DNA of 52,767 bases. It comes from a virus (taxonomy: Duplodnaviria; Caudoviricetes). This document shows positions 1-52,767 of the stretch, in pieces. Location: the IMG/VR virus record IMGVR_UViG_3300042319_001969, positions 1 to 52,767 of that record, one strand, 5' to 3'. Both the position numbers and the translations under genes were made by a program. Under the pieces are notes generated by a model. The model worked only from the letters and a program-made list of their open reading frames with translations, made no database searches and had not been told where the DNA came from. Every line of letters starts with the position of its first letter. Position 1 is the first letter of the stretch.

Positions 1-2
1 GA

Positions 3-647
3 AGTAAGCTTTCAGGTTTATTCAGTGGTAAAATTGATGCTAAAAATCTATATAAGTATGAAACTTCAGACAACTTGTTTTATAACAATAAGTATGAAAT
101 TAAAGAAATGGATTTAGCTTTTGGTATTGTGTTAGACGCTAGTGGCAGTATGCAAGGAGATAAAATTACAGATGGTAAAGTATCTATGGTTTTATTACAT
201 GAAACTTTAAGAGCTTTAAACATTAACCATTCTATTATTGACCACACTGCTAGAGGTAACCACACTTGTATTGTTAGAAAATATCATGACTTTAAAGAAT
301 CTAAAAACTATGATATTACTAAGTCTTATGCTATAATGGATATTGTAGCTAGAGAAGGTAATAACGACGCAGGAGCCTTGTATTACATGGAGCAAGCGTT
401 GCTTAAAACTCAAAACAAAGACAAAATTTGTATTATATTTTCAGACGGCCAGCCAACAGAGTGCTCAGAACAAGAGTTAAAAGACCAAGTTAAAAGTATG
501 GAAAGAAAAGGAATTAAGGTTATTGGTATTGGCATTAATCTTCCAGAGATTGCCGAATATTACACAGACTATGCAAATGGTAAAAACCTTAATGAAATGG
601 TAAAAATTATTACAGACATCCTTAAACAATATGTATTGAATAAATAA
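3..647 (+). CDS. 3' part (vWA domain) of the vWA protein, duplicated in the terminal repeat
   Basis: Same protein as the C-terminus of 50298-52643; MIDAS motif DASGSM and FSDGQP; frame is open from the window start. Confidence 0.9.
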   Translation, partial: SKLSGLFSGKIDAKNLYKYETSDNLFYNNKYEIKEMDLAFGIVLDASGSMQGDKITDGKVSMVLLHETLRALNINHSIIDHTARGNHTCIVRKYHDFKESKNYDITKSYAIMDIVAREGNNDAGALYYMEQALLKTQNKDKICIIFSDGQPTECSEQELKDQVKSMERKGIKVIGIGINLPEIAEYYTDYANGKNLNEMVKIITDILKQYVLNK

Positions 648-687
648 GCCGTTATACGCTATTCGCTTTATAAACGGCTTAGGAGGT
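646..687 (+). promoter_or_regulatory. Intergenic hairpin AAGCCG...CGGCTT directly before the SD AGGAGGT
   Basis: Inverted repeat 646-651/675-680 with no U-tract; a similar element lies at 3341-3378. Confidence 0.55.
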
Positions 688-692
688 AGAAT

Positions 693-1127
693 ATGAATCC
701 TGCAGAAAAGTATAGGCTTTATGAAATCTTATTCTATTTATATTTTAATAGACAAGATGATACTACAATCAGTAATCAAAATTACTGGAATCTTATTAAA
801 AGCATATGTGACTTTTATGGAGTCAATATGGCTTTAGTAAGTAAAGCTTTACGATTATTAACAAATAATGACAATAAACCTTCAGATTTAGAAATAGTAT
901 ATTTACTTAATAAAGCCGGAGTTTCAGTTAGACCTTTAAACAAGATATCGGGCATTTATTGGCAAAAACAAAAAGAACATTTATTAAATATTGCTAATAC
1001 CTCACCGCCCTATATATTTCCAAGAATAACCGATACAGCTACTAAAGTTAATATTGAATCTTTTATAAAAGCAATGTATAATATAGGTAGTATATTTAAT
1101 GTATTAGACCAAGATTTAATCATGTAG
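693..1127 (+). CDS. Hypothetical protein
   Basis: 144-aa ORF, strong SD AGGAGG. Confidence 0.85.
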   Translation: MNPAEKYRLYEILFYLYFNRQDDTTISNQNYWNLIKSICDFYGVNMALVSKALRLLTNNDNKPSDLEIVYLLNKAGVSVRPLNKISGIYWQKQKEHLLNIANTSPPYIFPRITDTATKVNIESFIKAMYNIGSIFNVLDQDLIM

Positions 1128-1138
1128 GAGGAAAAAAC

Positions 1139-1381
1139 ATGAGTAATAAAAAGCCAAATTACGAAAAAATTTCTAGAAGTTTAGTCGCAGAATTTGTTAA
1201 AATATTTGGAGATTTTCCAGTAGCTACACTTCTTTTAAGATTAGGTTGTTCTTATACAGACCTTATTGCTTTAGGTATAAATAAAGAAGACGCACATTAC
1301 GCTATGTTAGAAGATGTTATTCCAAAAGGACCGACCCAATCTCTTGAATTAGAAGTTGTAGATGAAGAGGACATTGACTAA
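1139..1381 (+). CDS. Hypothetical protein with acidic C-terminus
   Basis: 80-aa ORF with SD AGGAGG; coupled to the next gene. Confidence 0.8.
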   Translation: MSNKKPNYEKISRSLVAEFVKIFGDFPVATLLLRLGCSYTDLIALGINKEDAHYAMLEDVIPKGPTQSLELEVVDEEDID

Positions 1382-1767
1382 TGTTTGAAGAATTGTTTCA
1401 AACAATGGAATTTTCAAATACTTCTGAAAAATTAAAATTAAAAATTTTATTTGATGAGTATATGAAAGGAATCCCAGATAATTTTTATTTAAATCAATTT
1501 GAATTACAAGCTAAATATTTAGGTAGTCAATACCAAGATTGGTACAAGCTACTTACTCATACACCATTTAAAACCTTTAAAGATAAACAAGTTTCGATTA
1601 TAGTCGAAACTAATACAAACAAAGCTTTAGGTGGTCAAATGGACTTAGATAAAGACGCTTTAAACTTGCTTAAAATGAAAAAAGATATTGTTCAAGCGCA
1701 AACAGGTTCTCAAAAACCTATAATCTTAGTTATCCCAGAAAGTCTATATTTTAAGGAGGAAAAATAA
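1381..1767 (+). CDS. Hypothetical protein
   Basis: 128-aa ORF, TAATG overlap with the upstream stop. Confidence 0.8.
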   Translation: MFEELFQTMEFSNTSEKLKLKILFDEYMKGIPDNFYLNQFELQAKYLGSQYQDWYKLLTHTPFKTFKDKQVSIIVETNTNKALGGQMDLDKDALNLLKMKKDIVQAQTGSQKPIILVIPESLYFKEEK

Positions 1768-1768
1768 A

Positions 1769-2065
1769 ATGACAGACTTAGTTAAACAAATTGAAAAATG
1801 GGGAGAATTACGAGGTTTAAACACCTCAGACCCTACTCGTCAATTTTTAAAATTAGCAGAAGAAGTAGGCGAATTAGCAGCAGCAATGGCTAGAAATAAC
1901 AGAGATGCCGAAGTAGATGCTATTGGAGATATCTTTGTAGTTCTTACTATTTTATCTAAGCAATTAGGCTACGATGTTACATCTTGTGTTCAAAAAGCAT
2001 ACGATGTTATTAAAAACAGACACGGTAAATTAGTAAATGGTGTTTTTGTTAAGGAGGAAAAGTAA
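1769..2065 (+). CDS. mazG: MazG-like nucleotide pyrophosphohydrolase
   Basis: KLAEEVGELA...DAIGD motif; single-domain size (98 aa). Confidence 0.9.
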   Translation: MTDLVKQIEKWGELRGLNTSDPTRQFLKLAEEVGELAAAMARNNRDAEVDAIGDIFVVLTILSKQLGYDVTSCVQKAYDVIKNRHGKLVNGVFVKEEK

Positions 2066-3187
2066 ATGGCCTATTTAGTTTATACTGATAGAGACAAACT
2101 TGTTTATATTGCTAACAAATTTAAACAAAGTAAAAATAATAAAATTAACTGGAAAGAAGCTACAGAAGAATTAAACTTTGTATTTAGCGAACAAGCCAGT
2201 ACTCAAATTTGGAAATTAAGACACCACAGAGCTTATAATTTTGTTATTAAACATACTATTGGTAATCAAGAAGCTTTAGCTCAGTTAAAAACAGAACGTA
2301 CAATTGCAGAACAATATATTTTACCCGTAGCTAGAACTAAAATTCTTACAGAACAAATACATACTCTTTTAGAAACTAATGCTAAACCTATGGCATTTAA
2401 AAAGAATTATTTAAATGTCAAACAAGAAAATGAATATATTTTTGTTACAAGTGATTTTCACTTTGATGGTGATAACACTATGTTAGAATCTTTACAAAAA
2501 GCATACAAACATATTATCACTAAACAAAAAATTCATAAATTTAAACGCATTAAACTTATTGAATTAGGAGACGTTGTCGAAGGTTCGCACCTTAGACCTT
2601 CTCAATTACTAGCTATTAAATCTTTATTAATTCCACAAACAGTTACAATTTCACAAGCATATGTAGAATTTTTACACAAGCTTACAGAAGACATGTTTGT
2701 AGATTTTTATTGCGTTACATCTTCTAATCACACTCAAACTAGAGCGTTTGGAACACAACGCAATGAGTTAGTAGAAGACGATGCTATGTTAATTTTTTCA
2801 GAAGTTGTTAAGACAGCTATGTCTAAAAATAAAAATTTTAAAATTCAAGCAGACAGAGATTTAGTAGCACACATTACTAGTAAACATAAAATGTTTATTG
2901 CTCATGGTCATTTAATTGAAGGTAAAAAAACAGGGTATGTTCAAGAACTCGCTATGGCTCGTAATATTACTTTTGATTACGCATTATTTGGGCACTTTCA
3001 TCATTATCGTGAAGTGACTTTATATAGCCGTGATACTTACAACATGAAAGTGTTTTACGCCCCTTCAATGAACACTAAACACAGTGATTATGAATTTGAC
3101 CGTAATTTATCTAGTAAAGCTGGAATACTTATGATGGTGTTTAATAATACTACAGGACACCAATATTGTCAAGAGTTATTTGTATGA
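2066..3187 (+). CDS. Calcineurin-like metallophosphoesterase with N-terminal helical domain
   Basis: Motifs SDFH, LGDVVEG, SNH, HGH and GHFH in canonical order. Confidence 0.85.
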   Translation: MAYLVYTDRDKLVYIANKFKQSKNNKINWKEATEELNFVFSEQASTQIWKLRHHRAYNFVIKHTIGNQEALAQLKTERTIAEQYILPVARTKILTEQIHTLLETNAKPMAFKKNYLNVKQENEYIFVTSDFHFDGDNTMLESLQKAYKHIITKQKIHKFKRIKLIELGDVVEGSHLRPSQLLAIKSLLIPQTVTISQAYVEFLHKLTEDMFVDFYCVTSSNHTQTRAFGTQRNELVEDDAMLIFSEVVKTAMSKNKNFKIQADRDLVAHITSKHKMFIAHGHLIEGKKTGYVQELAMARNITFDYALFGHFHHYREVTLYSRDTYNMKVFYAPSMNTKHSDYEFDRNLSSKAGILMMVFNNTTGHQYCQELFV

Positions 3188-3342
3188 CAGTTTATAAGTT
3201 TTATAAACTTAAAGATTTTGTAAAAAACTACAGCAGAAGAAAAATAAAAGACGAACTTATTGAATCTATATTACAAGAAGTAGTAGCAGAATATGAATCT
3301 GTTTTAATTACTTTAGAAATGCTAAAAAGAAAATTAAAGTAA
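3184..3342 (+). CDS. Small hypothetical protein (52 aa; not in the ORF track)
   Basis: ATGA overlap with the upstream stop; MTVYKFYKLKDF...LKRKLK fills the gap exactly. Confidence 0.65.
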   Translation: MTVYKFYKLKDFVKNYSRRKIKDELIESILQEVVAEYESVLITLEMLKRKLK

Positions 3343-3378
3343 GCCGCACTCTCTCTGCGAGATTGCCGGCTTGGAGGT
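3341..3378 (+). promoter_or_regulatory. Intergenic hairpin AAGCCG...CGGCTT directly before the SD GGAGGT
   Basis: Inverted repeat 3341-3346/3367-3372; same outer stem as 646-680. Confidence 0.55.
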
Positions 3379-3385
3379 AAAAGCT

Positions 3386-5194
3386 ATGAAGTTAAGCAAG
3401 TTTTTAGTCACTTCAGACGACGTAACTTTTAAACATTATTTATTATCAGATAGTATAGTTAAAAAAATTAACATTGAATTTAAATTCTATAATGTTCATT
3501 TTTATAAACAACAATATACTACAGATTTTGAAGTATGGTTAGAGTTCCCACACAGCAATATTTATTGGTATGTGGACTTTGAAAACTATATTAAATTTGA
3601 GCTATTAATTAAAGACATTAGATATGAACGCCAATGGCTTCAACTATTACACCAATTAAAAGAACAAATTAAAGAAGAAGCATCTGTATTACAAAAACAA
3701 TTAGACGAAATTAGTCAAAAAAGTATACTAGACGCTATGTATGAGTTTGACCTAAGAGACTATCAAGCTTTAGATTTACTACAGCTTACCACTAAAATGG
3801 CACACCATACACCTAGAATTGGTCTTATACTTAATGAGCAACGCACAGGCAAGACTAGAATAGCTATTGCAGCTGCTATTAAACAAATTCCACCAGGCGG
3901 AGTTGTGTTAGTCGTAGGTCCTAAAACATCTTTAATTTCATGGAAAACTGAAATTGAACATATGAACAGTTATTGGCAAAAAGACAGCATAGCTATTAAC
4001 GCAGACCTTGTGTTAAAGTTATCTCAGCTTAAAGATTTAAATACAACATACAGATTAGACAAATATAATTTTAGACTTATTAGTTACGACTTATTTAAAC
4101 GTGCAACTCAAGCACAGTATTCACAAATTACAAGTATTAAATATACTAAAAATATTGTAGTCATTGGTGATGAAGTTCACAGATTACGCAACTTTAAAAC
4201 CTTGCAATCTACAGCATTATTTAGATTTAAAGACTTTTGTGAAGAAAAGCAAATGAACATAGCTATTTTAGGATTAACAGGAACTCCTGCAGTCAAAGAA
4301 TCTCACGATGTATTTGGCTTACTTAGTTTTATTAATTATTCTAAAATATGGTTTCATCCGTATTATACACACTTTAATGAGTTTAAAGAATATTTTTACA
4401 TATGCGAAGATACTTCGTTTGGTAAAATTACTTTAGCATTGAAGCGAGCAGATGAGTTAAATTTCTTAATTAAAATTCATGCTGTTCAAACAAAACAAAA
4501 GAAATTAGCGTTATTTAAAGACTATGAAAAGAAATATAAAAAAGTAATGCTACCCCTTGACAATAAACAAAAAGAGATGTATGATTCTATTAGAGACTAT
4601 ATGGAGTATGGTACAGAAATTGATACCAAAAACAAATTGTCTCAATTAGTTAGATTACAGCAAATTTGTGTAGACCCAAGTAAATTAGTAGAATCTTATA
4701 CCAACATTCCGCCTAAAGCAGCTTATATTATTAAGCTTGCTCAAGCATATCCGGACTTGCCATTTATAGTTATGTCTAAAAAACTAGCTATTTTTGGTAC
4801 CCTAGCAAAGCAATTTGACTTGCTAGGAATTAAATACAGTTTAGTAACGGGAATAATCCCACTAAAAGATAAGCAGGAGGAGATAAAAAGATTCATGAAC
4901 AAAGAAACTCAAGTATTCCTCCTCCAGCTTGATGTAGGACGAGAAAGTCTTACATTACCAGTGGCGAAGCTCACTGTCTTTGCGGACAGGGACTTCGCCC
5001 AGGGATACAATGAACAGGCGGAAGCACGTATGACGCCGTTTGACGGTATCCCACAGGTGAAGTTTGTCATAGACCTCGTAATGGAGGGCACCATCGAGGA
5101 ACACATCTATGATATCCTTGTTACTAAAAAACAGAGCATCGGCGACGTCAATGAGCTCTGGACTTCAGAAAAGGAGGTAAAGTATGGAGTTTGA
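3386..5194 (+). CDS. SNF2-family (SF2) helicase
   Basis: EQRTGKT Walker A variant, DEVH, GLTGTP, RLQQIC, QAEARM; start moved to ATG 3386 downstream of GGAGG at 3373. Confidence 0.9.
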   Translation: MKLSKFLVTSDDVTFKHYLLSDSIVKKINIEFKFYNVHFYKQQYTTDFEVWLEFPHSNIYWYVDFENYIKFELLIKDIRYERQWLQLLHQLKEQIKEEASVLQKQLDEISQKSILDAMYEFDLRDYQALDLLQLTTKMAHHTPRIGLILNEQRTGKTRIAIAAAIKQIPPGGVVLVVGPKTSLISWKTEIEHMNSYWQKDSIAINADLVLKLSQLKDLNTTYRLDKYNFRLISYDLFKRATQAQYSQITSIKYTKNIVVIGDEVHRLRNFKTLQSTALFRFKDFCEEKQMNIAILGLTGTPAVKESHDVFGLLSFINYSKIWFHPYYTHFNEFKEYFYICEDTSFGKITLALKRADELNFLIKIHAVQTKQKKLALFKDYEKKYKKVMLPLDNKQKEMYDSIRDYMEYGTEIDTKNKLSQLVRLQQICVDPSKLVESYTNIPPKAAYIIKLAQAYPDLPFIVMSKKLAIFGTLAKQFDLLGIKYSLVTGIIPLKDKQEEIKRFMNKETQVFLLQLDVGRESLTLPVAKLTVFADRDFAQGYNEQAEARMTPFDGIPQVKFVIDLVMEGTIEEHIYDILVTKKQSIGDVNELWTSEKEVKYGV

Positions 5195-6137
5195 ATTTGA
5201 CACTATGACTAAGTTAGAATCGAAGCTTTCTGTGTCCGTCTATGGACCAGCCGGAAGCGGTAAAACGACCTCAGCCTTTAAATTGGCTATGGGGATTCGT
5301 GACCAACTGTATCCAGGCAAATCCCTTAAAGACATTGGATTATTTATCGACACGGAAAGAAAGTCTTCAAGTAAATCGGTAGGCCGAAACGTAGGCGGTG
5401 AGACGTTAGAGGCCATGGAGGTTTATCATTTTGAAGCCCCCTTCGATATCTACAAATACGCGCAACTAATAGAATATGCTGTAAGCCAAGGTAAGAAGAT
5501 TATTGTTACCGATAGCTTTACCCCTTTTTGGAGTGGTACTAGTGGCATACTTGACAATGTTGCAGAATTAGAAGTCTCTCTAGCGGGAGCAAAAAAAGCC
5601 TACGGTGCTTGGAGCGAGAAAGCCATAATCGCTAAAAAGAACCTGTTGAAATCTGTCGTGTCTAACAGTGCTGCGCACATGATATTCTGTTATCGTGCTA
5701 AAACAGAGTATGATATTACTAAAAACGACAAAGGTCGTACAGTAATTAATGTTATTGGAGTTAAGGAAGACATGCAAGGTGATGTTCCATACGAACACGA
5801 TATTGTATTTAGTGTTGACCGTGAAACTCATAACATTCGTATTATTAAAGACCGAATTGGCTTTGCGGAATATCGTATGACACGCACAGACTCTGAAGCT
5901 CCCATTGTTATCTCAGACGGTAAAGAATTAGCCAAGATTGTCTCAGAAGGTGTTACTTTACAAGAAGTAATTGCTAGAAAGAAATCTAAATTAATTCAAT
6001 TCATTTTAGAAGAAAAAGCACATAAGTCTTCCAAGGTTAGCCTGCTAGAAAAGGCAAAAAACATGGAATTAACTGACAGCTTACTCAACGGAATGGATTA
6101 CGAAGTTTTGACAAAAATTGTCGAAATGATTAAATAG
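5184..6137 (+). CDS. Sak4-like/AAA_24 P-loop ATPase (putative single-strand annealing recombinase)
   Basis: YGPAGSGKT, FIDTER, IVTDS; immediately upstream of an SSB-like gene. Confidence 0.8.
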   Translation: MEFEFDTMTKLESKLSVSVYGPAGSGKTTSAFKLAMGIRDQLYPGKSLKDIGLFIDTERKSSSKSVGRNVGGETLEAMEVYHFEAPFDIYKYAQLIEYAVSQGKKIIVTDSFTPFWSGTSGILDNVAELEVSLAGAKKAYGAWSEKAIIAKKNLLKSVVSNSAAHMIFCYRAKTEYDITKNDKGRTVINVIGVKEDMQGDVPYEHDIVFSVDRETHNIRIIKDRIGFAEYRMTRTDSEAPIVISDGKELAKIVSEGVTLQEVIARKKSKLIQFILEEKAHKSSKVSLLEKAKNMELTDSLLNGMDYEVLTKIVEMIK

Positions 6138-6146
6138 GAGGCCTAT

Positions 6147-6659
6147 ATGGCATTTAGTTTTAACAAATTACTCTCTACGATTGTTCCAGCCGGTACTTAC
6201 AAAGTTGTCATTGATGACATCAAATTTAAGACTGGTAAAACTGGGGAAGAAACCTCAGACATCTTTATCGTTTTTAAAATGATTGAAGGTGCTTATGCTA
6301 AAAGAACTGTTTTACATACTATGTATGAAAAAGCATTTTCATTCCGTTTACCAGGCTTTTTAAAAGCTGCTAAAGTTGACATGAGTCGTGAATTCGCAAC
6401 TGCTAAGGAACTTTATGCTTATGGCATTAAAGAATCTAAAGGCAAAATCATGAACATTGAAGTTGGTGTTCGTACATATAACGGTAATGACTACAATGAT
6501 GTTTTAAAGTTTATTCCTACTACTTCATCTACTACAACTGTTGAAGATGTTACTAAGCAATTTGGAAACATTGACCTTCGTCCTACTTTAAATAAGATGG
6601 CGAAAGCACAAGTTGAAGAAACTGCTGAAGAAATTAAAGACGACGAATTACCATTTTAA
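6147..6659 (+). CDS. Single-stranded DNA-binding protein (DUF669-like)
   Basis: N-terminal VPAGTYKVVI, acidic tail DDELPF, position between the Sak4-like gene and primase. Confidence 0.8.
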   Translation: MAFSFNKLLSTIVPAGTYKVVIDDIKFKTGKTGEETSDIFIVFKMIEGAYAKRTVLHTMYEKAFSFRLPGFLKAAKVDMSREFATAKELYAYGIKESKGKIMNIEVGVRTYNGNDYNDVLKFIPTTSSTTTVEDVTKQFGNIDLRPTLNKMAKAQVEETAEEIKDDELPF

Positions 6660-6680
6660 TAGAAAGGAAATATAATCGGT

Positions 6681-9470
6681 ATGGTTAACTCAGAAACCAT
6701 ATTCGACTTGGTATTTCCAGGAATGGCAATGGGCGAGAACACTGTTCTCTGCCCATTCCATTTCGAAAAAACGCCAAGTATGAATATCAACACAGTACAA
6801 AAAATTTATCATTGTTTTGGATGCGGAGCCCATGGTAACGAAAATGACTTTATTGAACAATACTACGGTATTTCTAAAGAAAATATTGCAGCATTTAAAG
6901 AAGCGTTATATAAATCAGAATTAGTTGAAGACTATGAACACTTCTCTAGAAATCAAGAAGATTTAGAACGTAATTTTACTTATGACTCACTTGTCAAATT
7001 AGGAATTTCTAAAACTTTATTAGATAATTTAAAAGTTGGTATTGAAGTAAATGTCGTTAGAGACCCTGATACCGGTAACTTTGATTTTGTTCCTAATACT
7101 GATAGCACGCGTTTAGTTTGGCCTATTATTGTTAAAAATCGCATTTTAGATTTAAGAGCTTATACAATTGCTAAAGGCACTTTGCCTAAGTCAAAATCTA
7201 AAGTTGGAGCACCTGCAGGTATGGTTTTACCATATCATTTATGGGAATCTGACGATAATCCTACAGTTGTTTGCGAAGGTGAAAAAGATATGACCTTTGC
7301 TAGAAATGCAGGATTTAACGCCATTAGTTTAGGCGGTTGTAATAATCTTCCAGCAATTTTCTTAAAGTCTTTTACAGACCGTTCAGTTTATATTGTTTAT
7401 GACAATGACAACGCTGGACGTGCAGGAGCACTTAAACTTGCTTCAGCGTTATACGAAGTTACTAAAAATGTCCATATTGCAGACATTAGTAAGTATGTCA
7501 AAGAAAATAAAGAAGATATTACAGATTTTTTTACAAAATATAAAGGTACTAAAGACCAGTTTCAAGAAATGTTAGACACTGCTAAAGTGTTTGATACTAC
7601 TTCTCAAGAACAATATATTAAAGAAAGCTATCCTAAAGTCACATTAAACGAAGCATCTACAACCCATTTAGGTAAAGTAGTTCGTAGTGACATTCAAGTA
7701 ATGGCTACTTATGAAGACCAATATTCAGTTCCTAGCTATGCTACTTTTAAAAAAGAAAAAACTGGCGGTAAAGACGAACTTAATCGTATTCCAGTTGGAA
7801 CTACAGAATACTGGACCTTAACTAAATATAACTTTGATGATGTTTTAGTTTTAGTCGAAAATAATCTTAAGAAAAGTCAAATTACAGACAATTTAAAGTC
7901 TTTAGTCGGTTGGGGATTAGAAGAAAATGTTAGTGTCACTACTTCAAATCCTAAAACTATATTTAAAGCACAAGTTGCAGATAATACAGAATCTGTTACA
8001 ACTCAAGATATTAAACGTACAGAATTTACTTGCTATACTGATATGAAACTAGAAGCTGGTAAAAATTATCAGTTAATTTATAAAATTGTTCCACATGCTT
8101 ATCGTGGTCAGCAACAAGTACTAGTGGCTATTTCTGTTAAAGAATCTAGTGATACTGTTACTTCATTTGAAGTTAATGAGCACACTATTAATGATTTAAA
8201 AGCTTTTCAAGGGATGCCATTTTTAGATTTAGTTACAAAGCAAAAAGCGTATATTAAATTTGACGTTGACAATCGTTTGTTAGAATTTATTGATTTGTGG
8301 TACCATACCCCACCTTCATTTTCTTTTGGTTATCATAAAGGAGTTCGTGGCTATTTAGATGGTCTTATTATTGCAGAATCACGTGTAGGTAAGTCTTCTA
8401 CAGCAAAAGCACTTTCTGAAATATATGAAGTTGGTGCAATTGCTTCATTAGCAGGTAGTGCCGCTACGCCAGCTGGTTTAATTGGAGGTAGTGTTAAAGT
8501 CGGTAATTCTTCTCAAATTCGCCCAGGTCTTATTCCACGTAATCACAATCGTTCTATTATATTTGAAGAGTTAGCTAAAGCTAAATATTCTTTATTACCT
8601 GAACTTACAGACATTCGTAGCTCAGGAATGGTTCGAATTAATCGTGCAACTGGCGATTTAACATTACCAGCTAGTGTTCGTATGTTATTTTTATCTAATC
8701 CTAAAGCTACTGAAGAAGGTCCAATTCGTCCAATTATTGCATATCCTAATGGATTAGAAATTATTAAAGACCTTATTGGTACCGTAGAAGATATTGCACG
8801 TTTTGACTTTGCCTATATTTTAGGAACTGAGCCTCAAACTATTAACCCTTCTTGGACTCCTCCAGAAGGTTTTACAATTGCTCAACTTAAAAGTCGTATC
8901 CGTTGGGTTTGGAGTCGTAAAGAAAATCAAATTATTATTCCAAATAAAGTCCAAGACCATATTGTAACAAAATCTAAAGAATACAATGAAATTTATATGA
9001 ATAGCACTAAAATCTTTAGTACAGAAACTTGGAAAAAACTAACACGTCTAGCCATTGCTATTGCAGGTTACACTGTTAGCACAGACATGGAATACAATAA
9101 TATTATTGTTACCGAACATCACGTTAACATTGCTGGGACATTACTTAAAAGTATTTACGATAATGATATCTTTAAATTAAAGCAATACACAGACGAAGAA
9201 CGTAAAAAGCTTTACTCAAGTACTGGAGACACAATGAAAATTCGCGATTTACGCGTACGTTTTCCAGCAGTTATGCAATACTTAGAAAATAACAGCACAA
9301 TTTCAAAAAGCACGTTATTTACTATTTCAGGTGTTGACCAAACTGTTTTTAATGACGTTATGCAAAACTTGTCTAAAGATTACTTTATTGAGTTATCTAG
9401 GGACAGAGTATTTCCTACACCTAAGCTTCTTATGACTTTAAGAAAGTTAAACGAAAGCGCAGGTACTTAA
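6681..9470 (+). CDS. Primase (CHC2 zinc finger + TOPRIM) fused to an MCM-family helicase
   Basis: CPFH..CFGC; CEGEKD, YDNDNAG; C-terminal GKSS, SAATPAGLIGG, IFEELAK, INRATG..LPASVRMLFLSNP and IARFD correspond to MCM motifs. Confidence 0.85.
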   Translation: MVNSETIFDLVFPGMAMGENTVLCPFHFEKTPSMNINTVQKIYHCFGCGAHGNENDFIEQYYGISKENIAAFKEALYKSELVEDYEHFSRNQEDLERNFTYDSLVKLGISKTLLDNLKVGIEVNVVRDPDTGNFDFVPNTDSTRLVWPIIVKNRILDLRAYTIAKGTLPKSKSKVGAPAGMVLPYHLWESDDNPTVVCEGEKDMTFARNAGFNAISLGGCNNLPAIFLKSFTDRSVYIVYDNDNAGRAGALKLASALYEVTKNVHIADISKYVKENKEDITDFFTKYKGTKDQFQEMLDTAKVFDTTSQEQYIKESYPKVTLNEASTTHLGKVVRSDIQVMATYEDQYSVPSYATFKKEKTGGKDELNRIPVGTTEYWTLTKYNFDDVLVLVENNLKKSQITDNLKSLVGWGLEENVSVTTSNPKTIFKAQVADNTESVTTQDIKRTEFTCYTDMKLEAGKNYQLIYKIVPHAYRGQQQVLVAISVKESSDTVTSFEVNEHTINDLKAFQGMPFLDLVTKQKAYIKFDVDNRLLEFIDLWYHTPPSFSFGYHKGVRGYLDGLIIAESRVGKSSTAKALSEIYEVGAIASLAGSAATPAGLIGGSVKVGNSSQIRPGLIPRNHNRSIIFEELAKAKYSLLPELTDIRSSGMVRINRATGDLTLPASVRMLFLSNPKATEEGPIRPIIAYPNGLEIIKDLIGTVEDIARFDFAYILGTEPQTINPSWTPPEGFTIAQLKSRIRWVWSRKENQIIIPNKVQDHIVTKSKEYNEIYMNSTKIFSTETWKKLTRLAIAIAGYTVSTDMEYNNIIVTEHHVNIAGTLLKSIYDNDIFKLKQYTDEERKKLYSSTGDTMKIRDLRVRFPAVMQYLENNSTISKSTLFTISGVDQTVFNDVMQNLSKDYFIELSRDRVFPTPKLLMTLRKLNESAGT

Positions 9471-9471
9471 T

Positions 9472-11574
9472 ATGAGTCATCATGAAATCTTAGCGAACTA
9501 TCAATTTATAATTATTGATAGTTTAGCTAAGGCTAATGAAATTTTAAATAGTCTTCCTACAAACATATCTATTTTAGCTTTTGATACCGAAAGTAATACC
9601 AAAATTGATATGACTAAGTCAGATGGTTCTACTATTGACTTAGGTAATGACTTGCCTATATTATTACAATTTGGATACGACAATGTAGTGTACATCGCAG
9701 ACTTAACAGTTTCTGATGAACTTACAAAGTCTGTATTTAAATTATTTGACGAAATGTGTCTAAGAAGTACGTTTGTGACCGCCCATAACATTAAGTTTGA
9801 CATTAACATGTTGTGGAATAAAGGCTATGTATTTCATACTACTAATGCTTGTGACTCTATGACTGTAGCTAGATTAGCTTTAGAATCTAAAACCGAACGT
9901 GAAGGTGGTTACCCTATGGGTTTAAAACCACTAGCAGCTAGATTATTAGGTTCAGCTTACGCTAATCTAGGCAAACAAGTCGACGCTGAACTTAGCAGAC
10001 TCTGGACTGAAAAGCTTAAACAATTAAGAGATTTACTTAAACCCTATGGGGTATCTAGAGCTCAAATAGATGAAACTCTAAAAGATGTAACAGGTTCTTT
10101 AGAAGAATACTCTTTAGATGTACAAACAATTTGGGTTAACTGGATTATTAATTCTAAAATATCTTATGCAGATTTAGACCGTAAGTTGTTACTTAGCTAT
10201 GCGGGAATGGACGTAATTATTGTTTTAGAGCTATTTAGACTATTACTTCCTAAAATTGCAGACAAAGGTATGTTAAAAGTGCTACGTATGGAAATGAATC
10301 TTATTATGCCATTAGTACGCATGGAACGTACAGGATATGTTGTTGATAAAAAGTATCTTATTCGTTCAAAGCAAGCACTTATATTTGAAATTAATAGTAT
10401 AAAAGCTATTAATGATAAGTTGTTAGGAGTTTCTTTAACACCTAATCAACATGCTGAAATTAAAAAAGCTATTAAAGCTAAATATGCCTATGACTTAGAA
10501 AATACTGATAAAAAGTCTTTACACATTAAAATGATTACTGATAAGACTATGCCTAATGAAGTTAAACAGTATTTAGAAAACGTTATGTATCTAAGAACCT
10601 TAGAAAAGTTTATATCTACGTATATTAATAGTATGCTATATAGACTTAATAACTCTAAAGATAACAAGGTTTATACCCAATTTAACAGTGCCGGTGCAGT
10701 CTCAGGTCGTTTTACTAGCAACTTTCAACAGTTTCCTAAAGAAGCTGTCTATTCAAAACTAGGTAACTTTGAGTTATTTCATCCTCGTAAGATGTTTGTA
10801 ATAGAAAGTAACGAATACCCAGTATTAGCCTATGTTGATTATTCACAAATTGAGTTGCGATTACAAGCAGAGTATACTCACCGCTGTACCCAAGGTCAAG
10901 GCGATGTTAATATGCTTAGAGCTTACATACCATTTAGATGTGTTCAAAAAGATAGTAAATATTATTACGAAGAAGACCTTACTAAAGAATGGACACCTGT
11001 TGACGTACATACTCAAACTACACTTATGGCTTTCCCAGACATTGACCCTAAATCAGATGTATTTAAGAAACTACGTAAAGTAGGTAAGCAAGTTAACTTT
11101 GCTATTATTTACGGAGCTAGTTTAAAGAAAGTACAAGAAACTTTAGCAGATACAGACCCAGACGTAGTTAAAAAATTATACTATGGATTTGGTCAAGCTT
11201 TTAAAGACATTAACGCTTATCGTTTATGGATTAAAAAAGAATATGGGTATAACGGTTATGTTGAAAATCTTAAAGGCCGTAGATACTTTATTGAAGAGCC
11301 TAGAGACGCTTACAAATTAAATAACTATGTTATTCAAGGCAGTGCCGCAGACATTTTAAAAGAAGTAATTTGTAAAATTGATGAGTACTTGCAAAATAAA
11401 AAGAGTAAATTGCAAGCGTGTATTCACGATGAACTTTGTTTTGTAATTCATAAAGATGAGCAAAATATCATACCAGAAATTCAACAAATTATGGAAAACA
11501 CATATAAAGGTATAGTTCCTTTAACAACTGAAGCTTCTATTAGTAAGACAAGTTGGGGAGATAAACATGAGTGA
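9472..11574 (+). CDS. polA: DNA polymerase family A with 3'-5' exonuclease
   Basis: FDTES, HNIKFD, YAGMD; GRFTS, DYSQIELR, KQVNFAIIYG, NYVIQGSAAD, IHDEL. Confidence 0.95.
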   Translation: MSHHEILANYQFIIIDSLAKANEILNSLPTNISILAFDTESNTKIDMTKSDGSTIDLGNDLPILLQFGYDNVVYIADLTVSDELTKSVFKLFDEMCLRSTFVTAHNIKFDINMLWNKGYVFHTTNACDSMTVARLALESKTEREGGYPMGLKPLAARLLGSAYANLGKQVDAELSRLWTEKLKQLRDLLKPYGVSRAQIDETLKDVTGSLEEYSLDVQTIWVNWIINSKISYADLDRKLLLSYAGMDVIIVLELFRLLLPKIADKGMLKVLRMEMNLIMPLVRMERTGYVVDKKYLIRSKQALIFEINSIKAINDKLLGVSLTPNQHAEIKKAIKAKYAYDLENTDKKSLHIKMITDKTMPNEVKQYLENVMYLRTLEKFISTYINSMLYRLNNSKDNKVYTQFNSAGAVSGRFTSNFQQFPKEAVYSKLGNFELFHPRKMFVIESNEYPVLAYVDYSQIELRLQAEYTHRCTQGQGDVNMLRAYIPFRCVQKDSKYYYEEDLTKEWTPVDVHTQTTLMAFPDIDPKSDVFKKLRKVGKQVNFAIIYGASLKKVQETLADTDPDVVKKLYYGFGQAFKDINAYRLWIKKEYGYNGYVENLKGRRYFIEEPRDAYKLNNYVIQGSAADILKEVICKIDEYLQNKKSKLQACIHDELCFVIHKDEQNIIPEIQQIMENTYKGIVPLTTEASISKTSWGDKHE

Positions 11575-12022
11575 TTATCGAAGCGACAAAGCTTACAAAC
11601 GTGAAGCTTGGATTCAAAGAGAACGTAGCTATTGGTCAACTAATAAAATACCTAAATATAATTGCTATAAAAGCGAAATTTATGAGATTGATTTTGGTGA
11701 GAATGTTGGTTCCGAATTATCAGGTAGACACTTGGGACTTGTATTACAAGACTCAAACCCTTATACTGATAGAGTACTAGTAATTCCTTTATCCAGCAAG
11801 ATTGAAGAGTATAACTCTAGGGATACTGTTGAATTCTACATAGGAGGTACTAAAATTACATCTAAAGCGTCGATAGTCGTTAATGAGACTAGATACATTA
11901 GTAAGCTTAGAATCTTTTCAAAGAGTCTGTTGTTTGCTGAACATGTTCAAAAAGGACAAGCAGTTGGAATAGCTATTAATCTTAGCGATGAAAACTATGC
12001 TTATTATGGTACATTTAAATGA
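11567..12022 (+). CDS. PemK/MazF-like endoribonuclease
   Basis: EIYEIDFGENVGSELSGRHLGLVLQ...VLVIPLSS matches the PemK/MazF N-terminal signature. Confidence 0.8.
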   Translation: MSDYRSDKAYKREAWIQRERSYWSTNKIPKYNCYKSEIYEIDFGENVGSELSGRHLGLVLQDSNPYTDRVLVIPLSSKIEEYNSRDTVEFYIGGTKITSKASIVVNETRYISKLRIFSKSLLFAEHVQKGQAVGIAINLSDENYAYYGTFK

Positions 12023-12519
12023 TTACATTATGCGTTATAGACCCTTCTGGTAACTTTAACTCCGGTAAAGGTAAAACAGGCGTATCTTACATTGTATACG
12101 ATGATGAAAAGAATGAATTAATGTGGGACACTCTTAGGTTAGACACAGTGTCTGCTAAAGATTATAAATCGCGTCATGAATACTGGGCAGAAATAATGAA
12201 AAAAGCACATGGTGCTAATCAAGTCATTATTGAGAGTTTCATGATTCGTACGGATGGATTCTTAATGGGAACCATGCCGGAAACCATTATGCTTATTGGA
12301 GCTTTGACTTGGGAATTGGAAAAAGACAAAATACCTTATATATTCCAAACCCCAAGTCAGGCTAAAGTAAGGTTTAAAGATGACATTCTTTTACGAAAAG
12401 TGCCAAATATGACCTATCTTAATAATCGTTATTACTTAAACGGTAAAATGACTAACGACCACGTTAGAGATAGTTTAAAGCATTTGCTATACTATATTAA
12501 TTATGGGAGAACAAAATGA
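12019..12519 (+). CDS. RuvC-like Holliday junction resolvase (RNase H fold)
   Basis: VIDPSG..GKTG, IIESF, TPSQAK, HVRDS. Confidence 0.7.
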   Translation: MITLCVIDPSGNFNSGKGKTGVSYIVYDDEKNELMWDTLRLDTVSAKDYKSRHEYWAEIMKKAHGANQVIIESFMIRTDGFLMGTMPETIMLIGALTWELEKDKIPYIFQTPSQAKVRFKDDILLRKVPNMTYLNNRYYLNGKMTNDHVRDSLKHLLYYINYGRTK

Positions 12520-12692
12520 GTATTAAAGCTAAAAAAGAATGTGTACAGTGTTTATTTTGTAATTTTAAACAATGTAACCCCAGTCTTGTAAAACATTTTA
12601 AAAAAGAGAAAGGTGAAGATAGACACAGCCGTTACGTATGTTCGGGGTGTCTAGATTGGATTGCTTATGCAACAAAAAAAACCGAAGAATAA
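12516..12692 (+). CDS. Small Cys-rich putative metal-binding protein (58 aa; not in the ORF track)
   Basis: ATGA overlap; CVQCLFC..C...CSGC. Confidence 0.65.
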   Translation: MSIKAKKECVQCLFCNFKQCNPSLVKHFKKEKGEDRHSRYVCSGCLDWIAYATKKTEE

Positions 12693-12876
12693 ACTACTTC
12701 CTAAAACCATTAAAATAAATATTTATTGGGTTCCAGATGAAGAAGGTAACGTTATATTAGATGAAGATGCTACTTTTGAAGAATATTCTAATAAAATGGC
12801 AGAGTTGGTAGAAAAATATACTGAAATTAATGAAATTGAATTTGAAGATGAAGTAGGAGAGGGTGGAGGATGTTAA
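12667..12876 (+). CDS. Small acidic hypothetical protein
   Basis: ORF fills the gap; TAATG coupling to the next gene. Confidence 0.6.
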   Translation: MQQKKPKNKLLPKTIKINIYWVPDEEGNVILDEDATFEEYSNKMAELVEKYTEINEIEFEDEVGEGGGC

Positions 12877-13916
12877 TGGATATAACTTTATATAACAGTT
12901 ATGGTATTATAGATAAAGGTTCTGAAATTGAAATAATTCCAGTTCCTAAAGACGAATCTGACTGGAAAAAAGACCGTAAAAAAACTATAGGTGGTTCTGA
13001 AGCAGCAGCTATATTAGGACTTAACAAGTACTCCTCACCGCTTAAAATCTACCGAGCTAAAACCGAAGACAACGAACATGCACAAGACATGCTTGGTAGA
13101 TTGCCTAGTGTTAAAAAAGGTAGAGAATTAGAAGGATGGATTTTAGACAATAAAGTTAAACCTTTATTCCCAGAATACAACCTTATTAAGCCAGACCATA
13201 TGTTTAAAAACATTAACTATCCTTGGTTAATGGGTAACTTAGATGGTATTGGTACTTTAAAAGATAAAACTTACAACGCTTTAAAAGATACTATTGGTAT
13301 TGAAATAAAGTTAATTACCGAATACGGTGAAGCAGCATGGAACGGTCCTGATTACGAAGGTATTCCATCTTATTATTATGTTCAAGTTCAAACATATATG
13401 GCAATTACAGGTATAGAAGTATTTTATGTTTGTGCTATGTTTGAATCTAATTGGGAATTAAAAACTTATAAAATTCCTAAAGATTTAGATTTTATTCATA
13501 TTAGACTATTGCCTGAAACTAAAGATTTTTACAATAATCATTTGTTAATGAATATTCCTCCTACTCCTACTCCATCTATAGATTCTGATGAAATTACTAA
13601 TATTTTACCAGACATCGAAAACACTCCTACTGTATCTAGCGAAGAACTAAATAAGATGTTAGAAGACTATAACTCATTAGATGGTGTTATTAGAGCTTCT
13701 GAACTACGTTTAAACATTTTGAAGGATAACATCGTAACTAAATATATCGAAGGCGCTAGACCTACAGAAACATCTAAATCTATTATATCTTACTCAAAAG
13801 TTACACGACCAGCGTTTGATTCTGCTAAATTTAAAGAAGAAAACCCTGATTTGTATCAAAAATACATTAATCCATCTACTTATGTTAAATGGAATATTAA
13901 AAAATCTAAAAAGTAA
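12876..13916 (+). CDS. YqaJ-like (lambda-exonuclease family) recombination nuclease
   Basis: IGGSEAAAILG.NKY, GRELE, GNLDG, EIK, YYYVQVQTYM. Confidence 0.9.
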   Translation: MDITLYNSYGIIDKGSEIEIIPVPKDESDWKKDRKKTIGGSEAAAILGLNKYSSPLKIYRAKTEDNEHAQDMLGRLPSVKKGRELEGWILDNKVKPLFPEYNLIKPDHMFKNINYPWLMGNLDGIGTLKDKTYNALKDTIGIEIKLITEYGEAAWNGPDYEGIPSYYYVQVQTYMAITGIEVFYVCAMFESNWELKTYKIPKDLDFIHIRLLPETKDFYNNHLLMNIPPTPTPSIDSDEITNILPDIENTPTVSSEELNKMLEDYNSLDGVIRASELRLNILKDNIVTKYIEGARPTETSKSIISYSKVTRPAFDSAKFKEENPDLYQKYINPSTYVKWNIKKSKK

Positions 13917-13925
13917 TAAAACAAA

Positions 13926-13956
13926 GACCCTATGGAGACCCCATAGGGTTTTTTTA
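13926..13956 (+). terminator. Rho-independent terminator between the convergent arms
   Basis: ACCCTATGG/CCATAGGGT stem followed by a T-run. Confidence 0.85.
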
Positions 13957-13993
13957 TTTCTGGTCTCCTTTTACGCCTTTGGGCGGTGAGGAA

Positions 13994-16900
13994 CTATTTC
14001 TTACGCTTCTTGTTGCTAAAATCTGGCTGGAATACTGAAGGTAACACATCAGCCGGTTGTATATTACCTTGTTCTAATTTAGACGGTAATCGTAAAGCAC
14101 TTTGTATTTGACGTTCAAACGGGTTGGCAGACTGTAATAAGTAGCGCATGTAGCTAAAGTTAGGGTCTCCTCGTTTGACGTTTGGCGTATAAACATCTGT
14201 AGTATATGGTCTGTACTTAACATCTTCTGACGGTAATGCTGCTTGAGTCAATATTTTAGTTAGTGGATTTAATCTATATGCTAGGTTAGGAACTGGGTTG
14301 TTTAAAGTATCAAAAGCACTAAATAGTGACCCGTACGGGGTAGGTTTAAATAATGAACCCAAAGCAGGTACTGCTCCACGTCCTTTAGCTTCTGCTAAGA
14401 ACTCATCTTTTTGAGCTGCTTTGTTTTTATCATCCCATAAATTTTCGTGTACGGAAATAACATTATCTATAATTTGAGGATTTTCAATAGCTTTATTTAA
14501 CCAAAAGCCTAAATTCTTAACCATAAAAGTTGGAAATGGAATAACAGTTGATATCCCTGCCATTAAATCTGTAATATTATCATAATTAAAATGAGCAGCG
14601 TTCATACTGTTAGCCGCGTTTTGAAAAGCAATATTTAATTTTTCAGAGTCACCAAATAATGACTTTTTAATACCTGGGCTACGTTTACCTATCTCTTCAA
14701 TAATACCTTCTTCTTTAAGAATGGCTAATATATGAGCTGAACGCATCATGTTTTCAATACTACTAGATGCGGCCATAATTCCATTGTTAATAGGATTATT
14801 AAAAAATAAACCAAAAGTTTTCTTGTTACCATAGATAATTTTTTCAAAAGCATTAGTTTGAACACTGTACTTTGAAATAACATCTACTGCATCTAAACCT
14901 TTTGACAATTCTTGTCCAATTCCATACTGTTCTAAATCAAAAGCCTTAAGTCTATCTAACATTTTCTTAGAAAAGAAATTAGTTACCGTGGTGTCTTGTA
15001 CTCTATTCATTAACATATACAACATTGAAATAGATTTAAATTGTTCAGCTTGTTCTGGAGTAATTAATTTGCTAGAAGCTCCGGCATCTAAATACTCAAA
15101 AAACCGTTTACGAGCTTTTCCATCTTTAATTAACATTTGAGGAGTAAAAAGTTCTCCAGGTTTACCCCAAGTTTTTAAAAAGTTTTCTACGATATCTGTC
15201 ATAGTGTTTTCTAATTTAACAACGTCTATCATAGCACCGGTAGTTTTAATAGATGTTTCTACAAAACTTCTGTCGTATTTAGCACCTAACTCTGTAGCAG
15301 TCTTAAAAAATGCGTCGTTTATATTACCAATTGGAAACGCGGGGTTAGTTAAAACTCCAAATTTAAACGGTAAAGTAAAGTATTTATTAAGTATTAAATA
15401 TGCTTTATTAGATAATATAGCATCTTTTTTAAGTAAACGGTCTAAAGGAGCGTACAAAGTACTAGGTAGTAACACTGCTTCTCCTGTTGAAAATGCTTCT
15501 TCTAAAGCTTTGTCGCTAAATTTGTCTACTCTTTTGAAAGACTTTAACGTACCATCTTTATATACAGGAATTAATACGTCTAGTTGATTAACGTTACCCC
15601 CAACACTTTTAGTAATAGGGTCTACAGCAAATAAAGCCGCTTTTAATTCTTTACTAGAGTTAAACATTTTACTAACTTTAAGATTATCGTTTTCAAATAA
15701 GTTTAAAAATAGTTGATAATTTTTATTAGCTAACACACCTTCTGATAAAGTACCATTCATTATTTTAGCTAAATCGTCGTCTTCAAATAATTTACCAAGT
15801 TCGTTATCTTGGAATAAACTCATAGGCCCTTCGTAAGACCTGCCAGTAAATATACTTCTAAACTTCTTATTTAAGTTTAAATAGTTACCCATAGAATTAG
15901 AATATTTTCCTAACTCTTCAACATTCATTACTACTTGCTTACCTGTTTTATCTAGATAAACAAAACTTCCTAACATTTTCTTACTAAGCTTGTCATTAGC
16001 TACAGCAGTGTGGTGTAAATATGGAGTACCATTTTCTAACAAGGCGTCTAATTCATCTTTATGCCCAAGTTTAGTGACATGTTTTCTAACTTCGTCAATA
16101 CCTTCCGCGTAAGTTTGTTTTAATAAAGCAGCTTCTGCACCTTCTTCAGCAAATGCTTTTGCGCCTTTATTGTTATACCAAAGGATATCTTCGTCAAATA
16201 TAAATTTGCCATCTATTTGAGATTTGGCAATTTTTGTAAAATAATTTTGGAATCCGTCAACGCTTTCGTTTAAAAATATACCAACAATGTTATCTGGGTT
16301 TTCTTTATTTAAAAGCAAAATGTCACCCGTAGCTCCCATTTTACGAGCAGCCTCGTTAACAAGGTTTGCTAATTTTTGTAGTTGTTTACGTAATGCAGCA
16401 CGTTCTGCAGCATCTTTTACCACAGTTAATTTAAAACCGTTAGACTTAATTAAATCTACAAGAACAGTTTGTTTTTTGCTTATATAAGGTTGAGCTTCAT
16501 CCATGCTCTTAATAAATCTTTTAACCATAGGAATATCTTTAATACTAGCTATTTTAGCTATAATTTCTCTAACTTTAGGGTTATCTAAGCTAGCTGAAAA
16601 ATTTTTAGAAACTACATTACTAGAAGTAGTAATAGCTCTAGATAGTCTGCTAAATAAAGTTTCTTTTTTAGTAGTTGTTCTATAAACATCTACTTCTTTA
16701 GCAAAGCTTACTGGAGTAGTAGGATATTGTTGTTTCATTGCTGTTTCAATAGCAGTGTTTAACGCTTCTTCTACTGGTCCCGCTTCTAAAGTTTTTTGTG
16801 CAGCTTTAATAGGGTCTGGTACAGTAGCGTTAGGAACAATTGGAGGTAACTCTTTAGTTGGAGTTGTCAACACTTCGTTGACAGCTTGTGTCAATTTTTC

Positions 16901-19447
16901 TTCAGTAACCTTACTAGGAACAGTTGCTGGATTATAATTACGTTTAACAAATTGTAAAGGACTGACTTGACCAGCAGCAACTTTAGTAGCATCTAATTCG
17001 CTTTTAATTAAAGTTTGAATTTTTTTACCGGTTAAACGGTCAATAACCTCAAGTTCAGGAAAATCTTCTAAAATTTTACGAATAACAGCTTCTTCTTTTT
17101 GAGCAACTGCTAATATTTCTGGAGTTATTTCCACTAATCCACTTCTTATAGCTCTTGTAGCTGCAAAAGGAATACTTTCTAAAAAAGACTTTACTAAAGT
17201 GTTTGGAGGTAAAATATCTCCTATTTCTTTAGAAACAGTTTCAAAAGCATCAGAAGAAAATCCACTTCCTGTCACACTTACAATTTTTTTATTTAAATTA
17301 CTTAAATTGTCTGATAATTCATCTAAAGCAAAAACAATACTTCTAGAAAAATCATCTCCTAAAGATTTACCTTTAGATAAGATTTTTTTAGCATACTTAG
17401 AATTCATTGCTTTAACAAAAGACTCAGTAGAAGCTTTGTAAGCTTCATAAGTATTTAAAATTTCAAAACGTTTACCTGCTTTGCTAACTCTTTTAATTGA
17501 AGGAACTTCTTCTAAAAAAGAAACTTTAATAAAATCGTCTAATCCTTTAACAAAAAAATAAGCTTCATTATATTTAGATATAAAATCAACAGCTTTAGCC
17601 ATTTCAGGGTCTATAATAGATAAATTTTTTATATATTGAGTTCTTGCAACTTTGTTTGTTTTAGGTATTCTATTAAATTCTTTTAGTATTAATTTGTTTT
17701 TGCGTTGGTATTCCCAAGCTTTTTTATAATTAGATATTAAAGAATCTATATCTTTTTCTGCCCAACCAAAAGCTTCAAATATTTTTGTACGAAACTCTTT
17801 AACTCCGACTTTACGTCCTAAAGAAGTTTCTATGTTATTTTTTAAAACAGCAACCCAAGAATCTACATATCTTTTAACAGGAGCATATTGTTTTAAAGGA
17901 TAATATTGACTAGGTCTAACAATAAATCTTTCAGTTCCTCCAGATTTAAGATATGTAAAACTATTTCCTTCAAACTCTTCTAAAATATTTAAAACTTTAT
18001 TTTGAAGAGCTTCTATTTCTGGATAATCTAACACAGAACCATCCCAGTTTTGTTCTACGTATCTATCCCATCCACCTGCTTCTTTAATTTCTTCAAGTAT
18101 AGGACGAATTTCGTCGTCATCTATTTGTTTTAAAGCATCTTCTATTCTATCTGACGTAATAACATTTTGATTTACAAAAGAACCGGAAGGAGCGGTGAGA
18201 GGCATTCCTTGACCTCCTTCAACACCTTTTATTCCCATAACAACGTTACGCCCACCAATGTTTTCAACTTCGGTATATTTACCAATGTTTTTAACTTGGC
18301 TTTCCATTGTAGGCGCACCTAAATCTTGAACTTCTTTAACAGCATCTTCGTATGTTGTAAGTTCAGGAACATTTTTAGCAACAGGTTCAACTACGCTATC
18401 TGTAACCTTAGGTTTAGCTTCTAGTTTAGCAACAGCATCTGCTACTTCTTCAACAGCAGGGTTAACAACATCTTTAGGTTTATAAGATTGTTTAACTTTT
18501 TCAACCCCATTTTCTACAAATTGTGTCAAATTATCTTTAGGAGCAACAGGTGCTGCTGCAACCTTAGGTGCTTTTTTAAGTCCTTCTTGAACTGTTTTAG
18601 CATTTTTAACAACAGGAGTGCCTTGAGGTAATAGTTCTTTACGAATAATAGGCGCTGGGATATCAGGGCCTTTAGGTTTAAAAGTATCTGCAACAGTTTT
18701 AGCTGTAGAATCTTTAGTAGTTACGTTTACAACGTCTTTAGATTTATCCCAATTTAATATTTGTCCGGCTTTACCTAAAAACTTTTTAGCAGCAAAAGTA
18801 GAACCTGGGGCTACTGCATTCCAAGCTAACATAGCCGCTGCATCATCATAGTCAGACATTAATTGTCCAACTTGACCTAAGTTTTTAATAATAGGTTTAG
18901 TAGATTTAGTTCCAATTCTTGCTAAAGTACTACCAAGAATACCTGGGTCAGTAGCTAAATCAATAGCTAATCCACCAAGAGTAGGTAAAAGTCCTTTTAA
19001 ATCTTCATCTGTTATTTGTTTATTAGGGTCTTTACGAGATTGATTGAGTAAATTTTTAATTAACTCTTTACCTTCATAAGGCCTATCTTCTAAAAATATT
19101 TGTTCTATAGGATTATTAAATCCAGTAGGGTCTGTAGCTTCTATTAACGTTCCTAACAAAGCGTCGTCTGCTTTATCTAATGAACGACCAAAATATCCAA
19201 GCACACCCATTGCAGGTCCAAGAATACCTTTACCTTGTTTATTTCCCCAAGCATTAGTTATGCCTTCAATATACCCTGCTGGAATATTTAAAATGCTAGG
19301 TCCGTATTTATTACTTAAATACTCTCTAGCAGCTTTATTAAATATAGGGTCAAACATGTCATCAATATAATACCCGGGTGTAGATGTTACACCTTGAGGT
19401 CCTTCTTGAAGACGTGGAATTATTTCATTAAATTTATTAATAGCCAT
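13994..19447 (-). CDS. Large virion protein, probable internal core/ejection protein (1817 aa)
   Basis: Largest ORF, at the end of the structural arm, position typical of podovirus ejection proteins; no catalytic motif recognised. Confidence 0.6.
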   Translation of the reverse strand: MAINKFNEIIPRLQEGPQGVTSTPGYYIDDMFDPIFNKAAREYLSNKYGPSILNIPAGYIEGITNAWGNKQGKGILGPAMGVLGYFGRSLDKADDALLGTLIEATDPTGFNNPIEQIFLEDRPYEGKELIKNLLNQSRKDPNKQITDEDLKGLLPTLGGLAIDLATDPGILGSTLARIGTKSTKPIIKNLGQVGQLMSDYDDAAAMLAWNAVAPGSTFAAKKFLGKAGQILNWDKSKDVVNVTTKDSTAKTVADTFKPKGPDIPAPIIRKELLPQGTPVVKNAKTVQEGLKKAPKVAAAPVAPKDNLTQFVENGVEKVKQSYKPKDVVNPAVEEVADAVAKLEAKPKVTDSVVEPVAKNVPELTTYEDAVKEVQDLGAPTMESQVKNIGKYTEVENIGGRNVVMGIKGVEGGQGMPLTAPSGSFVNQNVITSDRIEDALKQIDDDEIRPILEEIKEAGGWDRYVEQNWDGSVLDYPEIEALQNKVLNILEEFEGNSFTYLKSGGTERFIVRPSQYYPLKQYAPVKRYVDSWVAVLKNNIETSLGRKVGVKEFRTKIFEAFGWAEKDIDSLISNYKKAWEYQRKNKLILKEFNRIPKTNKVARTQYIKNLSIIDPEMAKAVDFISKYNEAYFFVKGLDDFIKVSFLEEVPSIKRVSKAGKRFEILNTYEAYKASTESFVKAMNSKYAKKILSKGKSLGDDFSRSIVFALDELSDNLSNLNKKIVSVTGSGFSSDAFETVSKEIGDILPPNTLVKSFLESIPFAATRAIRSGLVEITPEILAVAQKEEAVIRKILEDFPELEVIDRLTGKKIQTLIKSELDATKVAAGQVSPLQFVKRNYNPATVPSKVTEEKLTQAVNEVLTTPTKELPPIVPNATVPDPIKAAQKTLEAGPVEEALNTAIETAMKQQYPTTPVSFAKEVDVYRTTTKKETLFSRLSRAITTSSNVVSKNFSASLDNPKVREIIAKIASIKDIPMVKRFIKSMDEAQPYISKKQTVLVDLIKSNGFKLTVVKDAAERAALRKQLQKLANLVNEAARKMGATGDILLLNKENPDNIVGIFLNESVDGFQNYFTKIAKSQIDGKFIFDEDILWYNNKGAKAFAEEGAEAALLKQTYAEGIDEVRKHVTKLGHKDELDALLENGTPYLHHTAVANDKLSKKMLGSFVYLDKTGKQVVMNVEELGKYSNSMGNYLNLNKKFRSIFTGRSYEGPMSLFQDNELGKLFEDDDLAKIMNGTLSEGVLANKNYQLFLNLFENDNLKVSKMFNSSKELKAALFAVDPITKSVGGNVNQLDVLIPVYKDGTLKSFKRVDKFSDKALEEAFSTGEAVLLPSTLYAPLDRLLKKDAILSNKAYLILNKYFTLPFKFGVLTNPAFPIGNINDAFFKTATELGAKYDRSFVETSIKTTGAMIDVVKLENTMTDIVENFLKTWGKPGELFTPQMLIKDGKARKRFFEYLDAGASSKLITPEQAEQFKSISMLYMLMNRVQDTTVTNFFSKKMLDRLKAFDLEQYGIGQELSKGLDAVDVISKYSVQTNAFEKIIYGNKKTFGLFFNNPINNGIMAASSSIENMMRSAHILAILKEEGIIEEIGKRSPGIKKSLFGDSEKLNIAFQNAANSMNAAHFNYDNITDLMAGISTVIPFPTFMVKNLGFWLNKAIENPQIIDNVISVHENLWDDKNKAAQKDEFLAEAKGRGAVPALGSLFKPTPYGSLFSAFDTLNNPVPNLAYRLNPLTKILTQAALPSEDVKYRPYTTDVYTPNVKRGDPNFSYMRYLLQSANPFERQIQSALRLPSKLEQGNIQPADVLPSVFQPDFSNKKRKK

Positions 19448-19453
19448 AATCTA

Positions 19454-19482
19454 ATTATACATTATTTGTATAATTTTGTCAA
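19454..19482 (-). promoter_or_regulatory. Consensus sigma70/sigmaA promoter, probably giving a leaderless mRNA
   Basis: TTGACA-N17-TATAAT with only 6 nt before the ATG at 19447. Confidence 0.85.
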
Positions 19483-19488
19483 TGGATA

Positions 19489-19851
19489 TTAGATATTTCC
19501 GCCTTGAGGCATCTGAGGCATTCCTTGTTGTTTCATTAAAAGTGTTTTTAATAACTCTTCGCCCATTTCAGGCATTTCTTCTTGTTCGCCTTGTAACATT
19601 CGTAATAATGCTGCAATTCCTAAACCACCAGCTCCTGCTGCTGCCCCTGCACCAATACCACCTGCGGCCATTGGATTAGCAGTAGCAAACTTAGAAACTC
19701 CAGTTAAAGCTGGGCCTGCAATGTCTCGTAAACCACGAGCTCCTTGACCGACCATACCGCCAGCGCCTTTAAGCAAACCTTTACCAGCTTCCATAGCTGG
19801 GCCTGCTCCTTGTTTTAACATATTAATTAATTGCATTAATTGTGCGTTCAT
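19489..19851 (-). CDS. Gly/Ala/Met-rich protein, probable ejection protein
   Basis: 120 aa, hydrophobic Gly-rich stretch, SD AGGA. Confidence 0.6.
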   Translation of the reverse strand: MNAQLMQLINMLKQGAGPAMEAGKGLLKGAGGMVGQGARGLRDIAGPALTGVSKFATANPMAAGGIGAGAAAGAGGLGIAALLRMLQGEQEEMPEMGEELLKTLLMKQQGMPQMPQGGNI

Positions 19852-19874
19852 ATTAAATTCCTATATAGAATTGC

Positions 19875-20936
19875 TTAAGCAATTCTTCCTTTGTTTTGTT
19901 GTAGTCTTTGATATAAGCCTTGTAAATCTGCAATGTCAGTTTCTTTACTTTGAGTTATACCTTTAACACCTGAAGTAGCTAATTGAGCAGCAGCGATTGG
20001 AAGTAGGAATTGCATACCTGGGATTAAACCTAATCCTCCAGTTATTGCAGCTCCTCCTAATCCTTTACCTGCTCCTTTTAAGAATTCTCCAAGTTTACCT
20101 TTATTATAAGGCTTAATTCCTCTTCGCATACCTTGAATCATTCTTTCGTCATCTACAGACATTCCTGAGTAATTCTTAGCTCCTGCAGCTTCTGCTAATA
20201 TTAATCTTTCTAATTCTCCAACATCTCCTGAAGTATTAGCTAAATCTCCTAAAGCAAATGCGCTATCAATACCTTGAGTTACTCCCCCAATAACAGGAGC
20301 AGCTTTATTTAAAGCATTTAAACCTTTTCCTAATACGCCACCTGCTTTTCCTGCAGCTCCTTTTAATTTACCAAATAAACCACCCATTTTACCAGCAGCT
20401 CCAGAAGCTTTTGCAGCACCAGCGGCAGGACTATTTACAAGTGCTAATGGAAATTTACCCGTAGAAGGAGCAGCTGTAGCAGCAGCATTAGCAACATCAT
20501 CAACGAGAGCTAATGGAAATTGACCACCAGGAGCACTAGTTACAGGGTTAACTCCGCTTGGGTTATTTAAAATATTTATTGGGCTATCTCCAAAAACATT
20601 TGGTAGCCCACCTTTTAATTGACTAATCTTATTAACGTTAACCGCTTCAGCGTTTCTAGTTATAGCTGCTGGAGCTTTAGCTAACACTTCATCTATGCTA
20701 TTCATCGGATTTGCTTGACTTAATATATTAGCCCCTGCGGTAGGTGGAGCTGGAATATTAGCGGGTGTACTACTATCTACGTTTTTTAACAAATCTAATA
20801 GTTCATCTCCCCCAGGTTGTACCGAAAAATTAGTTCCGCTATTTATTTGATTAAGAAAATCCATTTCATCTTGTGGAGTCATTCCAATAGCTCTTTTACT
20901 TTGAGCTATTAATCTTAATAATTGTTCGTTTGTCAT
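19875..20936 (-). CDS. Gly/Ala-rich probable ejection (DNA injection) protein
   Basis: Amphipathic Gly-rich segments; position in the virion module. Confidence 0.6.
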   Translation of the reverse strand: MTNEQLLRLIAQSKRAIGMTPQDEMDFLNQINSGTNFSVQPGGDELLDLLKNVDSSTPANIPAPPTAGANILSQANPMNSIDEVLAKAPAAITRNAEAVNVNKISQLKGGLPNVFGDSPINILNNPSGVNPVTSAPGGQFPLALVDDVANAAATAAPSTGKFPLALVNSPAAGAAKASGAAGKMGGLFGKLKGAAGKAGGVLGKGLNALNKAAPVIGGVTQGIDSAFALGDLANTSGDVGELERLILAEAAGAKNYSGMSVDDERMIQGMRRGIKPYNKGKLGEFLKGAGKGLGGAAITGGLGLIPGMQFLLPIAAAQLATSGVKGITQSKETDIADLQGLYQRLQQNKGRIA

Positions 20937-20944
20937 AATTTATC

Positions 20945-21844
20945 CTATCTTGTTGACGTAAATCCAGTGTAAGCATCTCTTAACGATGGGTCTACATTTT
21001 TAGTAGATTCGCTATATCTATTTTGCCAATCACCTAGTTCTTGATTATAGATGTTTCTTTCTTTATCGTATTGTTGTTGTTGATATCCGGTAGTACGTTG
21101 AGCTCTAGTAGCATCTCTGTCATTAACATCTTTACGTAAACCCATTGCTTGGTTTTGTTGATTTAACAACATTTGGGTTAAATTGTTAGCAGTATCTAAA
21201 GAAGTAGAACGTTGTTTGTTTTGAGCAGACAATAATACGTTAACGTTATTAGCTAATCTTAAACCGGCAGAAGCTCCTGCTTCTAAAGCTCCCATTCTTC
21301 CTTTTTCCATTTGTGAACCAATTTCACCTAAGGTAGCTTTGTTTTGTTCTGCTTGACTTCCTAAAATATCTTGTCTAGCTACGTCGTAAGTTTTTTGTAA
21401 GTTGCCAGTTTCTTCTTGAGCAAATTGTCTAGCTCTAGCATCGTCTAAACTTATATCTCCAGCAGCACGTGCATTAATGTCTTCTCTATTTAAATCTTCA
21501 GGTCTATCTTCTGCAGCTTCTTGAACTCTTTGTAAATCTGCTAAAAAGTCTTCTGTTCCAAGAAAGTCTGTATCATTCCCCATAAAAAAATCGCCAAAAC
21601 CTCTGTCTTCGCCATATTGTTCAAACATTCCTAATAGTTCATCATCAGTTAAACTTTGTAAAAATGCGTTATCAGGCTGATTGGTTCTTAAATCAGCAAT
21701 TTCTTCTTTTCTTCGTCTAGTATCTCCGCCAAATTCATTAGCAAATAAACTCTGAACCCCAGCTACACCGGCACTGGCTGGAAGAAACAGAGCGTTACCT
21801 AATAATTTTAACCAATTTGGTTGATTTGTTCTAGTTGCTGCCAT
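20945..21844 (-). CDS. Gln/Asn-rich helical probable ejection protein
   Basis: Coiled-coil-like composition typical of podovirus pilot proteins. Confidence 0.55.
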   Translation of the reverse strand: MAATRTNQPNWLKLLGNALFLPASAGVAGVQSLFANEFGGDTRRRKEEIADLRTNQPDNAFLQSLTDDELLGMFEQYGEDRGFGDFFMGNDTDFLGTEDFLADLQRVQEAAEDRPEDLNREDINARAAGDISLDDARARQFAQEETGNLQKTYDVARQDILGSQAEQNKATLGEIGSQMEKGRMGALEAGASAGLRLANNVNVLLSAQNKQRSTSLDTANNLTQMLLNQQNQAMGLRKDVNDRDATRAQRTTGYQQQQYDKERNIYNQELGDWQNRYSESTKNVDPSLRDAYTGFTSTR

Positions 21845-21864
21845 ATTTTGTTTACCTATATATT

Positions 21865-21894
21865 ATTATACATTATTTGTCAAAGATTTGTCAA
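21865..21894 (-). promoter_or_regulatory. sigma70-type promoter
   Basis: TTGACA-N18-TATAAT; shares CAAATAATGTATAAT with the 19454 promoter; second TTGACA in the spacer. Confidence 0.75.
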
Positions 21895-22810
21895 GACTTA
21901 AAGGAAGAACCTTAGCTTTCATAGCTAAGTACTTATCAAAAACTTGTTGAGCTAACGTTAAGTTATACACATAAACGTTTTCTACAACGGCTTTACCGTG
22001 TGTAATACCAAAGTAAGTGTTCATTCCTAAAGTTGCCAAAGAAGTAATAATGTTTAATAATAATCCTATATTAAATTCTACAAAACTAACTAGTAATGTA
22101 TTCATAAAAATACTAAGAATTAGTCCGTATAGTAATTTGCCAAATCCTTTGTTTAAATCAAATAAACTTCTATATTCAAATCTATCATCTAATCTAATTA
22201 CATCTGGATTAACATTAGTTAAATGTATTCTTGTATAAGGTTGAAAAAAGAAAACTCTAAGGTTATCCATATTTTCTGAAGTATATTCTTGAGACTTTAA
22301 ATATAAATACTTTTCTTTAAGTCTTGGATACAATCTTAAGGTGTGCTTTTTAATAAACTCATAACGAGACGTAGCTGGGCGTTCTTTAATAAACAATTGA
22401 ACCAACCGGCGGTGAGTAATTAATGCTTTTGCAGTTGCAAACCAATCTAAATAGAATAGTTTACGATTAATCTTGTTTATCCATGCTTGTATACGACGTT
22501 CTCTGTTTAATTCAATTAAGAAGTCATCAAAATCTTCTTCTAGCTTATTTAATACAATAAATTCTACTACTTCTGCTTTTTTGACATATTTTGTATTAGA
22601 AATCTTTTCTGCATCTACTGTATTACGGCTAGCTATATACCATGCCATAATATGAGTAAACGTACTAGAAACAGTAAGGAACCAAAAATCTGCTGAAGTA
22701 AAGACATCTAATCTAAACCCTACAGCTACAATTTGAGAAAATATATTTACAGCAACAAAGATTATTGCCATAAATATACTTATAAATAGCCCAAATAAGT
22801 TTCTTTTCAT
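21866..22810 (-). CDS. Integral membrane protein (2 TM + soluble domain + 2 TM)
   Basis: Hydrophobic helices at both termini. Confidence 0.75.
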   Translation of the reverse strand: MKRNLFGLFISIFMAIIFVAVNIFSQIVAVGFRLDVFTSADFWFLTVSSTFTHIMAWYIASRNTVDAEKISNTKYVKKAEVVEFIVLNKLEEDFDDFLIELNRERRIQAWINKINRKLFYLDWFATAKALITHRRLVQLFIKERPATSRYEFIKKHTLRLYPRLKEKYLYLKSQEYTSENMDNLRVFFFQPYTRIHLTNVNPDVIRLDDRFEYRSLFDLNKGFGKLLYGLILSIFMNTLLVSFVEFNIGLLLNIITSLATLGMNTYFGITHGKAVVENVYVYNLTLAQQVFDKYLAMKAKVLPLSLDKSLTNNV

Positions 22811-22817
22811 AATTTCC

Positions 22818-23387
22818 TCACTTTATGATTAGCCCATTAATCTTTTCAATTCTTTTTTCAATTTCAGTTAATAACGTAACGTTATTAGCTTCTACAGCTT
22901 TAGTTGCTTTATATTGAGTAATTAGTTGTTTTTTCTTTTGTGAATAAGTGTCATGTAACACATAAAATACTATTCCAATAAAAGCAGAAACAAATATATT
23001 TGTAAAAATATGTCTAAGTACCCCTACAAAATCTAATTTAATTTCAGCAACGCTAAGCACTCCTACTACAATTAATAAGGGTAATATTTTAGGTATTACA
23101 GTAATAATGCTTTTAAACAACGAAGGTTCTAGCTTAACAATAAGTTCTTTTAATTGTTTGTTAAATACTAAATAAGCTATAAACAACATAAAAAAGAAAA
23201 TAGAACTAACTTGTGCAGCAGGGTTTGCTACCGGTAAAAAGTATCTAAAATATAAGTACCCTAAAGGTATAAACACATAAAACAAGATAAATAAAAACCA
23301 AAAACCATATTCTGCAATAGAATATTTTAGTTTTAGTAATTTAAATTCGTGTTCGTTAGTTACCATATTTATTTTTAGCAGCTTCAA
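22818..23387 (-). CDS. Integral membrane protein (about 4 TM); start uncertain
   Basis: Four hydrophobic segments; alternative ATG at MVTNEHE. Confidence 0.7.
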   Translation of the reverse strand: MKLLKINMVTNEHEFKLLKLKYSIAEYGFWFLFILFYVFIPLGYLYFRYFLPVANPAAQVSSIFFFMLFIAYLVFNKQLKELIVKLEPSLFKSIITVIPKILPLLIVVGVLSVAEIKLDFVGVLRHIFTNIFVSAFIGIVFYVLHDTYSQKKKQLITQYKATKAVEANNVTLLTEIEKRIEKINGLIIK

Positions 23388-23850
23388 TATACTGATTAGT
23401 TTCTATCTTAGGTATTGTTAACGTTTTAACAGTTTCGATAGTTTTAGCTACAATATTGCTAATCCCTTGTACATTTTCAATGACCTGCTTTACTTCAGAA
23501 ATAGTTTCTTTTACAGGTGCGTCTTTGACATTGTTCCATATTTTAGCTAAATCGTTTTTATTTTTAATGCCTGAATTTAAAAATCCAGCATATACGATTT
23601 GACCTACTTTTTGAATAGTAGTTTCTAAAGTATCAATCTTTGCTTCTAAAGTTGCAATCTTAGCGTCTGCTGTAGTAATAACAGCTCCATTGCTGGATAG
23701 TTTATCTAAAGTAATTTTTAAAGCTGCTTTACGTTTAAGTTCTCTAAGATTAGCTAAAATGCCACCTACTGCTACTACTGTAACAGAAATAACACTCCAA
23801 TTTTCGGTAAGCCACATAGTAATGTTGTCTACAATTGCTAATAAATCCAT
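23356..23850 (-). CDS. Membrane-anchored coiled-coil protein (holin-like candidate)
   Basis: N-terminal TM followed by heptad-like repeats; SD AGGAG. Confidence 0.7.
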   Translation of the reverse strand: MDLLAIVDNITMWLTENWSVISVTVVAVGGILANLRELKRKAALKITLDKLSSNGAVITTADAKIATLEAKIDTLETTIQKVGQIVYAGFLNSGIKNKNDLAKIWNNVKDAPVKETISEVKQVIENVQGISNIVAKTIETVKTLTIPKIETNQYIEAAKNKYGN

Positions 23851-23859
23851 AAATATCTC

Positions 23860-24069
23860 CTATAACCCATCATTTAGGGTTTGCCCAAGTGTTTGGACAG
23901 CTTCTGTCAAACTTTGTATTTGTTCTGCTTGTGCCTGAATTAATATTGTTTGAGCGTTGACCGTCTCTACAAGTCTATTAATTAAAGCGCCATACGTGCT
24001 AATAAAAATCCTAATAGCCGTATTGTTATCGTAGTCTACGTTTGGGATTTCAATCTTATCTAGTGCCAT
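23860..24069 (-). CDS. Small coiled-coil hypothetical protein
   Basis: 69-aa ORF tightly packed in the operon. Confidence 0.7.
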   Translation of the reverse strand: MALDKIEIPNVDYDNNTAIRIFISTYGALINRLVETVNAQTILIQAQAEQIQSLTEAVQTLGQTLNDGL

Positions 24070-24070
24070 A

Positions 24071-24364
24071 TTACCATTTTACCTTATCTGCCCAATAAGC
24101 TGCCGACATAGGCCCTTTAGCTATATTGCTTGCATGTCTAGCTTTAAACGAACGTTGTCTTGCTTGTTCACCAGAAGATTTAGGATTTGCGCCTGCTCCA
24201 CTAACACCTTGTTGACCGAATCTAATGGTTTTAGTTGTTCCACCAGAACGTGCAACTACTACGTGAGATTTAGTAGGATGCCCTGGAGTACGTTTAGGTT
24301 TATTAAACCCACTAACTCCTGCTCTCTTTAAAACGTTGTATAATTCTTTTTTATCTTGTGCCAT
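24071..24364 (-). CDS. Small basic conserved-type phage protein of unknown function
   Basis: KTIRFGQQG...RSFKARH...SAAYWADKVKW pattern recognisable from uncharacterised viral proteins. Confidence 0.75.
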   Translation of the reverse strand: MAQDKKELYNVLKRAGVSGFNKPKRTPGHPTKSHVVVARSGGTTKTIRFGQQGVSGAGANPKSSGEQARQRSFKARHASNIAKGPMSAAYWADKVKW

Positions 24365-24382
24365 ATTTATTTTCCTTTATAG

Positions 24383-24411
24383 ATTATAACATATTATTTT
24401 AATAACTCCAA
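24383..24411 (-). promoter_or_regulatory. Extended -10 promoter
   Basis: TGTTATAAT with TTGGAG at 17-nt spacing, upstream of the SD of 24364. Confidence 0.6.
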
Positions 24412-24633
24412 CATTTCTTCTTCAGTAATTGCGCCACTGTCTACTAACCGTTGAAGTTTTTGTTTTTTGTCTTCTTCTATTTTTATATCTGTTTCTTCAT
24501 ACTCATAATCAATACTACTATTAACATCGCTATACAATATACCAGTTTCTTTGTTTTTAATATAAACGTGTTTATCGCTGTAGTTACGATAGATGGTATC
24601 TTCTAATATGGTAATAACTTCTCTGATTATCAT
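24394..24633 (-). CDS. Small acidic protein, possible tail-fibre assembly chaperone
   Basis: 79 aa, directly after the putative receptor-binding gene. Confidence 0.6.
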   Translation of the reverse strand: MIIREVITILEDTIYRNYSDKHVYIKNKETGILYSDVNSSIDYEYEETDIKIEEDKKQKLQRLVDSGAITEEEMLELLK

Positions 24634-24635
24634 AG

Positions 24636-25973
24636 TTAACTTCCTCCGTTAATTAGTTTTCTAAACGGTGATACTGCTCTATCGGGCAATGCAGCAATAA
24701 GACCTGCTCTACCTGTTCCATACACAATAATACCAGTTCCACTTGCACTTGTTTTTGAATTGGGTAATTGCGACAAAGAGTTATTGTCCGTAGGATATAC
24801 CGAAGCGTTATAAGTAATTGTAGATAAGGAAATACAACTGCCTAAAAAAAAAGTTCCAATAGATGTTACTGTAGAAGGAATAGTTAGTGGTTGGTTAAAA
24901 TTTCCTGCAGAGTTTAAAAAAGTATTTCCAATAGATGTTACTGAAGAAGGAATAGTTAGTGGTTGGTTAAAAACTCTTGAAGCAGATAAAAAATTACTTC
25001 CAATAGATGTTACTGAAGAAGGAATAATTAGTGGCTGATTGAAAGAATCGCCATCTGCTAAAAAAAAATTTGGAAGAGAAGTTATACCCGAAGGAATCGT
25101 TACAGGTTGATTAAAATTTTTCATCTGCCCAAGAAAACTTTGCCCAATGGTTGTTAGGCTTGAGGGAAGAGTTAGTGGTTGGTTGAATGATGCTAAGCTA
25201 AATAAAAAACCAGACCCAACGGCTGTTAGGCTTGAGGGAAGAGTTAGTGGCTGATTGAAAGAACTTGCATTACTTAAAAAACTTTGCCCAATAGATGTTA
25301 TATTAGAAGGGATAATTAGTGGTTGATTGAAAGAACTTGTATTACTTAAAAAACTTGCTCCAATTATTGTTGAACTTGTCGGTGTTGGTAATGTTAATGG
25401 TTGGTTAAACAAAGTGCAATTAGACAAAACAGCACTAACGTTTAACGATGTTGCTCTTCCAATTAAAACATTTAAGACTTGATACGCATATATATTATTA
25501 TATAAAGTTGTGGTGGTTGAAAAATTGGGCAAAGTCGTGCTTACGATAAACCGATAGTTTGTTCCTGTGGTCGCTGTGCCTACAGTTCCTTCAGTTCCAT
25601 CTTTGGTAATGTTCAAATAAGCAAACGTTAGGTTTTCTACCCCTGTTAAAGTTGTTCCATAATGTGCATGAAGTCCTCTATAAGTAATACTTTGACTATC
25701 TTTGACACAAGTAATGTCAAAAAACTTCAACGAGTTTGTAGCACTTGTAACGATAAAATTCACGGTAACGTTTCGTGTTCCGTTATTGATTATGGTTGCT
25801 CTGCCAGTTAAACCTGTAATCGTAATGTTATGCGTTAAGGATTTATATTCATAATTGTTTTCGTAAGATATATTATTATCTTTTGCAGTGATTGGAACTG
25901 TTGCCCCTGTAAAGATACCTTGTGTTTGAATAGAAGGTAAACCTCCACCTACTACGCTATTAATTATTGGCAT
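24636..25973 (-). CDS. Leucine-rich-repeat (BspA/FNIP-like) putative receptor-binding protein
   Basis: Eight ~24-aa repeats FNQPLxxPSxxTSIGxxFL, within the tail-fibre cluster. Confidence 0.8.
   Translation of the reverse strand: MPIINSVVGGGLPSIQTQGIFTGATVPITAKDNNISYENNYEYKSLTHNITITGLTGRATIINNGTRNVTVNFIVTSATNSLKFFDITCVKDSQSITYRGLHAHYGTTLTGVENLTFAYLNITKDGTEGTVGTATTGTNYRFIVSTTLPNFSTTTTLYNNIYAYQVLNVLIGRATSLNVSAVLSNCTLFNQPLTLPTPTSSTIIGASFLSNTSSFNQPLIIPSNITSIGQSFLSNASSFNQPLTLPSSLTAVGSGFLFSLASFNQPLTLPSSLTTIGQSFLGQMKNFNQPVTIPSGITSLPNFFLADGDSFNQPLIIPSSVTSIGSNFLSASRVFNQPLTIPSSVTSIGNTFLNSAGNFNQPLTIPSTVTSIGTFFLGSCISLSTITYNASVYPTDNNSLSQLPNSKTSASGTGIIVYGTGRAGLIAALPDRAVSPFRKLINGGS
24830..25412 (-). repeat. 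72-bp imperfect tandem repeats encoding the LRR units
   Basis: For example CCAATAGATGTTACT recurs at 24856 and 24928 (72-nt period). Confidence 0.85.
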
Positions 25974-25976
25974 ATG

Positions 25977-26525
25977 TTAACCCCTCACCACTACAACATC
26001 AATACTTGCTGTGGGTGTTATTGAGCAAGTAAAGGTAATTGAGTTAGTTCCTTGTGCTGTTGCACGAACTTCAGCTGAAACAAAATTGGTATAACTTGCA
26101 GAAGCAGGACTAATCCATAAAAAACTTGAAGCAGTCACACCACTTACTGTTTTTGTGGCAGAATTAGCAGACCAATCGCCAGAAGCAATCGTAACGGTTG
26201 TAGAAACTAAAGGAGTTGCCCAAGTTGGAACACCACCACTAACAGTTAAAACTTGTCCAGTTGTTCCAATACTTCTTGTATGCCAACCATAATAATCTCC
26301 AAAAAGAATAACACCTTGATTACTTCCACCACCAGGAGCGCTATAAGCACCAGGAAAGGTACTTCCAGTAAGGGTGTTTGTTGGTAAGTCGGATAACGTG
26401 TGATTATGAGAAGTAGGCGTAAAAGTAGTAGGTTTACTGTCTATTTGTCCCCAAGTAGTAGTAGGATACAGTACATCATATACTGCACCTACTTTACGTT
26501 TTAATGTAATATCTAAAAGGGCCAT
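25977..26525 (-). CDS. Short tail fibre protein
   Basis: SHNHTLSDL, GTTGQVLTVSGGVPTWA fibre motifs. Confidence 0.75.
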   Translation of the reverse strand: MALLDITLKRKVGAVYDVLYPTTTWGQIDSKPTTFTPTSHNHTLSDLPTNTLTGSTFPGAYSAPGGGSNQGVILFGDYYGWHTRSIGTTGQVLTVSGGVPTWATPLVSTTVTIASGDWSANSATKTVSGVTASSFLWISPASASYTNFVSAEVRATAQGTNSITFTCSITPTASIDVVVVRG

Positions 26526-26535
26526 TAATTAATCC

Positions 26536-27864
26536 TTAAAAGTCTGGGGTTGTAGCATCTAAGTCTAAGACTAAATCGCCATCGCTATCTGCAGCAGCGT
26601 TATAGTATATTTCTGGGCGATTGTTTAAAGAAGTGCTTGACGCAGCATCCGTAATTCCATAACCAGCAAGAGTTGTTGGTTTAGAAGTTAATGAAGCAAA
26701 GGTATGAGTGTGGTCACCTAAAGAAACTGTAGTAGAAGTAGTACCTGTAGGAATACGACCAATTGCAAACGTACCAGTAGTAATTTTAGCTGTGTCTAAT
26801 GCAGGAATATCTGTAGCAGCTAAAGTAGTACCTGCAGTAACTAAACCTTTAGCATCATACGTAATCTTAGTGTTTGTAGCACCCGTAATTGCAGCATTTG
26901 CTACTACTGCGTCTGTAATGCCATATCCGCTTAATGTAGTGGGTTTGCTAGTAATATTAGCAAATGCGTGAGCGTGTGAATCGTCTGCAACTGCAACTGT
27001 TAAAGTTACATCAGTACTGCCATCAATAGACACACTGCCTGAAGCATCTCCGTTAAGAGTAAGAGTTCTTGCAGTAGCCCATTTAGAAGCAGCAGCTGCA
27101 GTAGAACTTATCCCAAGGTATTGAGAGTGCGTATGGTTTGCTCTAGCAAGTTTATCAGCAGTAATACCATTTAAATCAGTTCCAGCAGTATAAGTTAATC
27201 CTAATAAGTTTCCTTCAGTGATAACCGTGCTTCCAGTTAAACCAGTTAAGATTCCACCATTGCCATCAGATAAGGTTGCAATACCAGGCACAGTGTCAGA
27301 GGCAGCATTATAAGTATTATTAATAATTGAGAAAGTAAATTCTTCGTCATCTAAATCACCCGCTGTGTCGCTGTATTTTGTAAATACAACTATATCTCCG
27401 GCTTCTAATGTAACTGGTGAAGTTGAGTCAGCTTCATCACCTGGAGTTAATACATGATATCTATATACTGGACCAAGGGTGGTTTGGTCTGTCCAAGATA
27501 ATGTAGTTGTTGAAGCACAAACCCAAAAATAACCATACATATTTTCATAATCGCCACCTGATAAAGCTACTAATTGTGCGACTAAACCAGTAGTTGCAGC
27601 ACTTAATGAAGCAGTTCCACCGATTGTTCCAACAAGATAAAAACCACGACCAGCACCAGTAATAAATGCTGGAAGGTTCGCAACAGGAACTTTGCTGCTT
27701 GAATCCAACGGAGCAACTCCGTTTGCTGCACCTCGTGCAGTTGTATTAATTTTTGCATCAAGTGCAGTTTGTAATCCTACAACCTGACCAATAACCGTAG
27801 TAGGGTATAAAACGTCATAGCTTGCCCCTACTTTTCTTTTAATTGTAATGTCTAAATTTGCCAT
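26536..27864 (-). CDS. Tail fibre protein
   Basis: GAANGVAPLD, HTH motifs, two copies of TSKPTTL(S/A)GYGITDA. Confidence 0.85.
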   Translation of the reverse strand: MANLDITIKRKVGASYDVLYPTTVIGQVVGLQTALDAKINTTARGAANGVAPLDSSSKVPVANLPAFITGAGRGFYLVGTIGGTASLSAATTGLVAQLVALSGGDYENMYGYFWVCASTTTLSWTDQTTLGPVYRYHVLTPGDEADSTSPVTLEAGDIVVFTKYSDTAGDLDDEEFTFSIINNTYNAASDTVPGIATLSDGNGGILTGLTGSTVITEGNLLGLTYTAGTDLNGITADKLARANHTHSQYLGISSTAAAASKWATARTLTLNGDASGSVSIDGSTDVTLTVAVADDSHAHAFANITSKPTTLSGYGITDAVVANAAITGATNTKITYDAKGLVTAGTTLAATDIPALDTAKITTGTFAIGRIPTGTTSTTVSLGDHTHTFASLTSKPTTLAGYGITDAASSTSLNNRPEIYYNAAADSDGDLVLDLDATTPDF

Positions 27865-27867
27865 ATT

Positions 27868-28314
27868 TTATCTTCCCTTAACATCATTTACTAAGATGTC
27901 TTGTAACTCGATAGCATTATCCAAATTACCTTGTAACGCTTTTAGAGTATTTTTAAATACATTTATATATTGGTTAGAAAAAGAAATTAATTTTTTATTT
28001 TCTTCTTCTAACTTCTTAATAGCATCTTCATATCTTTCAATAGAAGGAGTGCTGTTAATTTTGTTTTGTAATTCTGATATTTTATTAGAAAGTTCGTTTT
28101 TTTCTTTAATGCTTCTTTCTTTAAACTCAGCATATTGTTTGCTAATATTTGCAAGCTCAGAATTTTTAGTTTCAGTTAGTTTAGCTAATAAAGCTTCTTT
28201 TTCTTTTAAAATAGAAGCAATTTCTGCATCTTTTGCGTCTACAGCAGATGCTAAATGACGTTGTTCTTCAACTTTAGCTAACAATTCGTTTTTCTTCATA
28301 TCTTTGTATTCCAT
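27868..28314 (-). CDS. Coiled-coil hypothetical protein
   Basis: Lys/Glu-rich heptads; SD AGGAG. Confidence 0.75.
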   Translation of the reverse strand: MEYKDMKKNELLAKVEEQRHLASAVDAKDAEIASILKEKEALLAKLTETKNSELANISKQYAEFKERSIKEKNELSNKISELQNKINSTPSIERYEDAIKKLEEENKKLISFSNQYINVFKNTLKALQGNLDNAIELQDILVNDVKGR

Positions 28315-28324
28315 ATTTTCTCCT

Positions 28325-29077
28325 TTATGGTTTTATATCGTACCAGAAGTCGCCTGTAACTTGACCTATAGGTTCGTTTTGAGCTACTTCAATCCATAAG
28401 CCGCCTTCTGCTCTATAGTTTATTTCATATACGAATATTTTACCGCTACCATTGTTTTTAAGTTCTGTAATAGTAGCTAACCATAATGCAGCATTAGGCC
28501 TGTCTGGAATAGTAGTTGAGTACTTAGCAGCTTCTGTAGCTGATAAATACAATCTACTACCTTCCATTATACCACTTATACTAGCACTGTCAACAATATT
28601 TGCAAAATTTGCAACATCTACGTTTCCAAATACTAATACTGGAGTAAAAGCATTTTTAATTGACGAATATCGTAAAACTCCAACCATCTTAGATTTAGTC
28701 GGGTCAGACGCTATAGCAGTAGTAAATAGTTTATGACTACCTTGAGCTCCTGCCCAACTTACTGGAGCTCCGGCTGGAAGGTCTAAATTGCTATCGTTTT
28801 TACCAATATCTCCTAATTTATTGTAATAATCAATTTGGTCGCTAAGAGTTTTTAAGTTTTCAATTACAGCAACCATTACTTCTGTTATAGTAAGTCCTTG
28901 GCTAAGACTACGCTTTACTTGTTCAAATAGCTGGTTCCAGTCATTTATAGTAACGCTTTTGCTAGCTAAAGTCTTAAATAAAGGAATATACCAAGTAGGA
29001 AGGTTGTTAAAACCTTCTATATTGTTTTCAAAATAGTTAATGATGTCATCTAATGTTGCATTAACTGGGATTGGCAT
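28325..29077 (-). CDS. Tail-associated protein (fibre adaptor-like)
   Basis: C-terminal EP...GDFWYD motif common in fibre proteins; position. Confidence 0.6.
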   Translation of the reverse strand: MPIPVNATLDDIINYFENNIEGFNNLPTWYIPLFKTLASKSVTINDWNQLFEQVKRSLSQGLTITEVMVAVIENLKTLSDQIDYYNKLGDIGKNDSNLDLPAGAPVSWAGAQGSHKLFTTAIASDPTKSKMVGVLRYSSIKNAFTPVLVFGNVDVANFANIVDSASISGIMEGSRLYLSATEAAKYSTTIPDRPNAALWLATITELKNNGSGKIFVYEINYRAEGGLWIEVAQNEPIGQVTGDFWYDIKP

Positions 29078-32000
29078 TATTCTTCTCCTGGTAATGTTCT
29101 ATATTTATAATATACCACATAAATTTTAAATTTAGTAACGCTGTTTCCTGTAATAACGTGTCTAAGAGTTTTACCAAAACCATGGTGTCTAATACGTAAT
29201 TCTTTTAAGGTATTAATAATCTGTGAGTTATTTGTGTCAAATCCAGTATTTAAAACAGCTAAATCATCTAGACTATCATTCCAAAACGGAGAATCAGTTT
29301 CTACAGCTTTGTGAGCTATTTGTTTATGTCCATCTGTGTATACGTCTAATGTAACAGGTATTACTTCTTTAGAACTCTTTAAACCAAATGTAATTCTAGT
29401 TTCAACAAAGTTCTTTTCATACCCCATGTCATCTGACTTTTCACCGCTATCAATTTCAAACGAAATAGGAGTCACGGCGGTGAGTTCCCCGATTAATGGA
29501 TATTCTACATTTAAAACGTCACCGTATCCGATAATATCCACAAAAGCATCTGGGAACTTTTTATTAAAGTAGTATTGTTTACCATTAATATCTGTAATAA
29601 TAATGTTTTGAATATTATCAATAAACACTTGTTTAACTCTAATTGTGTATTCCATTAAAGTAAACACTCTAGTCCCATAATCATATTTTATTAATAATGT
29701 TTTGTCAGAAAGTGTCAAAAATATACCGTAATATGTTTCAGTAGTAAATCCAATAGTATCTAAAGGTTCTAAGTTTAATAATTCTCCTACAGGTTTGGAC
29801 AACTCAGATATGCTCAATATAGAATCTACTGATGAATTTGGATTTGGAGATAATGAAAATATCTTGCTACCATTTTTAAATAGTAACCCATTTAAAATAG
29901 GCATTAAAGTATTTCTATCAACTTCTGAAACCCCTGTAAAGGTATTAACAGCTTTATTTGTAAAACCATTGTTTATTTTAGTAATTAAATAAATAGCATT
30001 ATTAGTTGCTGCAATTAAATAGTCTCTCCAAGGAACCAAGCTGTTAACTTTGTTATCTTGACTAGCATCTAAGTCTAATACATTAGTTAAAGGAAATTCA
30101 AATGAATCTGTTTTAGAAACTAAAATGTTATTTTTAAATCCGGAGTTTCCAAAAGCGTATAGTGCTTTTTTATAATTTAATAATCCTAAAGCTTTACTTG
30201 GTTTTTCAATAACCACATTATCTACAACTACTTCGTTTGATAAAAGACTTGCAGTTTCTAAAAAACTTACAGTTTTTATGTTATTAATTTGATTTCTATT
30301 TATATAAGCTATATGACTACCTTTAAATAATAAAGAATGAACGCTAGTTCCTACCACATATTCGTATTCATTACCACTTCTATGGTAATTTACAGAAGAA
30401 GCAGGATAGCTTGTAAAATAAAATACTTTTTTAGCATCTTCGTAAACAAATTCAGATTTATTTTTAACAGTGTAGCAACTGTCATAAAAACTTTTAACAT
30501 TAGGTCTTTCTACAGTTAATTGAGTTGACACTGCAAAATTACCTACTTCTTTAACTTTAAGTACCGTATCTACAGTAATAAATTCATCTGTTAAAGAAGT
30601 ACTTCCTTCTCTTCCTAATAGACTATAATAATGCCCATAATTAACATCAGTTATTCTAGAGTTTCTAGATTCAATATCTGTACTTACAGATAAAAGATTT
30701 AACCAAGTAACATATGGTTGCTCAATCATAGTTGTAATAGATTTTAATGTTAACCCTGAGTTTTGCATTACGTTATTGTAAACATCAGTGTTATAAACTT
30801 TAGAAATGTTTACTTCTTGTTTAGGAACACTAATAACATTTAAATTATTTTTGTTAAGTAAAGCATAGTTTGGTTTAGTAAATACTGCTAAGTTTGAAAA
30901 TATATTATCAATTGTGCTTAAAGTATGAAGAGAAGAAACATATTGTCCAGAAATAGTATCTGCTATTTTTGTAGCAATAACAGGACTGCTTACTATTTCA
31001 TAGCTTTGATAAATAGAGTTGTTAAAACTAATATTAAAACCATCTACTTCTAAATTAGCATTAAAAGCATTGTGGTCAATTTCATTTATATTTGATAAAG
31101 TAAATCCACTTAAGCTAGAATTAATATAATCTTGTTTTTTAATACTTTTTGAGCTTAGCCCATAAATTTTATATTGGTCTTCTTTAATCACATCTAATGT
31201 AGGATTAATTTCTGTAAAGTCTCCATATAAAGTACTATTACCATTTATACCGGTATTTAATTTAGACGGTTCATTTGTAATTTCAGACCCTGAAGTTTTA
31301 GTTTTAATATTCCAAGGAAACACTGCCCAGGGTAATTTTTTCCAATTAGTAACGTAAAGGTTTTTAATTTTATGAGGAATATTAGGAAATTCTACTGTTA
31401 CAGTTTCAATACTTGAATCTAATAAAGTTGTAGAAGTTCCACTTTTTCTTAAATATTCAAATCTAATGTTTGGGCTTGGAGCTCCTGGGTATCCTGCTTG
31501 ATATTCTATTTCAGCACGAATAAACCAATTATTTCCTTCTAAAGTATATTGTGTAGTTTTATCTTCTTGTAAAACACTAATTTCTTGCAAATTGTTTTTA
31601 GTTTTTCTAATAGCTTCATTTTGTGCTACGCTTAAAAGAGGTAAAGTAGTTAAACCAGTATCTAAAAATACTTTAAATCTTTCTTCTAAATCGCTATTGC
31701 TTATAGGATTATAAGAAGAAAAACTATAAGGTCTAAGGTCATTAGTATTGATACCTAAATCGCTACTTCTATTAGTTGCAGTAGAAGGTGTAGTTTTTAA
31801 ATCTTGAATGTAAGTTTTATTTTCTTTACCTTCAATAATTTCATAACTAGGTAAAGCATATACCACAAATCTACGTGTTTTGTTATCCGATTTTACAAAT
31901 AAAACATCTGGTCTATTTAAAACATTATCTGCATCTGAAAATAATTCAAATGGAGTAACATTAATGCTTTTTAATTCTGATGTTACATCTACTTCATCTT

Positions 32001-32964
32001 TTCTAACTTTTAAATTAATTAAATAGTTAGCAAATTTAGTTTTAAATTCAGGACAGGTGTTATAATTAACGCCGTCAATAGTTTCTTCCCAAGAACAATA
32101 TATTTTAGTTTTAGGGTACTTTTTAATGTTAACAAATGCTTTTAAATATATTCCAGTACCTTCTGGAACTGATGCGGCAATAGTATATCTTGGGTTTGCT
32201 TTACTTCTAAGCAAAGTTTCTATATTTAAATTGTTTAATTGAGTAGCAATTACTTTTTTGGTAACGTGGTCGTATAATACATATTGCAAAATACCTAACA
32301 CGTCAAATGTTTGAGAGCTGTAATTATCTCTAACGTCTTGAAACACATCATTATAAAAATTAGGATTAAAAATAATACCTTCGCCTTCAGATGTTTTATT
32401 TAAGTTAATTTCTGTAGGTATGAGAGCTTCTAATACATGTTGATTATCTACAATTGTATGTTTAACAAATCTACTTCCAATATATCCATCTGGAAGTTTT
32501 ACTTCAATGTTATTAATAATAGTAGATGTGGAAAAATTAGAATATGTAACAGTATCATTAATTTTGTAATTATATGCGCTAGATAAATTAGCATTATAAA
32601 CTAAAATGTTTTCTTTACCATAAACATCTTTGTATTTAATGGGTACTAAAGTTCCAGTGCTATTATAAATACCATTACTAGTAATGTATAAATCATTTAA
32701 ACGATTTCCGTCAAAAGAATACACTACTTTATAGAATGTTCCAGTAACTCCTGCAGGTTTGTTTTTATAAAGTAAAATTGGGTCTCTTAAGATTAAAGAA
32801 CGGTCATCATCTACATCAAAGTTTTTAACAGTAAAAACACCTGACTTATCAGTAGGGCTATCAATACGTCTAATTCCTCTGACAGCAGAATAGCTAGAGG
32901 TTCTAGCAGAATCTATACTTCCAGAGTTGCCATTACGTCTTCTTTTTAAAGCCATAATTACCAA
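29077..32964 (-). CDS. Tail nozzle / tubular protein B-like (1295 aa); true start probably MALKRRR
   Basis: Beta-rich with propeller-like C-terminal repeats; follows the adaptor gene in podovirus order. Confidence 0.6.
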   Translation of the reverse strand: MVIMALKRRRNGNSGSIDSARTSSYSAVRGIRRIDSPTDKSGVFTVKNFDVDDDRSLILRDPILLYKNKPAGVTGTFYKVVYSFDGNRLNDLYITSNGIYNSTGTLVPIKYKDVYGKENILVYNANLSSAYNYKINDTVTYSNFSTSTIINNIEVKLPDGYIGSRFVKHTIVDNQHVLEALIPTEINLNKTSEGEGIIFNPNFYNDVFQDVRDNYSSQTFDVLGILQYVLYDHVTKKVIATQLNNLNIETLLRSKANPRYTIAASVPEGTGIYLKAFVNIKKYPKTKIYCSWEETIDGVNYNTCPEFKTKFANYLINLKVRKDEVDVTSELKSINVTPFELFSDADNVLNRPDVLFVKSDNKTRRFVVYALPSYEIIEGKENKTYIQDLKTTPSTATNRSSDLGINTNDLRPYSFSSYNPISNSDLEERFKVFLDTGLTTLPLLSVAQNEAIRKTKNNLQEISVLQEDKTTQYTLEGNNWFIRAEIEYQAGYPGAPSPNIRFEYLRKSGTSTTLLDSSIETVTVEFPNIPHKIKNLYVTNWKKLPWAVFPWNIKTKTSGSEITNEPSKLNTGINGNSTLYGDFTEINPTLDVIKEDQYKIYGLSSKSIKKQDYINSSLSGFTLSNINEIDHNAFNANLEVDGFNISFNNSIYQSYEIVSSPVIATKIADTISGQYVSSLHTLSTIDNIFSNLAVFTKPNYALLNKNNLNVISVPKQEVNISKVYNTDVYNNVMQNSGLTLKSITTMIEQPYVTWLNLLSVSTDIESRNSRITDVNYGHYYSLLGREGSTSLTDEFITVDTVLKVKEVGNFAVSTQLTVERPNVKSFYDSCYTVKNKSEFVYEDAKKVFYFTSYPASSVNYHRSGNEYEYVVGTSVHSLLFKGSHIAYINRNQINNIKTVSFLETASLLSNEVVVDNVVIEKPSKALGLLNYKKALYAFGNSGFKNNILVSKTDSFEFPLTNVLDLDASQDNKVNSLVPWRDYLIAATNNAIYLITKINNGFTNKAVNTFTGVSEVDRNTLMPILNGLLFKNGSKIFSLSPNPNSSVDSILSISELSKPVGELLNLEPLDTIGFTTETYYGIFLTLSDKTLLIKYDYGTRVFTLMEYTIRVKQVFIDNIQNIIITDINGKQYYFNKKFPDAFVDIIGYGDVLNVEYPLIGELTAVTPISFEIDSGEKSDDMGYEKNFVETRITFGLKSSKEVIPVTLDVYTDGHKQIAHKAVETDSPFWNDSLDDLAVLNTGFDTNNSQIINTLKELRIRHHGFGKTLRHVITGNSVTKFKIYVVYYKYRTLPGEE

Positions 32965-33740
32965 CCTTTAGTATAAAAGTATGTTGCTTCTAAACCATCA
33001 GGAATTCTCATGAATCCTTTAATGGCTCTAGTAGGTACTATAATTTGCGCAAATCTTGGGTCGTTAATACTTGCTTCTACATCTTCTGCGTACACTTCAT
33101 CTCCAGCTACTTCGTTAAGTCTGGCAAATGAAGGAACATCGTAGTTAGATTTTAATTGATTAAATCCTTGAATAAATTCATCTTGAAATGCAGTTGCGTT
33201 ACCACCATCTCTAGTACTTAGTGCTGCACAGACGTATGGCACTAAAAATAAAGTAACCCAATCAATAGGTAAATATAAACCAAGGTTAAATTCTAATGGG
33301 TTGTGATTACGGTCTGGGAACCAAAACGGTAATCCATTTACTTTCCATGCTTGAAAGTATTTAGACTTTTGAGTTGTGTAATCAATGTAAACTCCATATA
33401 GGTCATCAAAAGCAGTATAAACAGGAGCACCTGCTACTTTTAACATATACTTGTTTGTAGAAATGTCAAAATAATATACATTAGTATCACCTGCTGATGT
33501 AGTAGGTAATGCTACTGGGGAAGTGGGTTCTGAAGTTAATAAAACAACGTTTGGGATATTTAATTGCGAATTAGCATAATCTGTTACTAGTTTAGTAATA
33601 GGTTTAATACCAATGTGCATTAACGTGTTAATTTCTGACACTGATTGGTCAAAGTACACGTCCATATCTTCAAACGCAAATCCTGGAAAATTTAATCTTT
33701 TATTAATTTTAGAAACTACTTCGTCAACAGTAATTCTCAT
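32958..33740 (-). CDS. Head-tail adaptor / tubular protein A-like
   Basis: Helical N- and C-termini (EINT.M..., LVPYVCAAL..RDG); position after capsid. Confidence 0.55.
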   Translation of the reverse strand: MRITVDEVVSKINKRLNFPGFAFEDMDVYFDQSVSEINTLMHIGIKPITKLVTDYANSQLNIPNVVLLTSEPTSPVALPTTSAGDTNVYYFDISTNKYMLKVAGAPVYTAFDDLYGVYIDYTTQKSKYFQAWKVNGLPFWFPDRNHNPLEFNLGLYLPIDWVTLFLVPYVCAALSTRDGGNATAFQDEFIQGFNQLKSNYDVPSFARLNEVAGDEVYAEDVEASINDPRFAQIIVPTRAIKGFMRIPDGLEATYFYTKGW

Positions 33741-33760
33741 TTATACCTCTTTTATATATT

Positions 33761-33801
33761 GGAAAGGCCCTAGTGAAAGGAGGGAAAGCTAGGGCCCTTC
33801 C
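33761..33801 (-). terminator. Strong intergenic hairpin after the capsid operon (terminator or stabiliser)
   Basis: GGAAAGGCCCTAG/CTAGGGCCCTTCC stem; weak U-tract. Confidence 0.55.
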
Positions 33802-33808
33802 TATTTAG

Positions 33809-34408
33809 TTAGCCCAACGTAGTCTTAATATCAGGACTAGTGTCAGCACCAATTAAATCTAATTTAGCAATTCGTTCACGAGCGTGCTCATAATGGGTAC
33901 GATTAATGTAGTACGTAGTACCATCACAAGGAATTGCAACACGGACACCATTAACGGTGACTGATAAAAACGGACCGACAGATGTGGATAAGCTTCGTGG
34001 AATAGAGATTGGCATTTTTGGTTCGCTCTTAAACGCCATAAGCGTTTCTTGAGCTTCCATTAAACCGCGACCATCGACTTTGCTTGCATCTAAACGGTTA
34101 GTAAGACTAGAGGTAGAATTGACACGATTGTTCGTATCAATAGACGGCTGTTCGGGCTTCATGGACGAGATAGCTTTTGTAAAAGCTTCTGCCATTTGGT
34201 TAATAGACGCTTGTGCCGACGTATTGGTGATTTGCTGTTTTAAAGCAGCATTTTCCTTCATGACAGCATCCAGTGCTTGTGAAATAGAATTGTCGGTAGC
34301 CAGTTTCCCAGCTACCTTAATTCTTTCTGCACCGGAGGTTGCAATCGGGCCACCGCTACTCTCAGCATTAGCGATAGCTTCTTTGTTTGTGAGAGATTTT
34401 TCAGACAT
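33809..34408 (-). CDS. Hypothetical protein downstream of the capsid gene
   Basis: 199 aa, SD GGAGG, C-terminal VTVNGVRVAIP. Confidence 0.75.
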   Translation of the reverse strand: MSEKSLTNKEAIANAESSGGPIATSGAERIKVAGKLATDNSISQALDAVMKENAALKQQITNTSAQASINQMAEAFTKAISSMKPEQPSIDTNNRVNSTSSLTNRLDASKVDGRGLMEAQETLMAFKSEPKMPISIPRSLSTSVGPFLSVTVNGVRVAIPCDGTTYYINRTHYEHARERIAKLDLIGADTSPDIKTTLG

Positions 34409-34429
34409 GATTGTTTCCTCCGTTAATCA

Positions 34430-36181
34430 TTAGTCTTCGATTTTGTCAACTAATACAGTGCGAGTTTCTGTACCTGAACCATCACCTTTAACAACTGTTT
34501 GACCAGTGATTACGACAGGGAGTTCGACGACTTCAGCAGACGCGGTGCCCGCCAAACCTTTAATATAGAATTTAGCGTCACTGTGAAGAACCACTTGGTC
34601 TTCTAAGAAACGCACAAGTTTGTTTGATAATAAAGCATATGCTTTGGTTGGCAAGTCACCAACGATGACTTGGTTTTTACCATTAGCATCAATACGTCCT
34701 GGAACAACAGCTTTGACAAGTTTTGTCAACTTTTGAGCCGTAACTTCGGTAGTCGTACCTTTAACAAGATATTTAATCACGTTAGCAGAACCATTCCAGA
34801 ATAAAGATTGAACGACTTGTTCTGGCCAATAAAAATTACCAGCTGCGCTTACATAACCATAATCGTATTCAGTGAACTCGTTCTTTAAGTCAGGACGGTT
34901 GTGAATCGTAATACGGTATTGTGTAGGAACGGATAAGTAGGCTTGAACAGCGTCTGGGTTAGCAACTTTGAAACCAATAGAGTCAAGTTTCCAACCAATA
35001 GATTGACGTTGGTTTAATGGGTCAGCAACACCAGCAGAGCCTAATGGCTTACTGATAAATTGAGGAGCACCATGACCTTCAACGGAAATTTCGAATAAAG
35101 CTTCTTCGCCTAACACGTAAGAGTAGTGGACATTGAGGACATCAATTGAACCAGTAATCATAGCAAGGAAAGCAGTCTTAGTTAATGTAGCTTCTGCTGG
35201 GAAAGGCTTTTTTAGGACTTGAACAATAATATTGTCAGACCCTGCAACATCATCCCACTTTTTAGCAGCAATAACGTTAGCGGATTCAGCAGTGTAAGCA
35301 ACGCTACCCACTGTACCAGTGAACGTGGTCACGTGATAAAGGAACTTGGTGACGCCATCGCCATTCACGAAAGTGTTATCGGTTTTAATCGTTTTAGCTT
35401 TACGGAATGCGAGGTTGAATAAGTCAACAACAGTGTCATCCATATATGGTTGACCAGTTTGTTGGTATTTCATAAATTCTTGAACGCGCTTGTCAGTAAT
35501 TAAATCAAAGTAGACAGCTGACGAGACTAACGCTAAGAAGTTTTTGCCCATCATAGGACGGACTTTGGCAGCTTCCATCGTCAAGACGATTTTACGGAAT
35601 TCGTCAATAGTTGGCGAGGAGTTTGGGCTAAGATATTTAATGTGAGTAACATCTCCACCAGCTTTTGGCTTGAGGAATCCATCAATAGTGCTCACTTCTT
35701 TTTCAGCGGCATAGAATAATTGGCATTCTGCTAATAGAGCTTGTTGCGCAATTAAGTCTTTTGTTTCAGGGACTTTTAACGAAAGTTGACGTGTGTATTC
35801 AGAAATAAGGGGGTCAACAACTGCCCAATCCACTTTATCAGTGAATTCCATATAGCGACCATATTGTTTGGTTGCTGCTTTAATAGCGACCATGCGTCCT
35901 TGGTCTGACGCTGGTGGAATACCTTCCACTAAAGGTTGTGTGTGAGCAGCAAGCGAAAGCATGCGCTTAAACACAATTTCATTAGAACCATTGTTAGATG
36001 GCATGCTGCGTTTAACAGCTAGTTTAGCGAATTCGAAATCAGATTCAGCAAGTTCGATTGTACGTAGCATAATTTTGCTGTACACCGCTGCTGGCTGCAT
36101 AACGTTTTGCCCTTGAAGTGGGGACGTTGGAGCAGGATTTCGATAAACGCCAGTGTTATTAATCAACTGAATGTCGTTCAT
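34430..36181 (-). CDS. Major capsid protein, N4-gp56 family, with C-terminal extension
   Basis: PLVEGIPP, KQYGRYMEFTD, DPLNQRQSIGWK; SD AGGAGG. Confidence 0.9.
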   Translation of the reverse strand: MNDIQLINNTGVYRNPAPTSPLQGQNVMQPAAVYSKIMLRTIELAESDFEFAKLAVKRSMPSNNGSNEIVFKRMLSLAAHTQPLVEGIPPASDQGRMVAIKAATKQYGRYMEFTDKVDWAVVDPLISEYTRQLSLKVPETKDLIAQQALLAECQLFYAAEKEVSTIDGFLKPKAGGDVTHIKYLSPNSSPTIDEFRKIVLTMEAAKVRPMMGKNFLALVSSAVYFDLITDKRVQEFMKYQQTGQPYMDDTVVDLFNLAFRKAKTIKTDNTFVNGDGVTKFLYHVTTFTGTVGSVAYTAESANVIAAKKWDDVAGSDNIIVQVLKKPFPAEATLTKTAFLAMITGSIDVLNVHYSYVLGEEALFEISVEGHGAPQFISKPLGSAGVADPLNQRQSIGWKLDSIGFKVANPDAVQAYLSVPTQYRITIHNRPDLKNEFTEYDYGYVSAAGNFYWPEQVVQSLFWNGSANVIKYLVKGTTTEVTAQKLTKLVKAVVPGRIDANGKNQVIVGDLPTKAYALLSNKLVRFLEDQVVLHSDAKFYIKGLAGTASAEVVELPVVITGQTVVKGDGSGTETRTVLVDKIED

Positions 36182-36203
36182 TGTTTTCTATAGCCTCCTA
36201 AAG

Positions 36204-36986
36204 CTATTTTTTGTAGTAGTTCGGCATAGTGTTCTTTAGGAACTGCTCAGCGTATTGCTGTGCATATTTGTCAGTATCTTGACTTGTTGTTCCTACATTA
36301 GAACCGCCGTAGATTTGAGACGTCGCTTGTGGTTGAGCTCTTTGAATGCGCAATGCATATTGCTCTGGGTATAATCCTCTAAATACGGCTTCAATATCAT
36401 TCACGTATAGAATATTAATCCCGTTTTCCAAAGCTTTAGTCCCGAAAGTATACAGGTCTCGTTCGGACAAGTTTAACTTGCCTCCGAAAGCTGTCATTTT
36501 TGATTCAAATTGTTCAGAGATTTTACTTTCTTCAATTTGATTGAAGCGTTGCTGTAATTCATTAACCTTAGACATTAGTTGTTGAGCATAGTCTGGTGAA
36601 CCGTTTTGACGGTTACTGTTTAAAGCTGACACAACTTTATCTAAAGGAATTCCACGTCGCATTGCTTCGACAACTAATTGCGTTTGACGTTCGCTATATT
36701 GCGAAGTCGGAGCAAATTGTTGTTGGGGTACCGGTTGTTGTGAACCAGCCGTTTGTCTTGTAGCATATTGCTGCAAGATAGCTTGTACCTGAGCTTCAGT
36801 GTATGTTGGTCCTTGTGTAGGCTGAGCAGCAGCTTGTTGGACCGGAGCTGGTGCTGGTTGTTCCTGCGTAGGTTGAGATGTGGGTTGTGGCACAATGCCA
36901 ATTGACTGCATTTCTTTTTGCTGCAGTAAATTTTGCAATCCACTTTCATCGTCTAACGCTGGAAGCTGAGTGATTTCGTCGTTCAT
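36204..36986 (-). CDS. Capsid scaffolding protein
   Basis: Gln/Pro-rich, helical; between portal and capsid. Confidence 0.7.
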   Translation of the reverse strand: MNDEITQLPALDDESGLQNLLQQKEMQSIGIVPQPTSQPTQEQPAPAPVQQAAAQPTQGPTYTEAQVQAILQQYATRQTAGSQQPVPQQQFAPTSQYSERQTQLVVEAMRRGIPLDKVVSALNSNRQNGSPDYAQQLMSKVNELQQRFNQIEESKISEQFESKMTAFGGKLNLSERDLYTFGTKALENGINILYVNDIEAVFRGLYPEQYALRIQRAQPQATSQIYGGSNVGTTSQDTDKYAQQYAEQFLKNTMPNYYKK

Positions 36987-37006
36987 TAATGAACCTCCTA
37001 TAAATC

Positions 37007-37035
37007 ATTATACAATACTTGACATTTTTTGTCAA
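37007..37035 (-). promoter_or_regulatory. Consensus promoter of the scaffold/capsid operon with a palindrome over the -35
   Basis: TTGACA-N17-TATAAT; TTGACA-N5-TGTCAA inverted repeat at 37019-37035. Confidence 0.85.
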
Positions 37036-37049
37036 CTATTATTTTGATT

Positions 37050-38918
37050 TCATTGTTGTGGCATCTTTTTTGCCGGTAATTGCCCAAGTGTAGACGCTTG
37101 GATTTGAGCAACTACTTCTTGCACCGCTTGTTCTACAGGCATGCCACCTTGAGTCAATGTGCCTACGGCGGTGAGAACTGCTGTATACTCTTCAAGTTTT
37201 AAGTTTTGATATTGAAGAGCCATACGGTCGATAATAGCTTGACGTTGTGATTGAGGTATATTTAACCATTGAATTACTTCTTCTGGTGTAATAATACTTG
37301 GGTATCCTTTTTCTGCAGGAGAGTATTTCATTTCTAATTCCATTAATTTCATTGCAGCTTCTTCGTAACTAGCTGTAGTACGAGGAGCAGCATTTTCTAC
37401 AACGATTTCAATATCTTCTCTGCCAATTAATTCCATAGGGTCAAATCGCATTTTTACACCCATATCATCATGGCTGTTATTTTGTTTAGCAAAGAAATTT
37501 TCTGGAGTTTTTAAATTTGCTAAATAGAATTGTAACATTAATTCTATTTCTTTGCGAATAAATACATCTATGTTTTTAATACGAACGCTGTCTCGCATTG
37601 TAGAACGATTAACAGCTTGTTGAACACCACCAGTAGTTTGAATTGAACCAAAGCTACTTCCTAAATATATTTGGTCGACTCCTGAAACTTCTTGGATACT
37701 ACGAATTAGATATTCTCTAAATTGTAGCAAATCTCTAGAAACTTCTGGACGAGCTTCAGTATATACAACTTGAGTTGGGTTACCATTAACAGTAAACGCT
37801 CTATCTGGATTTTCTTTTTTACGTTGATATTCTGCTACGTTTAATCCTGACGCTGCGTTAATAAACTGTGCAGGGTTTTGATTTTTAATAATTGAAGTTG
37901 CTTGAATAGAATCAATTTCGTTTAAGCTCATTACTAAACTTAACACTTTATAGCATTTAGAAATGCCCCAAAAATTATTTGGGATTTCTTCATCATAAAG
38001 TGGAACAAATGGAATAGTTGAAGGTTGAATGTCTTTAGAAATATCTAAGATGTGACGCCCTGCCATATAAATAATATCCACGCAAGGATATAATCGCATT
38101 TCACCAGTAGTTGGGTCTGGCTTCATTCTCATTAATCTTTTATAAGCAGTAATAAATGTGACAACATTATTACTTCCATTTTTAGCTTCGTCTAAAATAT
38201 AATTGCTGTCAGGTTGTCCAATATTTTGTGAAGAGTATTCAATATTAGCAATTGAATTACTAAATCGAGCAATTTGTTTTAAGAATTGTTTTGTTTTACG
38301 TTCTGCAATATATAAAAATTGAGCTTCATCAATACTTGCAGCGCCTGGGTCTGGAAATAAATTAGATGGGTGAAGTGCTTTAGCTTGAATCTGTGATTTT
38401 TTACTTTGATTAAAATAACCAGTGTAATCAGTAGCATCAATTATATTTTGGTTCCATCCAAATAAAACACCTGCTGTTCCGTGCAAGAACGCATAGTCTC
38501 CAGCTTGTGCATTAATAGAGTCCATACTAGCAGCTTGCCATTTCATTTGCATATAACGGTTAGCTGTGTCTGCAATTTTTTTGCCTTCTAAAGTCATTGG
38601 TTTAAACATGCCAGCATAAGCAGTAGGCATAATGCTTGCTTTAGTTGCTTCTTTAATAACAGTGATTGGATTGTTTGTTGGAGTTTGATAATACGCTGGA
38701 ATTTTTTTATTGTAAATTTTCCAAATGTCAGAATGGTCTGCCGCATCTAAAATTTTAAATACACGAGCTTGTTCAACTTTGTAAGCAATCGCATCTTCGA
38801 ATTCACGAATTAAATCTTCAACCGTGTATTCCGTAATACCATAAGCCTTTAGAATTTCTTCTGAAGTTGTAGTTTGTTGGGAATCAGCAATTTGCTTCTC
38901 GTATTTACTTGTGTCCAT
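37050..38918 (-). CDS. Portal protein (P22/podovirus-like)
   Basis: LFPDPGA, IPFVP, FWGIS, IQEVSGV..IYLG, TTGGV; between TerL and scaffold. Confidence 0.85.
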   Translation of the reverse strand: MDTSKYEKQIADSQQTTTSEEILKAYGITEYTVEDLIREFEDAIAYKVEQARVFKILDAADHSDIWKIYNKKIPAYYQTPTNNPITVIKEATKASIMPTAYAGMFKPMTLEGKKIADTANRYMQMKWQAASMDSINAQAGDYAFLHGTAGVLFGWNQNIIDATDYTGYFNQSKKSQIQAKALHPSNLFPDPGAASIDEAQFLYIAERKTKQFLKQIARFSNSIANIEYSSQNIGQPDSNYILDEAKNGSNNVVTFITAYKRLMRMKPDPTTGEMRLYPCVDIIYMAGRHILDISKDIQPSTIPFVPLYDEEIPNNFWGISKCYKVLSLVMSLNEIDSIQATSIIKNQNPAQFINAASGLNVAEYQRKKENPDRAFTVNGNPTQVVYTEARPEVSRDLLQFREYLIRSIQEVSGVDQIYLGSSFGSIQTTGGVQQAVNRSTMRDSVRIKNIDVFIRKEIELMLQFYLANLKTPENFFAKQNNSHDDMGVKMRFDPMELIGREDIEIVVENAAPRTTASYEEAAMKLMELEMKYSPAEKGYPSIITPEEVIQWLNIPQSQRQAIIDRMALQYQNLKLEEYTAVLTAVGTLTQGGMPVEQAVQEVVAQIQASTLGQLPAKKMPQQ

Positions 38919-38920
38919 AT

Positions 38921-39190
38921 TTATCCTCTGAAATCATTTCCTAGTATATCAGAAAAAATTTCATCTTTGGTAGCAAACGGTTCTTCTCTAACATCTTGCT
39001 TGATATTTTCCATTTTGTCAAGCTCTTCTAATATTTTATCAGATTGACGTAGACTTTGACGTTGTCTTAGTTGAATCTGTTTTTCTTCTTCTTCACTTAC
39101 TGGAATCAAATGCAAAGCTTTTAAAACAACAAGCAATTGCTCGTTTTGTTCTTTTAAAATTTTTAGTATTTCGTTTAATTTTTCTTCCAT
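38921..39190 (-). CDS. Hypothetical protein
   Basis: 89-aa ORF filling the TerL-portal gap. Confidence 0.7.
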   Translation of the reverse strand: MEEKLNEILKILKEQNEQLLVVLKALHLIPVSEEEEKQIQLRQRQSLRQSDKILEELDKMENIKQDVREEPFATKDEIFSDILGNDFRG

Positions 39191-39200
39191 AAGTTATATT

Positions 39201-40901
39201 TTAATTAAATTTATCCCAATTGTCAACTATAAAATCATTTTCTCCATTTTCTTCATCTGTAGATAATGGATTGTATGTTTTAGTTTTGTTGGCAATTTGT
39301 GTCCAAATTTCCGTAAACTCTGAGGGGTCCTTGGGGAAAGGAGGTAACGGAGCCATAGCATATCTTACCGCATCCGGTAAGTGGTTGTTAGAATCCATAG
39401 GCTTTTCGCCTTGGTTCTTTTCGTCCCCTAATCCTCTGGATGGATATTTGTAAGAACGCATCTCTTTATACAAATAATGTAAAGTCTTGAAGAACTTTAC
39501 CTTTCCATACCGAGCATATGATGACAGCTTACTAATAGTTGGAGCCAATGAGTCATGCTCCATGTTTTCTGCTGGCACAATCATTATACCATGTTCATTA
39601 TAGGCATCTATCCATGACTTTCCTGAAACTTGGTCTCTGTTTCTTCCTCTTGGGTCACCTTGACGAGGATATGCCCATAAATAGTCAGGAACTCCAGCTT
39701 CTGCATCTTTTATTCGTTTAATTGCTTCAGTAATGTCTTTATCTTCCAAAGAAATGTAAACTTCCTTGTAAAAGTAAATAACTTGTTTACCTGGGTCTAT
39801 AGCCCCTAAGACATACGCAGTTGGGTCACGTCTTCCGAAGTCTACCCCAGCAATTCGTTGCCAATGTTCTGGAATTACAAACGGGTCGCAGAACCATTTA
39901 TTGAAATCAGGGTAAACTAACCCTTCAGTATATTTAAAAGACCCTTTAAGGTAACGATTAATCCACCACTCTTCTTTATTGGCCGCTAAGTCACGTTCGT
40001 AGTTAGTGGGCAAGTAGTAGTTTGCAGATGTGGCTGCAATATGTGTAGAAACAGCTTGTTCTCTAGCAGTAGGTGGTACTTCGTATCTGTCTTGAACGTT
40101 ACCGTGATAGTATATTTTATCAGAAACCATAAGCCAGTTAGTATTTAACCAACCAACGTCAGGGTTACTAGAGAGCAACATCTTTAATCTGTCTTTGCCT
40201 TTGTAAAAAGCATTCTTATTACGCAAACGAGCAGCAATGTATGCAACGACAGAGTAATCTACTTCGCTAGCTTCCTCTACCCAGATAAGGGTTAAGTTAG
40301 CTGAGCGAATCTTACCTTCTTTGTCTAAGGCTTTAGCTGAAATGCGTGAGCCGTTAATTAAATCTATGTACCAGTTTACTTTATCTTGATTTGATTTGAT
40401 GACTAGCTTAGCTGGAACATTATCTATAATGAATTTCAAGCAGGTATCGCTAACTTGCCCCCAAGTGCTAGCACCAACTAGGGCTGAAGAGTTAGGAATT
40501 TGTAAGATGGTACCGATAAACTCCATGCCTGCTGTATAAGTCTTAGCAGAACCGAATCCACCAGCATATAGTTTCTTCATATGTTGGTCAATATGGAATA
40601 TTTCTTGATGAGGCATAGGCTTATATCGACAAACGTACGAGTTACAAGTAGGGCAGTGCACAAAAAACTCAGCTTGTTTACCACTAAACGAAGTTACTTC
40701 TTCGAATTTGCTATAATTACACCGTGGGCAGGTATCACCTATCTCACAAGTGTAAATTCCTTTAGCAGTTTTGGTAAACGCTCTAGATTTTTCTAGTTCT
40801 ACCACTTCTTTTACAGTCTCCTTGACAGATTGTGTCAAAGAAACTGTAGTAGTGGCTTCAAACTTAGCTAGGGTGTCTAATAGTTTTTTGTTATCTGCCA
40901 T
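39201..40901 (-). CDS. terL: Terminase large subunit with N-terminal zinc ribbon
   Basis: GGFGSAKT, WVEEASE, SSNP, GVDFGRRDP, NHLPDAVRYA; N-terminal CPRC...CPTC. Confidence 0.92.
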   Translation of the reverse strand: MADNKKLLDTLAKFEATTTVSLTQSVKETVKEVVELEKSRAFTKTAKGIYTCEIGDTCPRCNYSKFEEVTSFSGKQAEFFVHCPTCNSYVCRYKPMPHQEIFHIDQHMKKLYAGGFGSAKTYTAGMEFIGTILQIPNSSALVGASTWGQVSDTCLKFIIDNVPAKLVIKSNQDKVNWYIDLINGSRISAKALDKEGKIRSANLTLIWVEEASEVDYSVVAYIAARLRNKNAFYKGKDRLKMLLSSNPDVGWLNTNWLMVSDKIYYHGNVQDRYEVPPTAREQAVSTHIAATSANYYLPTNYERDLAANKEEWWINRYLKGSFKYTEGLVYPDFNKWFCDPFVIPEHWQRIAGVDFGRRDPTAYVLGAIDPGKQVIYFYKEVYISLEDKDITEAIKRIKDAEAGVPDYLWAYPRQGDPRGRNRDQVSGKSWIDAYNEHGIMIVPAENMEHDSLAPTISKLSSYARYGKVKFFKTLHYLYKEMRSYKYPSRGLGDEKNQGEKPMDSNNHLPDAVRYAMAPLPPFPKDPSEFTEIWTQIANKTKTYNPLSTDEENGENDFIVDNWDKFN

Positions 40902-40904
40902 TTA

Positions 40905-41369
40905 TTAGTTTGGTTTACTTGGAGTAATTAAACCAATCTTTTTGTTAATCAACACGTCGACTGATTTTTCTTCTATGCCGGCTTCTAAAAGAATTTCTTT
41001 TGCTAACACCACAGCGGCAATTCGATTAGTTTCGTTATTACGGGCGGTGAGCAGAGTGTCTTCTTTGCCTAAAGCTGCATCAATGGCTTCTTTAGCATTC
41101 TTGTGAGCTTCGGAATCTTCGAATACTTGTTTAGTTGGAAGAATTCTTTTTAGGAATTTACCGAACACACCATTCCAATGGTCATGCACAGGGACTTTAC
41201 CGTTTTTTTCAATCAGAGAAATAGAATACGCTTCTAGCACTCCCATGAAAATTGACGTAAACTCTTCTGGTGTAAACATTGCTCCAATGAATTTAATCTT
41301 AACATTGTCGACATCGTCCGTCTTAAGCGTAACGTGTATACCGCGGCTTTCTGCTTTCTTCTTTGCCAT
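40905..41369 (-). CDS. Hypothetical protein upstream of TerL (terminase small subunit by position only)
   Basis: 154 aa, SD AGGAGG. Confidence 0.6.
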   Translation of the reverse strand: MAKKKAESRGIHVTLKTDDVDNVKIKFIGAMFTPEEFTSIFMGVLEAYSISLIEKNGKVPVHDHWNGVFGKFLKRILPTKQVFEDSEAHKNAKEAIDAALGKEDTLLTARNNETNRIAAVVLAKEILLEAGIEEKSVDVLINKKIGLITPSKPN

Positions 41370-41401
41370 AATTGTTTCCTCCTTTATGGGCTTCTAAATA
41401 T

Positions 41402-41410
41402 ATTATAGCA
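41402..41410 (-). promoter_or_regulatory. Extended -10 promoter for the packaging operon
   Basis: TGCTATAAT upstream of the 41369 SD. Confidence 0.55.
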
Positions 41411-41687
41411 CAATGTTTTGTTTTTTACTAGTACTTTTTAACAAAATGTTTTTTAACCATAAAGCAATGATAAGATTTAATATCCAGAATGGGGTAATTG
41501 GTAACATGATAAACGTCCAAATAGATGCCGCCAGAGTATAGCCGGTGTTATCTTTAAACAAGAATCCGTAGACTAATGGCAGTATCCAGATTAACGAAGT
41601 AATGATATTAGCAATTATCCAGCTTAACCAGCCTTGCCACGTTAATAATAGTTCTTTAAGTTGTCTTTTTAGTTTTTCGTAAACCAT
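41403..41687 (-). CDS. Small membrane protein (2-3 TM)
   Basis: Trp-rich hydrophobic helices, basic termini. Confidence 0.7.
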   Translation of the reverse strand: MVYEKLKRQLKELLLTWQGWLSWIIANIITSLIWILPLVYGFLFKDNTGYTLAASIWTFIMLPITPFWILNLIIALWLKNILLKSTSKKQNIVL

Positions 41688-41733
41688 AATCTTAGGAATG
41701 TTCTACCTCTTTTTATAGGAATAATATGCAGTA

Positions 41734-41812
41734 TGGTGGAGTAGGTGGGAGTTGAACCCACGTTTTAACCTACGTCCAGTTAAGGTTATAGGTTAACTTA
41801 CCCGACTACCCC
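41734..41812 (-). ncRNA. Minimal tmRNA-like tRNA-like-domain RNA (Ala identity, encoded CCA, no mRNA-like domain)
   Basis: Acceptor stem GGGGTAG/CTACTCC-ACCA with G3:U70; T-arm GTGGG-TTCAACT-CCCAC; stemless D-region; 9-bp helix TTAACCTAT/GTAGGTTAA. Confidence 0.8.
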
Positions 41813-41900
41813 TTGATTTGCTAGAGAGCAATAGACGCTAATAAAGGGAGTTTGGGTTTAAACTATGCTTGGTCCTTTAGGCTATGCTCTCTAACTGGAC
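41813..41900 (-). ncRNA. Structured 5' domain/leader of the tRNA-like RNA
   Basis: Long hairpin TAGAGAGCA..TAAAGG/CCTTTA..TGCTCTCTA; 5' GTCCAGTTA complementary to the loop of the tRNA-like domain. Confidence 0.6.
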
Positions 41901-41965
41901 ATAGTTAATCATACCTCACCGCCATTGTCAACTAAAACTTGAAAGCAGTTTCACACATTTAACAA

Positions 41966-41994
41966 TTGACTTGGTTAGTTTATTGGCTTAAACT
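41966..41994 (+). promoter_or_regulatory. Early rightward promoter
   Basis: TTGACT-N17-TAAACT just upstream of AGGAGG at 42001. Confidence 0.6.
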
Positions 41995-42011
41995 TCGTGC
42001 AGGAGGTACAT

Positions 42012-42188
42012 ATGGTAACCATATACACGCTATACGGCATCGACAAGTATGGGCGCACAAAGTTTCACGGCAGATTCGGTAGCCGTCACAGAATGCTTAG
42101 TGCAGTCCGTGGGCTTGGATTAGTTAGCTGGTTCTACGAATCAGAACAAAAACAAGACCAATATGGAGCTTTGACAGTAAACGTCTAA
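42012..42188 (+). CDS. Small early hypothetical protein
   Basis: ATG 42012 after AGGAGG. Confidence 0.7.
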   Translation: MVTIYTLYGIDKYGRTKFHGRFGSRHRMLSAVRGLGLVSWFYESEQKQDQYGALTVNV

Positions 42189-42377
42189 AGTTCCTAGTTT
42201 AATCAAAAAGTGATGAGTTGAGGTCAATCCTATGTATGGCCCTTTAGGACAGGTGTGGGACCCAATTAAGACCCCTAGCCCCTAGTTTGTGAATTATGGT
42301 TTTGTTGTTTAGTGAGTAAACTCAAATTTACTCATAGGTTAATCCGTGACCTATACATACCTTGGAGGTATAAGAAA

Positions 42378-42689
42378 ATGGCTAAAGCAAAAGAAGTCGC
42401 AGTTTCAGTGTTCGAAGATTTCAGTGAAAAAGTTATCGTGCGTGTTGACCCTAGCAAGTTAATCGCGTATGTCCAAGTCGGCATCAATGACTTTGGCGAC
42501 CGCGAAGTAAAAGCTTACAACATTTACGACTTGACGGATGCGCACATCATCATGCACAACCTCAAGAAAGAGTTCACACGCAAAGACTTAACGGTTGTAG
42601 CTAATACTCACATTGGCAAGACACCCGGTTTGAAGTTCTTTACGGCAAAGCAAGTCTTACATATCTCACGCACCGTAGTTTCTAAATAA
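42378..42689 (+). CDS. Early hypothetical protein
   Basis: ATG 42378 after GGAGG; followed by a terminator. Confidence 0.8.
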   Translation: MAKAKEVAVSVFEDFSEKVIVRVDPSKLIAYVQVGINDFGDREVKAYNIYDLTDAHIIMHNLKKEFTRKDLTVVANTHIGKTPGLKFFTAKQVLHISRTVVSK

Positions 42690-42692
42690 AAC

Positions 42693-42731
42693 AAAAGGGT
42701 TAAGCGCAACGGAACGCTTAGCCCTTTTTTT
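42693..42731 (+). terminator. Rho-independent terminator
   Basis: GGGTTAAGCG/CGCTTAGCCC stem + T7. Confidence 0.85.
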
Positions 42732-43128
42732 ATTCCGGGAGGTACATAGGAGGGTGTCCCCCTAGATTCTATGAATATCCTTTCTCTTATCAGAGGAAAG
42801 GGGGGACTATAGGGGGGATAGGAGTTAATTCTCTTTACACATATGTATAGTATCTTATAGATTAGTGTAATTTATATCCAACCCATATCTATCTTTTATA
42901 CACTTACTGTCTAATCTCTATGACACTTGTATTCCTAGAGATAAGTAATGTGTGTTCCCAGGTCAGAGACTATCCAACTCACAGAGTTATATTACTATGT
43001 AATATAAACTAACAAGTTTTATTCCCCGGTTTTACAATTTTCGTCAAATGGTTTTGTTCTTTTGTGTATTATTTATTGTTTTTTCATAGATAATACGAAT
43101 ACATAAAACCTAAAAGGAGGTTAAAACT

Positions 43129-43395
43129 ATGTACAAAGTAATAATCGGAAGTGTAGTCGTGGCTAGAGTGTTCACTATGGACGAAGGTAGAGAAGTGTTA
43201 AAAGAATATGGTTTAATTGGCTTGCAAGAAAATGAAGGTGAGAGTGGTGACTACGCGATTATCGAAGAAAAAGTCTACGAATTAGTTGTTCACAATAAAG
43301 TCGTCGCTAAAGGTAACACCCGTGAAGAATTATTAGACCTTGCTAAAGACTATGTTCCTAATTATTTAAAATTTAGAATTCAGGAAATTAAATAA
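43129..43395 (+). CDS. Early hypothetical protein made of two similar halves
   Basis: YKVIIGSVVVARV vs YELVVHNKVVAKG; SD AGGAGG. Confidence 0.8.
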   Translation: MYKVIIGSVVVARVFTMDEGREVLKEYGLIGLQENEGESGDYAIIEEKVYELVVHNKVVAKGNTREELLDLAKDYVPNYLKFRIQEIK

Positions 43396-43407
43396 CATGT
43401 AGCTTAC

Positions 43408-43436
43408 AAAGGTATACTTATAGTATACCTTTTTTT
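43408..43436 (+). terminator. Rho-independent terminator
   Basis: AAAGGTATAC/GTATACCTTT + T-run. Confidence 0.8.
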
Positions 43437-43437
43437 A

Positions 43438-43990
43438 TGCTTGAAGGCTCATAGCGCGTAAGGCCTTCGGCACAGGGAATAATCCTATGGATTCGGCTTA
43501 TTAATTTGCTCACTAAAGTCGTTCGCAATTAAACGCCTCAAGATTTTTTGTTCACTACACCCGTATCCGCATAGACTTCGGACTAAACCGTCCTGCGTTC
43601 TCTGCTACTACCGGTTCCGTTCACAATCAAAGCTAACGCATAGTCCACCGCATTCTCTATCCTCGACAACTCTTCGCTAAAGGCTCGATTGTCTGCGGGC
43701 GGTGAGATTACTACGCGCCGAGAACACCTTTCGTTTCATTACGCTAAACCGCTTCATTACACTACAGGTAATCTCTTTGCTTGTAATGTAGTGTAAGCGC
43801 TAGGCTTACGCATAACTCATTCAGTCCCAGAAATGCCTGCCAAATGCAGTCAGTTCTGGTCCTTGATGAGGTAAACATTTAAGACACTACAGCCGTCCGC
43901 CCGTTCGCTAAACCGCTCACTACGCTACCGAGCTTCCGTGTCTTTAAATGTTACAAAGGCTTACAAGTTTGTCTGCGCACGCGCATCCAA
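43438..43990 (-). other. Large GC-rich structured non-coding element (ncRNA or ssDNA structure)
   Basis: At least 7 hairpins with recurring GA/GA and GAA/GTA internal loops and TTTA-containing loops on the - strand. Confidence 0.75.
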
Positions 43991-44217
43991 AATTGTTTCG
44001 CTTATATTTCTTTTCTTAAAGAGAAAAGAAATAGAACTAAAAACTACTAAGCTTTCAGCTAAAGCGGTTCTTGTTTTTTGTGAATTACATTTCGTTTTTC
44101 ATAGATTTGTTTTGCTTAGTTAAAAGGAGTAAGCATAAATAACAAATATGAAAGGCGTTTTGTTTATTCTTCTCTTCGTGAGTATTCATAAACAAAACAC
44201 AAAAGGAGTAAAAATTT

Positions 44218-45135
44218 ATGAAAAAAGAAGTTGCCGACAACTTAGCATTTTTGTCAGACATTGGTTCTATGGAAAGAACCGAAACTCAAGACTCTATTCG
44301 TTTAGACAATTATACAGGTGAACACCGTGAAATGCTTCGCAGAAAATACTTTGTAGGTCCTTACGGTAATAACTTAGTTAATCCTTGGTTTCATACCGAT
44401 AAGTTTACAAAGTCTATGATTCAAAAAGATTTCAAATGTAAGATTAATTTTGACGATTATCGTAACAACGAAGAGTTGTATGGACAAGTCAGAGTTGACG
44501 AAGCCGAAATGGACTTAGAAGAAATGGGTATGGCTATGCCAGACCACTTCCGTGTAGACCCAATGGTTGAAGAGTCAGACACCAGTCCAAAAGCTACGCT
44601 TGATATTGAGTCGTACAATGCCTTAGAAGAGCACTTAAAGCAAGGCTTAAAGAAACGCTTTATCATGTTGCTAAATTATGATACATATTTTAGCTTTTAT
44701 AGAGCAATTACTACTAGTTATTTGACACATGGTTTTGTGTATGAGTACCAAAATTATCAAATCAAATCTGCTATCAAGGAAATTGCTAAGCAACTAGCCG
44801 ATACAGCAGTCGTTGAGTTCTTAAAAGTTAATCGTGATACTAGCGTTTACCGCGATAAATCAACTATATTTTCTAAAGATGGAATTTCATTCGAAATTAT
44901 ACCTAACGAATTCGAACCAGAGTTCATTAGAACTTACCAATCAGCTTTACAAGCATTATATGGTTTTAAGATGACACCCGATACTAATATCGAAGACTTC
45001 GTCAAAACTATTAGTTCAGATGTTGACATGCGAGAAGAAGTTCTATATTTAATTTTACCTCAAGAAGTAAATCTTAGAGACTTACATCAAGACGATGTCG
45101 AAGATGAAGTAGAAGAATTAGTCGAAGTCGAATAA
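44218..45135 (+). CDS. Acidic early hypothetical protein
   Basis: 305 aa, SD AAGGAG. Confidence 0.85.
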   Translation: MKKEVADNLAFLSDIGSMERTETQDSIRLDNYTGEHREMLRRKYFVGPYGNNLVNPWFHTDKFTKSMIQKDFKCKINFDDYRNNEELYGQVRVDEAEMDLEEMGMAMPDHFRVDPMVEESDTSPKATLDIESYNALEEHLKQGLKKRFIMLLNYDTYFSFYRAITTSYLTHGFVYEYQNYQIKSAIKEIAKQLADTAVVEFLKVNRDTSVYRDKSTIFSKDGISFEIIPNEFEPEFIRTYQSALQALYGFKMTPDTNIEDFVKTISSDVDMREEVLYLILPQEVNLRDLHQDDVEDEVEELVEVE

Positions 45136-45142
45136 ATAAAAT

Positions 45143-45169
45143 AAGCACTCTTAACGGAGTGCTTTTTTT
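45143..45169 (+). terminator. Rho-independent terminator
   Basis: AAGCACTC/GAGTGCTT + T-run. Confidence 0.85.
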
Positions 45170-45247
45170 ATAAAGGAAGGGTCATAGATAACCTTTCTTT
45201 TTCTCTCTTTTTGTCGCGTCAAAAGAAAGGTTTATGGAGGTAAACTT

Positions 45248-45463
45248 ATGAGCAATCGCGTTCGAAAGCCTAAAGTCTATAAGACAAAGACTTCGTATAT
45301 TATTAAGTATACAAAGTTCTCAGCCTATAGTGGTGAGTATGAATATCGTTTAAATGCGTATTCTGCGAACCAAGCCCAGTATTTGTTTTACAAATATTTT
45401 TCACCTAGCTATCACAGAGTTAGGACCATTATCGAAGCTAATGCTTTTGTAAGCATTATATGA
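45248..45463 (+). CDS. Small basic hypothetical protein
   Basis: 71 aa, SD GGAGG. Confidence 0.75.
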   Translation: MSNRVRKPKVYKTKTSYIIKYTKFSAYSGEYEYRLNAYSANQAQYLFYKYFSPSYHRVRTIIEANAFVSII

Positions 45464-45476
45464 AAGGAGGAAATGT

Positions 45477-45818
45477 ATGTACATTGTATTAAACACTCTA
45501 GTCTACGACGAAAAAGATTTACATATTTTTATTTTAAAAATTAACGCTATGAAATACTTAGCGTCAATGTCTTCGCCAAAAGACTTTGTAATTCTAGATA
45601 TTAACTTTAAATTTGTTAATGATATCAAAGATTATCTTAAAAAATTATTTAAAGTTGAAAAGAAAATTATTGAACCAGTTTTAGCTACCTCAGTTCAACA
45701 ACCAATTCAAGAACCAGTTCAAGAACCAGTTCAAGAACCCGTTGTTACACAAGTTCAAGCAACAATCGTTCAAGAAGTTAAGGCTCCAGCAGATTATCCA
45801 ATTGACGAAACAAAGTAA
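45477..45818 (+). CDS. Hypothetical protein with QEPV tandem repeats
   Basis: SD AGGAGG; 12-nt repeats at about 45692-45740. Confidence 0.75.
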   Translation: MYIVLNTLVYDEKDLHIFILKINAMKYLASMSSPKDFVILDINFKFVNDIKDYLKKLFKVEKKIIEPVLATSVQQPIQEPVQEPVQEPVVTQVQATIVQEVKAPADYPIDETK

Positions 45819-46053
45819 TTATACGAATTTTGTCAAAAAAAGTCGCTATGCGTAGAGAATTTTTCTCTATATATAATACATTTTTTTAAAAAACTACTAT
45901 ATAAATATATAATTTATTAACTAAATAATATATAAATTAAGTCTTTTGACAAAAAGTGTATAAAAAAACTAAAGTTGAGGTAGTGTGCGTCTCTCTCTTT
46001 TTGTGAGCGACGACACACACTCACAAAATATATTCATATAGGAGGAAATAAAT

Positions 46054-46425
46054 ATGAATAAAGGTAGTCGTGAATTAGCCGTGACGGTTTTGTCTTTGAC
46101 GAGTCCAGCGAGGATTGCTCAAATTGCTAAAGAAAAAGCATTGAATCCTCAAGAAGTCTATGTGAGAGCAACTTGCGAATACGCAGGTAAAACTTTCACA
46201 GTTTCTAATAAGCTTCGCTTTCTAAGTCAAGATGGTTATACCAAATTGATGAATGCTAAGCAAAGCAAAGAAACTATTAATATTGTGATTTCGCCTGCGG
46301 CAGATAATATTAATTATTATTTTTATTTAGAAAATACCGCAGTAGATGTTGCTTCGCTATTCAAAGAACCAGTTAAGCAACCAGACATTCGCGTCAAAGT
46401 CGAAGACTTATATAAGAATTTGTAA
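46054..46425 (+). CDS. Hypothetical protein
   Basis: 123 aa, SD AGGAGG. Confidence 0.8.
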   Translation: MNKGSRELAVTVLSLTSPARIAQIAKEKALNPQEVYVRATCEYAGKTFTVSNKLRFLSQDGYTKLMNAKQSKETINIVISPAADNINYYFYLENTAVDVASLFKEPVKQPDIRVKVEDLYKNL

Positions 46426-46440
46426 CCTTCATCGGTAGTT

Positions 46441-46479
46441 AAAAGGCTTTAGGTTTTCCGTAACTTAAAGCCTTTTTTT
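46441..46479 (+). terminator. Rho-independent terminator
   Basis: AAAAGGCTTTA/TAAAGCCTTTT + T-run. Confidence 0.8.
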
Positions 46480-46500
46480 TATTCTAAAAATAAGGAGGCT

Positions 46501-48276
46501 ATGAATGTGGAATTCAAAGCAATGGTATTAAACGAAGCTGGAGATAGCTATGCTATGGATAGCGATTTTAATTTTACTAAAGATAGTACTAAGGGTATAG
46601 TGTTCTCTTTAAACACAGATTCAAGCGTTGAAGATTTCATTAATTATATTATGAGTATGCTTAATGAAAAAGAAGACACTTACACAGTTGAAATTTTTTC
46701 AGATGTTAATCCTAACTCTTTTGGAAAATTGACTTTTAATAAATCTATGCTTTCTGCCTCATTTGATGTTAAAGCTGCCACAGATGAAAGAGCTTTTGGT
46801 AAATTTATAGCAGAAAATATAGCACAAGCTATTAAAGATATCCCAACCACTAGTATTCTTTCAGGTATTTCAGAACTTATGGAGGCTGCTGCTAAAGGCA
46901 GTTCAAGAACCCCTAGTTCAAAAGACCCAAGCTTAAGCGAAGATGAGCAATTCATAGAAAAAATTAAAGACTTTACTAAAACAGATATTGTAAAGCCAAC
47001 AGAAACTATTGTAGATTATATAGCAGATGATGATTTACTTGATGAACTAAAAGAAATTATTGACTTTCAAAACAATTCAGATAAATACTCTAAGTTAGGT
47101 ATTGAAATACCTAAAGGCGTATTATTCAAAGGTCCTCCAGGTACTGGTAAGACCTATGCTGCTAAATGTATTGCCGGTAGTAGTAATAGTTATTTTATGG
47201 TAACTACTGCTAGTGCCTTACAAGGTCAATATATTGGTAGTGGCGCCGAGAATATTCGTAAAATATTTACAGGCGCTAGAGAGCTAATTAAAAAGACAAA
47301 GAAAGGTGTAATGATATTCATAGATGAGCTTGACTCATTCGGTAGTCGCACAAGCCATTCGGGAAGCGCAAGCGGTGAGGAAGACCGAACCCTTAATCAA
47401 TTGCTTGCCGAGTTATCTGGATTTAATCCAACCGATAAGATAATGGTGTTAGCTGCGACAAACTTTGTAGAGCGTTTAGATGAAGCGCTTTTAAGAAGTG
47501 GCCGTTTAGGTCGCCAAATTACTATTGATTATCCTACAGAAATTCAAAGACGCCATTTAGTAGACTATTATTTTAAGAAATTTAAGTTACACGACACAGG
47601 TACAGATATTATTTCAGACTTAGTTGACGGCTTATCCCCTGCGGATATAAAAGCCGTTTCTAATGAGTCTGCTATATTAGCAGTCCGTAACTCTCGTGAA
47701 GAAATTATGCTTGACGATATTAATGAAGCGATTAACAAAACTATTACTAAGAATGTTAAACGAAAAGACATTAAGAAAGACAAGTATTTAGTTTCAGCAC
47801 ACGAAATGGGACATGTCTTAGCAGAAGCTTTGTATCTAAAGACTTGCCCATTAAAAGTCACAAATGATACTTATGGAGACTCAGGAGGATTTACTCAAAC
47901 AACAAATCACTTAAGTGGCATTACAAAACAAGAAAGGTATTCTGCCGAAGTTAAAATGTTAATGGCAGGCCGTGCCGCAGAGCAAGTGATTTGTGGATAT
48001 ATAACTAACGGAGCAAGTAGTGACCTTCAAAGAGCTAATAAACTTGTAAAAGCCTATTTTCAGGTTTATAACTTTGAGCCCTATGATGTGTCAAAACTTG
48101 ACCAGTTAGTACAAGACAAAATTCATAGTCTTTATACGGAAACCGTAAAAGATTTTGAATTACACAAAGACTTGCTTAAGTCTTTGACAGACGAGTTGAT
48201 GACTAAGTCTACTATTTATCGTTCATTGTTAGCTATTCTATTATCTCCAGTGTTAACTAAAGGAGGAATTTTATGA
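46501..48276 (+). CDS. ftsH: FtsH-like AAA+ zinc metalloprotease (M41) lacking transmembrane anchors
   Basis: GPPGTGKT, pore YIG, IFIDELD, TLNQLL.E, ATN..LDEALLRSGR, HEMGH, MAGRAAE, GASSD; hydrophilic N-terminus. Confidence 0.9.
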   Translation: MNVEFKAMVLNEAGDSYAMDSDFNFTKDSTKGIVFSLNTDSSVEDFINYIMSMLNEKEDTYTVEIFSDVNPNSFGKLTFNKSMLSASFDVKAATDERAFGKFIAENIAQAIKDIPTTSILSGISELMEAAAKGSSRTPSSKDPSLSEDEQFIEKIKDFTKTDIVKPTETIVDYIADDDLLDELKEIIDFQNNSDKYSKLGIEIPKGVLFKGPPGTGKTYAAKCIAGSSNSYFMVTTASALQGQYIGSGAENIRKIFTGARELIKKTKKGVMIFIDELDSFGSRTSHSGSASGEEDRTLNQLLAELSGFNPTDKIMVLAATNFVERLDEALLRSGRLGRQITIDYPTEIQRRHLVDYYFKKFKLHDTGTDIISDLVDGLSPADIKAVSNESAILAVRNSREEIMLDDINEAINKTITKNVKRKDIKKDKYLVSAHEMGHVLAEALYLKTCPLKVTNDTYGDSGGFTQTTNHLSGITKQERYSAEVKMLMAGRAAEQVICGYITNGASSDLQRANKLVKAYFQVYNFEPYDVSKLDQLVQDKIHSLYTETVKDFELHKDLLKSLTDELMTKSTIYRSLLAILLSPVLTKGGIL

Positions 48277-50288
48277 AGTTAACTTTATCAATCCCATATT
48301 CAGACATTAAAGCAAACTTAGTAGATTCTTATTCGCCAGACTTTCCATTGCTAATAGTTAAAGATTTAGACCCAGATGTTATTATACATACAGCTAAAGA
48401 AATTAATAATCCTAATTCATTAATGAACTTTATACCTAAAGTATTAATGACTTTTAAAGCATTAGCAGCAGTTAAAAAACCTTTAGGTTCAATTAACTAT
48501 GCTAAGTATGAAACTGGTGAATATATCACAAATCTTAATTTGTTTAGAACTAAACAAACTTCATTTTTATTTGACCCTTTTACAAAGCTAGGTATTAATC
48601 TTCACAAGTTATTACTTGGTATTGATTCTAAAGAAACTAAACTTTATTTAGATACTGCGCTTATAGCACATTTAAGTAGATTAAGTCAAGAGATTCAAAA
48701 TCAAATGACTTTGTATTTAATTTCATTAATTCATTTGTTTATTAGTCTTAATGAATTACAAATAGATAAAAATTTATTTAATTTATCTAAACTTTCATCT
48801 TCAGAATTAAGAATTAAACATTTGACATGGGCAACTTTGCCTAGTCTTATTAAGACTTTTAATGCCGATGTTAACATTGAATTAGTAGAAACTCAAACTT
48901 CTAAAATTACTTACTTAGAAGTTTTTCAAGACACTTATTCTTCTAATATACCTATCGCAGTTACAGGTCAAGCCCCAAGTAGCTATATGATTATCAAAAG
49001 TCCTAGTAATGAGTACTCTTTATTACTTAAAACCCCAAGTAAAGATTATTTTAATATCAACTTTGATACCTCAGAGATTCAAACTACTTTGAATCTTACT
49101 TATTTAGACTTTGATTCAGACTCTCATCCTATTGGATTTGCGGGCAGTATGCCTAATAACTCAAACCCAGTAGTAATTATTTACAATAAAACTATGGATT
49201 TATCTACATCCCAAAAATCTTTAATTTTAGAATCAGTTTCAGAAATTGAAAATGCTAAAGTTAAAGAAAAAGTAGAATCTTTTTTATCTAAATGCTCAAC
49301 TCTTAGAGAAATTGTAGAAGTTACTAACTTAGAAGATTTCTTTAAAGAGTTAAATAAAGATTATTTTGATACTAGTACAACTAGTCATGTATCTAATGAA
49401 TCTATTAAACTTCAATATACATCAGACGCATATGCCCAACAACTATATGCGCTTAATAAAAAAGTTATTGACAAATTAGGTCCAGTAGACTTACAAGACC
49501 TTTCTAATATTGTTCCAAGCGTTATTAAAGGTGAAACTTACAGTGCTATTTTTGTAGGTGAATCCGGTACCGGTAAATCTACCACTGCTAAGCAAATCTT
49601 TTACCAAGCAGGAATTCCTTTTGAAATTATTAACGCCAGTATTAATATCGAAGAATCAGATTTTATTGGCACAATGGTAGCTAATAAAAATCGTAAATCA
49701 GAACTAGACCCAATGTTTGTTTGGAAAGATGGTATCTTAACCAGAGCAATTAGAAATGGTTATGGAACTATTATTGAAGAACTTAACTTTGGTAGAGCAG
49801 GCGTTTTAGGTAAATTAAATTCATTGTTAGACGATTCTCGTCAAATTGAATTAGGCGATGGAACTATTCTTCAAGCACATCCTAACTTTAGATTGTTTGC
49901 TACAGGCAACATTGGCGAAGAAGGTACTCAGCGTTTAAATCGTGCTTTAATTAACCGTTTTCAACATGCTAAAAAGTTTAAACATTTAAACAAACAAGAA
50001 ACTATTAATTTAATAGCTGTTAAAACAAAGTATAAAGACTTAGATAAGCTAGAAAAGATTTATGTAGTGTACGACGCAGTTCGCAAGTACGCTAAAGAAA
50101 ATCAATTAAAACTAAGTATTTCTATTCGTCAGCTTATAAACATATTTATGGCACCTAAAGTCTATAAGAATGCGCACGACGCAGTTATAAACTTTATGAT
50201 TAATCAAGCATTTTTAGAAGAAACAGAACATCAAGAACACTTTGTAGAAACAGTACTATCCGTATTTGATTTAAAATTTAAACTATAA
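48273..50288 (+). CDS. MoxR/CbbQ/CobS-type AAA+ ATPase with a long unknown N-terminal domain
   Basis: GESGTGKS, WKDGILTRAIRNG, IEELN, HPNFRLFATGN, LNRALINRF. Confidence 0.88.
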   Translation: MKLTLSIPYSDIKANLVDSYSPDFPLLIVKDLDPDVIIHTAKEINNPNSLMNFIPKVLMTFKALAAVKKPLGSINYAKYETGEYITNLNLFRTKQTSFLFDPFTKLGINLHKLLLGIDSKETKLYLDTALIAHLSRLSQEIQNQMTLYLISLIHLFISLNELQIDKNLFNLSKLSSSELRIKHLTWATLPSLIKTFNADVNIELVETQTSKITYLEVFQDTYSSNIPIAVTGQAPSSYMIIKSPSNEYSLLLKTPSKDYFNINFDTSEIQTTLNLTYLDFDSDSHPIGFAGSMPNNSNPVVIIYNKTMDLSTSQKSLILESVSEIENAKVKEKVESFLSKCSTLREIVEVTNLEDFFKELNKDYFDTSTTSHVSNESIKLQYTSDAYAQQLYALNKKVIDKLGPVDLQDLSNIVPSVIKGETYSAIFVGESGTGKSTTAKQIFYQAGIPFEIINASINIEESDFIGTMVANKNRKSELDPMFVWKDGILTRAIRNGYGTIIEELNFGRAGVLGKLNSLLDDSRQIELGDGTILQAHPNFRLFATGNIGEEGTQRLNRALINRFQHAKKFKHLNKQETINLIAVKTKYKDLDKLEKIYVVYDAVRKYAKENQLKLSISIRQLINIFMAPKVYKNAHDAVINFMINQAFLEETEHQEHFVETVLSVFDLKFKL

Positions 50289-50297
50289 GGAGAATAT

Positions 50298-52643
50298 ATG
50301 TATACCCCATATGAATTACAAAAAATAGCAAACAAATGTTCTATTTTAGCTAATCCTTATGATTATCGTTTAAACAATAAAATTGTTTTAAAAGACATGA
50401 GTAGACCAGAAGATTATTCTTTAAGTTTAAATAACTATACTCATTTTATAAATAAATTATTATTTTCAATAGCTTCAGCAGTTTTAAAAGATGAATCTCA
50501 TAGTGTATTTAGTTCTGCTTTTGAAGACAAAATGTTTGCTTCAGATATCAAAAGATATGATTATGTAATTAATCATTTATTTTTAAAAGCTCCAGCAGAT
50601 AATCCTTTTTCAGTTAAAGGCGTTTTAACTAATGAAGCTCTAGAGTCAGACACCGAAAAAATTTCTCAAATTAATGGTAATGCTTTTCTATTTAAAATAT
50701 TTAATAGTTTTGGAATTAATTTAGATTACTATTTAAAACTTAAAAATATTGACTCTTCTTATCAAAAAACTTCTAACTTTTTCTTAAATAATGCTCATGT
50801 TTTTAATGCTGCTATTAAAAATATGAAACAAGAAGAACTTGAAGCATTATTTACATTTTCATTACATTTAAAAACTTCTATAGTAGAAGAACTCAGTTAT
50901 TTGTTTACAAACTTAAGTTTAGATTATCACAGTTTAAAACAAAAACAAAATGTTTACAATTTCTTAGAAGATTTATCAAATAAAAAACCAGACTTATCTT
51001 TAAAACTTTCATTTTACGACGCTTTGTTAAGACAAAATGAATTTTTAGAAGTATTACCAGACCAAATATATACCGATTGTTTAGATTCTAGATATGGTAA
51101 CAATTTAGCAACTAAACAACATAGATTAAATCGTATTGTTCAAGAGTATCCTTTAACTTCTTTTATTATCTATTACACTAGTAAATTAGAACAATATTTA
51201 GTTTACTACATTGAAATTTTACACATTGTTACACAAAAAATGTCAAAAAGTCAATCTCAATTTATCCTAGATTTATTTAGAGTAAATGGAGAAAACAAGT
51301 TTTTATCAGAAGCAGTATATAATCCTTTGACTAACATCTTTAATCCTAAAGTGGAAGAAATTATTGCTATAAAAGACAACGCTTTAAGATTCGAAGAAAT
51401 TCGTAACTATTTAAACTCAGAAATTGTTAAAGATTTAATTAAAAACACTTGTAAAAATTTAACAAAAATTTACAAAGACTTTGATACTAAAATTCTTAAC
51501 GACAAACTTTTACAAAGCTTTGACGCTTTTATGTTTCCAAACTTTGTAGCTAAATTTGTTATGGCATCTAATGAATATGCTATATTTAAAGATGCTGTAA
51601 AAACTTCAATTATTTTAATTGAATATGCTAAAAAAAATAAAATTAATTTAACAGTAGATTACACAGTTTTAAACGATGATGAAAAAGAACTTCTTGACAG
51701 TGCTGAGTCATCAGAAACTTTTTCAGACCCGTTTGCTAATTTTAATTATGAAGAAGATTTTAATGATACAGAATCTTTAAAACCTAAATCAGACTCTAAA
51801 GATAAACCAATAAGTCTTTCTACAGAGTTAGACAATACTATTTCTAACTTTAAAGAAAAGGGACATGACTTCACTTTAAAAGAAGTTAAAGCTTCAGACA
51901 ACTCTAAGAATCTTTACTTAGCCGTGTCTCAAAAAATTAAATTACTTAATAGTTTGTTAATTAAACAAATTAGAGACATCAAAACTTACAACCAAGGAAG
52001 TAAGCTTTCAGGTTTATTCAGTGGTAAAATTGATGCTAAAAATCTATATAAGTATGAAACTTCAGACAACTTGTTTTATAACAATAAGTATGAAATTAAA
52101 GAAATGGATTTAGCTTTTGGTATCGTATTAGACGCTAGTGGCAGTATGCAAGGAGACAAAATTACAGACGGTAAAGTATCTATGGTTTTATTACATGAAA
52201 CTTTAAGAGCTTTAAATATTAACCATTCTATTATTGACCACACAGCTAGAGGTAACCACACTTGTATTGTTAGAAAATATCATGACTTTAAAGAATCTAA
52301 AAACTATGATATTACTAAGTCTTATGCTATAATGGACATTGTAGCTAGAGAAGGCAATAACGACGCAGGAGCCTTGTATTACATGGAGAAAGCGTTGCTT
52401 AAAACTCAAAACAAAGACAAAATTTGTATTATATTTTCAGACGGCCAGCCAACAGAGTGTTCAGAACAAGAGTTAAAAGACCAAGTTAAAAGTATGGAAA
52501 AAAAAGGAATTAAGGTTATTGGTATTGGTATTAATCTTCCAGAGATTGCCGAATATTACACAGACTATGCAAATGGTAAAAACCTTAATGAAATGGTAAA
52601 AATTATTACAGACATCCTTAAACAATATGTATTGAATAAATAA
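50298..52643 (+). CDS. vWA-domain protein (CobT/NorD-like partner of the MoxR AAA+)
   Basis: SGKIDAKNL, DASGSM MIDAS, FSDGQP, VIGIGI. Confidence 0.88.
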   Translation: MYTPYELQKIANKCSILANPYDYRLNNKIVLKDMSRPEDYSLSLNNYTHFINKLLFSIASAVLKDESHSVFSSAFEDKMFASDIKRYDYVINHLFLKAPADNPFSVKGVLTNEALESDTEKISQINGNAFLFKIFNSFGINLDYYLKLKNIDSSYQKTSNFFLNNAHVFNAAIKNMKQEELEALFTFSLHLKTSIVEELSYLFTNLSLDYHSLKQKQNVYNFLEDLSNKKPDLSLKLSFYDALLRQNEFLEVLPDQIYTDCLDSRYGNNLATKQHRLNRIVQEYPLTSFIIYYTSKLEQYLVYYIEILHIVTQKMSKSQSQFILDLFRVNGENKFLSEAVYNPLTNIFNPKVEEIIAIKDNALRFEEIRNYLNSEIVKDLIKNTCKNLTKIYKDFDTKILNDKLLQSFDAFMFPNFVAKFVMASNEYAIFKDAVKTSIILIEYAKKNKINLTVDYTVLNDDEKELLDSAESSETFSDPFANFNYEEDFNDTESLKPKSDSKDKPISLSTELDNTISNFKEKGHDFTLKEVKASDNSKNLYLAVSQKIKLLNSLLIKQIRDIKTYNQGSKLSGLFSGKIDAKNLYKYETSDNLFYNNKYEIKEMDLAFGIVLDASGSMQGDKITDGKVSMVLLHETLRALNINHSIIDHTARGNHTCIVRKYHDFKESKNYDITKSYAIMDIVAREGNNDAGALYYMEKALLKTQNKDKICIIFSDGQPTECSEQELKDQVKSMEKKGIKVIGIGINLPEIAEYYTDYANGKNLNEMVKIITDILKQYVLNK

Positions 52644-52767
52644 GCCGTTATACGCTATTCGCTTTATAAACGGCTTAGGAGGTAGAATATGAATTCTGCA
52701 GAAAAGTATAGGCTTTATGAAATCTTATTCTATTTATATTTTAATAGACAAGATGATACTACAATCA
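51997..52767. repeat. Terminal direct repeat, copy 2
   Basis: Matches 1-771. Confidence 0.95.
52689..52767 (+). CDS. Truncated duplicate of the 693-1127 gene
   Basis: MNSAEKYRLYE...; runs off the window end. Confidence 0.8.
   Translation, partial: MNSAEKYRLYEILFYLYFNRQDDTTI

Follow-up and report, generated by a model that had tools for sequence, protein, structure and literature searches.

Locating the word

Why does one GC-rich, nine-letter word recur along the whole genome of an uncultured phage, within genes and between them? We addressed this question in the window, that is, the entire stretch of 52,767 nucleotides that was analysed (IMG/VR record IMGVR_UViG_3300042319_001969, positions 1–52,767; Caudoviricetes), for which an earlier note made from the sequence had proposed a selected signal at the level of the DNA. 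A recount returned exactly the 13 coordinates and strands given there for RGCGGTGAG (Table 1), and the accompanying one-mismatch variants were located at 25984 (-), 29440 (-) and 45329 (+); the GC content had been put at about 30% and was computed as 33.5%. The 13 exact copies in this 52.8-kb genome stand against a chance expectation of 0.33 from dinucleotide shuffles, none of 100 of which attained 13, and of 0.21 under a third-order Markov model, in agreement with the note's estimate of well under one copy. The top over-represented 8-mer of the window genome is GCGGTGAG. Matches with at most one mismatch number 16, 13 of them exact, with 5.0 expected overall, and the one-mismatch variants are at chance level. 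Across seven genomes, the 9-mer with G as its first letter has 8–13 exact copies, 1–4 copies with one mismatch and 17–82 with two. In a weight matrix built from 91 sites, only positions -1 to +8 are informative; position -1 is R (G in 83, A in 8), and position -2 shows a weak preference for A.

Table 1 The 13 exact sites of RGCGGTGAG in the window, with the relatives that keep them where recorded
Word	Positions	Strand	Location	Orientation and reading	Site kept in
GGCGGTGAG	1001..1009	-	ORF 693-1127 (+)	template strand; codons ACC TCA CCG CCC	
GGCGGTGAG	5394..5402	+	AAA_24 (Sak4-like) gene 5184-6137	coding strand; GGC GGT GAG, Gly-Gly-Glu	
AGCGGTGAG	10877..10885	-	family A DNA polymerase gene 9472-11574	template strand; T-H-R-C	
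AGCGGTGAG	13034..13042	-	YqaJ/RecE-like exonuclease gene 12870-13916	template strand; S-S-P-L	
GGCGGTGAG	13982..13990	+	convergent intergenic region, immediately preceding the 1817-aa gene's stop codon		
AGCGGTGAG	18191..18199	+	1817-aa late gene 13994-19447 (-)	template strand; L-T-A	
GGCGGTGAG	22408..22416	+	late ORF 21866-22810 (-)	template strand; T-H-R-R, with CGG	
GGCGGTGAG	29476..29484	+	1295-aa late gene 29077-32964 (-)	template strand; L-T-A	
GGCGGTGAG	37167..37175	+	portal gene 37050-38918 (-)	template strand; L-T-A	L001 and L181, despite differing flanks
GGCGGTGAG	41043..41051	+	ORF 40905-41369 (-), directly upstream of the large terminase gene	template strand; L-T-A	L001 and L181
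GGCGGTGAG	41915..41923	-	divergent intergenic region		L181
GGCGGTGAG	43698..43706	+	non-coding, GC-richer stretch		L181
AGCGGTGAG	47371..47379	+	FtsH-like AAA+/M41 gene 46501-48276	coding strand; AGC GGT GAG, Ser-Gly-Glu	

Copies had been reported at the convergent terminator, in the divergent region and in a structured element, and all three placements were recovered. Site 13982 lies 30 nt past a bidirectional terminator hairpin (13923-13953), site 41915 is about 100 nt from a tRNA-like gene (41737-41812), and the stretch around site 43698 folds better than its shuffles (z = -3.0). Two of the genic sites are in ORFs that have no family match: ORF 693-1127, with homologues in six near-complete relatives and in G006, and ORF 40905-41369, which to judge by its position may encode the small terminase.

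Selection at the DNA level

The frames described in the earlier note were right: on the template strand the word is read as L-T-A four times, T-H-R twice and S-P twice, and on the coding strand as G-G-E and S-G-E. Its codons are rare in the window, CTC making up 2% of Leu, ACC 11% of Thr and GCC 8% of Ala codons, and CCG (6%), CGC (8%) and CGG (1% of Arg codons) are rare as well. Synonymous-codon shuffles of the window gave 3.24 copies, 3 of which are the fixed intergenic sites, against 13 observed, and in each of seven genomes none of 1000 such shuffles attained the observed count. The excess therefore holds under a codon-aware null, a comparison on which the note had staked its claim. Among the positions at which the protein permits the 8-mer, 46 of 112 are realised in the template orientation and 22 of 135 in the coding orientation.

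A variant of the word, GGYGGYGAG, is the top over-represented oligomer in all seven near-complete relatives, with 8–14 copies and one variant per genome; between close relatives the variants differ by one or two letters, at about ten copies each. The carriers of GGCGGTGAG are the window (13 copies) and its close kin L001 (3 in 9 kb) and L181 (7 in 18 kb); those of GGTGGCGAG are four relatives, G001 (8), G002 (11), G003 (10) and G008:C2 (8); and GGTGGTGAG is carried by G004 (13–14), G005 (8–10), G006 (3) and G007:C4 (10–11). In L014, GGCGGCGAT occurs four times within 7 kb. The motif-bearing clade has a support of 100/100 in the TerL tree, and no such word is enriched in outgroups at 33–37% TerL identity, which include Paenibacillus phage API480. 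The word is passed down within the family, each lineage having its own variant that differs at two or three positions.

How closely individual sites follow the variant of their genome can be read at two fixed positions. In the AAA_24 gene the site position is filled in 7/7 genomes having the gene, and in 7/7 both wobble bases of the Gly-Gly-Glu codons are those of the genome-wide variant. The homologous Gly-Gly-Glu position in the FtsH-like gene has each genome's own variant in five other records and in L181; in the window the first codon base is switched, giving Ser-Gly-Glu, and the site still matches the window's variant, and the motif-less relative L004 has GGT GGA GAA there. As in the AAA_24 gene, the wobble bases at this site agree with the genome-wide variant, here in 6 records. 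In the 6 of 13 comparisons that involved a common variant and about 77% nucleotide identity, 2/2, 2/3, 6/7, 6/6, 5/7 and 5/5 sites were kept, against a background at that identity of 14% of 9-mers fully conserved, and between the window and L181 the figure is 5/5 against a background of 35%. The sites are thus retained far more than background 9-mers and are under purifying selection. Conservation in related phages, the other result on which the earlier claim had been made to depend, was found both in the sites kept and in the wobble bases, which follow each genome's variant.

Because 13 exact copies stand against fewer than one expected by chance, and because every close relative has a variant of the word, we regard it as a selected DNA signal. 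The codon-aware null, the rare codons, the conservation in relatives and the variant-following wobble bases bear out the proposal that this signal is independent of reading frame, and selection on RGCGGTGAG at the DNA level is strongly supported.

Strand polarity and spacing

The word had been described as lying mostly on the template strand. This is correct for the window, where 8 of 10 genic sites do so, but not family-wide, polarity being strict only in the late-gene block. The strand split is 9:4 in the window and 69:19 in nine records (19 of 88 sites on the other strand). Within the late block, the 27-kb genome half that adjoins the terminase genes, synonymous opportunities are filled 40/79 in one orientation versus 6/73 in the other, and the block holds 53 of the genic sites of the nine records versus 25 elsewhere. 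The rightward early and replication genes lack an orientation preference (6/33 versus 16/62). Sites are spaced 4–5 kb apart and more evenly than at random, with a summed coefficient of variation of 4.11 versus 6.16 and none of 5000 simulations as low as 4.11. Five of seven near-complete genomes have an opposite-polarity site no more than about 100 bp from where the large terminase gene starts; in the window itself such a junction site was not found. A second polarity switch point varies among genomes, and the early half is unpolarised.

Possible readers of the word

We tentatively propose that RGYGGYGAG is a recognition site for a strand-aware, sequence-specific protein owned by the phage and not by the host, either a DNA enzyme or a DNA-binding protein, and that this protein and its sites evolve together. 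Its most likely form would be a phage-directed nickase, and we put this proposal at somewhat below an even chance. A protein would read the word, that protein would be encoded by the phage, and the outcome at the sites would be a nick, giving localized single-strand interruptions at 8–14 sites per genome as in T5, phiKMV and tf/LUZ24. The exactness of the word, its selection at the DNA level, the single variant per genome with its co-varying sites and the lack of enrichment in the candidate hosts count for this proposal, as does the strict polarity, together with most of the genic sites, in the block adjoining the terminase genes. Counting against it are the 4 of 13 window sites on the other strand, since the sites of T5, tf and phiKMV are all on one strand, and the lack of orientation preference in the rightward early and replication genes; the opposite-polarity site near the large terminase start is not predicted by a simple nick model. 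The ORFs scanned gave nuclease matches to the YqaJ/RecE-like exonuclease, to the PHROG category 'exonuclease' and to a resolvase homologue, and none to HNH, GIY-YIG or other recognisable nicking enzymes. Two conserved proteins of unassigned function returned no result in the ESM Atlas.

The earlier note had also suggested a host Chi-like site. At such a site the host's AddAB or RecBCD helicase-nuclease would switch from degradation to recombination, and the phage would accumulate the word to protect and recombine its linear or rolling-circle DNA, as LLS, MD8 and P1 do. The Chi-rich phages LLS and P1 (E. coli) and MD8 (Pseudomonas) do resemble the window, having, as described in PMC12315714, a top octamer that is G-rich, strand-biased and present about once per 2–5 kb; for MD8 the same source gives the Pseudomonas Chi GCTGGCGC as 32:0 by strand. 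The word of the window is likewise a G-rich, asymmetric, strand-biased top oligomer, although of 9 nt and not 5–8 nt, and its density of about one per 4–5 kb is that of Chi in E. coli. GGTGGTGAG and GGTGGCGAG share the core TGGYG with the RecBCD-type Chi words GCTGGTGG and GCTGGCGC, respectively, with the same T/C difference. A Gam-like nuclease inhibitor was not recognised in the window, yet one is annotated in the motif-less API480, and among lambdoid phages with recombination genes and without an anti-RecBCD gene, 18 of 25 have at least four top-strand Chi (PMC12315714, Table 1).

In Chi-rich phages, however, the word is the host's own Chi and is abundant in the host chromosome. The candidate hosts here were Clostridia, assigned in the case of the metagenome-assembled genomes (MAGs) through binning, which is itself based on composition. 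In MAG G008, eight copies of GGTGGCGAG are on the 54.6-kb phage contig versus one on the remaining ~1.35 Mb; in MAG G007, the phage contig has ten copies of GGTGGTGAG, compared with 19 over ~2.45 Mb, where a control word has 18. The maxima in 40 further genomes per MAG family were 75 per 1.8 Mb and 40 per 2.2 Mb, and among 301 Clostridia the densest single variant in the five genomes with the highest word/control ratios reached 63 per 1.6 Mb. By comparison, the phages have ~150–250 per Mb, and E. coli Chi, as positive control, has 1008 per 4.64 Mb. The word is thus at chance in both relative-holding MAGs, and neither they nor 381 further Clostridia genomes show enrichment, which argues against a host Chi as far as these candidate hosts go. 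As an argument against any host-encoded reader it is only moderately strong, because the MAG assignments depend on such binning. At 9 nt plus a preferred flank, the word is to our knowledge longer than any known Chi. The family has at least four variants, which differ even between TerL neighbours (G007:C4 with GGTGGTGAG, L014 with GGCGGCGAT), in contrast to the one Chi that serves phages across Enterobacteriales (PMC12315714). Chi-rich phages mostly lack recombination genes and have sites clustered at one end, whereas here the spacing is even and recombination genes are encoded by the phage itself, namely the YqaJ/RecE-like exonuclease, AAA_24, DUF669 and the resolvase homologue. A host Chi-like site is on this evidence quite unlikely.

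A replication signal, in the form of a preferred start or loading site for a phage DnaG-type primase-helicase or for recombination-dependent replication on the discontinuously copied strand, seems similarly improbable. The even spacing and the single-strand polarity of the late block would suit it, as would the fact that the phage encodes a primase-helicase, which has a CHC2 zinc finger, and a family A polymerase; rolling-circle replication keeps one strand as lagging template throughout. Known primases, however, read about 3 template bases through their zinc finger, not an exact 9-mer as here, polarity is absent from the early half of the genome, and API480 has homologous primase and polymerase (33% and 31% identity) yet no such word. 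Slightly less probable again, in our estimate, is a packaging, ejection or DNA-organising protein, for which the polar word would orient or pace a DNA translocase such as the terminase or an internal virion protein, much as in FtsK guidance. KOPS and SRS, which guide FtsK and SpoIIIE, are G-rich 8-mers that are skewed and switch orientation at defined points of the replicon. The word resembles them in being G-rich, 8–9 nt long and skewed; the polarity switch near the large terminase start and the polar block adjoining the terminase genes point the same way, and no function is assigned to several of the large virion proteins or to the gene lying upstream of TerL. Nevertheless, KOPS and SRS belong to the host chromosome, where a host translocase reads them, and here neither a reader of that type nor enrichment in a host was found; no terminase or ejection system guided by sequence in this way is known to us; degenerate copies show no pac-like clustering near the terminase genes, except weakly in G004; and the window has no opposite-polarity junction site. 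Less improbable, though still unlikely, is a phage-autonomous counterpart of Chi or KOPS, neither a nick site nor a borrowed host signal. A phage-encoded machine would then read RGYGGYGAG directionally along the late half, its specificity shifting by 1–3 bases between lineages and about ten sites per genome being rewritten; the RecE-like/Sak4-like recombination module, the terminase or an unknown protein would be candidates.

Implications

The purpose of the T5 nicks is a question that has stood since their discovery in the 1960s, and neither has a nickase been identified for T5, tf or phiKMV in the account of PMC3517423. For this question the family offers a natural comparative series, with at least four specificity variants in one uncultured phage family, two position-fixed sites whose variable bases report the specificity of each genome, late genes in which about half of the 'free' positions have been turned into sites, and, in L004, a relative seemingly without the word. 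If the sites are nicks made by a phage-directed nickase, the series could be used for finding the enzyme and for testing what nicks do; if they are not, the word is a polar genome-wide signal of a kind undescribed for phages. Ranking the top outlier k-mer of each genome and comparing relatives can reveal such systems in metagenomic phages.

Comparison with known systems

The localized nick sites of tf/LUZ24, T5 and phiKMV are the closest known analogue. The major-nick consensus of T5 and BF23, R/GCGCRGG, is GC-rich after a purine (R/GCG in T5, R-GCG in the window), and both T5 and the window family have a few to a dozen sites (PMC3517423). The T5 consensus is insufficient, however, as five copies lie on the strand without nicks (PMC3517423), whereas here nothing beyond the exact word is needed to explain the signal. 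For T5, a siphovirus of 122 kb, kinship to the window family was not detected. In phiKMV-like podoviruses the nicks, which interrupt the non-coding strand, undergo repair in early infection and are seen again in its late phase (PMC3517423), and the late-block sites of the window family are on the template strand. Their consensus, CGACxxxxxCCTA/CTCCGG, is unlike the word of the window family in being longer and bipartite, with only 3–4 sites (PMC3517423).

The third of these systems, described in PMC3517423, is that of Pseudomonas phage tf and its relatives. There every copy is on one strand and the nicks have been shown physically, whereas in the window family, known from its sequence, the opposite strand carries about one-fifth of the sites, with strict polarity confined to the late block. 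The tf-group word is itself unrelated to RGYGGYGAG, and the likeness rests on the kind of word and the site layout. In tf, PaP3, LUZ24 and phiMR299-2 (consensus TACT/RTGMC), the word is also a non-palindromic 9-mer, with 8–14 copies per 45–50-kb podovirus genome (PMC3517423), compared with 13 copies in the window and 8–14 in its seven relatives, and the transcription units are convergent in both. The phage tf has 14 copies of its 9-mer; in its relatives a variant that differs by one base occurs 8–9 times, at comparable places on the map. Near-misses are rare, and the authors proposed that nickase and sites co-evolve (PMC3517423). The family of the window shows the same arrangement, with near-misses rare and the same or a near-variant word at similar map positions in related phages.

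A purine-led word is over-represented in the phage genome

The octamer GCGGTGAG occurs 13 times in the window (52,767 bp, GC 33.5%, an entire virus record), against 0.33 copies expected from dinucleotide shuffles, of which 0/100 reached 13, and 0.21 copies from a third-order Markov model; no other 8-mer of this genome deviates as strongly. The over-representation beyond chance that the earlier note had claimed is thereby confirmed, and all of its site coordinates proved correct on recount. The base before the octamer is a purine in all 13 copies (G in nine, A in four), and the resulting 9-mer, RGCGGTGAG, is strictly exact: with up to one mismatch allowed it has 16 matches, including the 13 perfect copies, where 5.0 would be expected altogether. 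Ten of the 13 sites are genic. As the earlier note had read from the sequence, the word lies mostly on the template strand of genes (8/10), in the frames Leu-Thr-Ala (four sites), Thr-His-Arg (two) and Ser-Pro (two); the two coding-strand sites read Gly-Gly-Glu and Ser-Gly-Glu. Rare codons make up the sites, including CTC (2% of Leu), ACC (11% of Thr), GCC (8% of Ala), CCG (6%), CGC (8%) and CGG (1%).

For a codon-aware null, synonymous codons were shuffled 1000 times within each called ORF, the ORFs being uncurated calls from a simple in-house caller. The window averaged 3.24 copies in these shuffles (three being unchanged intergenic sites) and never exceeded 6, against 13 observed, and six relatives averaged 0.22–4.0 copies against 8–14 observed; 0/1000 shuffles reached the observed count in each of the seven genomes. 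We also counted as opportunities all positions where the protein sequence permits the 8-mer through codon choice alone. The window fills 8/12 of these in the template orientation and 2/18 in the coding orientation, and the seven genomes together fill 46/112 and 22/135, respectively; given the window codon frequencies, chance filling would be far below one in a hundred.

Genome organization and nearest kin

The large terminase (TerL), portal and major head protein genes lie in the leftward gene block, along with those of a tail-fibre-like protein and of two very large proteins (1817 and 1295 aa). The nearest named phages are the Paenibacillus phages API480 and SV21 (TerL identity ~37%), and megablast of 20 kb of the window against 50,697 phage records returned no match. 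Window DNA was detected in lake-water metagenome runs (21 runs found), and sequencing run X10 holds a strain roughly 5% divergent from it.

Gene blocks and selected genes of the window
Feature	Coordinates	Location	Strand	Remark
Rightward gene block 1	1-13916		+	
Leftward gene block	13994-41687		-	
Rightward gene block 2	42312-52643		+	
SNF2-type helicase		rightward blocks	+	
AAA_24 (Sak4-like) ATPase		rightward blocks	+	
DUF669 protein		rightward blocks	+	
DnaG-type primase-helicase		rightward blocks	+	
Family A DNA polymerase		rightward blocks	+	
YqaJ/RecE-like exonuclease		rightward blocks	+	
FtsH-like AAA+/M41 protein		rightward blocks	+	
MoxR/CobS-like ATPase		rightward blocks	+	
vWA/CobT-like proteins		rightward blocks	+	
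ORF	12019-12519	rightward block 1		matches API480 gene annotated 'resolvase'
PemK/MazF-like ORF	11567-12022		+	overlaps DNA polymerase gene end

Several further features were observed. The FtsH-like, MoxR/CobS-like and vWA/CobT-like genes form a trio (46501-52643 and 3-647) that is present in every motif-bearing relative and missing from the API480 outgroup. The PemK/MazF-like ORF is kept in five relatives and was not found in G007:C4, a family phage contig inside a MAG; no separate antitoxin was recognised, and one PHROG match labels its N-terminal part MazE-like. An ORF at 2066-3187 (+) matches PHROG 284 ('exonuclease') and has a homologue in none of the fetched relatives. In the divergent intergenic region, Rfam places a tRNA at 41737-41812 (-) with 46.6 bits (gathering score 29), whereas ARAGORN reported no tRNA for the window. 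A bidirectional terminator hairpin at 13923-13953 has arms of ACCCTATGG, which is also found at 9911, 10041 and 37433 (5 exact copies against 0.14 expected under a third-order Markov model); akin words (CAGGGTC, AGGGTCA) are over-represented in relative G001 too. Roughly 0.8 kb at 43433-44217 is GC-richer and holds no ORF of at least 80 aa. Its segment 43560-43860 folds more stably than shuffles (z = -3.0), with the motif copy at 43698 apparently paired with an upstream CCACCGC in the minimum-free-energy fold, and the stretch could be a non-coding RNA.

Each genome carries a single variant of the word

Relatives were found by TerL searches of IMG/VR, metagenomes and two MAGs labelled uncultured Clostridia, and seven further records of 20–55 kb, plus fragments, were compared. 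They have a common gene order, and their core proteins are 30–65% identical. The most over-represented oligomer of each near-complete relative proved to be a form of this word, and no genome uses more than one variant.

Variants of the word and the phage records that carry them
Variant	Records (copies)
GGCGGTGAG	window (13), L001 (3 in 9 kb), L181 (7 in 18 kb)
GGTGGCGAG	G001 (8), G002 (11), G003 (10), G008:C2 (8), L174 (3)
GGTGGTGAG	G004 (13, or 14 with an A-first copy), G005 (8-10), G006 (3), G007:C4 (10-11), L016 (3-4), L180 (6), L185 (4)
GGCGGCGAT	L014 (4 in 7 kb)

The fourth variant, GGCGGCGAT, comes from a 7,097-bp viral contig of 46% GC. Motif-bearing rows group in one clade of the TerL tree (support 100/100), within which variants largely track subclades, except that G007:C4 (GGTGGTGAG) adjoins L014 (GGCGGCGAT) away from the remaining GGTGGTGAG genomes. 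No variant is enriched in TerL relatives at 33–37% identity or in API480, and L004, a 14,122-bp viral contig with 60% TerL identity, has zero copies of any variant. The top outlier of L004 is a palindrome, CGAATTCG, with 3 sites.

When 91 sites of ten records are combined in a weight matrix, the information is confined to positions -1 to +8, plus a weak A at -2 (56/91); position -1 is G in 83 sites, A in 8 and a pyrimidine in none. Near-misses are few: across seven genomes the G-first 9-mer has 8–13 exact copies, 1–4 with one mismatch and 17–82 with two. A limited literature search found no published description of this phage family or word, and the matches to the three 9-mers, among those listed, were all primer-like and none about phage signals.

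Sites persist among close relatives and follow the variant of the genome

Two sites are positionally fixed family-wide, in the AAA_24 and FtsH-like genes, both as coding-strand Gly-Gly-Glu. The GGY GGY GAG codons of the AAA_24 site give the genome's own variant in 7/7 genomes, and the codons of the FtsH-like site do so in 6 records. The window has AGC GGT GAG (Ser-Gly-Glu) at the latter, so that its difference from the other genomes includes the first codon base, and the motif-less L004 has GGT GGA GAA, the codons that composition would predict. The same AAA+ peptide occurs in many unrelated phage genes without genome-wide enrichment of the word: a 17-nt pattern around the FtsH-like site matched 111 viral contigs, and among the 80 of these that were tabulated three were family members, the others having the AAA+ peptide and no genome-wide enrichment. 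Contig L135 has four copies inside 1 kb, two of them within a Gly/Glu-rich coding repeat.

The non-fixed sites are common to closer relatives and turned over between distant ones. Thirteen pairwise comparisons were run. In six between same-variant genomes at ~77% nucleotide identity, where the background was 14% of aligned 9-mers fully conserved, motif sites were kept at 2/2, 2/3, 6/7, 6/6, 5/7 and 5/5; in five at 68–74% identity (background 4–12%), 3/4, 2/5, 2/4, 2/3 and 1/2 were kept. In the two comparisons between different variants the word was kept at 0/2 and 0/4 aligned sites, and where a site position is common, the other genome's variant stands there. L181 (85.6% identity, background 35%) covers window positions 32855-50750 and keeps 5/5 of the window sites there, with flanks that differ from those of the window. 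Sites are thus kept well above background in related phages. The earlier note had staked its view of a selected DNA-level signal on such conservation and on significance under a codon-aware null, and given both results that view stands. We consider it very probable that this is a genuine DNA recognition word, under selection and specific to the phage lineage.

Strand polarity is confined to the late genes

Once nine records are set in the same orientation, 69 of their sites fall on one strand and 19 on the opposite one. The leftward late genes use 40/79 template opportunities against 6/73 coding ones (Fisher P = 6e-9); in rightward genes the corresponding figures, 6/33 and 16/62, do not differ significantly, and 13 of the 16 coding-orientation uses there are the two fixed Gly-Gly-Glu sites. 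Contig start points vary among records and two records self-close with overlaps of 107 and 55 bp, so the maps are circular.

Several readings were tried and rejected. The word has an apparent likeness to ops and the Shine-Dalgarno sequence. RNA-level readings (a MazF-like target, an anti-Shine-Dalgarno-like word, an ops-like pause word) were set aside because the two gene blocks would be transcribed into RNAs with opposite strands of the word. A promoter or terminator role does not fit sites that lie inside genes at no fixed distance to gene starts. Degenerate copies are not clustered at terminase genes in the manner of a pac site, except weakly in G004.

Candidate functions of the word

A host Chi should abound in the host chromosome; in E. 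coli, the positive control, Chi was counted 1008 times and its reversed word 240 times. The two MAGs each contain a whole family phage genome, G007:C4 (53.9 kb) and G008:C2 (54.6 kb), and phage and MAG agree in GC (43% and 42–45%; 35% and 33%). In MAG G008 the phage contig accounts for 8 GGTGGCGAG and the remaining ~1.35 Mb for 1; in MAG G007 the phage contig accounts for 10 GGTGGTGAG and the rest of the assembly for 19, compared with 18 of a control word. Among 40 further genomes per MAG family the maxima were 75 per 1.8 Mb and 40 per 2.2 Mb, and in a scan of 301 Clostridia with a degenerate pattern no single variant exceeded 63 copies per 1.6 Mb in the five with the top ratio to control; the phage density is ~150–250 per Mb. 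The host enrichment expected of a Chi-like site, one of the options in the earlier note, was not seen in both MAGs, the 80 genomes of the MAG families or the 301 Clostridia. These counts argue against a host-wide word subject to two limits: the candidate hosts sampled were Clostridia, and the MAG–phage link comes from binning that uses composition. The phage words resemble RecBCD-type Chi in the core TGGYG, which we note as a lead. With the word at chance level in both phage-bearing MAGs we judge a host Chi-like site unlikely.

Sites are spaced more evenly than random (summed gap coefficient of variation 4.11 against 6.16; 0/5000 simulations as low), in a statistic that pools related genomes and so is not fully independent; for the window alone, P = 0.012. 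A replication or priming signal appears to us improbable to the same degree as a host Chi-like site. In 5/7 near-complete genomes a minority-orientation site is found no more than about 100 bp from the TerL start; in G002 such sites are ~500 and ~700 bp from it, and the window has none within 1 kb; a site that guides packaging or DNA organisation is, in our estimate, slightly more doubtful still. A phage-directed nick site is our preferred, if tentative, reading, and the remaining probability falls to something else. No nickase was recognised when 44 window ORFs were scanned against Pfam and PHROG, and the ORFs at 693-1127 and 1381-1767 drew nothing above threshold from the ESM Atlas. Candidate readers of the word among the conserved proteins lacking an assigned function are these two ORFs and those at 46054-46425, 40905-41369 and 20945-21844, as well as the C-terminal portion of the exonuclease at 12870-13916. 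In 23 core protein alignments we also looked for columns divided along motif variants, with 14 control partitions for comparison: 17 alignments beat all 14 controls, in three a single control did equally well, and in another three no column was divided in this way. The division by variant hence tracks phylogeny and points to no one protein.

Comparison with known systems

The nick sites of phage tf are very similar in anatomy to the word of this family. The tf genome is nicked at all 14 of its TACT/RTGMC copies, a variant that differs by one base occurs 8–9 times at similar positions in its relatives, the group has few near-misses and the authors suggest nickase–site co-evolution, the nickases of tf-type phages being described there as still unidentified (PMC3517423). 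All of these nick phages have their sites on a single strand, whereas this family uses both. The Chi-rich phages LLS, MD8 and P1 are like this family in that the word is the top octamer, is strand-biased and has a similar density, but it belongs to the host, is concentrated toward one end of the genome, and occurs in phages that mostly lack recombination genes (PMC12315714). This family is unlike every described case in using both strands with polarity confined to the late block, in having at least four natural specificity variants, and in filling about half of the late-block synonymous opportunities with sites.

Follow-up and report, generated by a model that had tools for sequence, protein, structure and literature searches.

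A 79-nt stretch on the minus strand of an uncultured phage genome raises the question of whether it encodes a tRNA, a tmRNA or only a tmRNA's tRNA-like domain (TLD), and of what such an RNA would do in an infected cell. Nearly all bacteria possess trans-translation, a drug target for which, to our knowledge, hardly any natural inhibitors or re-routers are on record. The stretch lies in the IMG/VR record IMGVR_UViG_3300042319_001969 (Caudoviricetes), of which positions 1 to 52,767 were analysed and are called the window below. A preliminary description of this DNA had read the locus as a phage-encoded mini-tmRNA reduced to its TLD and had suggested three functions for it, namely a decoy for SmpB and EF-Tu, a tagless rescue RNA or a decoy for tRNA nucleases.

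Architecture of the RNA gene

The sequence given in that description was recovered exactly on the minus strand of 41734–41812, and all of the parts claimed for it are present: the acceptor with G3:U70, the discriminator A, CCA, the T-arm, a stemless D-region with GG, a 3-nt linker and a 9-bp helix (Table 1). The observation of a TLD-type RNA gene at this position was confirmed. Read on the minus strand, CUACUCC pairs with GGGGUAG over 7 bp, and A73 and ACCA are encoded. In the published accounts, the acceptor G3:U70, the discriminator A and CCA define tmRNA (PMC3968760, PMC3985003), with G3:U70 and A73 forming its alanine identity (PMC3968760). The tmRNA features found here are these determinants on a 7-bp acceptor, a T-arm of 5 bp with a 7-nt UUCRANU loop, a stemless D-loop and helix 2. 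The D-region, at 9 nt, is shorter than the Rfam tmRNA consensus and lacks the UUCG(AC) motif.

The two halves of the TLD occur in standard (unpermuted) order, with a short hairpin between them and a total length within 65–90 nt. This H2-like hairpin occupies the place of the tmRNA pseudoknots and tag message. As the helix strands are separated by nothing but its 14-nt loop, the gene has no resume codon, tag frame or stop codon, and no sequence is left to form pseudoknots, which bears out the earlier claim that the loop stands in for the pseudoknot and mRNA domain.

Table 1. Coordinates of the element, its parts and the neighbouring features of the window
Feature	Position	Strand	Remarks
Mini-tmRNA (TLD-only) gene	41734..41812	-	79 nt, encoded CCA included; kept in contigs L006–L012
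Acceptor 5' strand GGGGUAG, nt 1–7	41806..41812	-	Carries G3 of G3:U70; 7/7 pairs, subfamily-invariant
D-loop analogue without stem, UCGGGUAAG, nt 8–16	41797..41805	-	GGG inside
H2-like hairpin, nt 17–48	41765..41796	-	9-bp helix UUAACCUAU/GUAGGUUAA and 14-nt loop; covariation, fold
AAC linker, nt 49–51	41762..41764	-	5' of T-stem; 'AC' is the Rfam tmRNA consensus
T-arm GUGGG-UUCAACU-CCCAC, nt 52–68	41745..41761	-	Pair 2 of T-stem covaries family-wide
Acceptor 3' strand CUACUCC, discriminator A and CCA, nt 69–79	41734..41744	-	Carries U70
Divergent intergenic region	41813..41996	.	Upstream of element; TTGACA at 41931-41926 (-), no good -10 partner
94-aa small membrane-protein ORF	41403..41687	-	46 nt downstream of element
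Same-strand structural genes downstream	34430..41369	-	154-aa ORF, TerL, 89-aa ORF, portal, 260-aa ORF, major head protein
TerL	39201-40901	-	
Portal	37050-38918	-	
Major head protein (major capsid)	34430-36181	-	

Covariance models and gene callers

The Rfam tmRNA model (RF00023) aligned to the element end to end with 38.2 bits, which does not reach its gathering cut-off of 47; 326 of the 374 model positions were deleted, and the deletion comprised the tmRNA body only. The Rfam tRNA model (RF00005) passed its cut-off of 29 with 46.6 bits (E 7.3e-07, whole window searched), an alignment that was achieved only with a 13-nt "anticodon loop". ARAGORN returned 0 genes (tRNA or tmRNA) at the element with default settings and nothing there in its mitochondrial and tmRNA modes. 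Relaxed settings gave either 'tRNA-Arg with a 6-nt intron' or 'tRNA-Ser', which were forced and contradictory and were counted as no call. No other tRNA or tmRNA gene was found in the window by ARAGORN, the Rfam tRNA model or the subfamily model. The preliminary description had expected a partial tmRNA match with no tRNA call; the silence of default ARAGORN and the end-to-end tmRNA alignment agree with this, whereas the absence of a tRNA call proved tool-dependent, because the Rfam tRNA model passes its cut-off.

These scores bear on whether the element is an aberrant or degenerate tRNA, such as a tRNA-Ala-derived pseudogene or a form whose anticodon loop is expanded, or else a leftover ssrA attachment fragment. 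The Rfam tRNA score and the relaxed ARAGORN calls would fit a degenerate tRNA, and a weak match to the permuted tmRNA model (23.6 bits, E 0.008, 601-nt search) would fit a degenerate tRNA or an attachment fragment, but the 13-nt anticodon loop that is required and the silence of default ARAGORN count against a tRNA. An attachment fragment would have the 3' part of ssrA only. An ssrA attP remnant was rejected, since the 5' acceptor strand is present, no integrase or resolvase (PF00589, PF00239) was matched in the window, and a scan of GTDB representative genomes did not find the exact 3' 28-mer of the element. A permuted two-piece tmRNA (RF04321) was likewise rejected, its score being below 47 and the gene order standard. 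The RF04321 match, which spans the T-arm to a downstream GAGGUAG, was taken as a remnant; GAGGUAG recurs after the element of contig L008 and was not seen in the short flank of L012.

Folding and covariation

With the acceptor and T-arm enforced, the TLD fold has an energy of −27.8 kcal/mol, which equals the unconstrained minimum. Within the subfamily, five of the first eight pairs of the 9-bp helix, and also the ninth, changed on both sides, and 96.2% of cells were paired compared with 43–50% when the partners were slid. The covariation score of this helix (0.290) was reached by 0 of 500 shuffles, whereas 121 of 500 reached that of the cloverleaf pairs (0.129). Taken with the energy of the cloverleaf-like alternative, −22.3 kcal/mol, covariation spoke against a cloverleaf tRNA, and that reading was rejected. 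A 4-bp 'D-stem' (GGGU/ACCU) can also be drawn and is used by the Rfam tRNA model; it is incompatible with the 9-bp helix, shows one-sided changes only and no covariation, and is broken in L006.

In the central helix, the 39 distinct rows of the family had 93.2% of cells paired compared with 51–58% when slid, and all eight of eight pairs showed two-sided changes; fitting alignment A4 to the model biases its pair counts towards the structure. The D-region is unpaired, over a stretch of 9–13 nt, in 20 of 31 family sequences, and the loop of the central hairpin varies among relatives. The search patterns fixed GGGG, GG, ACG, the T-loop and UCCACCA, and conservation in those columns is thus by construction; evidence was drawn from the free positions only, namely acceptor pairs 5–7, T-stem pair 2, the central helix and, in a scan that left it free, 3:70.

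The tRNA and tmRNA model scores, the recurrence in other contigs and the helix covariation indicate that the element is not a chance occurrence. The preliminary description had looked to related phages for conservation of the stems, and the central helix covaries in both the subfamily and the family. Compensatory changes and conservation over many contigs argue against a pseudogene, and a degenerate tRNA or attachment fragment is hardly credible. The earlier distinction between a TLD-only, tmRNA-like RNA and a decoding tRNA was upheld by the tmRNA alignment lacking only the body, the covarying helix and the absence of a default ARAGORN call, as well as by the finding of a known TLD-only ssrA with the subfamily model and by related minis that pass the tmRNA cut-off (both below). 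The gene very probably specifies a TLD-only tmRNA-type RNA, consisting of the tRNA-like domain and a stub of helix 2.

Distribution of related elements

An exact 28-mer match was found in six other viral contigs, and a pattern search added a seventh. The seven IMG/VR contigs L006–L012 have elements with near-identical ends and a covarying central helix. Looser patterns extended the set to about 47 viral contigs with elements of 72–89 nt built alike (minis). Among 30 minis scored, 18 were above the Rfam tmRNA cut-off, with a maximum of 76 bits at 82 nt, and many other minis retain the UUCG(AC) motif in the D-region. The scan with 3:70 unconstrained yielded 38 new loci, seven of them without an acceptor partner within 58–110 nt. 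G3:U70 was present in 10/10 new TLD-type loci, and both G3:C70 matches were cloverleaf tRNAs; the remaining loci were mostly ssrA 3' parts or ambiguous (6/7 acceptor pairs).

Several candidates were rejected as minis. L029 belongs to a full tmRNA of 366 nt (146 bits), of which it is the 3' part, and L036 is identical to L029 across the matched stretch; L195, L197 and L202 read as cloverleaf tRNAs, and L205 is a true tRNA-Ala. On genome contigs, the loose pattern matched at least 120 stretches, mostly the last ~95 nt of ordinary ssrA genes, and the true minis by eye among the matches listed were L052, L085, L118, L124, L159 and perhaps L059.

A blastn search with 801 nt around the element gave no match among 50,697 phage records. 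TerL places Paenibacillus larvae phages as the best cultured relatives (37% identity), too distant for naming a host. The closest viral relatives by TerL (L002–L005) have no element in the stretches or whole records, of which that of the closest, L002 (83% TerL identity), ends inside the homologue of the 94-aa ORF and is hence uninformative. A complete related phage with a 60% identical TerL lacks the element, which is thus dispensable.

Genomic context

The preliminary description had placed the element at the head of the late arm. This holds in the window, where the 94-aa ORF, the 154-aa ORF, TerL, portal and major capsid genes follow on the same strand, but this position is not conserved in relatives. 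A homologue of the 94-aa ORF is physically linked to the element there, in reversed order. Pfam and PHROGs had no match for the small ORFs beside the element, the 94-aa and 154-aa ones among them. No minus-strand promoter was listed in a scan of 41813–41996, and a scan of 41300–42400 found no terminator. In L008, L012 and L211, nt 5–7 of the element are the stop codon of an upstream membrane-protein ORF, so that maturation by RNase P would cut off the stop codon and leave the upstream message non-stop; no such overlap exists in the window.

This setting raises the alternative of a tRNA-like processing signal, in which the fold would be mainly a site where RNase P and 3' nucleases cut the long transcript, forming either the late mRNA's 5' end or the upstream mRNA's 3' end, and the excised RNA would be functionless. 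RNase P requires just the acceptor/T-arm stack. The position before the first late ORF (46 nt, same strand, no terminator), the overlap, in relatives, with the end of an ORF, the 16-bp leader–trailer stalk (z −6.18) that encloses the element in the L007 group and the true tRNAs directly beside it in L032, L037 and L040 are consistent with such a role. It would leave unexplained the invariant G3:U70, A73 and CCA, as well as the tmRNA-type D-loop, the xAC linker and the tmRNA scores of up to 76 bits, and we regard it as very improbable.

No SmpB gene was found in the window or in any of 31 other records with a match, eight of them at least 90% complete. The SmpB partner of a TLD-only RNA, if any, must therefore be that of the host.

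Comparison with known systems

A 'TLD only' ssrA of mycobacteriophage DS6A is recorded on the tmRNA Website (tmID 11587; Hudson, Lau & Williams 2014, PMC4131195). It was located here at 28478–28560 (83 nt, Rfam tmRNA 43.2 bits), and model R1, whose training set was the window subfamily alone, found it with 31 bits (E 1.6e-5; calibration was short and E-values are rough). Both RNAs are phage-encoded and unpermuted, with a G3:U70 acceptor, a stemless D-region, a single hairpin for the tmRNA body and a T-arm, and both align end to end with the Rfam tmRNA model below its cut-off (43.2 compared with 38.2 bits here). DS6A is a high-GC actinophage with a tyrosine integrase, and its RNA has a GGUCGAC-type D-region and ends in CUA; the window, in which no integrase was matched, belongs to a phage of ~33% GC from an unrelated lineage, and its 79-nt RNA has the 9-nt UCGGGUAAG and an encoded CCA. 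Mao et al. 2009, as reported in PMC4131195 and PMC11915505, found strong inhibition of E. coli tmRNA by a DS6A-like TLD, chargeable or not, 'perhaps by titrating SmpB'. The idea of a TLD-only tmRNA is not new, as both the DS6A ssrA and tmRNA inhibition by such a molecule are already in print. Judged by its sequence, the window RNA is a further case of the DS6A type of TLD-only phage tmRNA, within a wider phage family.

Organellar tmRNAs without a CDS are described from jakobid mitochondria and, at ~65 bp, from Mallomonadaceae plastids; the mitochondrial ones are found together with SmpB and are believed to assist when mRNAs are incomplete (PMC11915505). They too consist of the tRNA-like part with no tag frame and are thought to be active with SmpB. 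Theirs is the cooperative SmpB of the same cell, and the mitochondrial forms are usually permuted, whereas the window RNA is viral and would meet the SmpB of a host. Engineered TLD fragments are also similar, with 5' ~25 and 3' ~34 nt closed by a loop (crystals of Bessho 2007 and Gutmann 2003; Shimizu & Ueda 2006). The loop-joined 25 + 34 nt fragment crystallised with SmpB (PMC3985003) is about the size of the window RNA, and a TLD-only RNA underwent peptidyl transfer in vitro (Shimizu & Ueda 2006, cited in PMC3895274). Those fragments are laboratory constructs from host tmRNAs, whereas the window has a gene that occurs naturally and whose D-region and helix have diverged in their own way.

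Other phages carry full-length trans-translation RNAs, namely Bxz1-type mycobacteriophages, Bacillus phage G and, in two pieces, Melnitz-like marine phages. These keep the tag frame and pseudoknots, both missing from the window RNA, and are found by ARAGORN or Rfam. With tRNA-Ala the element shares G3:U70, A73, CCA, the T-arm and a score above the Rfam tRNA cut-off; unlike tRNA-Ala, it lacks both a 5-bp/7-nt anticodon arm and a conserved D-stem.

Proposed function

As an explanation of the locus as a whole, we lean towards a TLD-reduced tmRNA that competes with the tmRNA of the host. There is an even chance that it functions as an alanine-chargeable mimic, which would capture host SmpB and stalled ribosomes and let phage products escape ssrA tagging. 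The RNA would be transcribed with the structural operon or just ahead of it, cut at its 5' end by RNase P and trimmed at its 3' end to the encoded CCA by host nucleases; tmRNA maturation itself is described as involving RNase P and RNases III/E/T/PH (PMC3968760). Host AlaRS would charge it with alanine through G3:U70 and A73, and host SmpB would bind to the elbow and D-loop, with EF-Tu also bound. In tmRNA, SmpB contacts the TLD elbow and keeps the stemless D-loop extended (PMC3968760); because the D-region here is short and lacks UUCG(AC), SmpB binding is less certain than for the minis that carry the motif.

Without a resume codon or tag frame, the ssrA degron could not be added. In competing for SmpB, and probably stalled ribosomes as well, against the tmRNA of the host, the RNA would lower ssrA tagging during infection, with less proteolysis of phage products and less SmpB–tmRNA-dependent decay of phage messages as the consequence. 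According to the summary in PMC4131195, inhibition of tmRNA by a TLD molecule is independent of alanylation. That inhibition has no need of alanylation while G3:U70, A73 and CCA are strictly kept hints at more than a passive sponge.

The alternative of a productive, tag-free rescue places the gain in the rescue and not in inhibition of host tmRNA. An alanyl mini-TLD with SmpB and EF-Tu would take over the nascent chain from ribosomes stalled on phage non-stop messages, and the chain, longer by one alanine, would come free through either a release factor or drop-off with peptidyl-tRNA hydrolase; ribosomes would be recycled and phage proteins spared. We know of no release step for a peptidyl-TLD that lacks a resume and a stop codon, which counts against it, as does the lack of an ORF overlap in the window itself. 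The strictly kept charging determinants (G3:U70 in 10/10 loci of the 3:70-free scan, ACCA encoded) and the upstream messages made non-stop by RNase P maturation in L008, L012 and L211 point towards it, as do the in vitro acceptance of peptide by TLD-only RNA (PMC3895274) and the assistance with incomplete mRNAs ascribed to CDS-less mitochondrial tmRNAs and SmpB (PMC11915505). The DS6A-like molecule is reported as an inhibitor, not a rescuer (PMC4131195, PMC11915505), and tag-free rescue is hard to tell from SmpB competition by sequence alone; we consider it unlikely. A further idea, tentative and rather doubtful, is that mini-TLDs act as charged impostors that use host AlaRS, SmpB and EF-Tu, offer a tag-free exit with one added alanine and disarm ssrA-directed proteolysis. 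In L008, L012 and L211, RNase P maturation would then create the element's own non-stop substrate, and membrane-protein synthesis would be set by whichever rescue RNA wins.

A counter-defence decoy would absorb a defence component, for example the SPB domains of CoCoNuT type IV restriction or a tRNA-directed nuclease. The SmpB-like OB folds of CoCoNuT are predicted to bind tmRNA (PMC11090510), and the element is accessory and shifts its genomic context, as counter-defence genes often do. The CoCoNuT–tmRNA link is itself a prediction, nothing ties the element to a defence system in the window, and conservation of the AlaRS identity set is left unexplained. There is also no anticodon loop, the usual nuclease target, and with none to cut, the tRNA-nuclease decoy is the weakest of the three functions first suggested. 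A counter-defence role is improbable overall.

Implications for phages and trans-translation

The tmRNA databases are described as holding one phage TLD-only example, DS6A (PMC4131195, PMC11915505). Of the 97,179 sequences in the 2025 tmRNA database, by its published account, only nine are CDS-less in the standard form, and bacteriophages, drawn from RefSeq viruses, contribute 79 in all; the pipeline drops candidates overlapped by a tRNA match of >42 bits (PMC11915505), and elements like that of the window would thus be discarded. Mini-TLDs appear to form a widespread phage family, of which no description was found in the open-access literature searched. The window and the ~47 other uncultured viral contigs, with their covarying helices and invariant alanine pair, suggest that phages have recurrently adopted interference with ribosome rescue as a strategy. 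They also provide a natural panel of sequences for asking what a message-less tmRNA does on the ribosome, a question that is the same for jakobid mitochondria.

Structure of the mini-tmRNA element

The window, an entire IMG/VR virus record of 52,767 bp (99% complete by CheckV, linear ends, G+C about 33%), carries the 79-nt element at 41734-41812 on the minus strand, and the sequence read there in the preliminary description was confirmed letter for letter. Its nt 17-48 (32 nt) take the place of the pseudoknots and tag message that occupy approximately 300 nt in tmRNA.

Parts of the element and coordinates of associated genes (nt, position within the element; other positions are those of the window or of the contig named)
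Feature	Position	Sequence or content	Remark
Acceptor stem	nt 1-7 / nt 69-75	GGGGUAG / CUACUCC	7 bp, G3:U70
D-region	nt 8-16	UCGGGUAAG	
Central helix	nt 17-25 / nt 40-48	UUAACCUAU / GUAGGUUAA	9 bp, last = U·G
Loop of central hairpin	nt 26-39		14 nt
Linker before T-arm	nt 49-51	AAC	
T-arm	nt 52-68	GUGGG-UUCAACU-CCCAC	
3' end	nt 76-79	ACCA	
Same-strand genes 3' of element		94-aa membrane ORF, 154-aa ORF, TerL, 89-aa ORF, portal, 260-aa ORF, major head protein	in this order; first is 46 nt away
94-aa membrane ORF	41403-41687 (-)		
Tail genes	as far as 13994		beyond major head protein
Plus-strand genes on other side	from 41997	include FtsH-like AAA+/M41 protease, MoxR-like ATPase, VWA protein	
FtsH-like	46501-48276 (+)	AAA + Peptidase_M41	
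MoxR-like	48273-50288 (+)	AAA_5 ATPase	
VWA/CobT-like	50298-52643 (+)		
Plus-strand block	75-13916	SNF2 helicase, primase-helicase, PolA, YqaJ	
83-aa ORF / element, contig L008	1236-1487 (+) / 1481-1559		
83-aa ORF / element, contig L012	964-1215 (-) / 892-970		
83-aa ORF / element, contig L211	5345-5596 (-) / 5273-5351		

ARAGORN at default settings returned 0 tRNA and 0 tmRNA genes for the whole window; calls on the element itself were forced by relaxed thresholds only and contradicted one another. At curated Rfam thresholds the single match in the whole window was the tRNA model RF00005 (46.6 bits versus a cut-off of 29, E 7.3e-07), in an alignment that draws a GGGU/ACCU 'D-stem' and requires a 13-nt 'anticodon loop'. 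In E-value mode, the ends of the element align to the ends of the tmRNA model RF00023 (1-374) with 326 model positions deleted; the score, 38.2 bits, falls short of the 47-bit cut-off. A partial tmRNA match with no tRNA call had been named as support for this reading; the absence of a default ARAGORN call and the end-to-end RF00023 alignment with its body deleted agree with this, but the RF00005 match passes its cut-off. Taken together, these results therefore describe an element with a tRNA-shaped acceptor/T end that is tmRNA-like in detail and is not a decoding tRNA.

Because AACCU is present twice, the 9-bp helix and a cloverleaf-like fold are mutually exclusive. With acceptor and T-arm enforced, the tRNA-like domain (TLD) fold is as stable as the unconstrained minimum, at -27.8 kcal/mol. 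The exact 3' 28-mer of the element is present in six other viral contigs and a pattern search adds a seventh, giving a subfamily alignment of eight elements (five distinct sequences) in which the first 16 nt are identical throughout and the last 31 nt vary at one T-loop position only. The central helix carries compensatory variants (UUAACC/GGUUAA, ACAAUC/GAUUGU and ACAUAU/AUAUGU), with two-sided changes in five of the first eight pairs and in the ninth. The TLD structure was paired in 96.2% of cells, compared with 43-50% when partners were slid, and its covariation score of 0.290 was reached by 0/500 shuffles. The cloverleaf was rejected, with a score of 0.129 reached by 121/500 shuffles and a poorer energy of -22.3 kcal/mol. 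It is this comparison among relatives that decides for the TLD fold. The earlier interpretation, a TLD-type structure that is not a tRNA and lacks a message, is thus supported by energy, subfamily covariation and the RF00023 alignment.

It was also observed that window 41700-41761 (-) weakly matches the permuted-tmRNA model RF04321 (23.6 bits). GAGGUAG, which nearly repeats the 5' acceptor strand, lies 24 nt past the T-arm, acceptor 3' strand and CCA; the motif also occurs 3' of the L008 element, and none was seen in the short L012 flank.

A wider family of TLD-only elements

A loose IMG/VR pattern, with no constraint on acceptor pairs 5-7, on one T-stem pair or on the sequence separating D-region and T-arm, matched 39 stretches, 37 of them elements of 72-89 nt (minis). 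L029 and L036 were rejected as the end of a full-length tmRNA, L036 being identical over the match. All seven acceptor pairs form in 27/31 distinct sequences (window included) at the start we derived; at the start of the model alignment, by our own reading, L016 and L043 also have 7/7 pairs. L033 has 6/7. The inner region folded alone gave a single hairpin in 28/31 sequences, and in 20/31 the hairpin is preceded by 9-13 unpaired nt and followed by exactly 3 (GAC, UAC or AAC).

A covariance model built from the window subfamily alone (R1) found 48 matches in 51 sources. Among the 39 distinct rows, in an alignment fitted to the model and with many columns fixed beforehand by the search pattern, 93.2% of cells were paired versus 51-58% when slid, 0/500 shuffles reached the score, and two-sided changes occurred in all eight central-helix pairs, acceptor pairs 4-7 and the second T-stem pair. 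Since the first patterns forced G3:U70, the scan was repeated with 3:70 free, yielding 77 stretches, 38 of them new. G3:U70 was present in all ten new TLD-type loci (L170, L171, L174, L175, L185, L189, L196, L200, L203 and L204); the two G3:C70 matches, L197 and L202, are cloverleaf tRNAs.

The Rfam tmRNA model gave one match in each of 31 family records, 19 above the cut-off; one of the 19 is a full-length tmRNA, so 18/30 minis pass, the highest at 76 bits for 82 nt. The Rfam consensus motifs UUCGAC ... GGAC are retained in many minis, and intermediates such as GGUAAGAC in L021 link them to the GGGUAAG of the window. A metagenome scan added 15 stretches with minis and one true tRNA-Ala.

ARAGORN labels the identical 80-nt elements of L022, L023, L035 and L046 and those of L041 and L042 as tRNA-Ala(tgc), tRNA-Thr and tRNA-Met, the 'anticodon' being the triplet at the hairpin tip; viral databases probably list such mini-TLDs as tRNAs. 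Among the matches listed, minis also occur in bacterial assemblies: L052 (71 nt, 153-kb contig) and L085 (69 nt, 708-kb contig), both from Patescibacteria MAGs, L118 (80 nt, 3.7-kb Opitutia MAG contig), L124 and L159. The two on long Patescibacteria contigs may belong to prophages or may be a reduced tmRNA of the cells themselves. Outside the subfamily, L118 matches the window model best (67 bits); a second tRNA-like match lies 5 nt from it. Of the ordinary ssrA 3' ends among the matches listed (genome-contig loci within L047-L166; L064, L086 and L101 are examples), roughly one in four holds an internal GGGGGCG/GGGGGUG, approximately 96 nt from the end and fully complementary to the 3' acceptor strand, with a chance estimate of ~5% given the pattern. 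These segments may offer an alternative pairing, or may be an artefact caused by G-rich pseudoknots.

Genomic context and the linked membrane-protein gene

The element lies within a divergent intergenic region. No integrase/resolvase, SmpB (the tmRNA partner protein) or second tRNA-like gene was found in the window, nor a terminator-like site in 41300-42400, nor a convincing minus-strand promoter upstream of the element, where the TTGACA at 41931-41926 lacks a good -10 partner. SmpB was likewise found in 0/31 other family records, eight of them at least 90% complete. The FtsH-like, MoxR-like and VWA genes stand in a row approximately 5 kb from the element; FtsH is one protease that degrades ssrA-tagged proteins.

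The position of the element varies among relatives. In L008, L012 and L211 it closes the replication block, preceded by YqaJ and a homologue (83 aa) of the 94-aa ORF; in L006, L009, L010 and L011 homologues of PolA and AAA_24 lie upstream of it; in L007 and L010 two small ORFs precede it and a very long ORF faces it from the opposite strand; and in L031, L032, L037 and L040 it adjoins true tRNAs. The element is accessory: it is missing from, and so dispensable in, a complete relative of 53,430 bp whose TerL is 60% identical.

The 83-aa membrane ORF is 60-63% identical to its window counterpart, and it overlaps the mini-tmRNA by 7 nt, with nt 5-7 of the element forming its TAG stop. Cutting by RNase P at G1 would remove this stop and leave a non-stop message. 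The overlap parallels that of Carsonella smpB/ssrA noted in PMC4131195. In the window the order is reversed relative to L008 (element, 46 nt, 94-aa ORF; 41403-41733). Immediately 5' of the element (window 41813-41826), 'caa atc aag ggg tag' retains the last codons of an L008-type ORF behind an in-frame stop, and ~45 nt 3' of the element are common to both, which suggests a rearranged or once-tandem ORF-element cassette.

In the branch of L007 (636-760), to which L006, L009, L010, L011, L206, L208, L212, L213, L215, L216 and L218-L220 also belong, the element is flanked by leader and trailer sequences that pair into a stalk, CUAACUAAACU... / ...AGUUUAGUUAG (in the L007 fold 16 bp, -45.8 kcal/mol, z -6.18). 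The predicted stalk looks like an RNase III/E processing stalk, or may also serve as a terminator at a convergent gene junction.

Precedents and proposed function

'Mycobacterium phage DS6A (TLD only)' is listed by Hudson, Lau & Williams (PMC4131195), who summarise Mao et al. 2009 as reporting that a TLD molecule of the DS6A type, whether chargeable or not, is a strong inhibitor of tmRNA in E. coli and perhaps titrates SmpB; the 2025 tmRNA database paper (PMC11915505) repeats this. The latter also describes organellar CDS-less tmRNAs of ~65 bp (mitochondria; plastids of Mallomonadaceae), counts 9/97,179 sequences as 'standard, no CDS' and 79 bacteriophage sequences from RefSeq viruses, and uses a pipeline that discards candidates overlapped by a tRNA match >42 bits. 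We placed the DS6A element at JN698994 28478-28560 (83 nt, 43.2 bits end to end), where R1 matches at 31 bits. It has the same build as the window element but ends in CUA rather than CCA. With DS6A and Mao et al. 2009 as precedents, the element is less novel than initially assumed. Searches of open-access articles found no description of a broader phage TLD-only family; the window element is one of a sizeable, diverse family in uncultured phages. The window member is distinguished by its diverged D-region, encoded CCA and linked small membrane-protein gene.

tmRNA is matured by RNase P and RNases III/E/T/PH, is an AlaRS substrate through G3:U70 and A73, and is bound by SmpB at the TLD elbow and extended D-loop (PMC3968760). 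The SmpB complex needs no more than a 25 + 34-nt TLD fragment (PMC3985003), and peptidyl transfer to a TLD-only RNA occurs in vitro (Shimizu & Ueda 2006, cited in PMC3895274).

The phage gene has a conserved fold and tmRNA ancestry and carries no message, and no phage SmpB was found. Most likely, the RNA would be cut out of the late transcript, become charged, associate with SmpB and EF-Tu of the host, and then compete with host tmRNA such that stalled phage translation products escape ssrA tagging. Against this function stand the D-region of the window subfamily, the most reduced, with a score below the Rfam tmRNA cut-off; the relative that dispenses with the element; and the host comparison, in which the best cultured TerL relative is 37% identical and the exact 3' 28-mer occurs in none of the GTDB representatives scanned.

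If the proposed competition occurs, the RNA may act as an SmpB sponge or as a charged impostor to which the peptide is passed, giving a tag-free exit, versions hard to tell apart by sequence. Inhibition by a DS6A-like TLD molecule is reported to be independent of charging (PMC4131195), yet the charging set is retained in every TLD-type element, and we therefore lean, with low confidence, towards ribosome entry as part of mini-TLD function.

Follow-up and report, generated by a model that had tools for sequence, protein, structure and literature searches.

We found that a stretch of about 550 bases in an uncultured lake phage (the island, positions 43433-44000 of the window, by which we mean the whole 52,767-nucleotide stretch of DNA analysed, a 99%-complete virus record) has no coding capacity, folds in silico into 8 or 9 hairpins when each piece is folded alone, carries G·A oppositions in the internal loops of one strand, and ends five of its hairpins in tips that share UUUAG. 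What was observed is far beyond chance, and the stems are maintained by compensatory change between two strains of the phage. The island is probably a new large structured RNA. As the best explanation we propose, with a probability of about 0.5, a - strand RNA of about 560-600 nt that belongs to a new family of the ROOL/GOLLD kind and uses its repeated loops for docking a repeated partner.

Hairpins, G·A loops and common tips

The island was originally predicted to be a non-coding, GC-richer stretch, and its composition agrees with this: G+C is 0.415-0.475 and GC skew -0.11 to -0.29 in 200-nt windows from 43400 to 43999, against a G+C of 0.275-0.36 in the flanks and 0.335 on average in the window. 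Each of the six frames (about 184 codons) holds 7-16 stops, no ORF of at least 40 aa lies wholly inside 43438-43937, and only a doubtful 61-aa GTG frame (43938-44123) overlaps the end of the island. All the hairpins listed in the original prediction were reproduced by folding each stretch alone; folding added hairpins H0 and A3 and the weak region F. The features of the island and its borders are as follows.

43408-43432, no strand assigned: perfect 11-bp hairpin; on the + strand an intrinsic terminator, followed by 7 T
43436-43494, - strand: region F, weak hairpins by folding; the most variable part in strain X11
43495-43540, - strand: hairpin E; tip GACUUUA on a closing AC/GU, followed by a tandem G·A loop and by GC/GC
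43546-43628, - strand: hairpin D, an 83-nt rod; tip GGUUUA on GGAC/GUCC; internal loops GCA/GAA, GUA/GGA, GGA/GUA and tandem GA/GA
43628-43721, - strand: domain C; long stem of 43710-43719 with 43635-43644, then a CACCGC/GCGGUG section
43665-43693, - strand: apical hairpin C, in domain C; tip CUUUA on GC/GC
43718-43778, - strand: hairpin B; outer stems 43772-43775/43720-43723 and 43766-43770/43725-43729
within 43726-43769, - strand: inner rod of hairpin B; three GUA/GAA 3x3 loops with 2-bp helices between them; tip GGUUUA
43783-43815, - strand: hairpin A3; 6-bp stem, 5-nt loop
43816-43870, - strand: hairpin A2, 55 nt; tandem GA/GA loop and CA/GA loop; tip AUUUG
43871-43954, - strand: hairpin A; 14-pair outer stem with its arms lying in 43874-43887 and 43938-43952
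within 43871-43954, - strand: inner rod of hairpin A; GGA/GUA, GUA/GGA, GUA/GG and tandem GA/GA loops; tip GGUUUA
43961-43998, - strand: hairpin H0; interrupted 12-bp stem, 4-nt loop; the 5'-most hairpin if the island is a - strand RNA
44002-44036, no strand assigned: A+T-rich 15-nt inverted repeat, bordering the island on the high-coordinate side
44073-44108, + strand: promoter-like motif (T-run, GTG, then CATAGAT) preceding the 305-aa ORF 44218-45135

The strand asymmetry claimed for the mismatches was recovered, since the symmetric internal loops of the separate hairpin folds hold 29 G·A/A·G oppositions and 2 C·U/U·C on the - strand, and the + strand gives the mirror-image counts with C·U/U·C in place of G·A. 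When the - strand was folded as a whole, 26 G·A oppositions were present against 4.9±2.4 in 100 dinucleotide shuffles (maximum 15). Of tandem G·A loops it has five where the shuffles average 0.15, and of G·A-closed 3x3 loops five where they average 0.13 (maximum 1 for each; n=100). Hairpins A, A2, B, D and E together contain five tandem G·A loops and no fewer than eight GUA/GRA loops, including the three GUA/GAA 3x3 loops and 2-bp helices that had been noticed at 43726-43769. Because the purine-purine mismatches are confined to one strand, a function as double-stranded DNA does not explain them. Internal loops of structured RNAs are typically purine-rich, and the G·A loops count in favour of reading the island as a - strand RNA.

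The - strand folded as RNA reaches -190.4 kcal/mol (z -3.57; 0/100 shuffles as good) and the + strand -155.9 kcal/mol (z -3.11; 1/100 shuffles as good). Folding better than dinucleotide-shuffled controls, a check set by the original prediction, was thus observed, but the nearby intergenic stretches have z of -2.2 to -3.9, comparable to the island, and the folding energy alone is therefore unremarkable; the G·A pattern and the common tips, not the energy, set the island apart. With counts of 6 (- strand) and 7 (+ strand), G·U pairs favour neither. Also, the 3' arm of hairpin A3 (43787-43796) can pair instead with the 5' arm of hairpin B (43757-43766) in a perfect 10-bp helix, which competes with hairpin B, the two folds being mutually exclusive. 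A second candidate island at 19448-19874 was rejected as a Gly/Ala-rich ORF with a folding z of -1.30.

Five hairpins carry the related loops that had been predicted: A, B and D have GGUUUA, E has GACUUUA and C has CUUUA. UUUAG is invariant across the five aligned tips. A strict descriptor of this tip module matches 5 of the 390 TTTAG sites in the window, with 4 of the 5 matches at most 400 nt from the island, and it has 0 matches in five related sequences. The RNA-only cages of ROOL and GOLLD are homo-oligomers joined through kissing loops and A-minor contacts; judged from its sequence, GGUUUA has no self-complementarity.

Compensatory changes in a second strain

The phage is listed in 24 sequencing runs, with no RNA run among them, and 4 of the 24 were compared with the window. 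A second strain of the phage was found in a separate sequencing study (run X11), and it differs from the window by 11 substitutions within 43688-43990. Six of the 11 make up three compensatory double changes in stems predicted for hairpins A and B: the hairpin A pairs 43885/43940 and 43887/43938 both changed from G-C to C-G, and the hairpin B pair 43772/43723 changed from A-U to C-G. Placing the changes at random 100,000 times never produced three compensatory pairs, for a comparison that covers one variant strain of one lineage, and these stems had been predicted from the window sequence alone. The compensatory changes are compatible with either strand and with DNA as well as RNA.

When the changes were assigned to the parts of the fold, the inner rods together with A2 (141 nt) had received 1 of the 11 against 5.1 expected (P = 0.011), A2 itself having none. 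The stem of hairpin C is rewritten in X11, with one base added, a longer 6-bp stretch and the tip changed to GUUUA, and the hairpin is kept. Two other changes break - strand pairs, a U·G pair at 43770, where there is no cost on the + strand, and an A-U pair in stem C at 43666; the six changes listed in region F (43475-43488) are all uncompensated. The prediction of a functional - strand molecule is therefore partly upheld: the structure, the purine mismatches on one strand and the compensated stems all stand, but the - strand is not distinguished from the + strand (G·U counts of 6 and 7), nor RNA from single-stranded DNA.

Relatives, boundaries and alternative explanations

As the original prediction had suggested checking, the island was searched against Rfam, and no family matches it at gathering thresholds; at E up to 10 no rRNA model matches it either. 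By blastn, the island and 40001-48000 have no match in 50,697 phage records, the island has none in plasmids, and among 400 sampled Clostridia genomes it has a 40-nt match in one (E 0.0063, chance level). Viral contigs were also scanned for exact matches to the A/B tip with flanks, a B-rod descriptor and the B tip, with 0 hits for each. A three-loop pattern found 20 loci in viral contigs, of which 0/20 match the island (blastn, E 1e-3); the 12 inspected are coding repeats of Gly-Leu-Ala or collagen type, and the other 8 have the same match length and G+C as two of these 12. A stricter three-loop pattern found 2 loci in metagenome contigs, both unrelated tandem arrays of about 57 nt.

Relatives of the phage were found via the terminase (4/4 candidates in viral contigs, 1/11 in genomes), and the island has no blastn or nhmmer match in them. 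Their syntenic place holds no G+C-rich non-coding stretch, two of them (L008 and L009) being too short upstream to judge. The island is lacking in G001 (a complete genome, terminase 60% identical), in the available stretch of L038 (64%) and in the available part of G002, so that it is dispensable for this phage group. Of the structural conservation that was looked for in related genomes, that between strains is seen in X11, but the three more distant relatives are without the island, and conservation is seen at the strain level only.

Such a distribution is also what a non-functional or selfish palindromic DNA would give, a relic of insertion or local duplication whose arms are kept complementary by template switching inside quasi-palindromes as the DNA replicates and not by selection on a product. 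The island is limited to one lineage, its G+C is unlike that of the phage, as expected of foreign DNA, and it diverges more between the strains (about 30 differences in 558 nt) than the flank 44211-44513 (6 in 303). Moreover, a part made up of hairpin E, the linker and D's 3' arm resembles the sequence ahead of the next gene, which suggests local duplication. Template switching, however, raises complementarity and leaves the 29 G·A against 2 C·U unexplained, as it does the five common tips and the lower variation of the mismatch-rich inner rods relative to the perfect outer stems; and no transposase, integrase or terminal repeat was found flanking the island. We consider this origin unlikely. 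A 14-nt direct repeat (43404 / 43951) was dropped as an insertion scar, its frequency being about that of chance by a rough estimate.

On its low-coordinate side the island is bordered by the + strand terminator at 43408-43432, which ends the 88-aa ORF 43129-43395, and on the other side by the promoter-like motif of the 305-aa ORF; the same motif precedes the 88-aa ORF (CATAGA at 43085). With a + strand terminator before it and the next + strand promoter-like site after it, the island is not just a segment of a + strand mRNA. On the - strand, the hairpin 43408-43432 has an A-run before it and only UUUGU after it, a poor U-tract, and is a possible but weak candidate for the 3' end of an island RNA. 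Upstream of the island on the - strand there is no sigma-70-type promoter with a score of at least 9 of 12, and none scoring 10 of 12 anywhere in 43000-44400, although perfect consensus promoters are used elsewhere on the - strand of the phage; a k-mer hunt for a common - strand promoter gave noise only. These points count against the reading as a - strand RNA, as do the neutral G·U counts, the two - strand pairs broken in X11, the helix competing with hairpin B, the similar z-scores of the neighbours and the three relatives without the island.

The lack of a - strand promoter would suit a single-stranded DNA element, in which the - strand forms hairpins on unwinding, during replication or entry, and acts as an origin or priming signal or as docking for the primase-AAA+ protein or host proteins. 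The G·A pattern and the compensatory changes fit DNA hairpins equally, the - strand folds as well with DNA parameters (z -3.58; 0/100 shuffles as good), and an A+T-rich inverted repeat adjoins the island. The phage encodes a 929-aa primase that fuses DnaG Zn-ribbon, Toprim and AAA+ domains, an SSB and a family A polymerase, and single-strand initiation signals are likewise strand-specific imperfect hairpins, active only in single-stranded DNA. A phage primase, invoked in the original prediction, is present, but nothing connects it to the island. The island is also about five times longer than such signals, is built of repeated modules and belongs to a 52.8-kb double-stranded phage; the hairpin priming signals known to us are about 100 nt or less and come from single-stranded phages or plasmids, not from 50-kb double-stranded phages. 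Stable hairpins over 550 nt of a template strand would impede a replisome, and an essential origin should persist in the relatives that lack the island. We therefore regard a DNA element as quite improbable.

A + strand RNA was considered as well, starting at the CATAGA at 43570 and forming a long structured leader with pyrimidine-rich internal loops into the 305-aa gene. The 43570 site has the T-run-GT, TACA and CATAGA at the same spacing as the motif before the 305-aa ORF, the + strand also folds better than its shuffles, and the X11 change at 43770 costs it nothing. The site overlaps the 3' arm of hairpin D, however, and a start there would halve D and exclude E and F. A better copy of the motif stands 120 nt ahead of the 305-aa gene itself; the promoter-like motif is unproven and is not called by the consensus scan. 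Further, C·U/U·C oppositions confer no known stability, unlike the complementary G·A oppositions, and we find such a leader hardly credible. The sequence lacks the defining features of an integron attC site, of REP elements, of a tRNA-like anticodon decoy and of a TRAP-like triplet array, and these ideas were dropped.

Pfam and PHROGs gave no match for the 88-aa, 125-aa and 305-aa neighbours, the 305-aa protein has no relative in viral contigs or in phages (tblastn) and no usable match in an atlas search, and the 88-aa protein gave a poor single-sequence model (pLDDT 54.8). A 591-aa ATPase has only 6 matches, to giant-virus-like AAA proteins, and no TROVE/Ro60-like domain was found in the downstream AAA+/VWA proteins.

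The proposed RNA and known structured RNAs

If the island is the - strand RNA that we favour, it would be read from near 44000 to the hairpin 43408-43432 or close by, and would form a row of 8 or 9 hairpins in which A, B, C, D and E are stiff rods. These rods would consist of short Watson-Crick steps interspersed with internal loops of the tandem G·A and GUA/GRA (loop-E-like) types and would each end in a UUUAG-bearing tip, and they would fix five copies of one docking loop. Such an RNA could serve as a multivalent scaffold or sponge, its partner, of phage or host origin, being either an oligomeric protein or a single protein in several copies. More tentatively, it may be the first of a new class of ornate phage RNAs with 'G·A-zipper' rods, stems in which loop-E-like 3x3 and tandem G·A loops come every five nucleotides, and with five UUUAG loops. 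Like ROOL and GOLLD it might assemble by itself into a particle of RNA alone, or it might be a multivalent decoy for a loop-recognising host protein during infection.

Large structured phage RNAs known to us are few, and we know of no protein partner or function for ROOL or GOLLD, the latter of which was first seen in lake metagenomes. Both are described as encoded by phages or prophages, often near tRNA genes, and as forming RNA-only cages, with a multi-pseudoknotted fold in ROOL (PMC12286853). The likeness to ROOL that had been proposed holds for size (a model of 574 positions against an island of about 560 nt) and for setting, that is, phage-encoded and near a tRNA-like gene at 41737-41812, 1.6 kb away on the same strand. 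This gene, outside the island, is the sole Rfam tRNA match, and ARAGORN reports 0 tRNA genes in the window. The likeness does not extend to the covariance model: at E up to 10 the ROOL model (RF03087, gathering score 99.1 bits) finds nothing anywhere in the record, and neither ROOL nor GOLLD is among the 6 Rfam matches at E up to 10 in 43300-44250 (the presence of the GOLLD model in the library being unconfirmed). GOLLD shares with the island its lake source, this phage being present in lake-water sequencing runs. Unlike ROOL and GOLLD, the island is a row of independent G·A-rich rods with repeated identical tips; if expressed, it would add a family unrelated to both, simpler and more regular, made mostly of non-canonical G·A stems and identical tips.

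Repeat-array phage RNAs such as pseudo-ToxI and the RNA anti-CRISPRs consist of arrayed hairpin units and serve to decoy a host protein, and the island resembles them as a phage non-coding array of similar hairpin units. Their units are near-identical, in tandem and of fixed length, whereas the units of the island measure 46-94 nt, are irregularly spaced and have only the tip and the loop style in common; head-to-tail units of equal length and high identity were not found in the island. Its direct-repeat families have 2-4 copies of 70-92% identity at spacings of 164, 17 and 134 nt.

In sequence, loop E and tandem sheared G·A pairs are marked by GUA/GAA or GUA/GGA loops and by 5'-GA/3'-AG tandem loops, and at the sequence level the island resembles loop E and the sarcin-ricin loop in having GUA face GAA or GGA between Watson-Crick pairs. 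The rRNA motifs occur singly, as docking sites for proteins or factors, whereas those of the island follow one another along the stems at a 5-nt period, three consecutively in hairpin B; its loops are 3x3, in contrast to the 4x3 of the classical bulged-G motif, which is further characterised by a non-canonical pair geometry of sheared A·G, trans U·A and an S-turn. A kink-turn, in which tandem G·A pairs come directly after a three-nucleotide bulge on one strand, was not found in the hairpin folds, where the 2x2 loops that contain the tandem G·A are symmetric and have no one-sided bulge beside them. Consecutive loop-E-like motifs matter to RNA structure prediction, because nearest-neighbour rules score them as destabilising, and the island, if expressed, would be a tractable model for them and for the folding and binding of large phage RNAs. 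The comparison with X11, one variant strain of one lineage, also indicates that strain variants in public read sets can give covariation evidence for an element with no detectable homologs. Lastly, the island contains 6 copies of GUAGU, where 0.6 would be expected.

Hairpin content of the island

The phage genome (52,767 nt, completeness 99%, G+C 33.5%) is arranged in three blocks, and the island lies in the 822-nt gap between an 88-aa ORF (43129-43395) and a 305-aa ORF (44218-45135) of the last one.

Gene blocks of the phage genome
1-13.9 kb, + strand: replication genes (exonuclease, SNF2 helicase, SSB, DnaG-type primase-AAA+ fusion, family A polymerase)
14 to 41.7 kb, - strand: structural genes, including terminase (39201-40901), portal and major head protein
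From 42 kb, + strand: small-gene block, then three large AAA+/VWA proteins

No ORF of at least 40 aa was found inside 43438-43937, and all six reading frames carry 7-16 stops each across the island. Its G+C is 0.415-0.475 and its GC skew is negative (-0.11 to -0.29), meaning that G exceeds C on the - strand. When each stretch was folded alone, every hairpin of the original prediction was recovered and three further hairpins were added.

Predicted hairpins of the island from single-stretch folds, 5' to 3' on the - strand
43998-43961, - strand: H0
43954-43871, - strand: A
43870-43816, - strand: A2
43815-43783, - strand: A3
43778-43718, - strand: B
43721-43628, - strand: C domain, with apical hairpin C at 43693-43665
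43628-43546, - strand: D
43540-43495, - strand: E
43494-43436, - strand: F (weak)

The fold predicted for hairpin B reproduces the claimed three 3x3 loops of the GUA/GAA type, each set off from the next by a 2-bp helix. In A and D there are GUA/GGA, GGA/GUA and GCA/GAA loops besides tandem GA/GA loops, and A2 and E have one tandem GA/GA loop each. A perfect 10-bp helix is possible between 43787-43796 and 43757-43766; it would unfold A3 and B, and could be a conformational switch or no more than a side effect of the recurring GUAGUG motif. On its - strand the island has six copies of GUAGU (0.6 expected).

When the hairpins are folded singly, oppositions in symmetric internal loops of the - strand are G·A or A·G 29 times and C·U or U·C twice. 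Compared with 100 dinucleotide-preserving shuffles, the whole-region fold contains 26 G·A oppositions (shuffles 4.9±2.4, maximum 15), 5 tandem G·A loops (0.15, maximum 1) and 5 G·A-closed 3x3 loops (0.13, maximum 1). Further, UUUAG is invariant in the aligned tips of A, B, C, D and E; a sixth row of the alignment (44046-44081), with the same letters in another structural setting, was excluded. A strict module descriptor, requiring UUUA with 0-3 preceding bases as the tip, a closing helix of 2-4 Watson-Crick pairs and, beyond this helix, either a 3x3 loop closed by G·A or a tandem G·A loop, was matched by 5 of the 390 TTTAG sites in the window, namely A, B, D, E and one site within a gene (17183), and by no site in five related phage sequences found via terminase (G001, G002, L008, L009 and L038). 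Folding energy is the weakest part of the case, because nearby intergenic stretches also reach z of -2.2 to -3.9 while the island, which folds better than its shuffles on both strands, has z of -3.57 (- strand) and -3.11 (+ strand) with RNA parameters, and -3.58 and -2.80 with DNA parameters. One other strongly structured intergenic stretch, 42690-43128 (z -3.94 for the + strand and -3.77 for the - strand, equalled by 0 of 100 shuffles in both cases), holds G-run/C-run palindromes at about 42740-42830 and a + strand terminator at 42700-42721.

Natural variation and the choice of strand

The island is real and statistically strong, and its structure is conserved at the strain level. Contigs of four sequencing runs (X6, X8, X9, X11) were aligned to 42900-44600; X6, X8 and X9 have an identical island wherever covered, and X11, from a separate study, represents a strain at 90-97% identity. 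This one strain provides the variant evidence, and its differences within 43403-43658 are partly listed. Its contig over 43688-44232 shows 14 differences, 11 of them within 43688-43990, and six of these 11 substitutions make up three base pairs of the structure predicted beforehand from the window alone.

Compensatory pairs in X11
43885/43940, - strand: G-C to C-G, inner part of the outer stem of A
43887/43938, - strand: G-C to C-G, outer stem of A
43772/43723, - strand: A-U to C-G, outer stem of B

When 11 substitutions were placed at random 100,000 times, no placement produced three such double changes and 55 produced two. Among the remaining changes, one at 43770 disrupts a terminal U·G pair and four fall at unpaired positions. 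The inner rods of A and B together with A2 (141 nt) received one of the 11 changes where 5.1 were expected (P = 0.011), so the G·A-rich parts are better preserved than the surrounding Watson-Crick stems. Hairpin C is rewritten in X11 (loose contig ends, about 43652-43688): a one-base insertion in the 5' arm and a G to A change in the 3' arm remove a bulge and form a six-pair stretch, one A-U pair of the stem is lost (43666), and, as we read the alignment, GUUUA replaces CUUUA at the tip and A·A plus A·G replace the tandem G·A. In region F, at the 3' end of the island, none of the six listed changes (43475-43488) is compensated. Separately, in X11 the N-terminal half of the 88-aa ORF, 142 nt starting with its initiation codon (43133-43276), is swapped for 139 unlike letters, and the adjoining island is still about 94% identical.

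The X11 compensations, all Watson-Crick to Watson-Crick, are as compatible with one strand as with the other, and with DNA as with RNA. Mismatches of the G·A type are about 15 times commoner than C·U on one strand, which duplex function cannot account for. This purine-purine bias is the sole strong pointer to strand and indicates the - strand; G·U pairs (6 on the - strand, 7 on the + strand) favour neither. A palindromic relic maintained by template switching is judged unlikely. A single-stranded DNA signal, equally compatible with the compensations and with the bias, is judged improbable. We favour a - strand RNA of 560-600 nt, to which we assign a probability of about 0.5, and the island is probably a new structured RNA. 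Together with the rival readings, this leaves a share of the probability unassigned. The RNA would consist of rods in a row, made stiff by the stacking of non-canonical pairs, and five of the rods would carry the same UUUAG-bearing tip; the design looks like a means of displaying one ligand site in multiple copies at set distances. Such a rod-and-tip design suggests a scaffold or sponge for a tip-binding protein, or contacts between copies of the RNA.

On the + strand, the hairpin at 43408-43432 is followed by seven T and is an intrinsic terminator; in the - strand reading it is followed only by UUUGU. A promoter-like + strand motif, CATAGA, is located at 43085 and 44100 and recurs before early genes. 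As the island lies between the + terminator and the + promoter-like motif, it is not simply part of an early mRNA. A + strand leader, in whose favour a weaker copy of the motif within the island may be cited (CATAGA at 43570; 43526-43580), is very improbable. The likeness of this copy to the one at 44100 over about 50 nt hints at a local duplication. The recurring motif (43041-43095, 44056-44110, 45140-45190) consists of a T-run, GTG and CATAGAT about 45 nt ahead of the start codon, and is possibly an early promoter or operator specific to this phage. No - strand promoter of at least 9/12 was found upstream of the island, and none of at least 10/12 in 43000-44400. In the structural block, four perfect - strand TTGACA-N16-18-TATAAT sites (37035, 28593, 21894, 19482) are present, so the late genes seem to rely on promoters that follow the host consensus.

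Known families and relatives

Loop E / bulged-G and tandem sheared G·A motifs are known from ribosomal RNA, and parts of the island share them at the sequence level. At the Rfam gathering score no family matched the island, the sole match in the window being a tRNA-like gene (41737-41812); permissive filters over 43300-44250 gave six chance-level matches to small RNA families (E 0.64-2.4), with SNORD75 (43534-43577) alone inside the island. The ROOL model (574 positions) gave no match at E up to 10, ARAGORN found no tRNA, and a tandem-repeat array was rejected since the island units are not tandem repeats. ROOL and GOLLD are described, in a cryo-EM paper, as large, phage-borne, near tRNA genes and of unknown function (PMC12286853). 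The island is similar in kind, being large, phage-borne and adjacent to the tRNA-like gene, but by the single available test it is a member of neither. Full-text literature on ROOL, GOLLD and phage noncoding RNA and, from 2023 on, on large bacteriophage noncoding RNAs in covariation or metagenomic work yielded nothing similar, and we have not seen such a stringing-together of loop E-like and tandem G·A motifs described. Two metagenome contigs met only via the search pattern, L036 (about 100-590 of the stretch examined) and L037 (about 100-915 likewise), carry long tandem arrays of ~57-nt hairpin-forming units with GCG(G/A)TTTAGCG, non-coding by eye and unrelated to the island.

The stretch is contained in 24 DNA sequencing runs from 21 studies, most labelled lake water, and the closest cultured phages are two Paenibacillus phages (terminase identity 38%). 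No sequence relatives of the island were found in the collections searched. The terminase search gave four relatives among viral contigs (83, 63, 60 and 60% identical) and, among genomes, one 53.9-kb contig in a Clostridia MAG (L038, 64%). Nothing in G001, a complete relative of 53,430 nt, matched the island, and its syntenic place holds only a 311-nt gap of 24% G+C ahead of a weakly similar 286-aa ORF (21% identical over 285 residues, E 0.003). In the stretch of L038 examined there is no island, the rise in G+C there coinciding with a genuine ORF and a tRNA. L008, the closest relative, stops 890 nt upstream of its terminase and stood outside this comparison. Since G001 and the examined stretch of L038 are without it, the island is an accessory feature of a single lineage. 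The L038 contig (53,894 nt) is phage-genome sized and probably represents a related phage whose genome was binned into the MAG, a weak hint of Clostridia as host group.

Other features of the genome

Two very large - strand proteins are encoded in the structural block, at 13994-19447 (1816-1817 aa) and 29077-32964 (1294-1295 aa); neither matched Pfam, and the latter had no match in PHROGs. The tRNA-like gene (41737-41812, - strand) scores 46.6 bits with the Rfam tRNA model and has an encoded 3' CCA, is not called by ARAGORN, and holds 11 nt at the anticodon loop position instead of the five of the model; an unusual tRNA, a tRNA carrying an insert and a tRNA mimic are all conceivable. Three consecutive large early proteins at 46501-52643 are an FtsH-like AAA+ protein with an M41 peptidase piece (591 aa), a MoxR/CobS-like AAA_5 protein (671 aa) and a CobT-like VWA protein (781 aa), the C-terminus of which is duplicated by a 5'-open ORF at 3-647. 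The window ends (1-771 and 51997-52767) are 98.3% identical, with 13 mismatches and 0 gaps, which reflects either a terminal repeat in direct orientation or a circular genome whose assembly ran across two strains.
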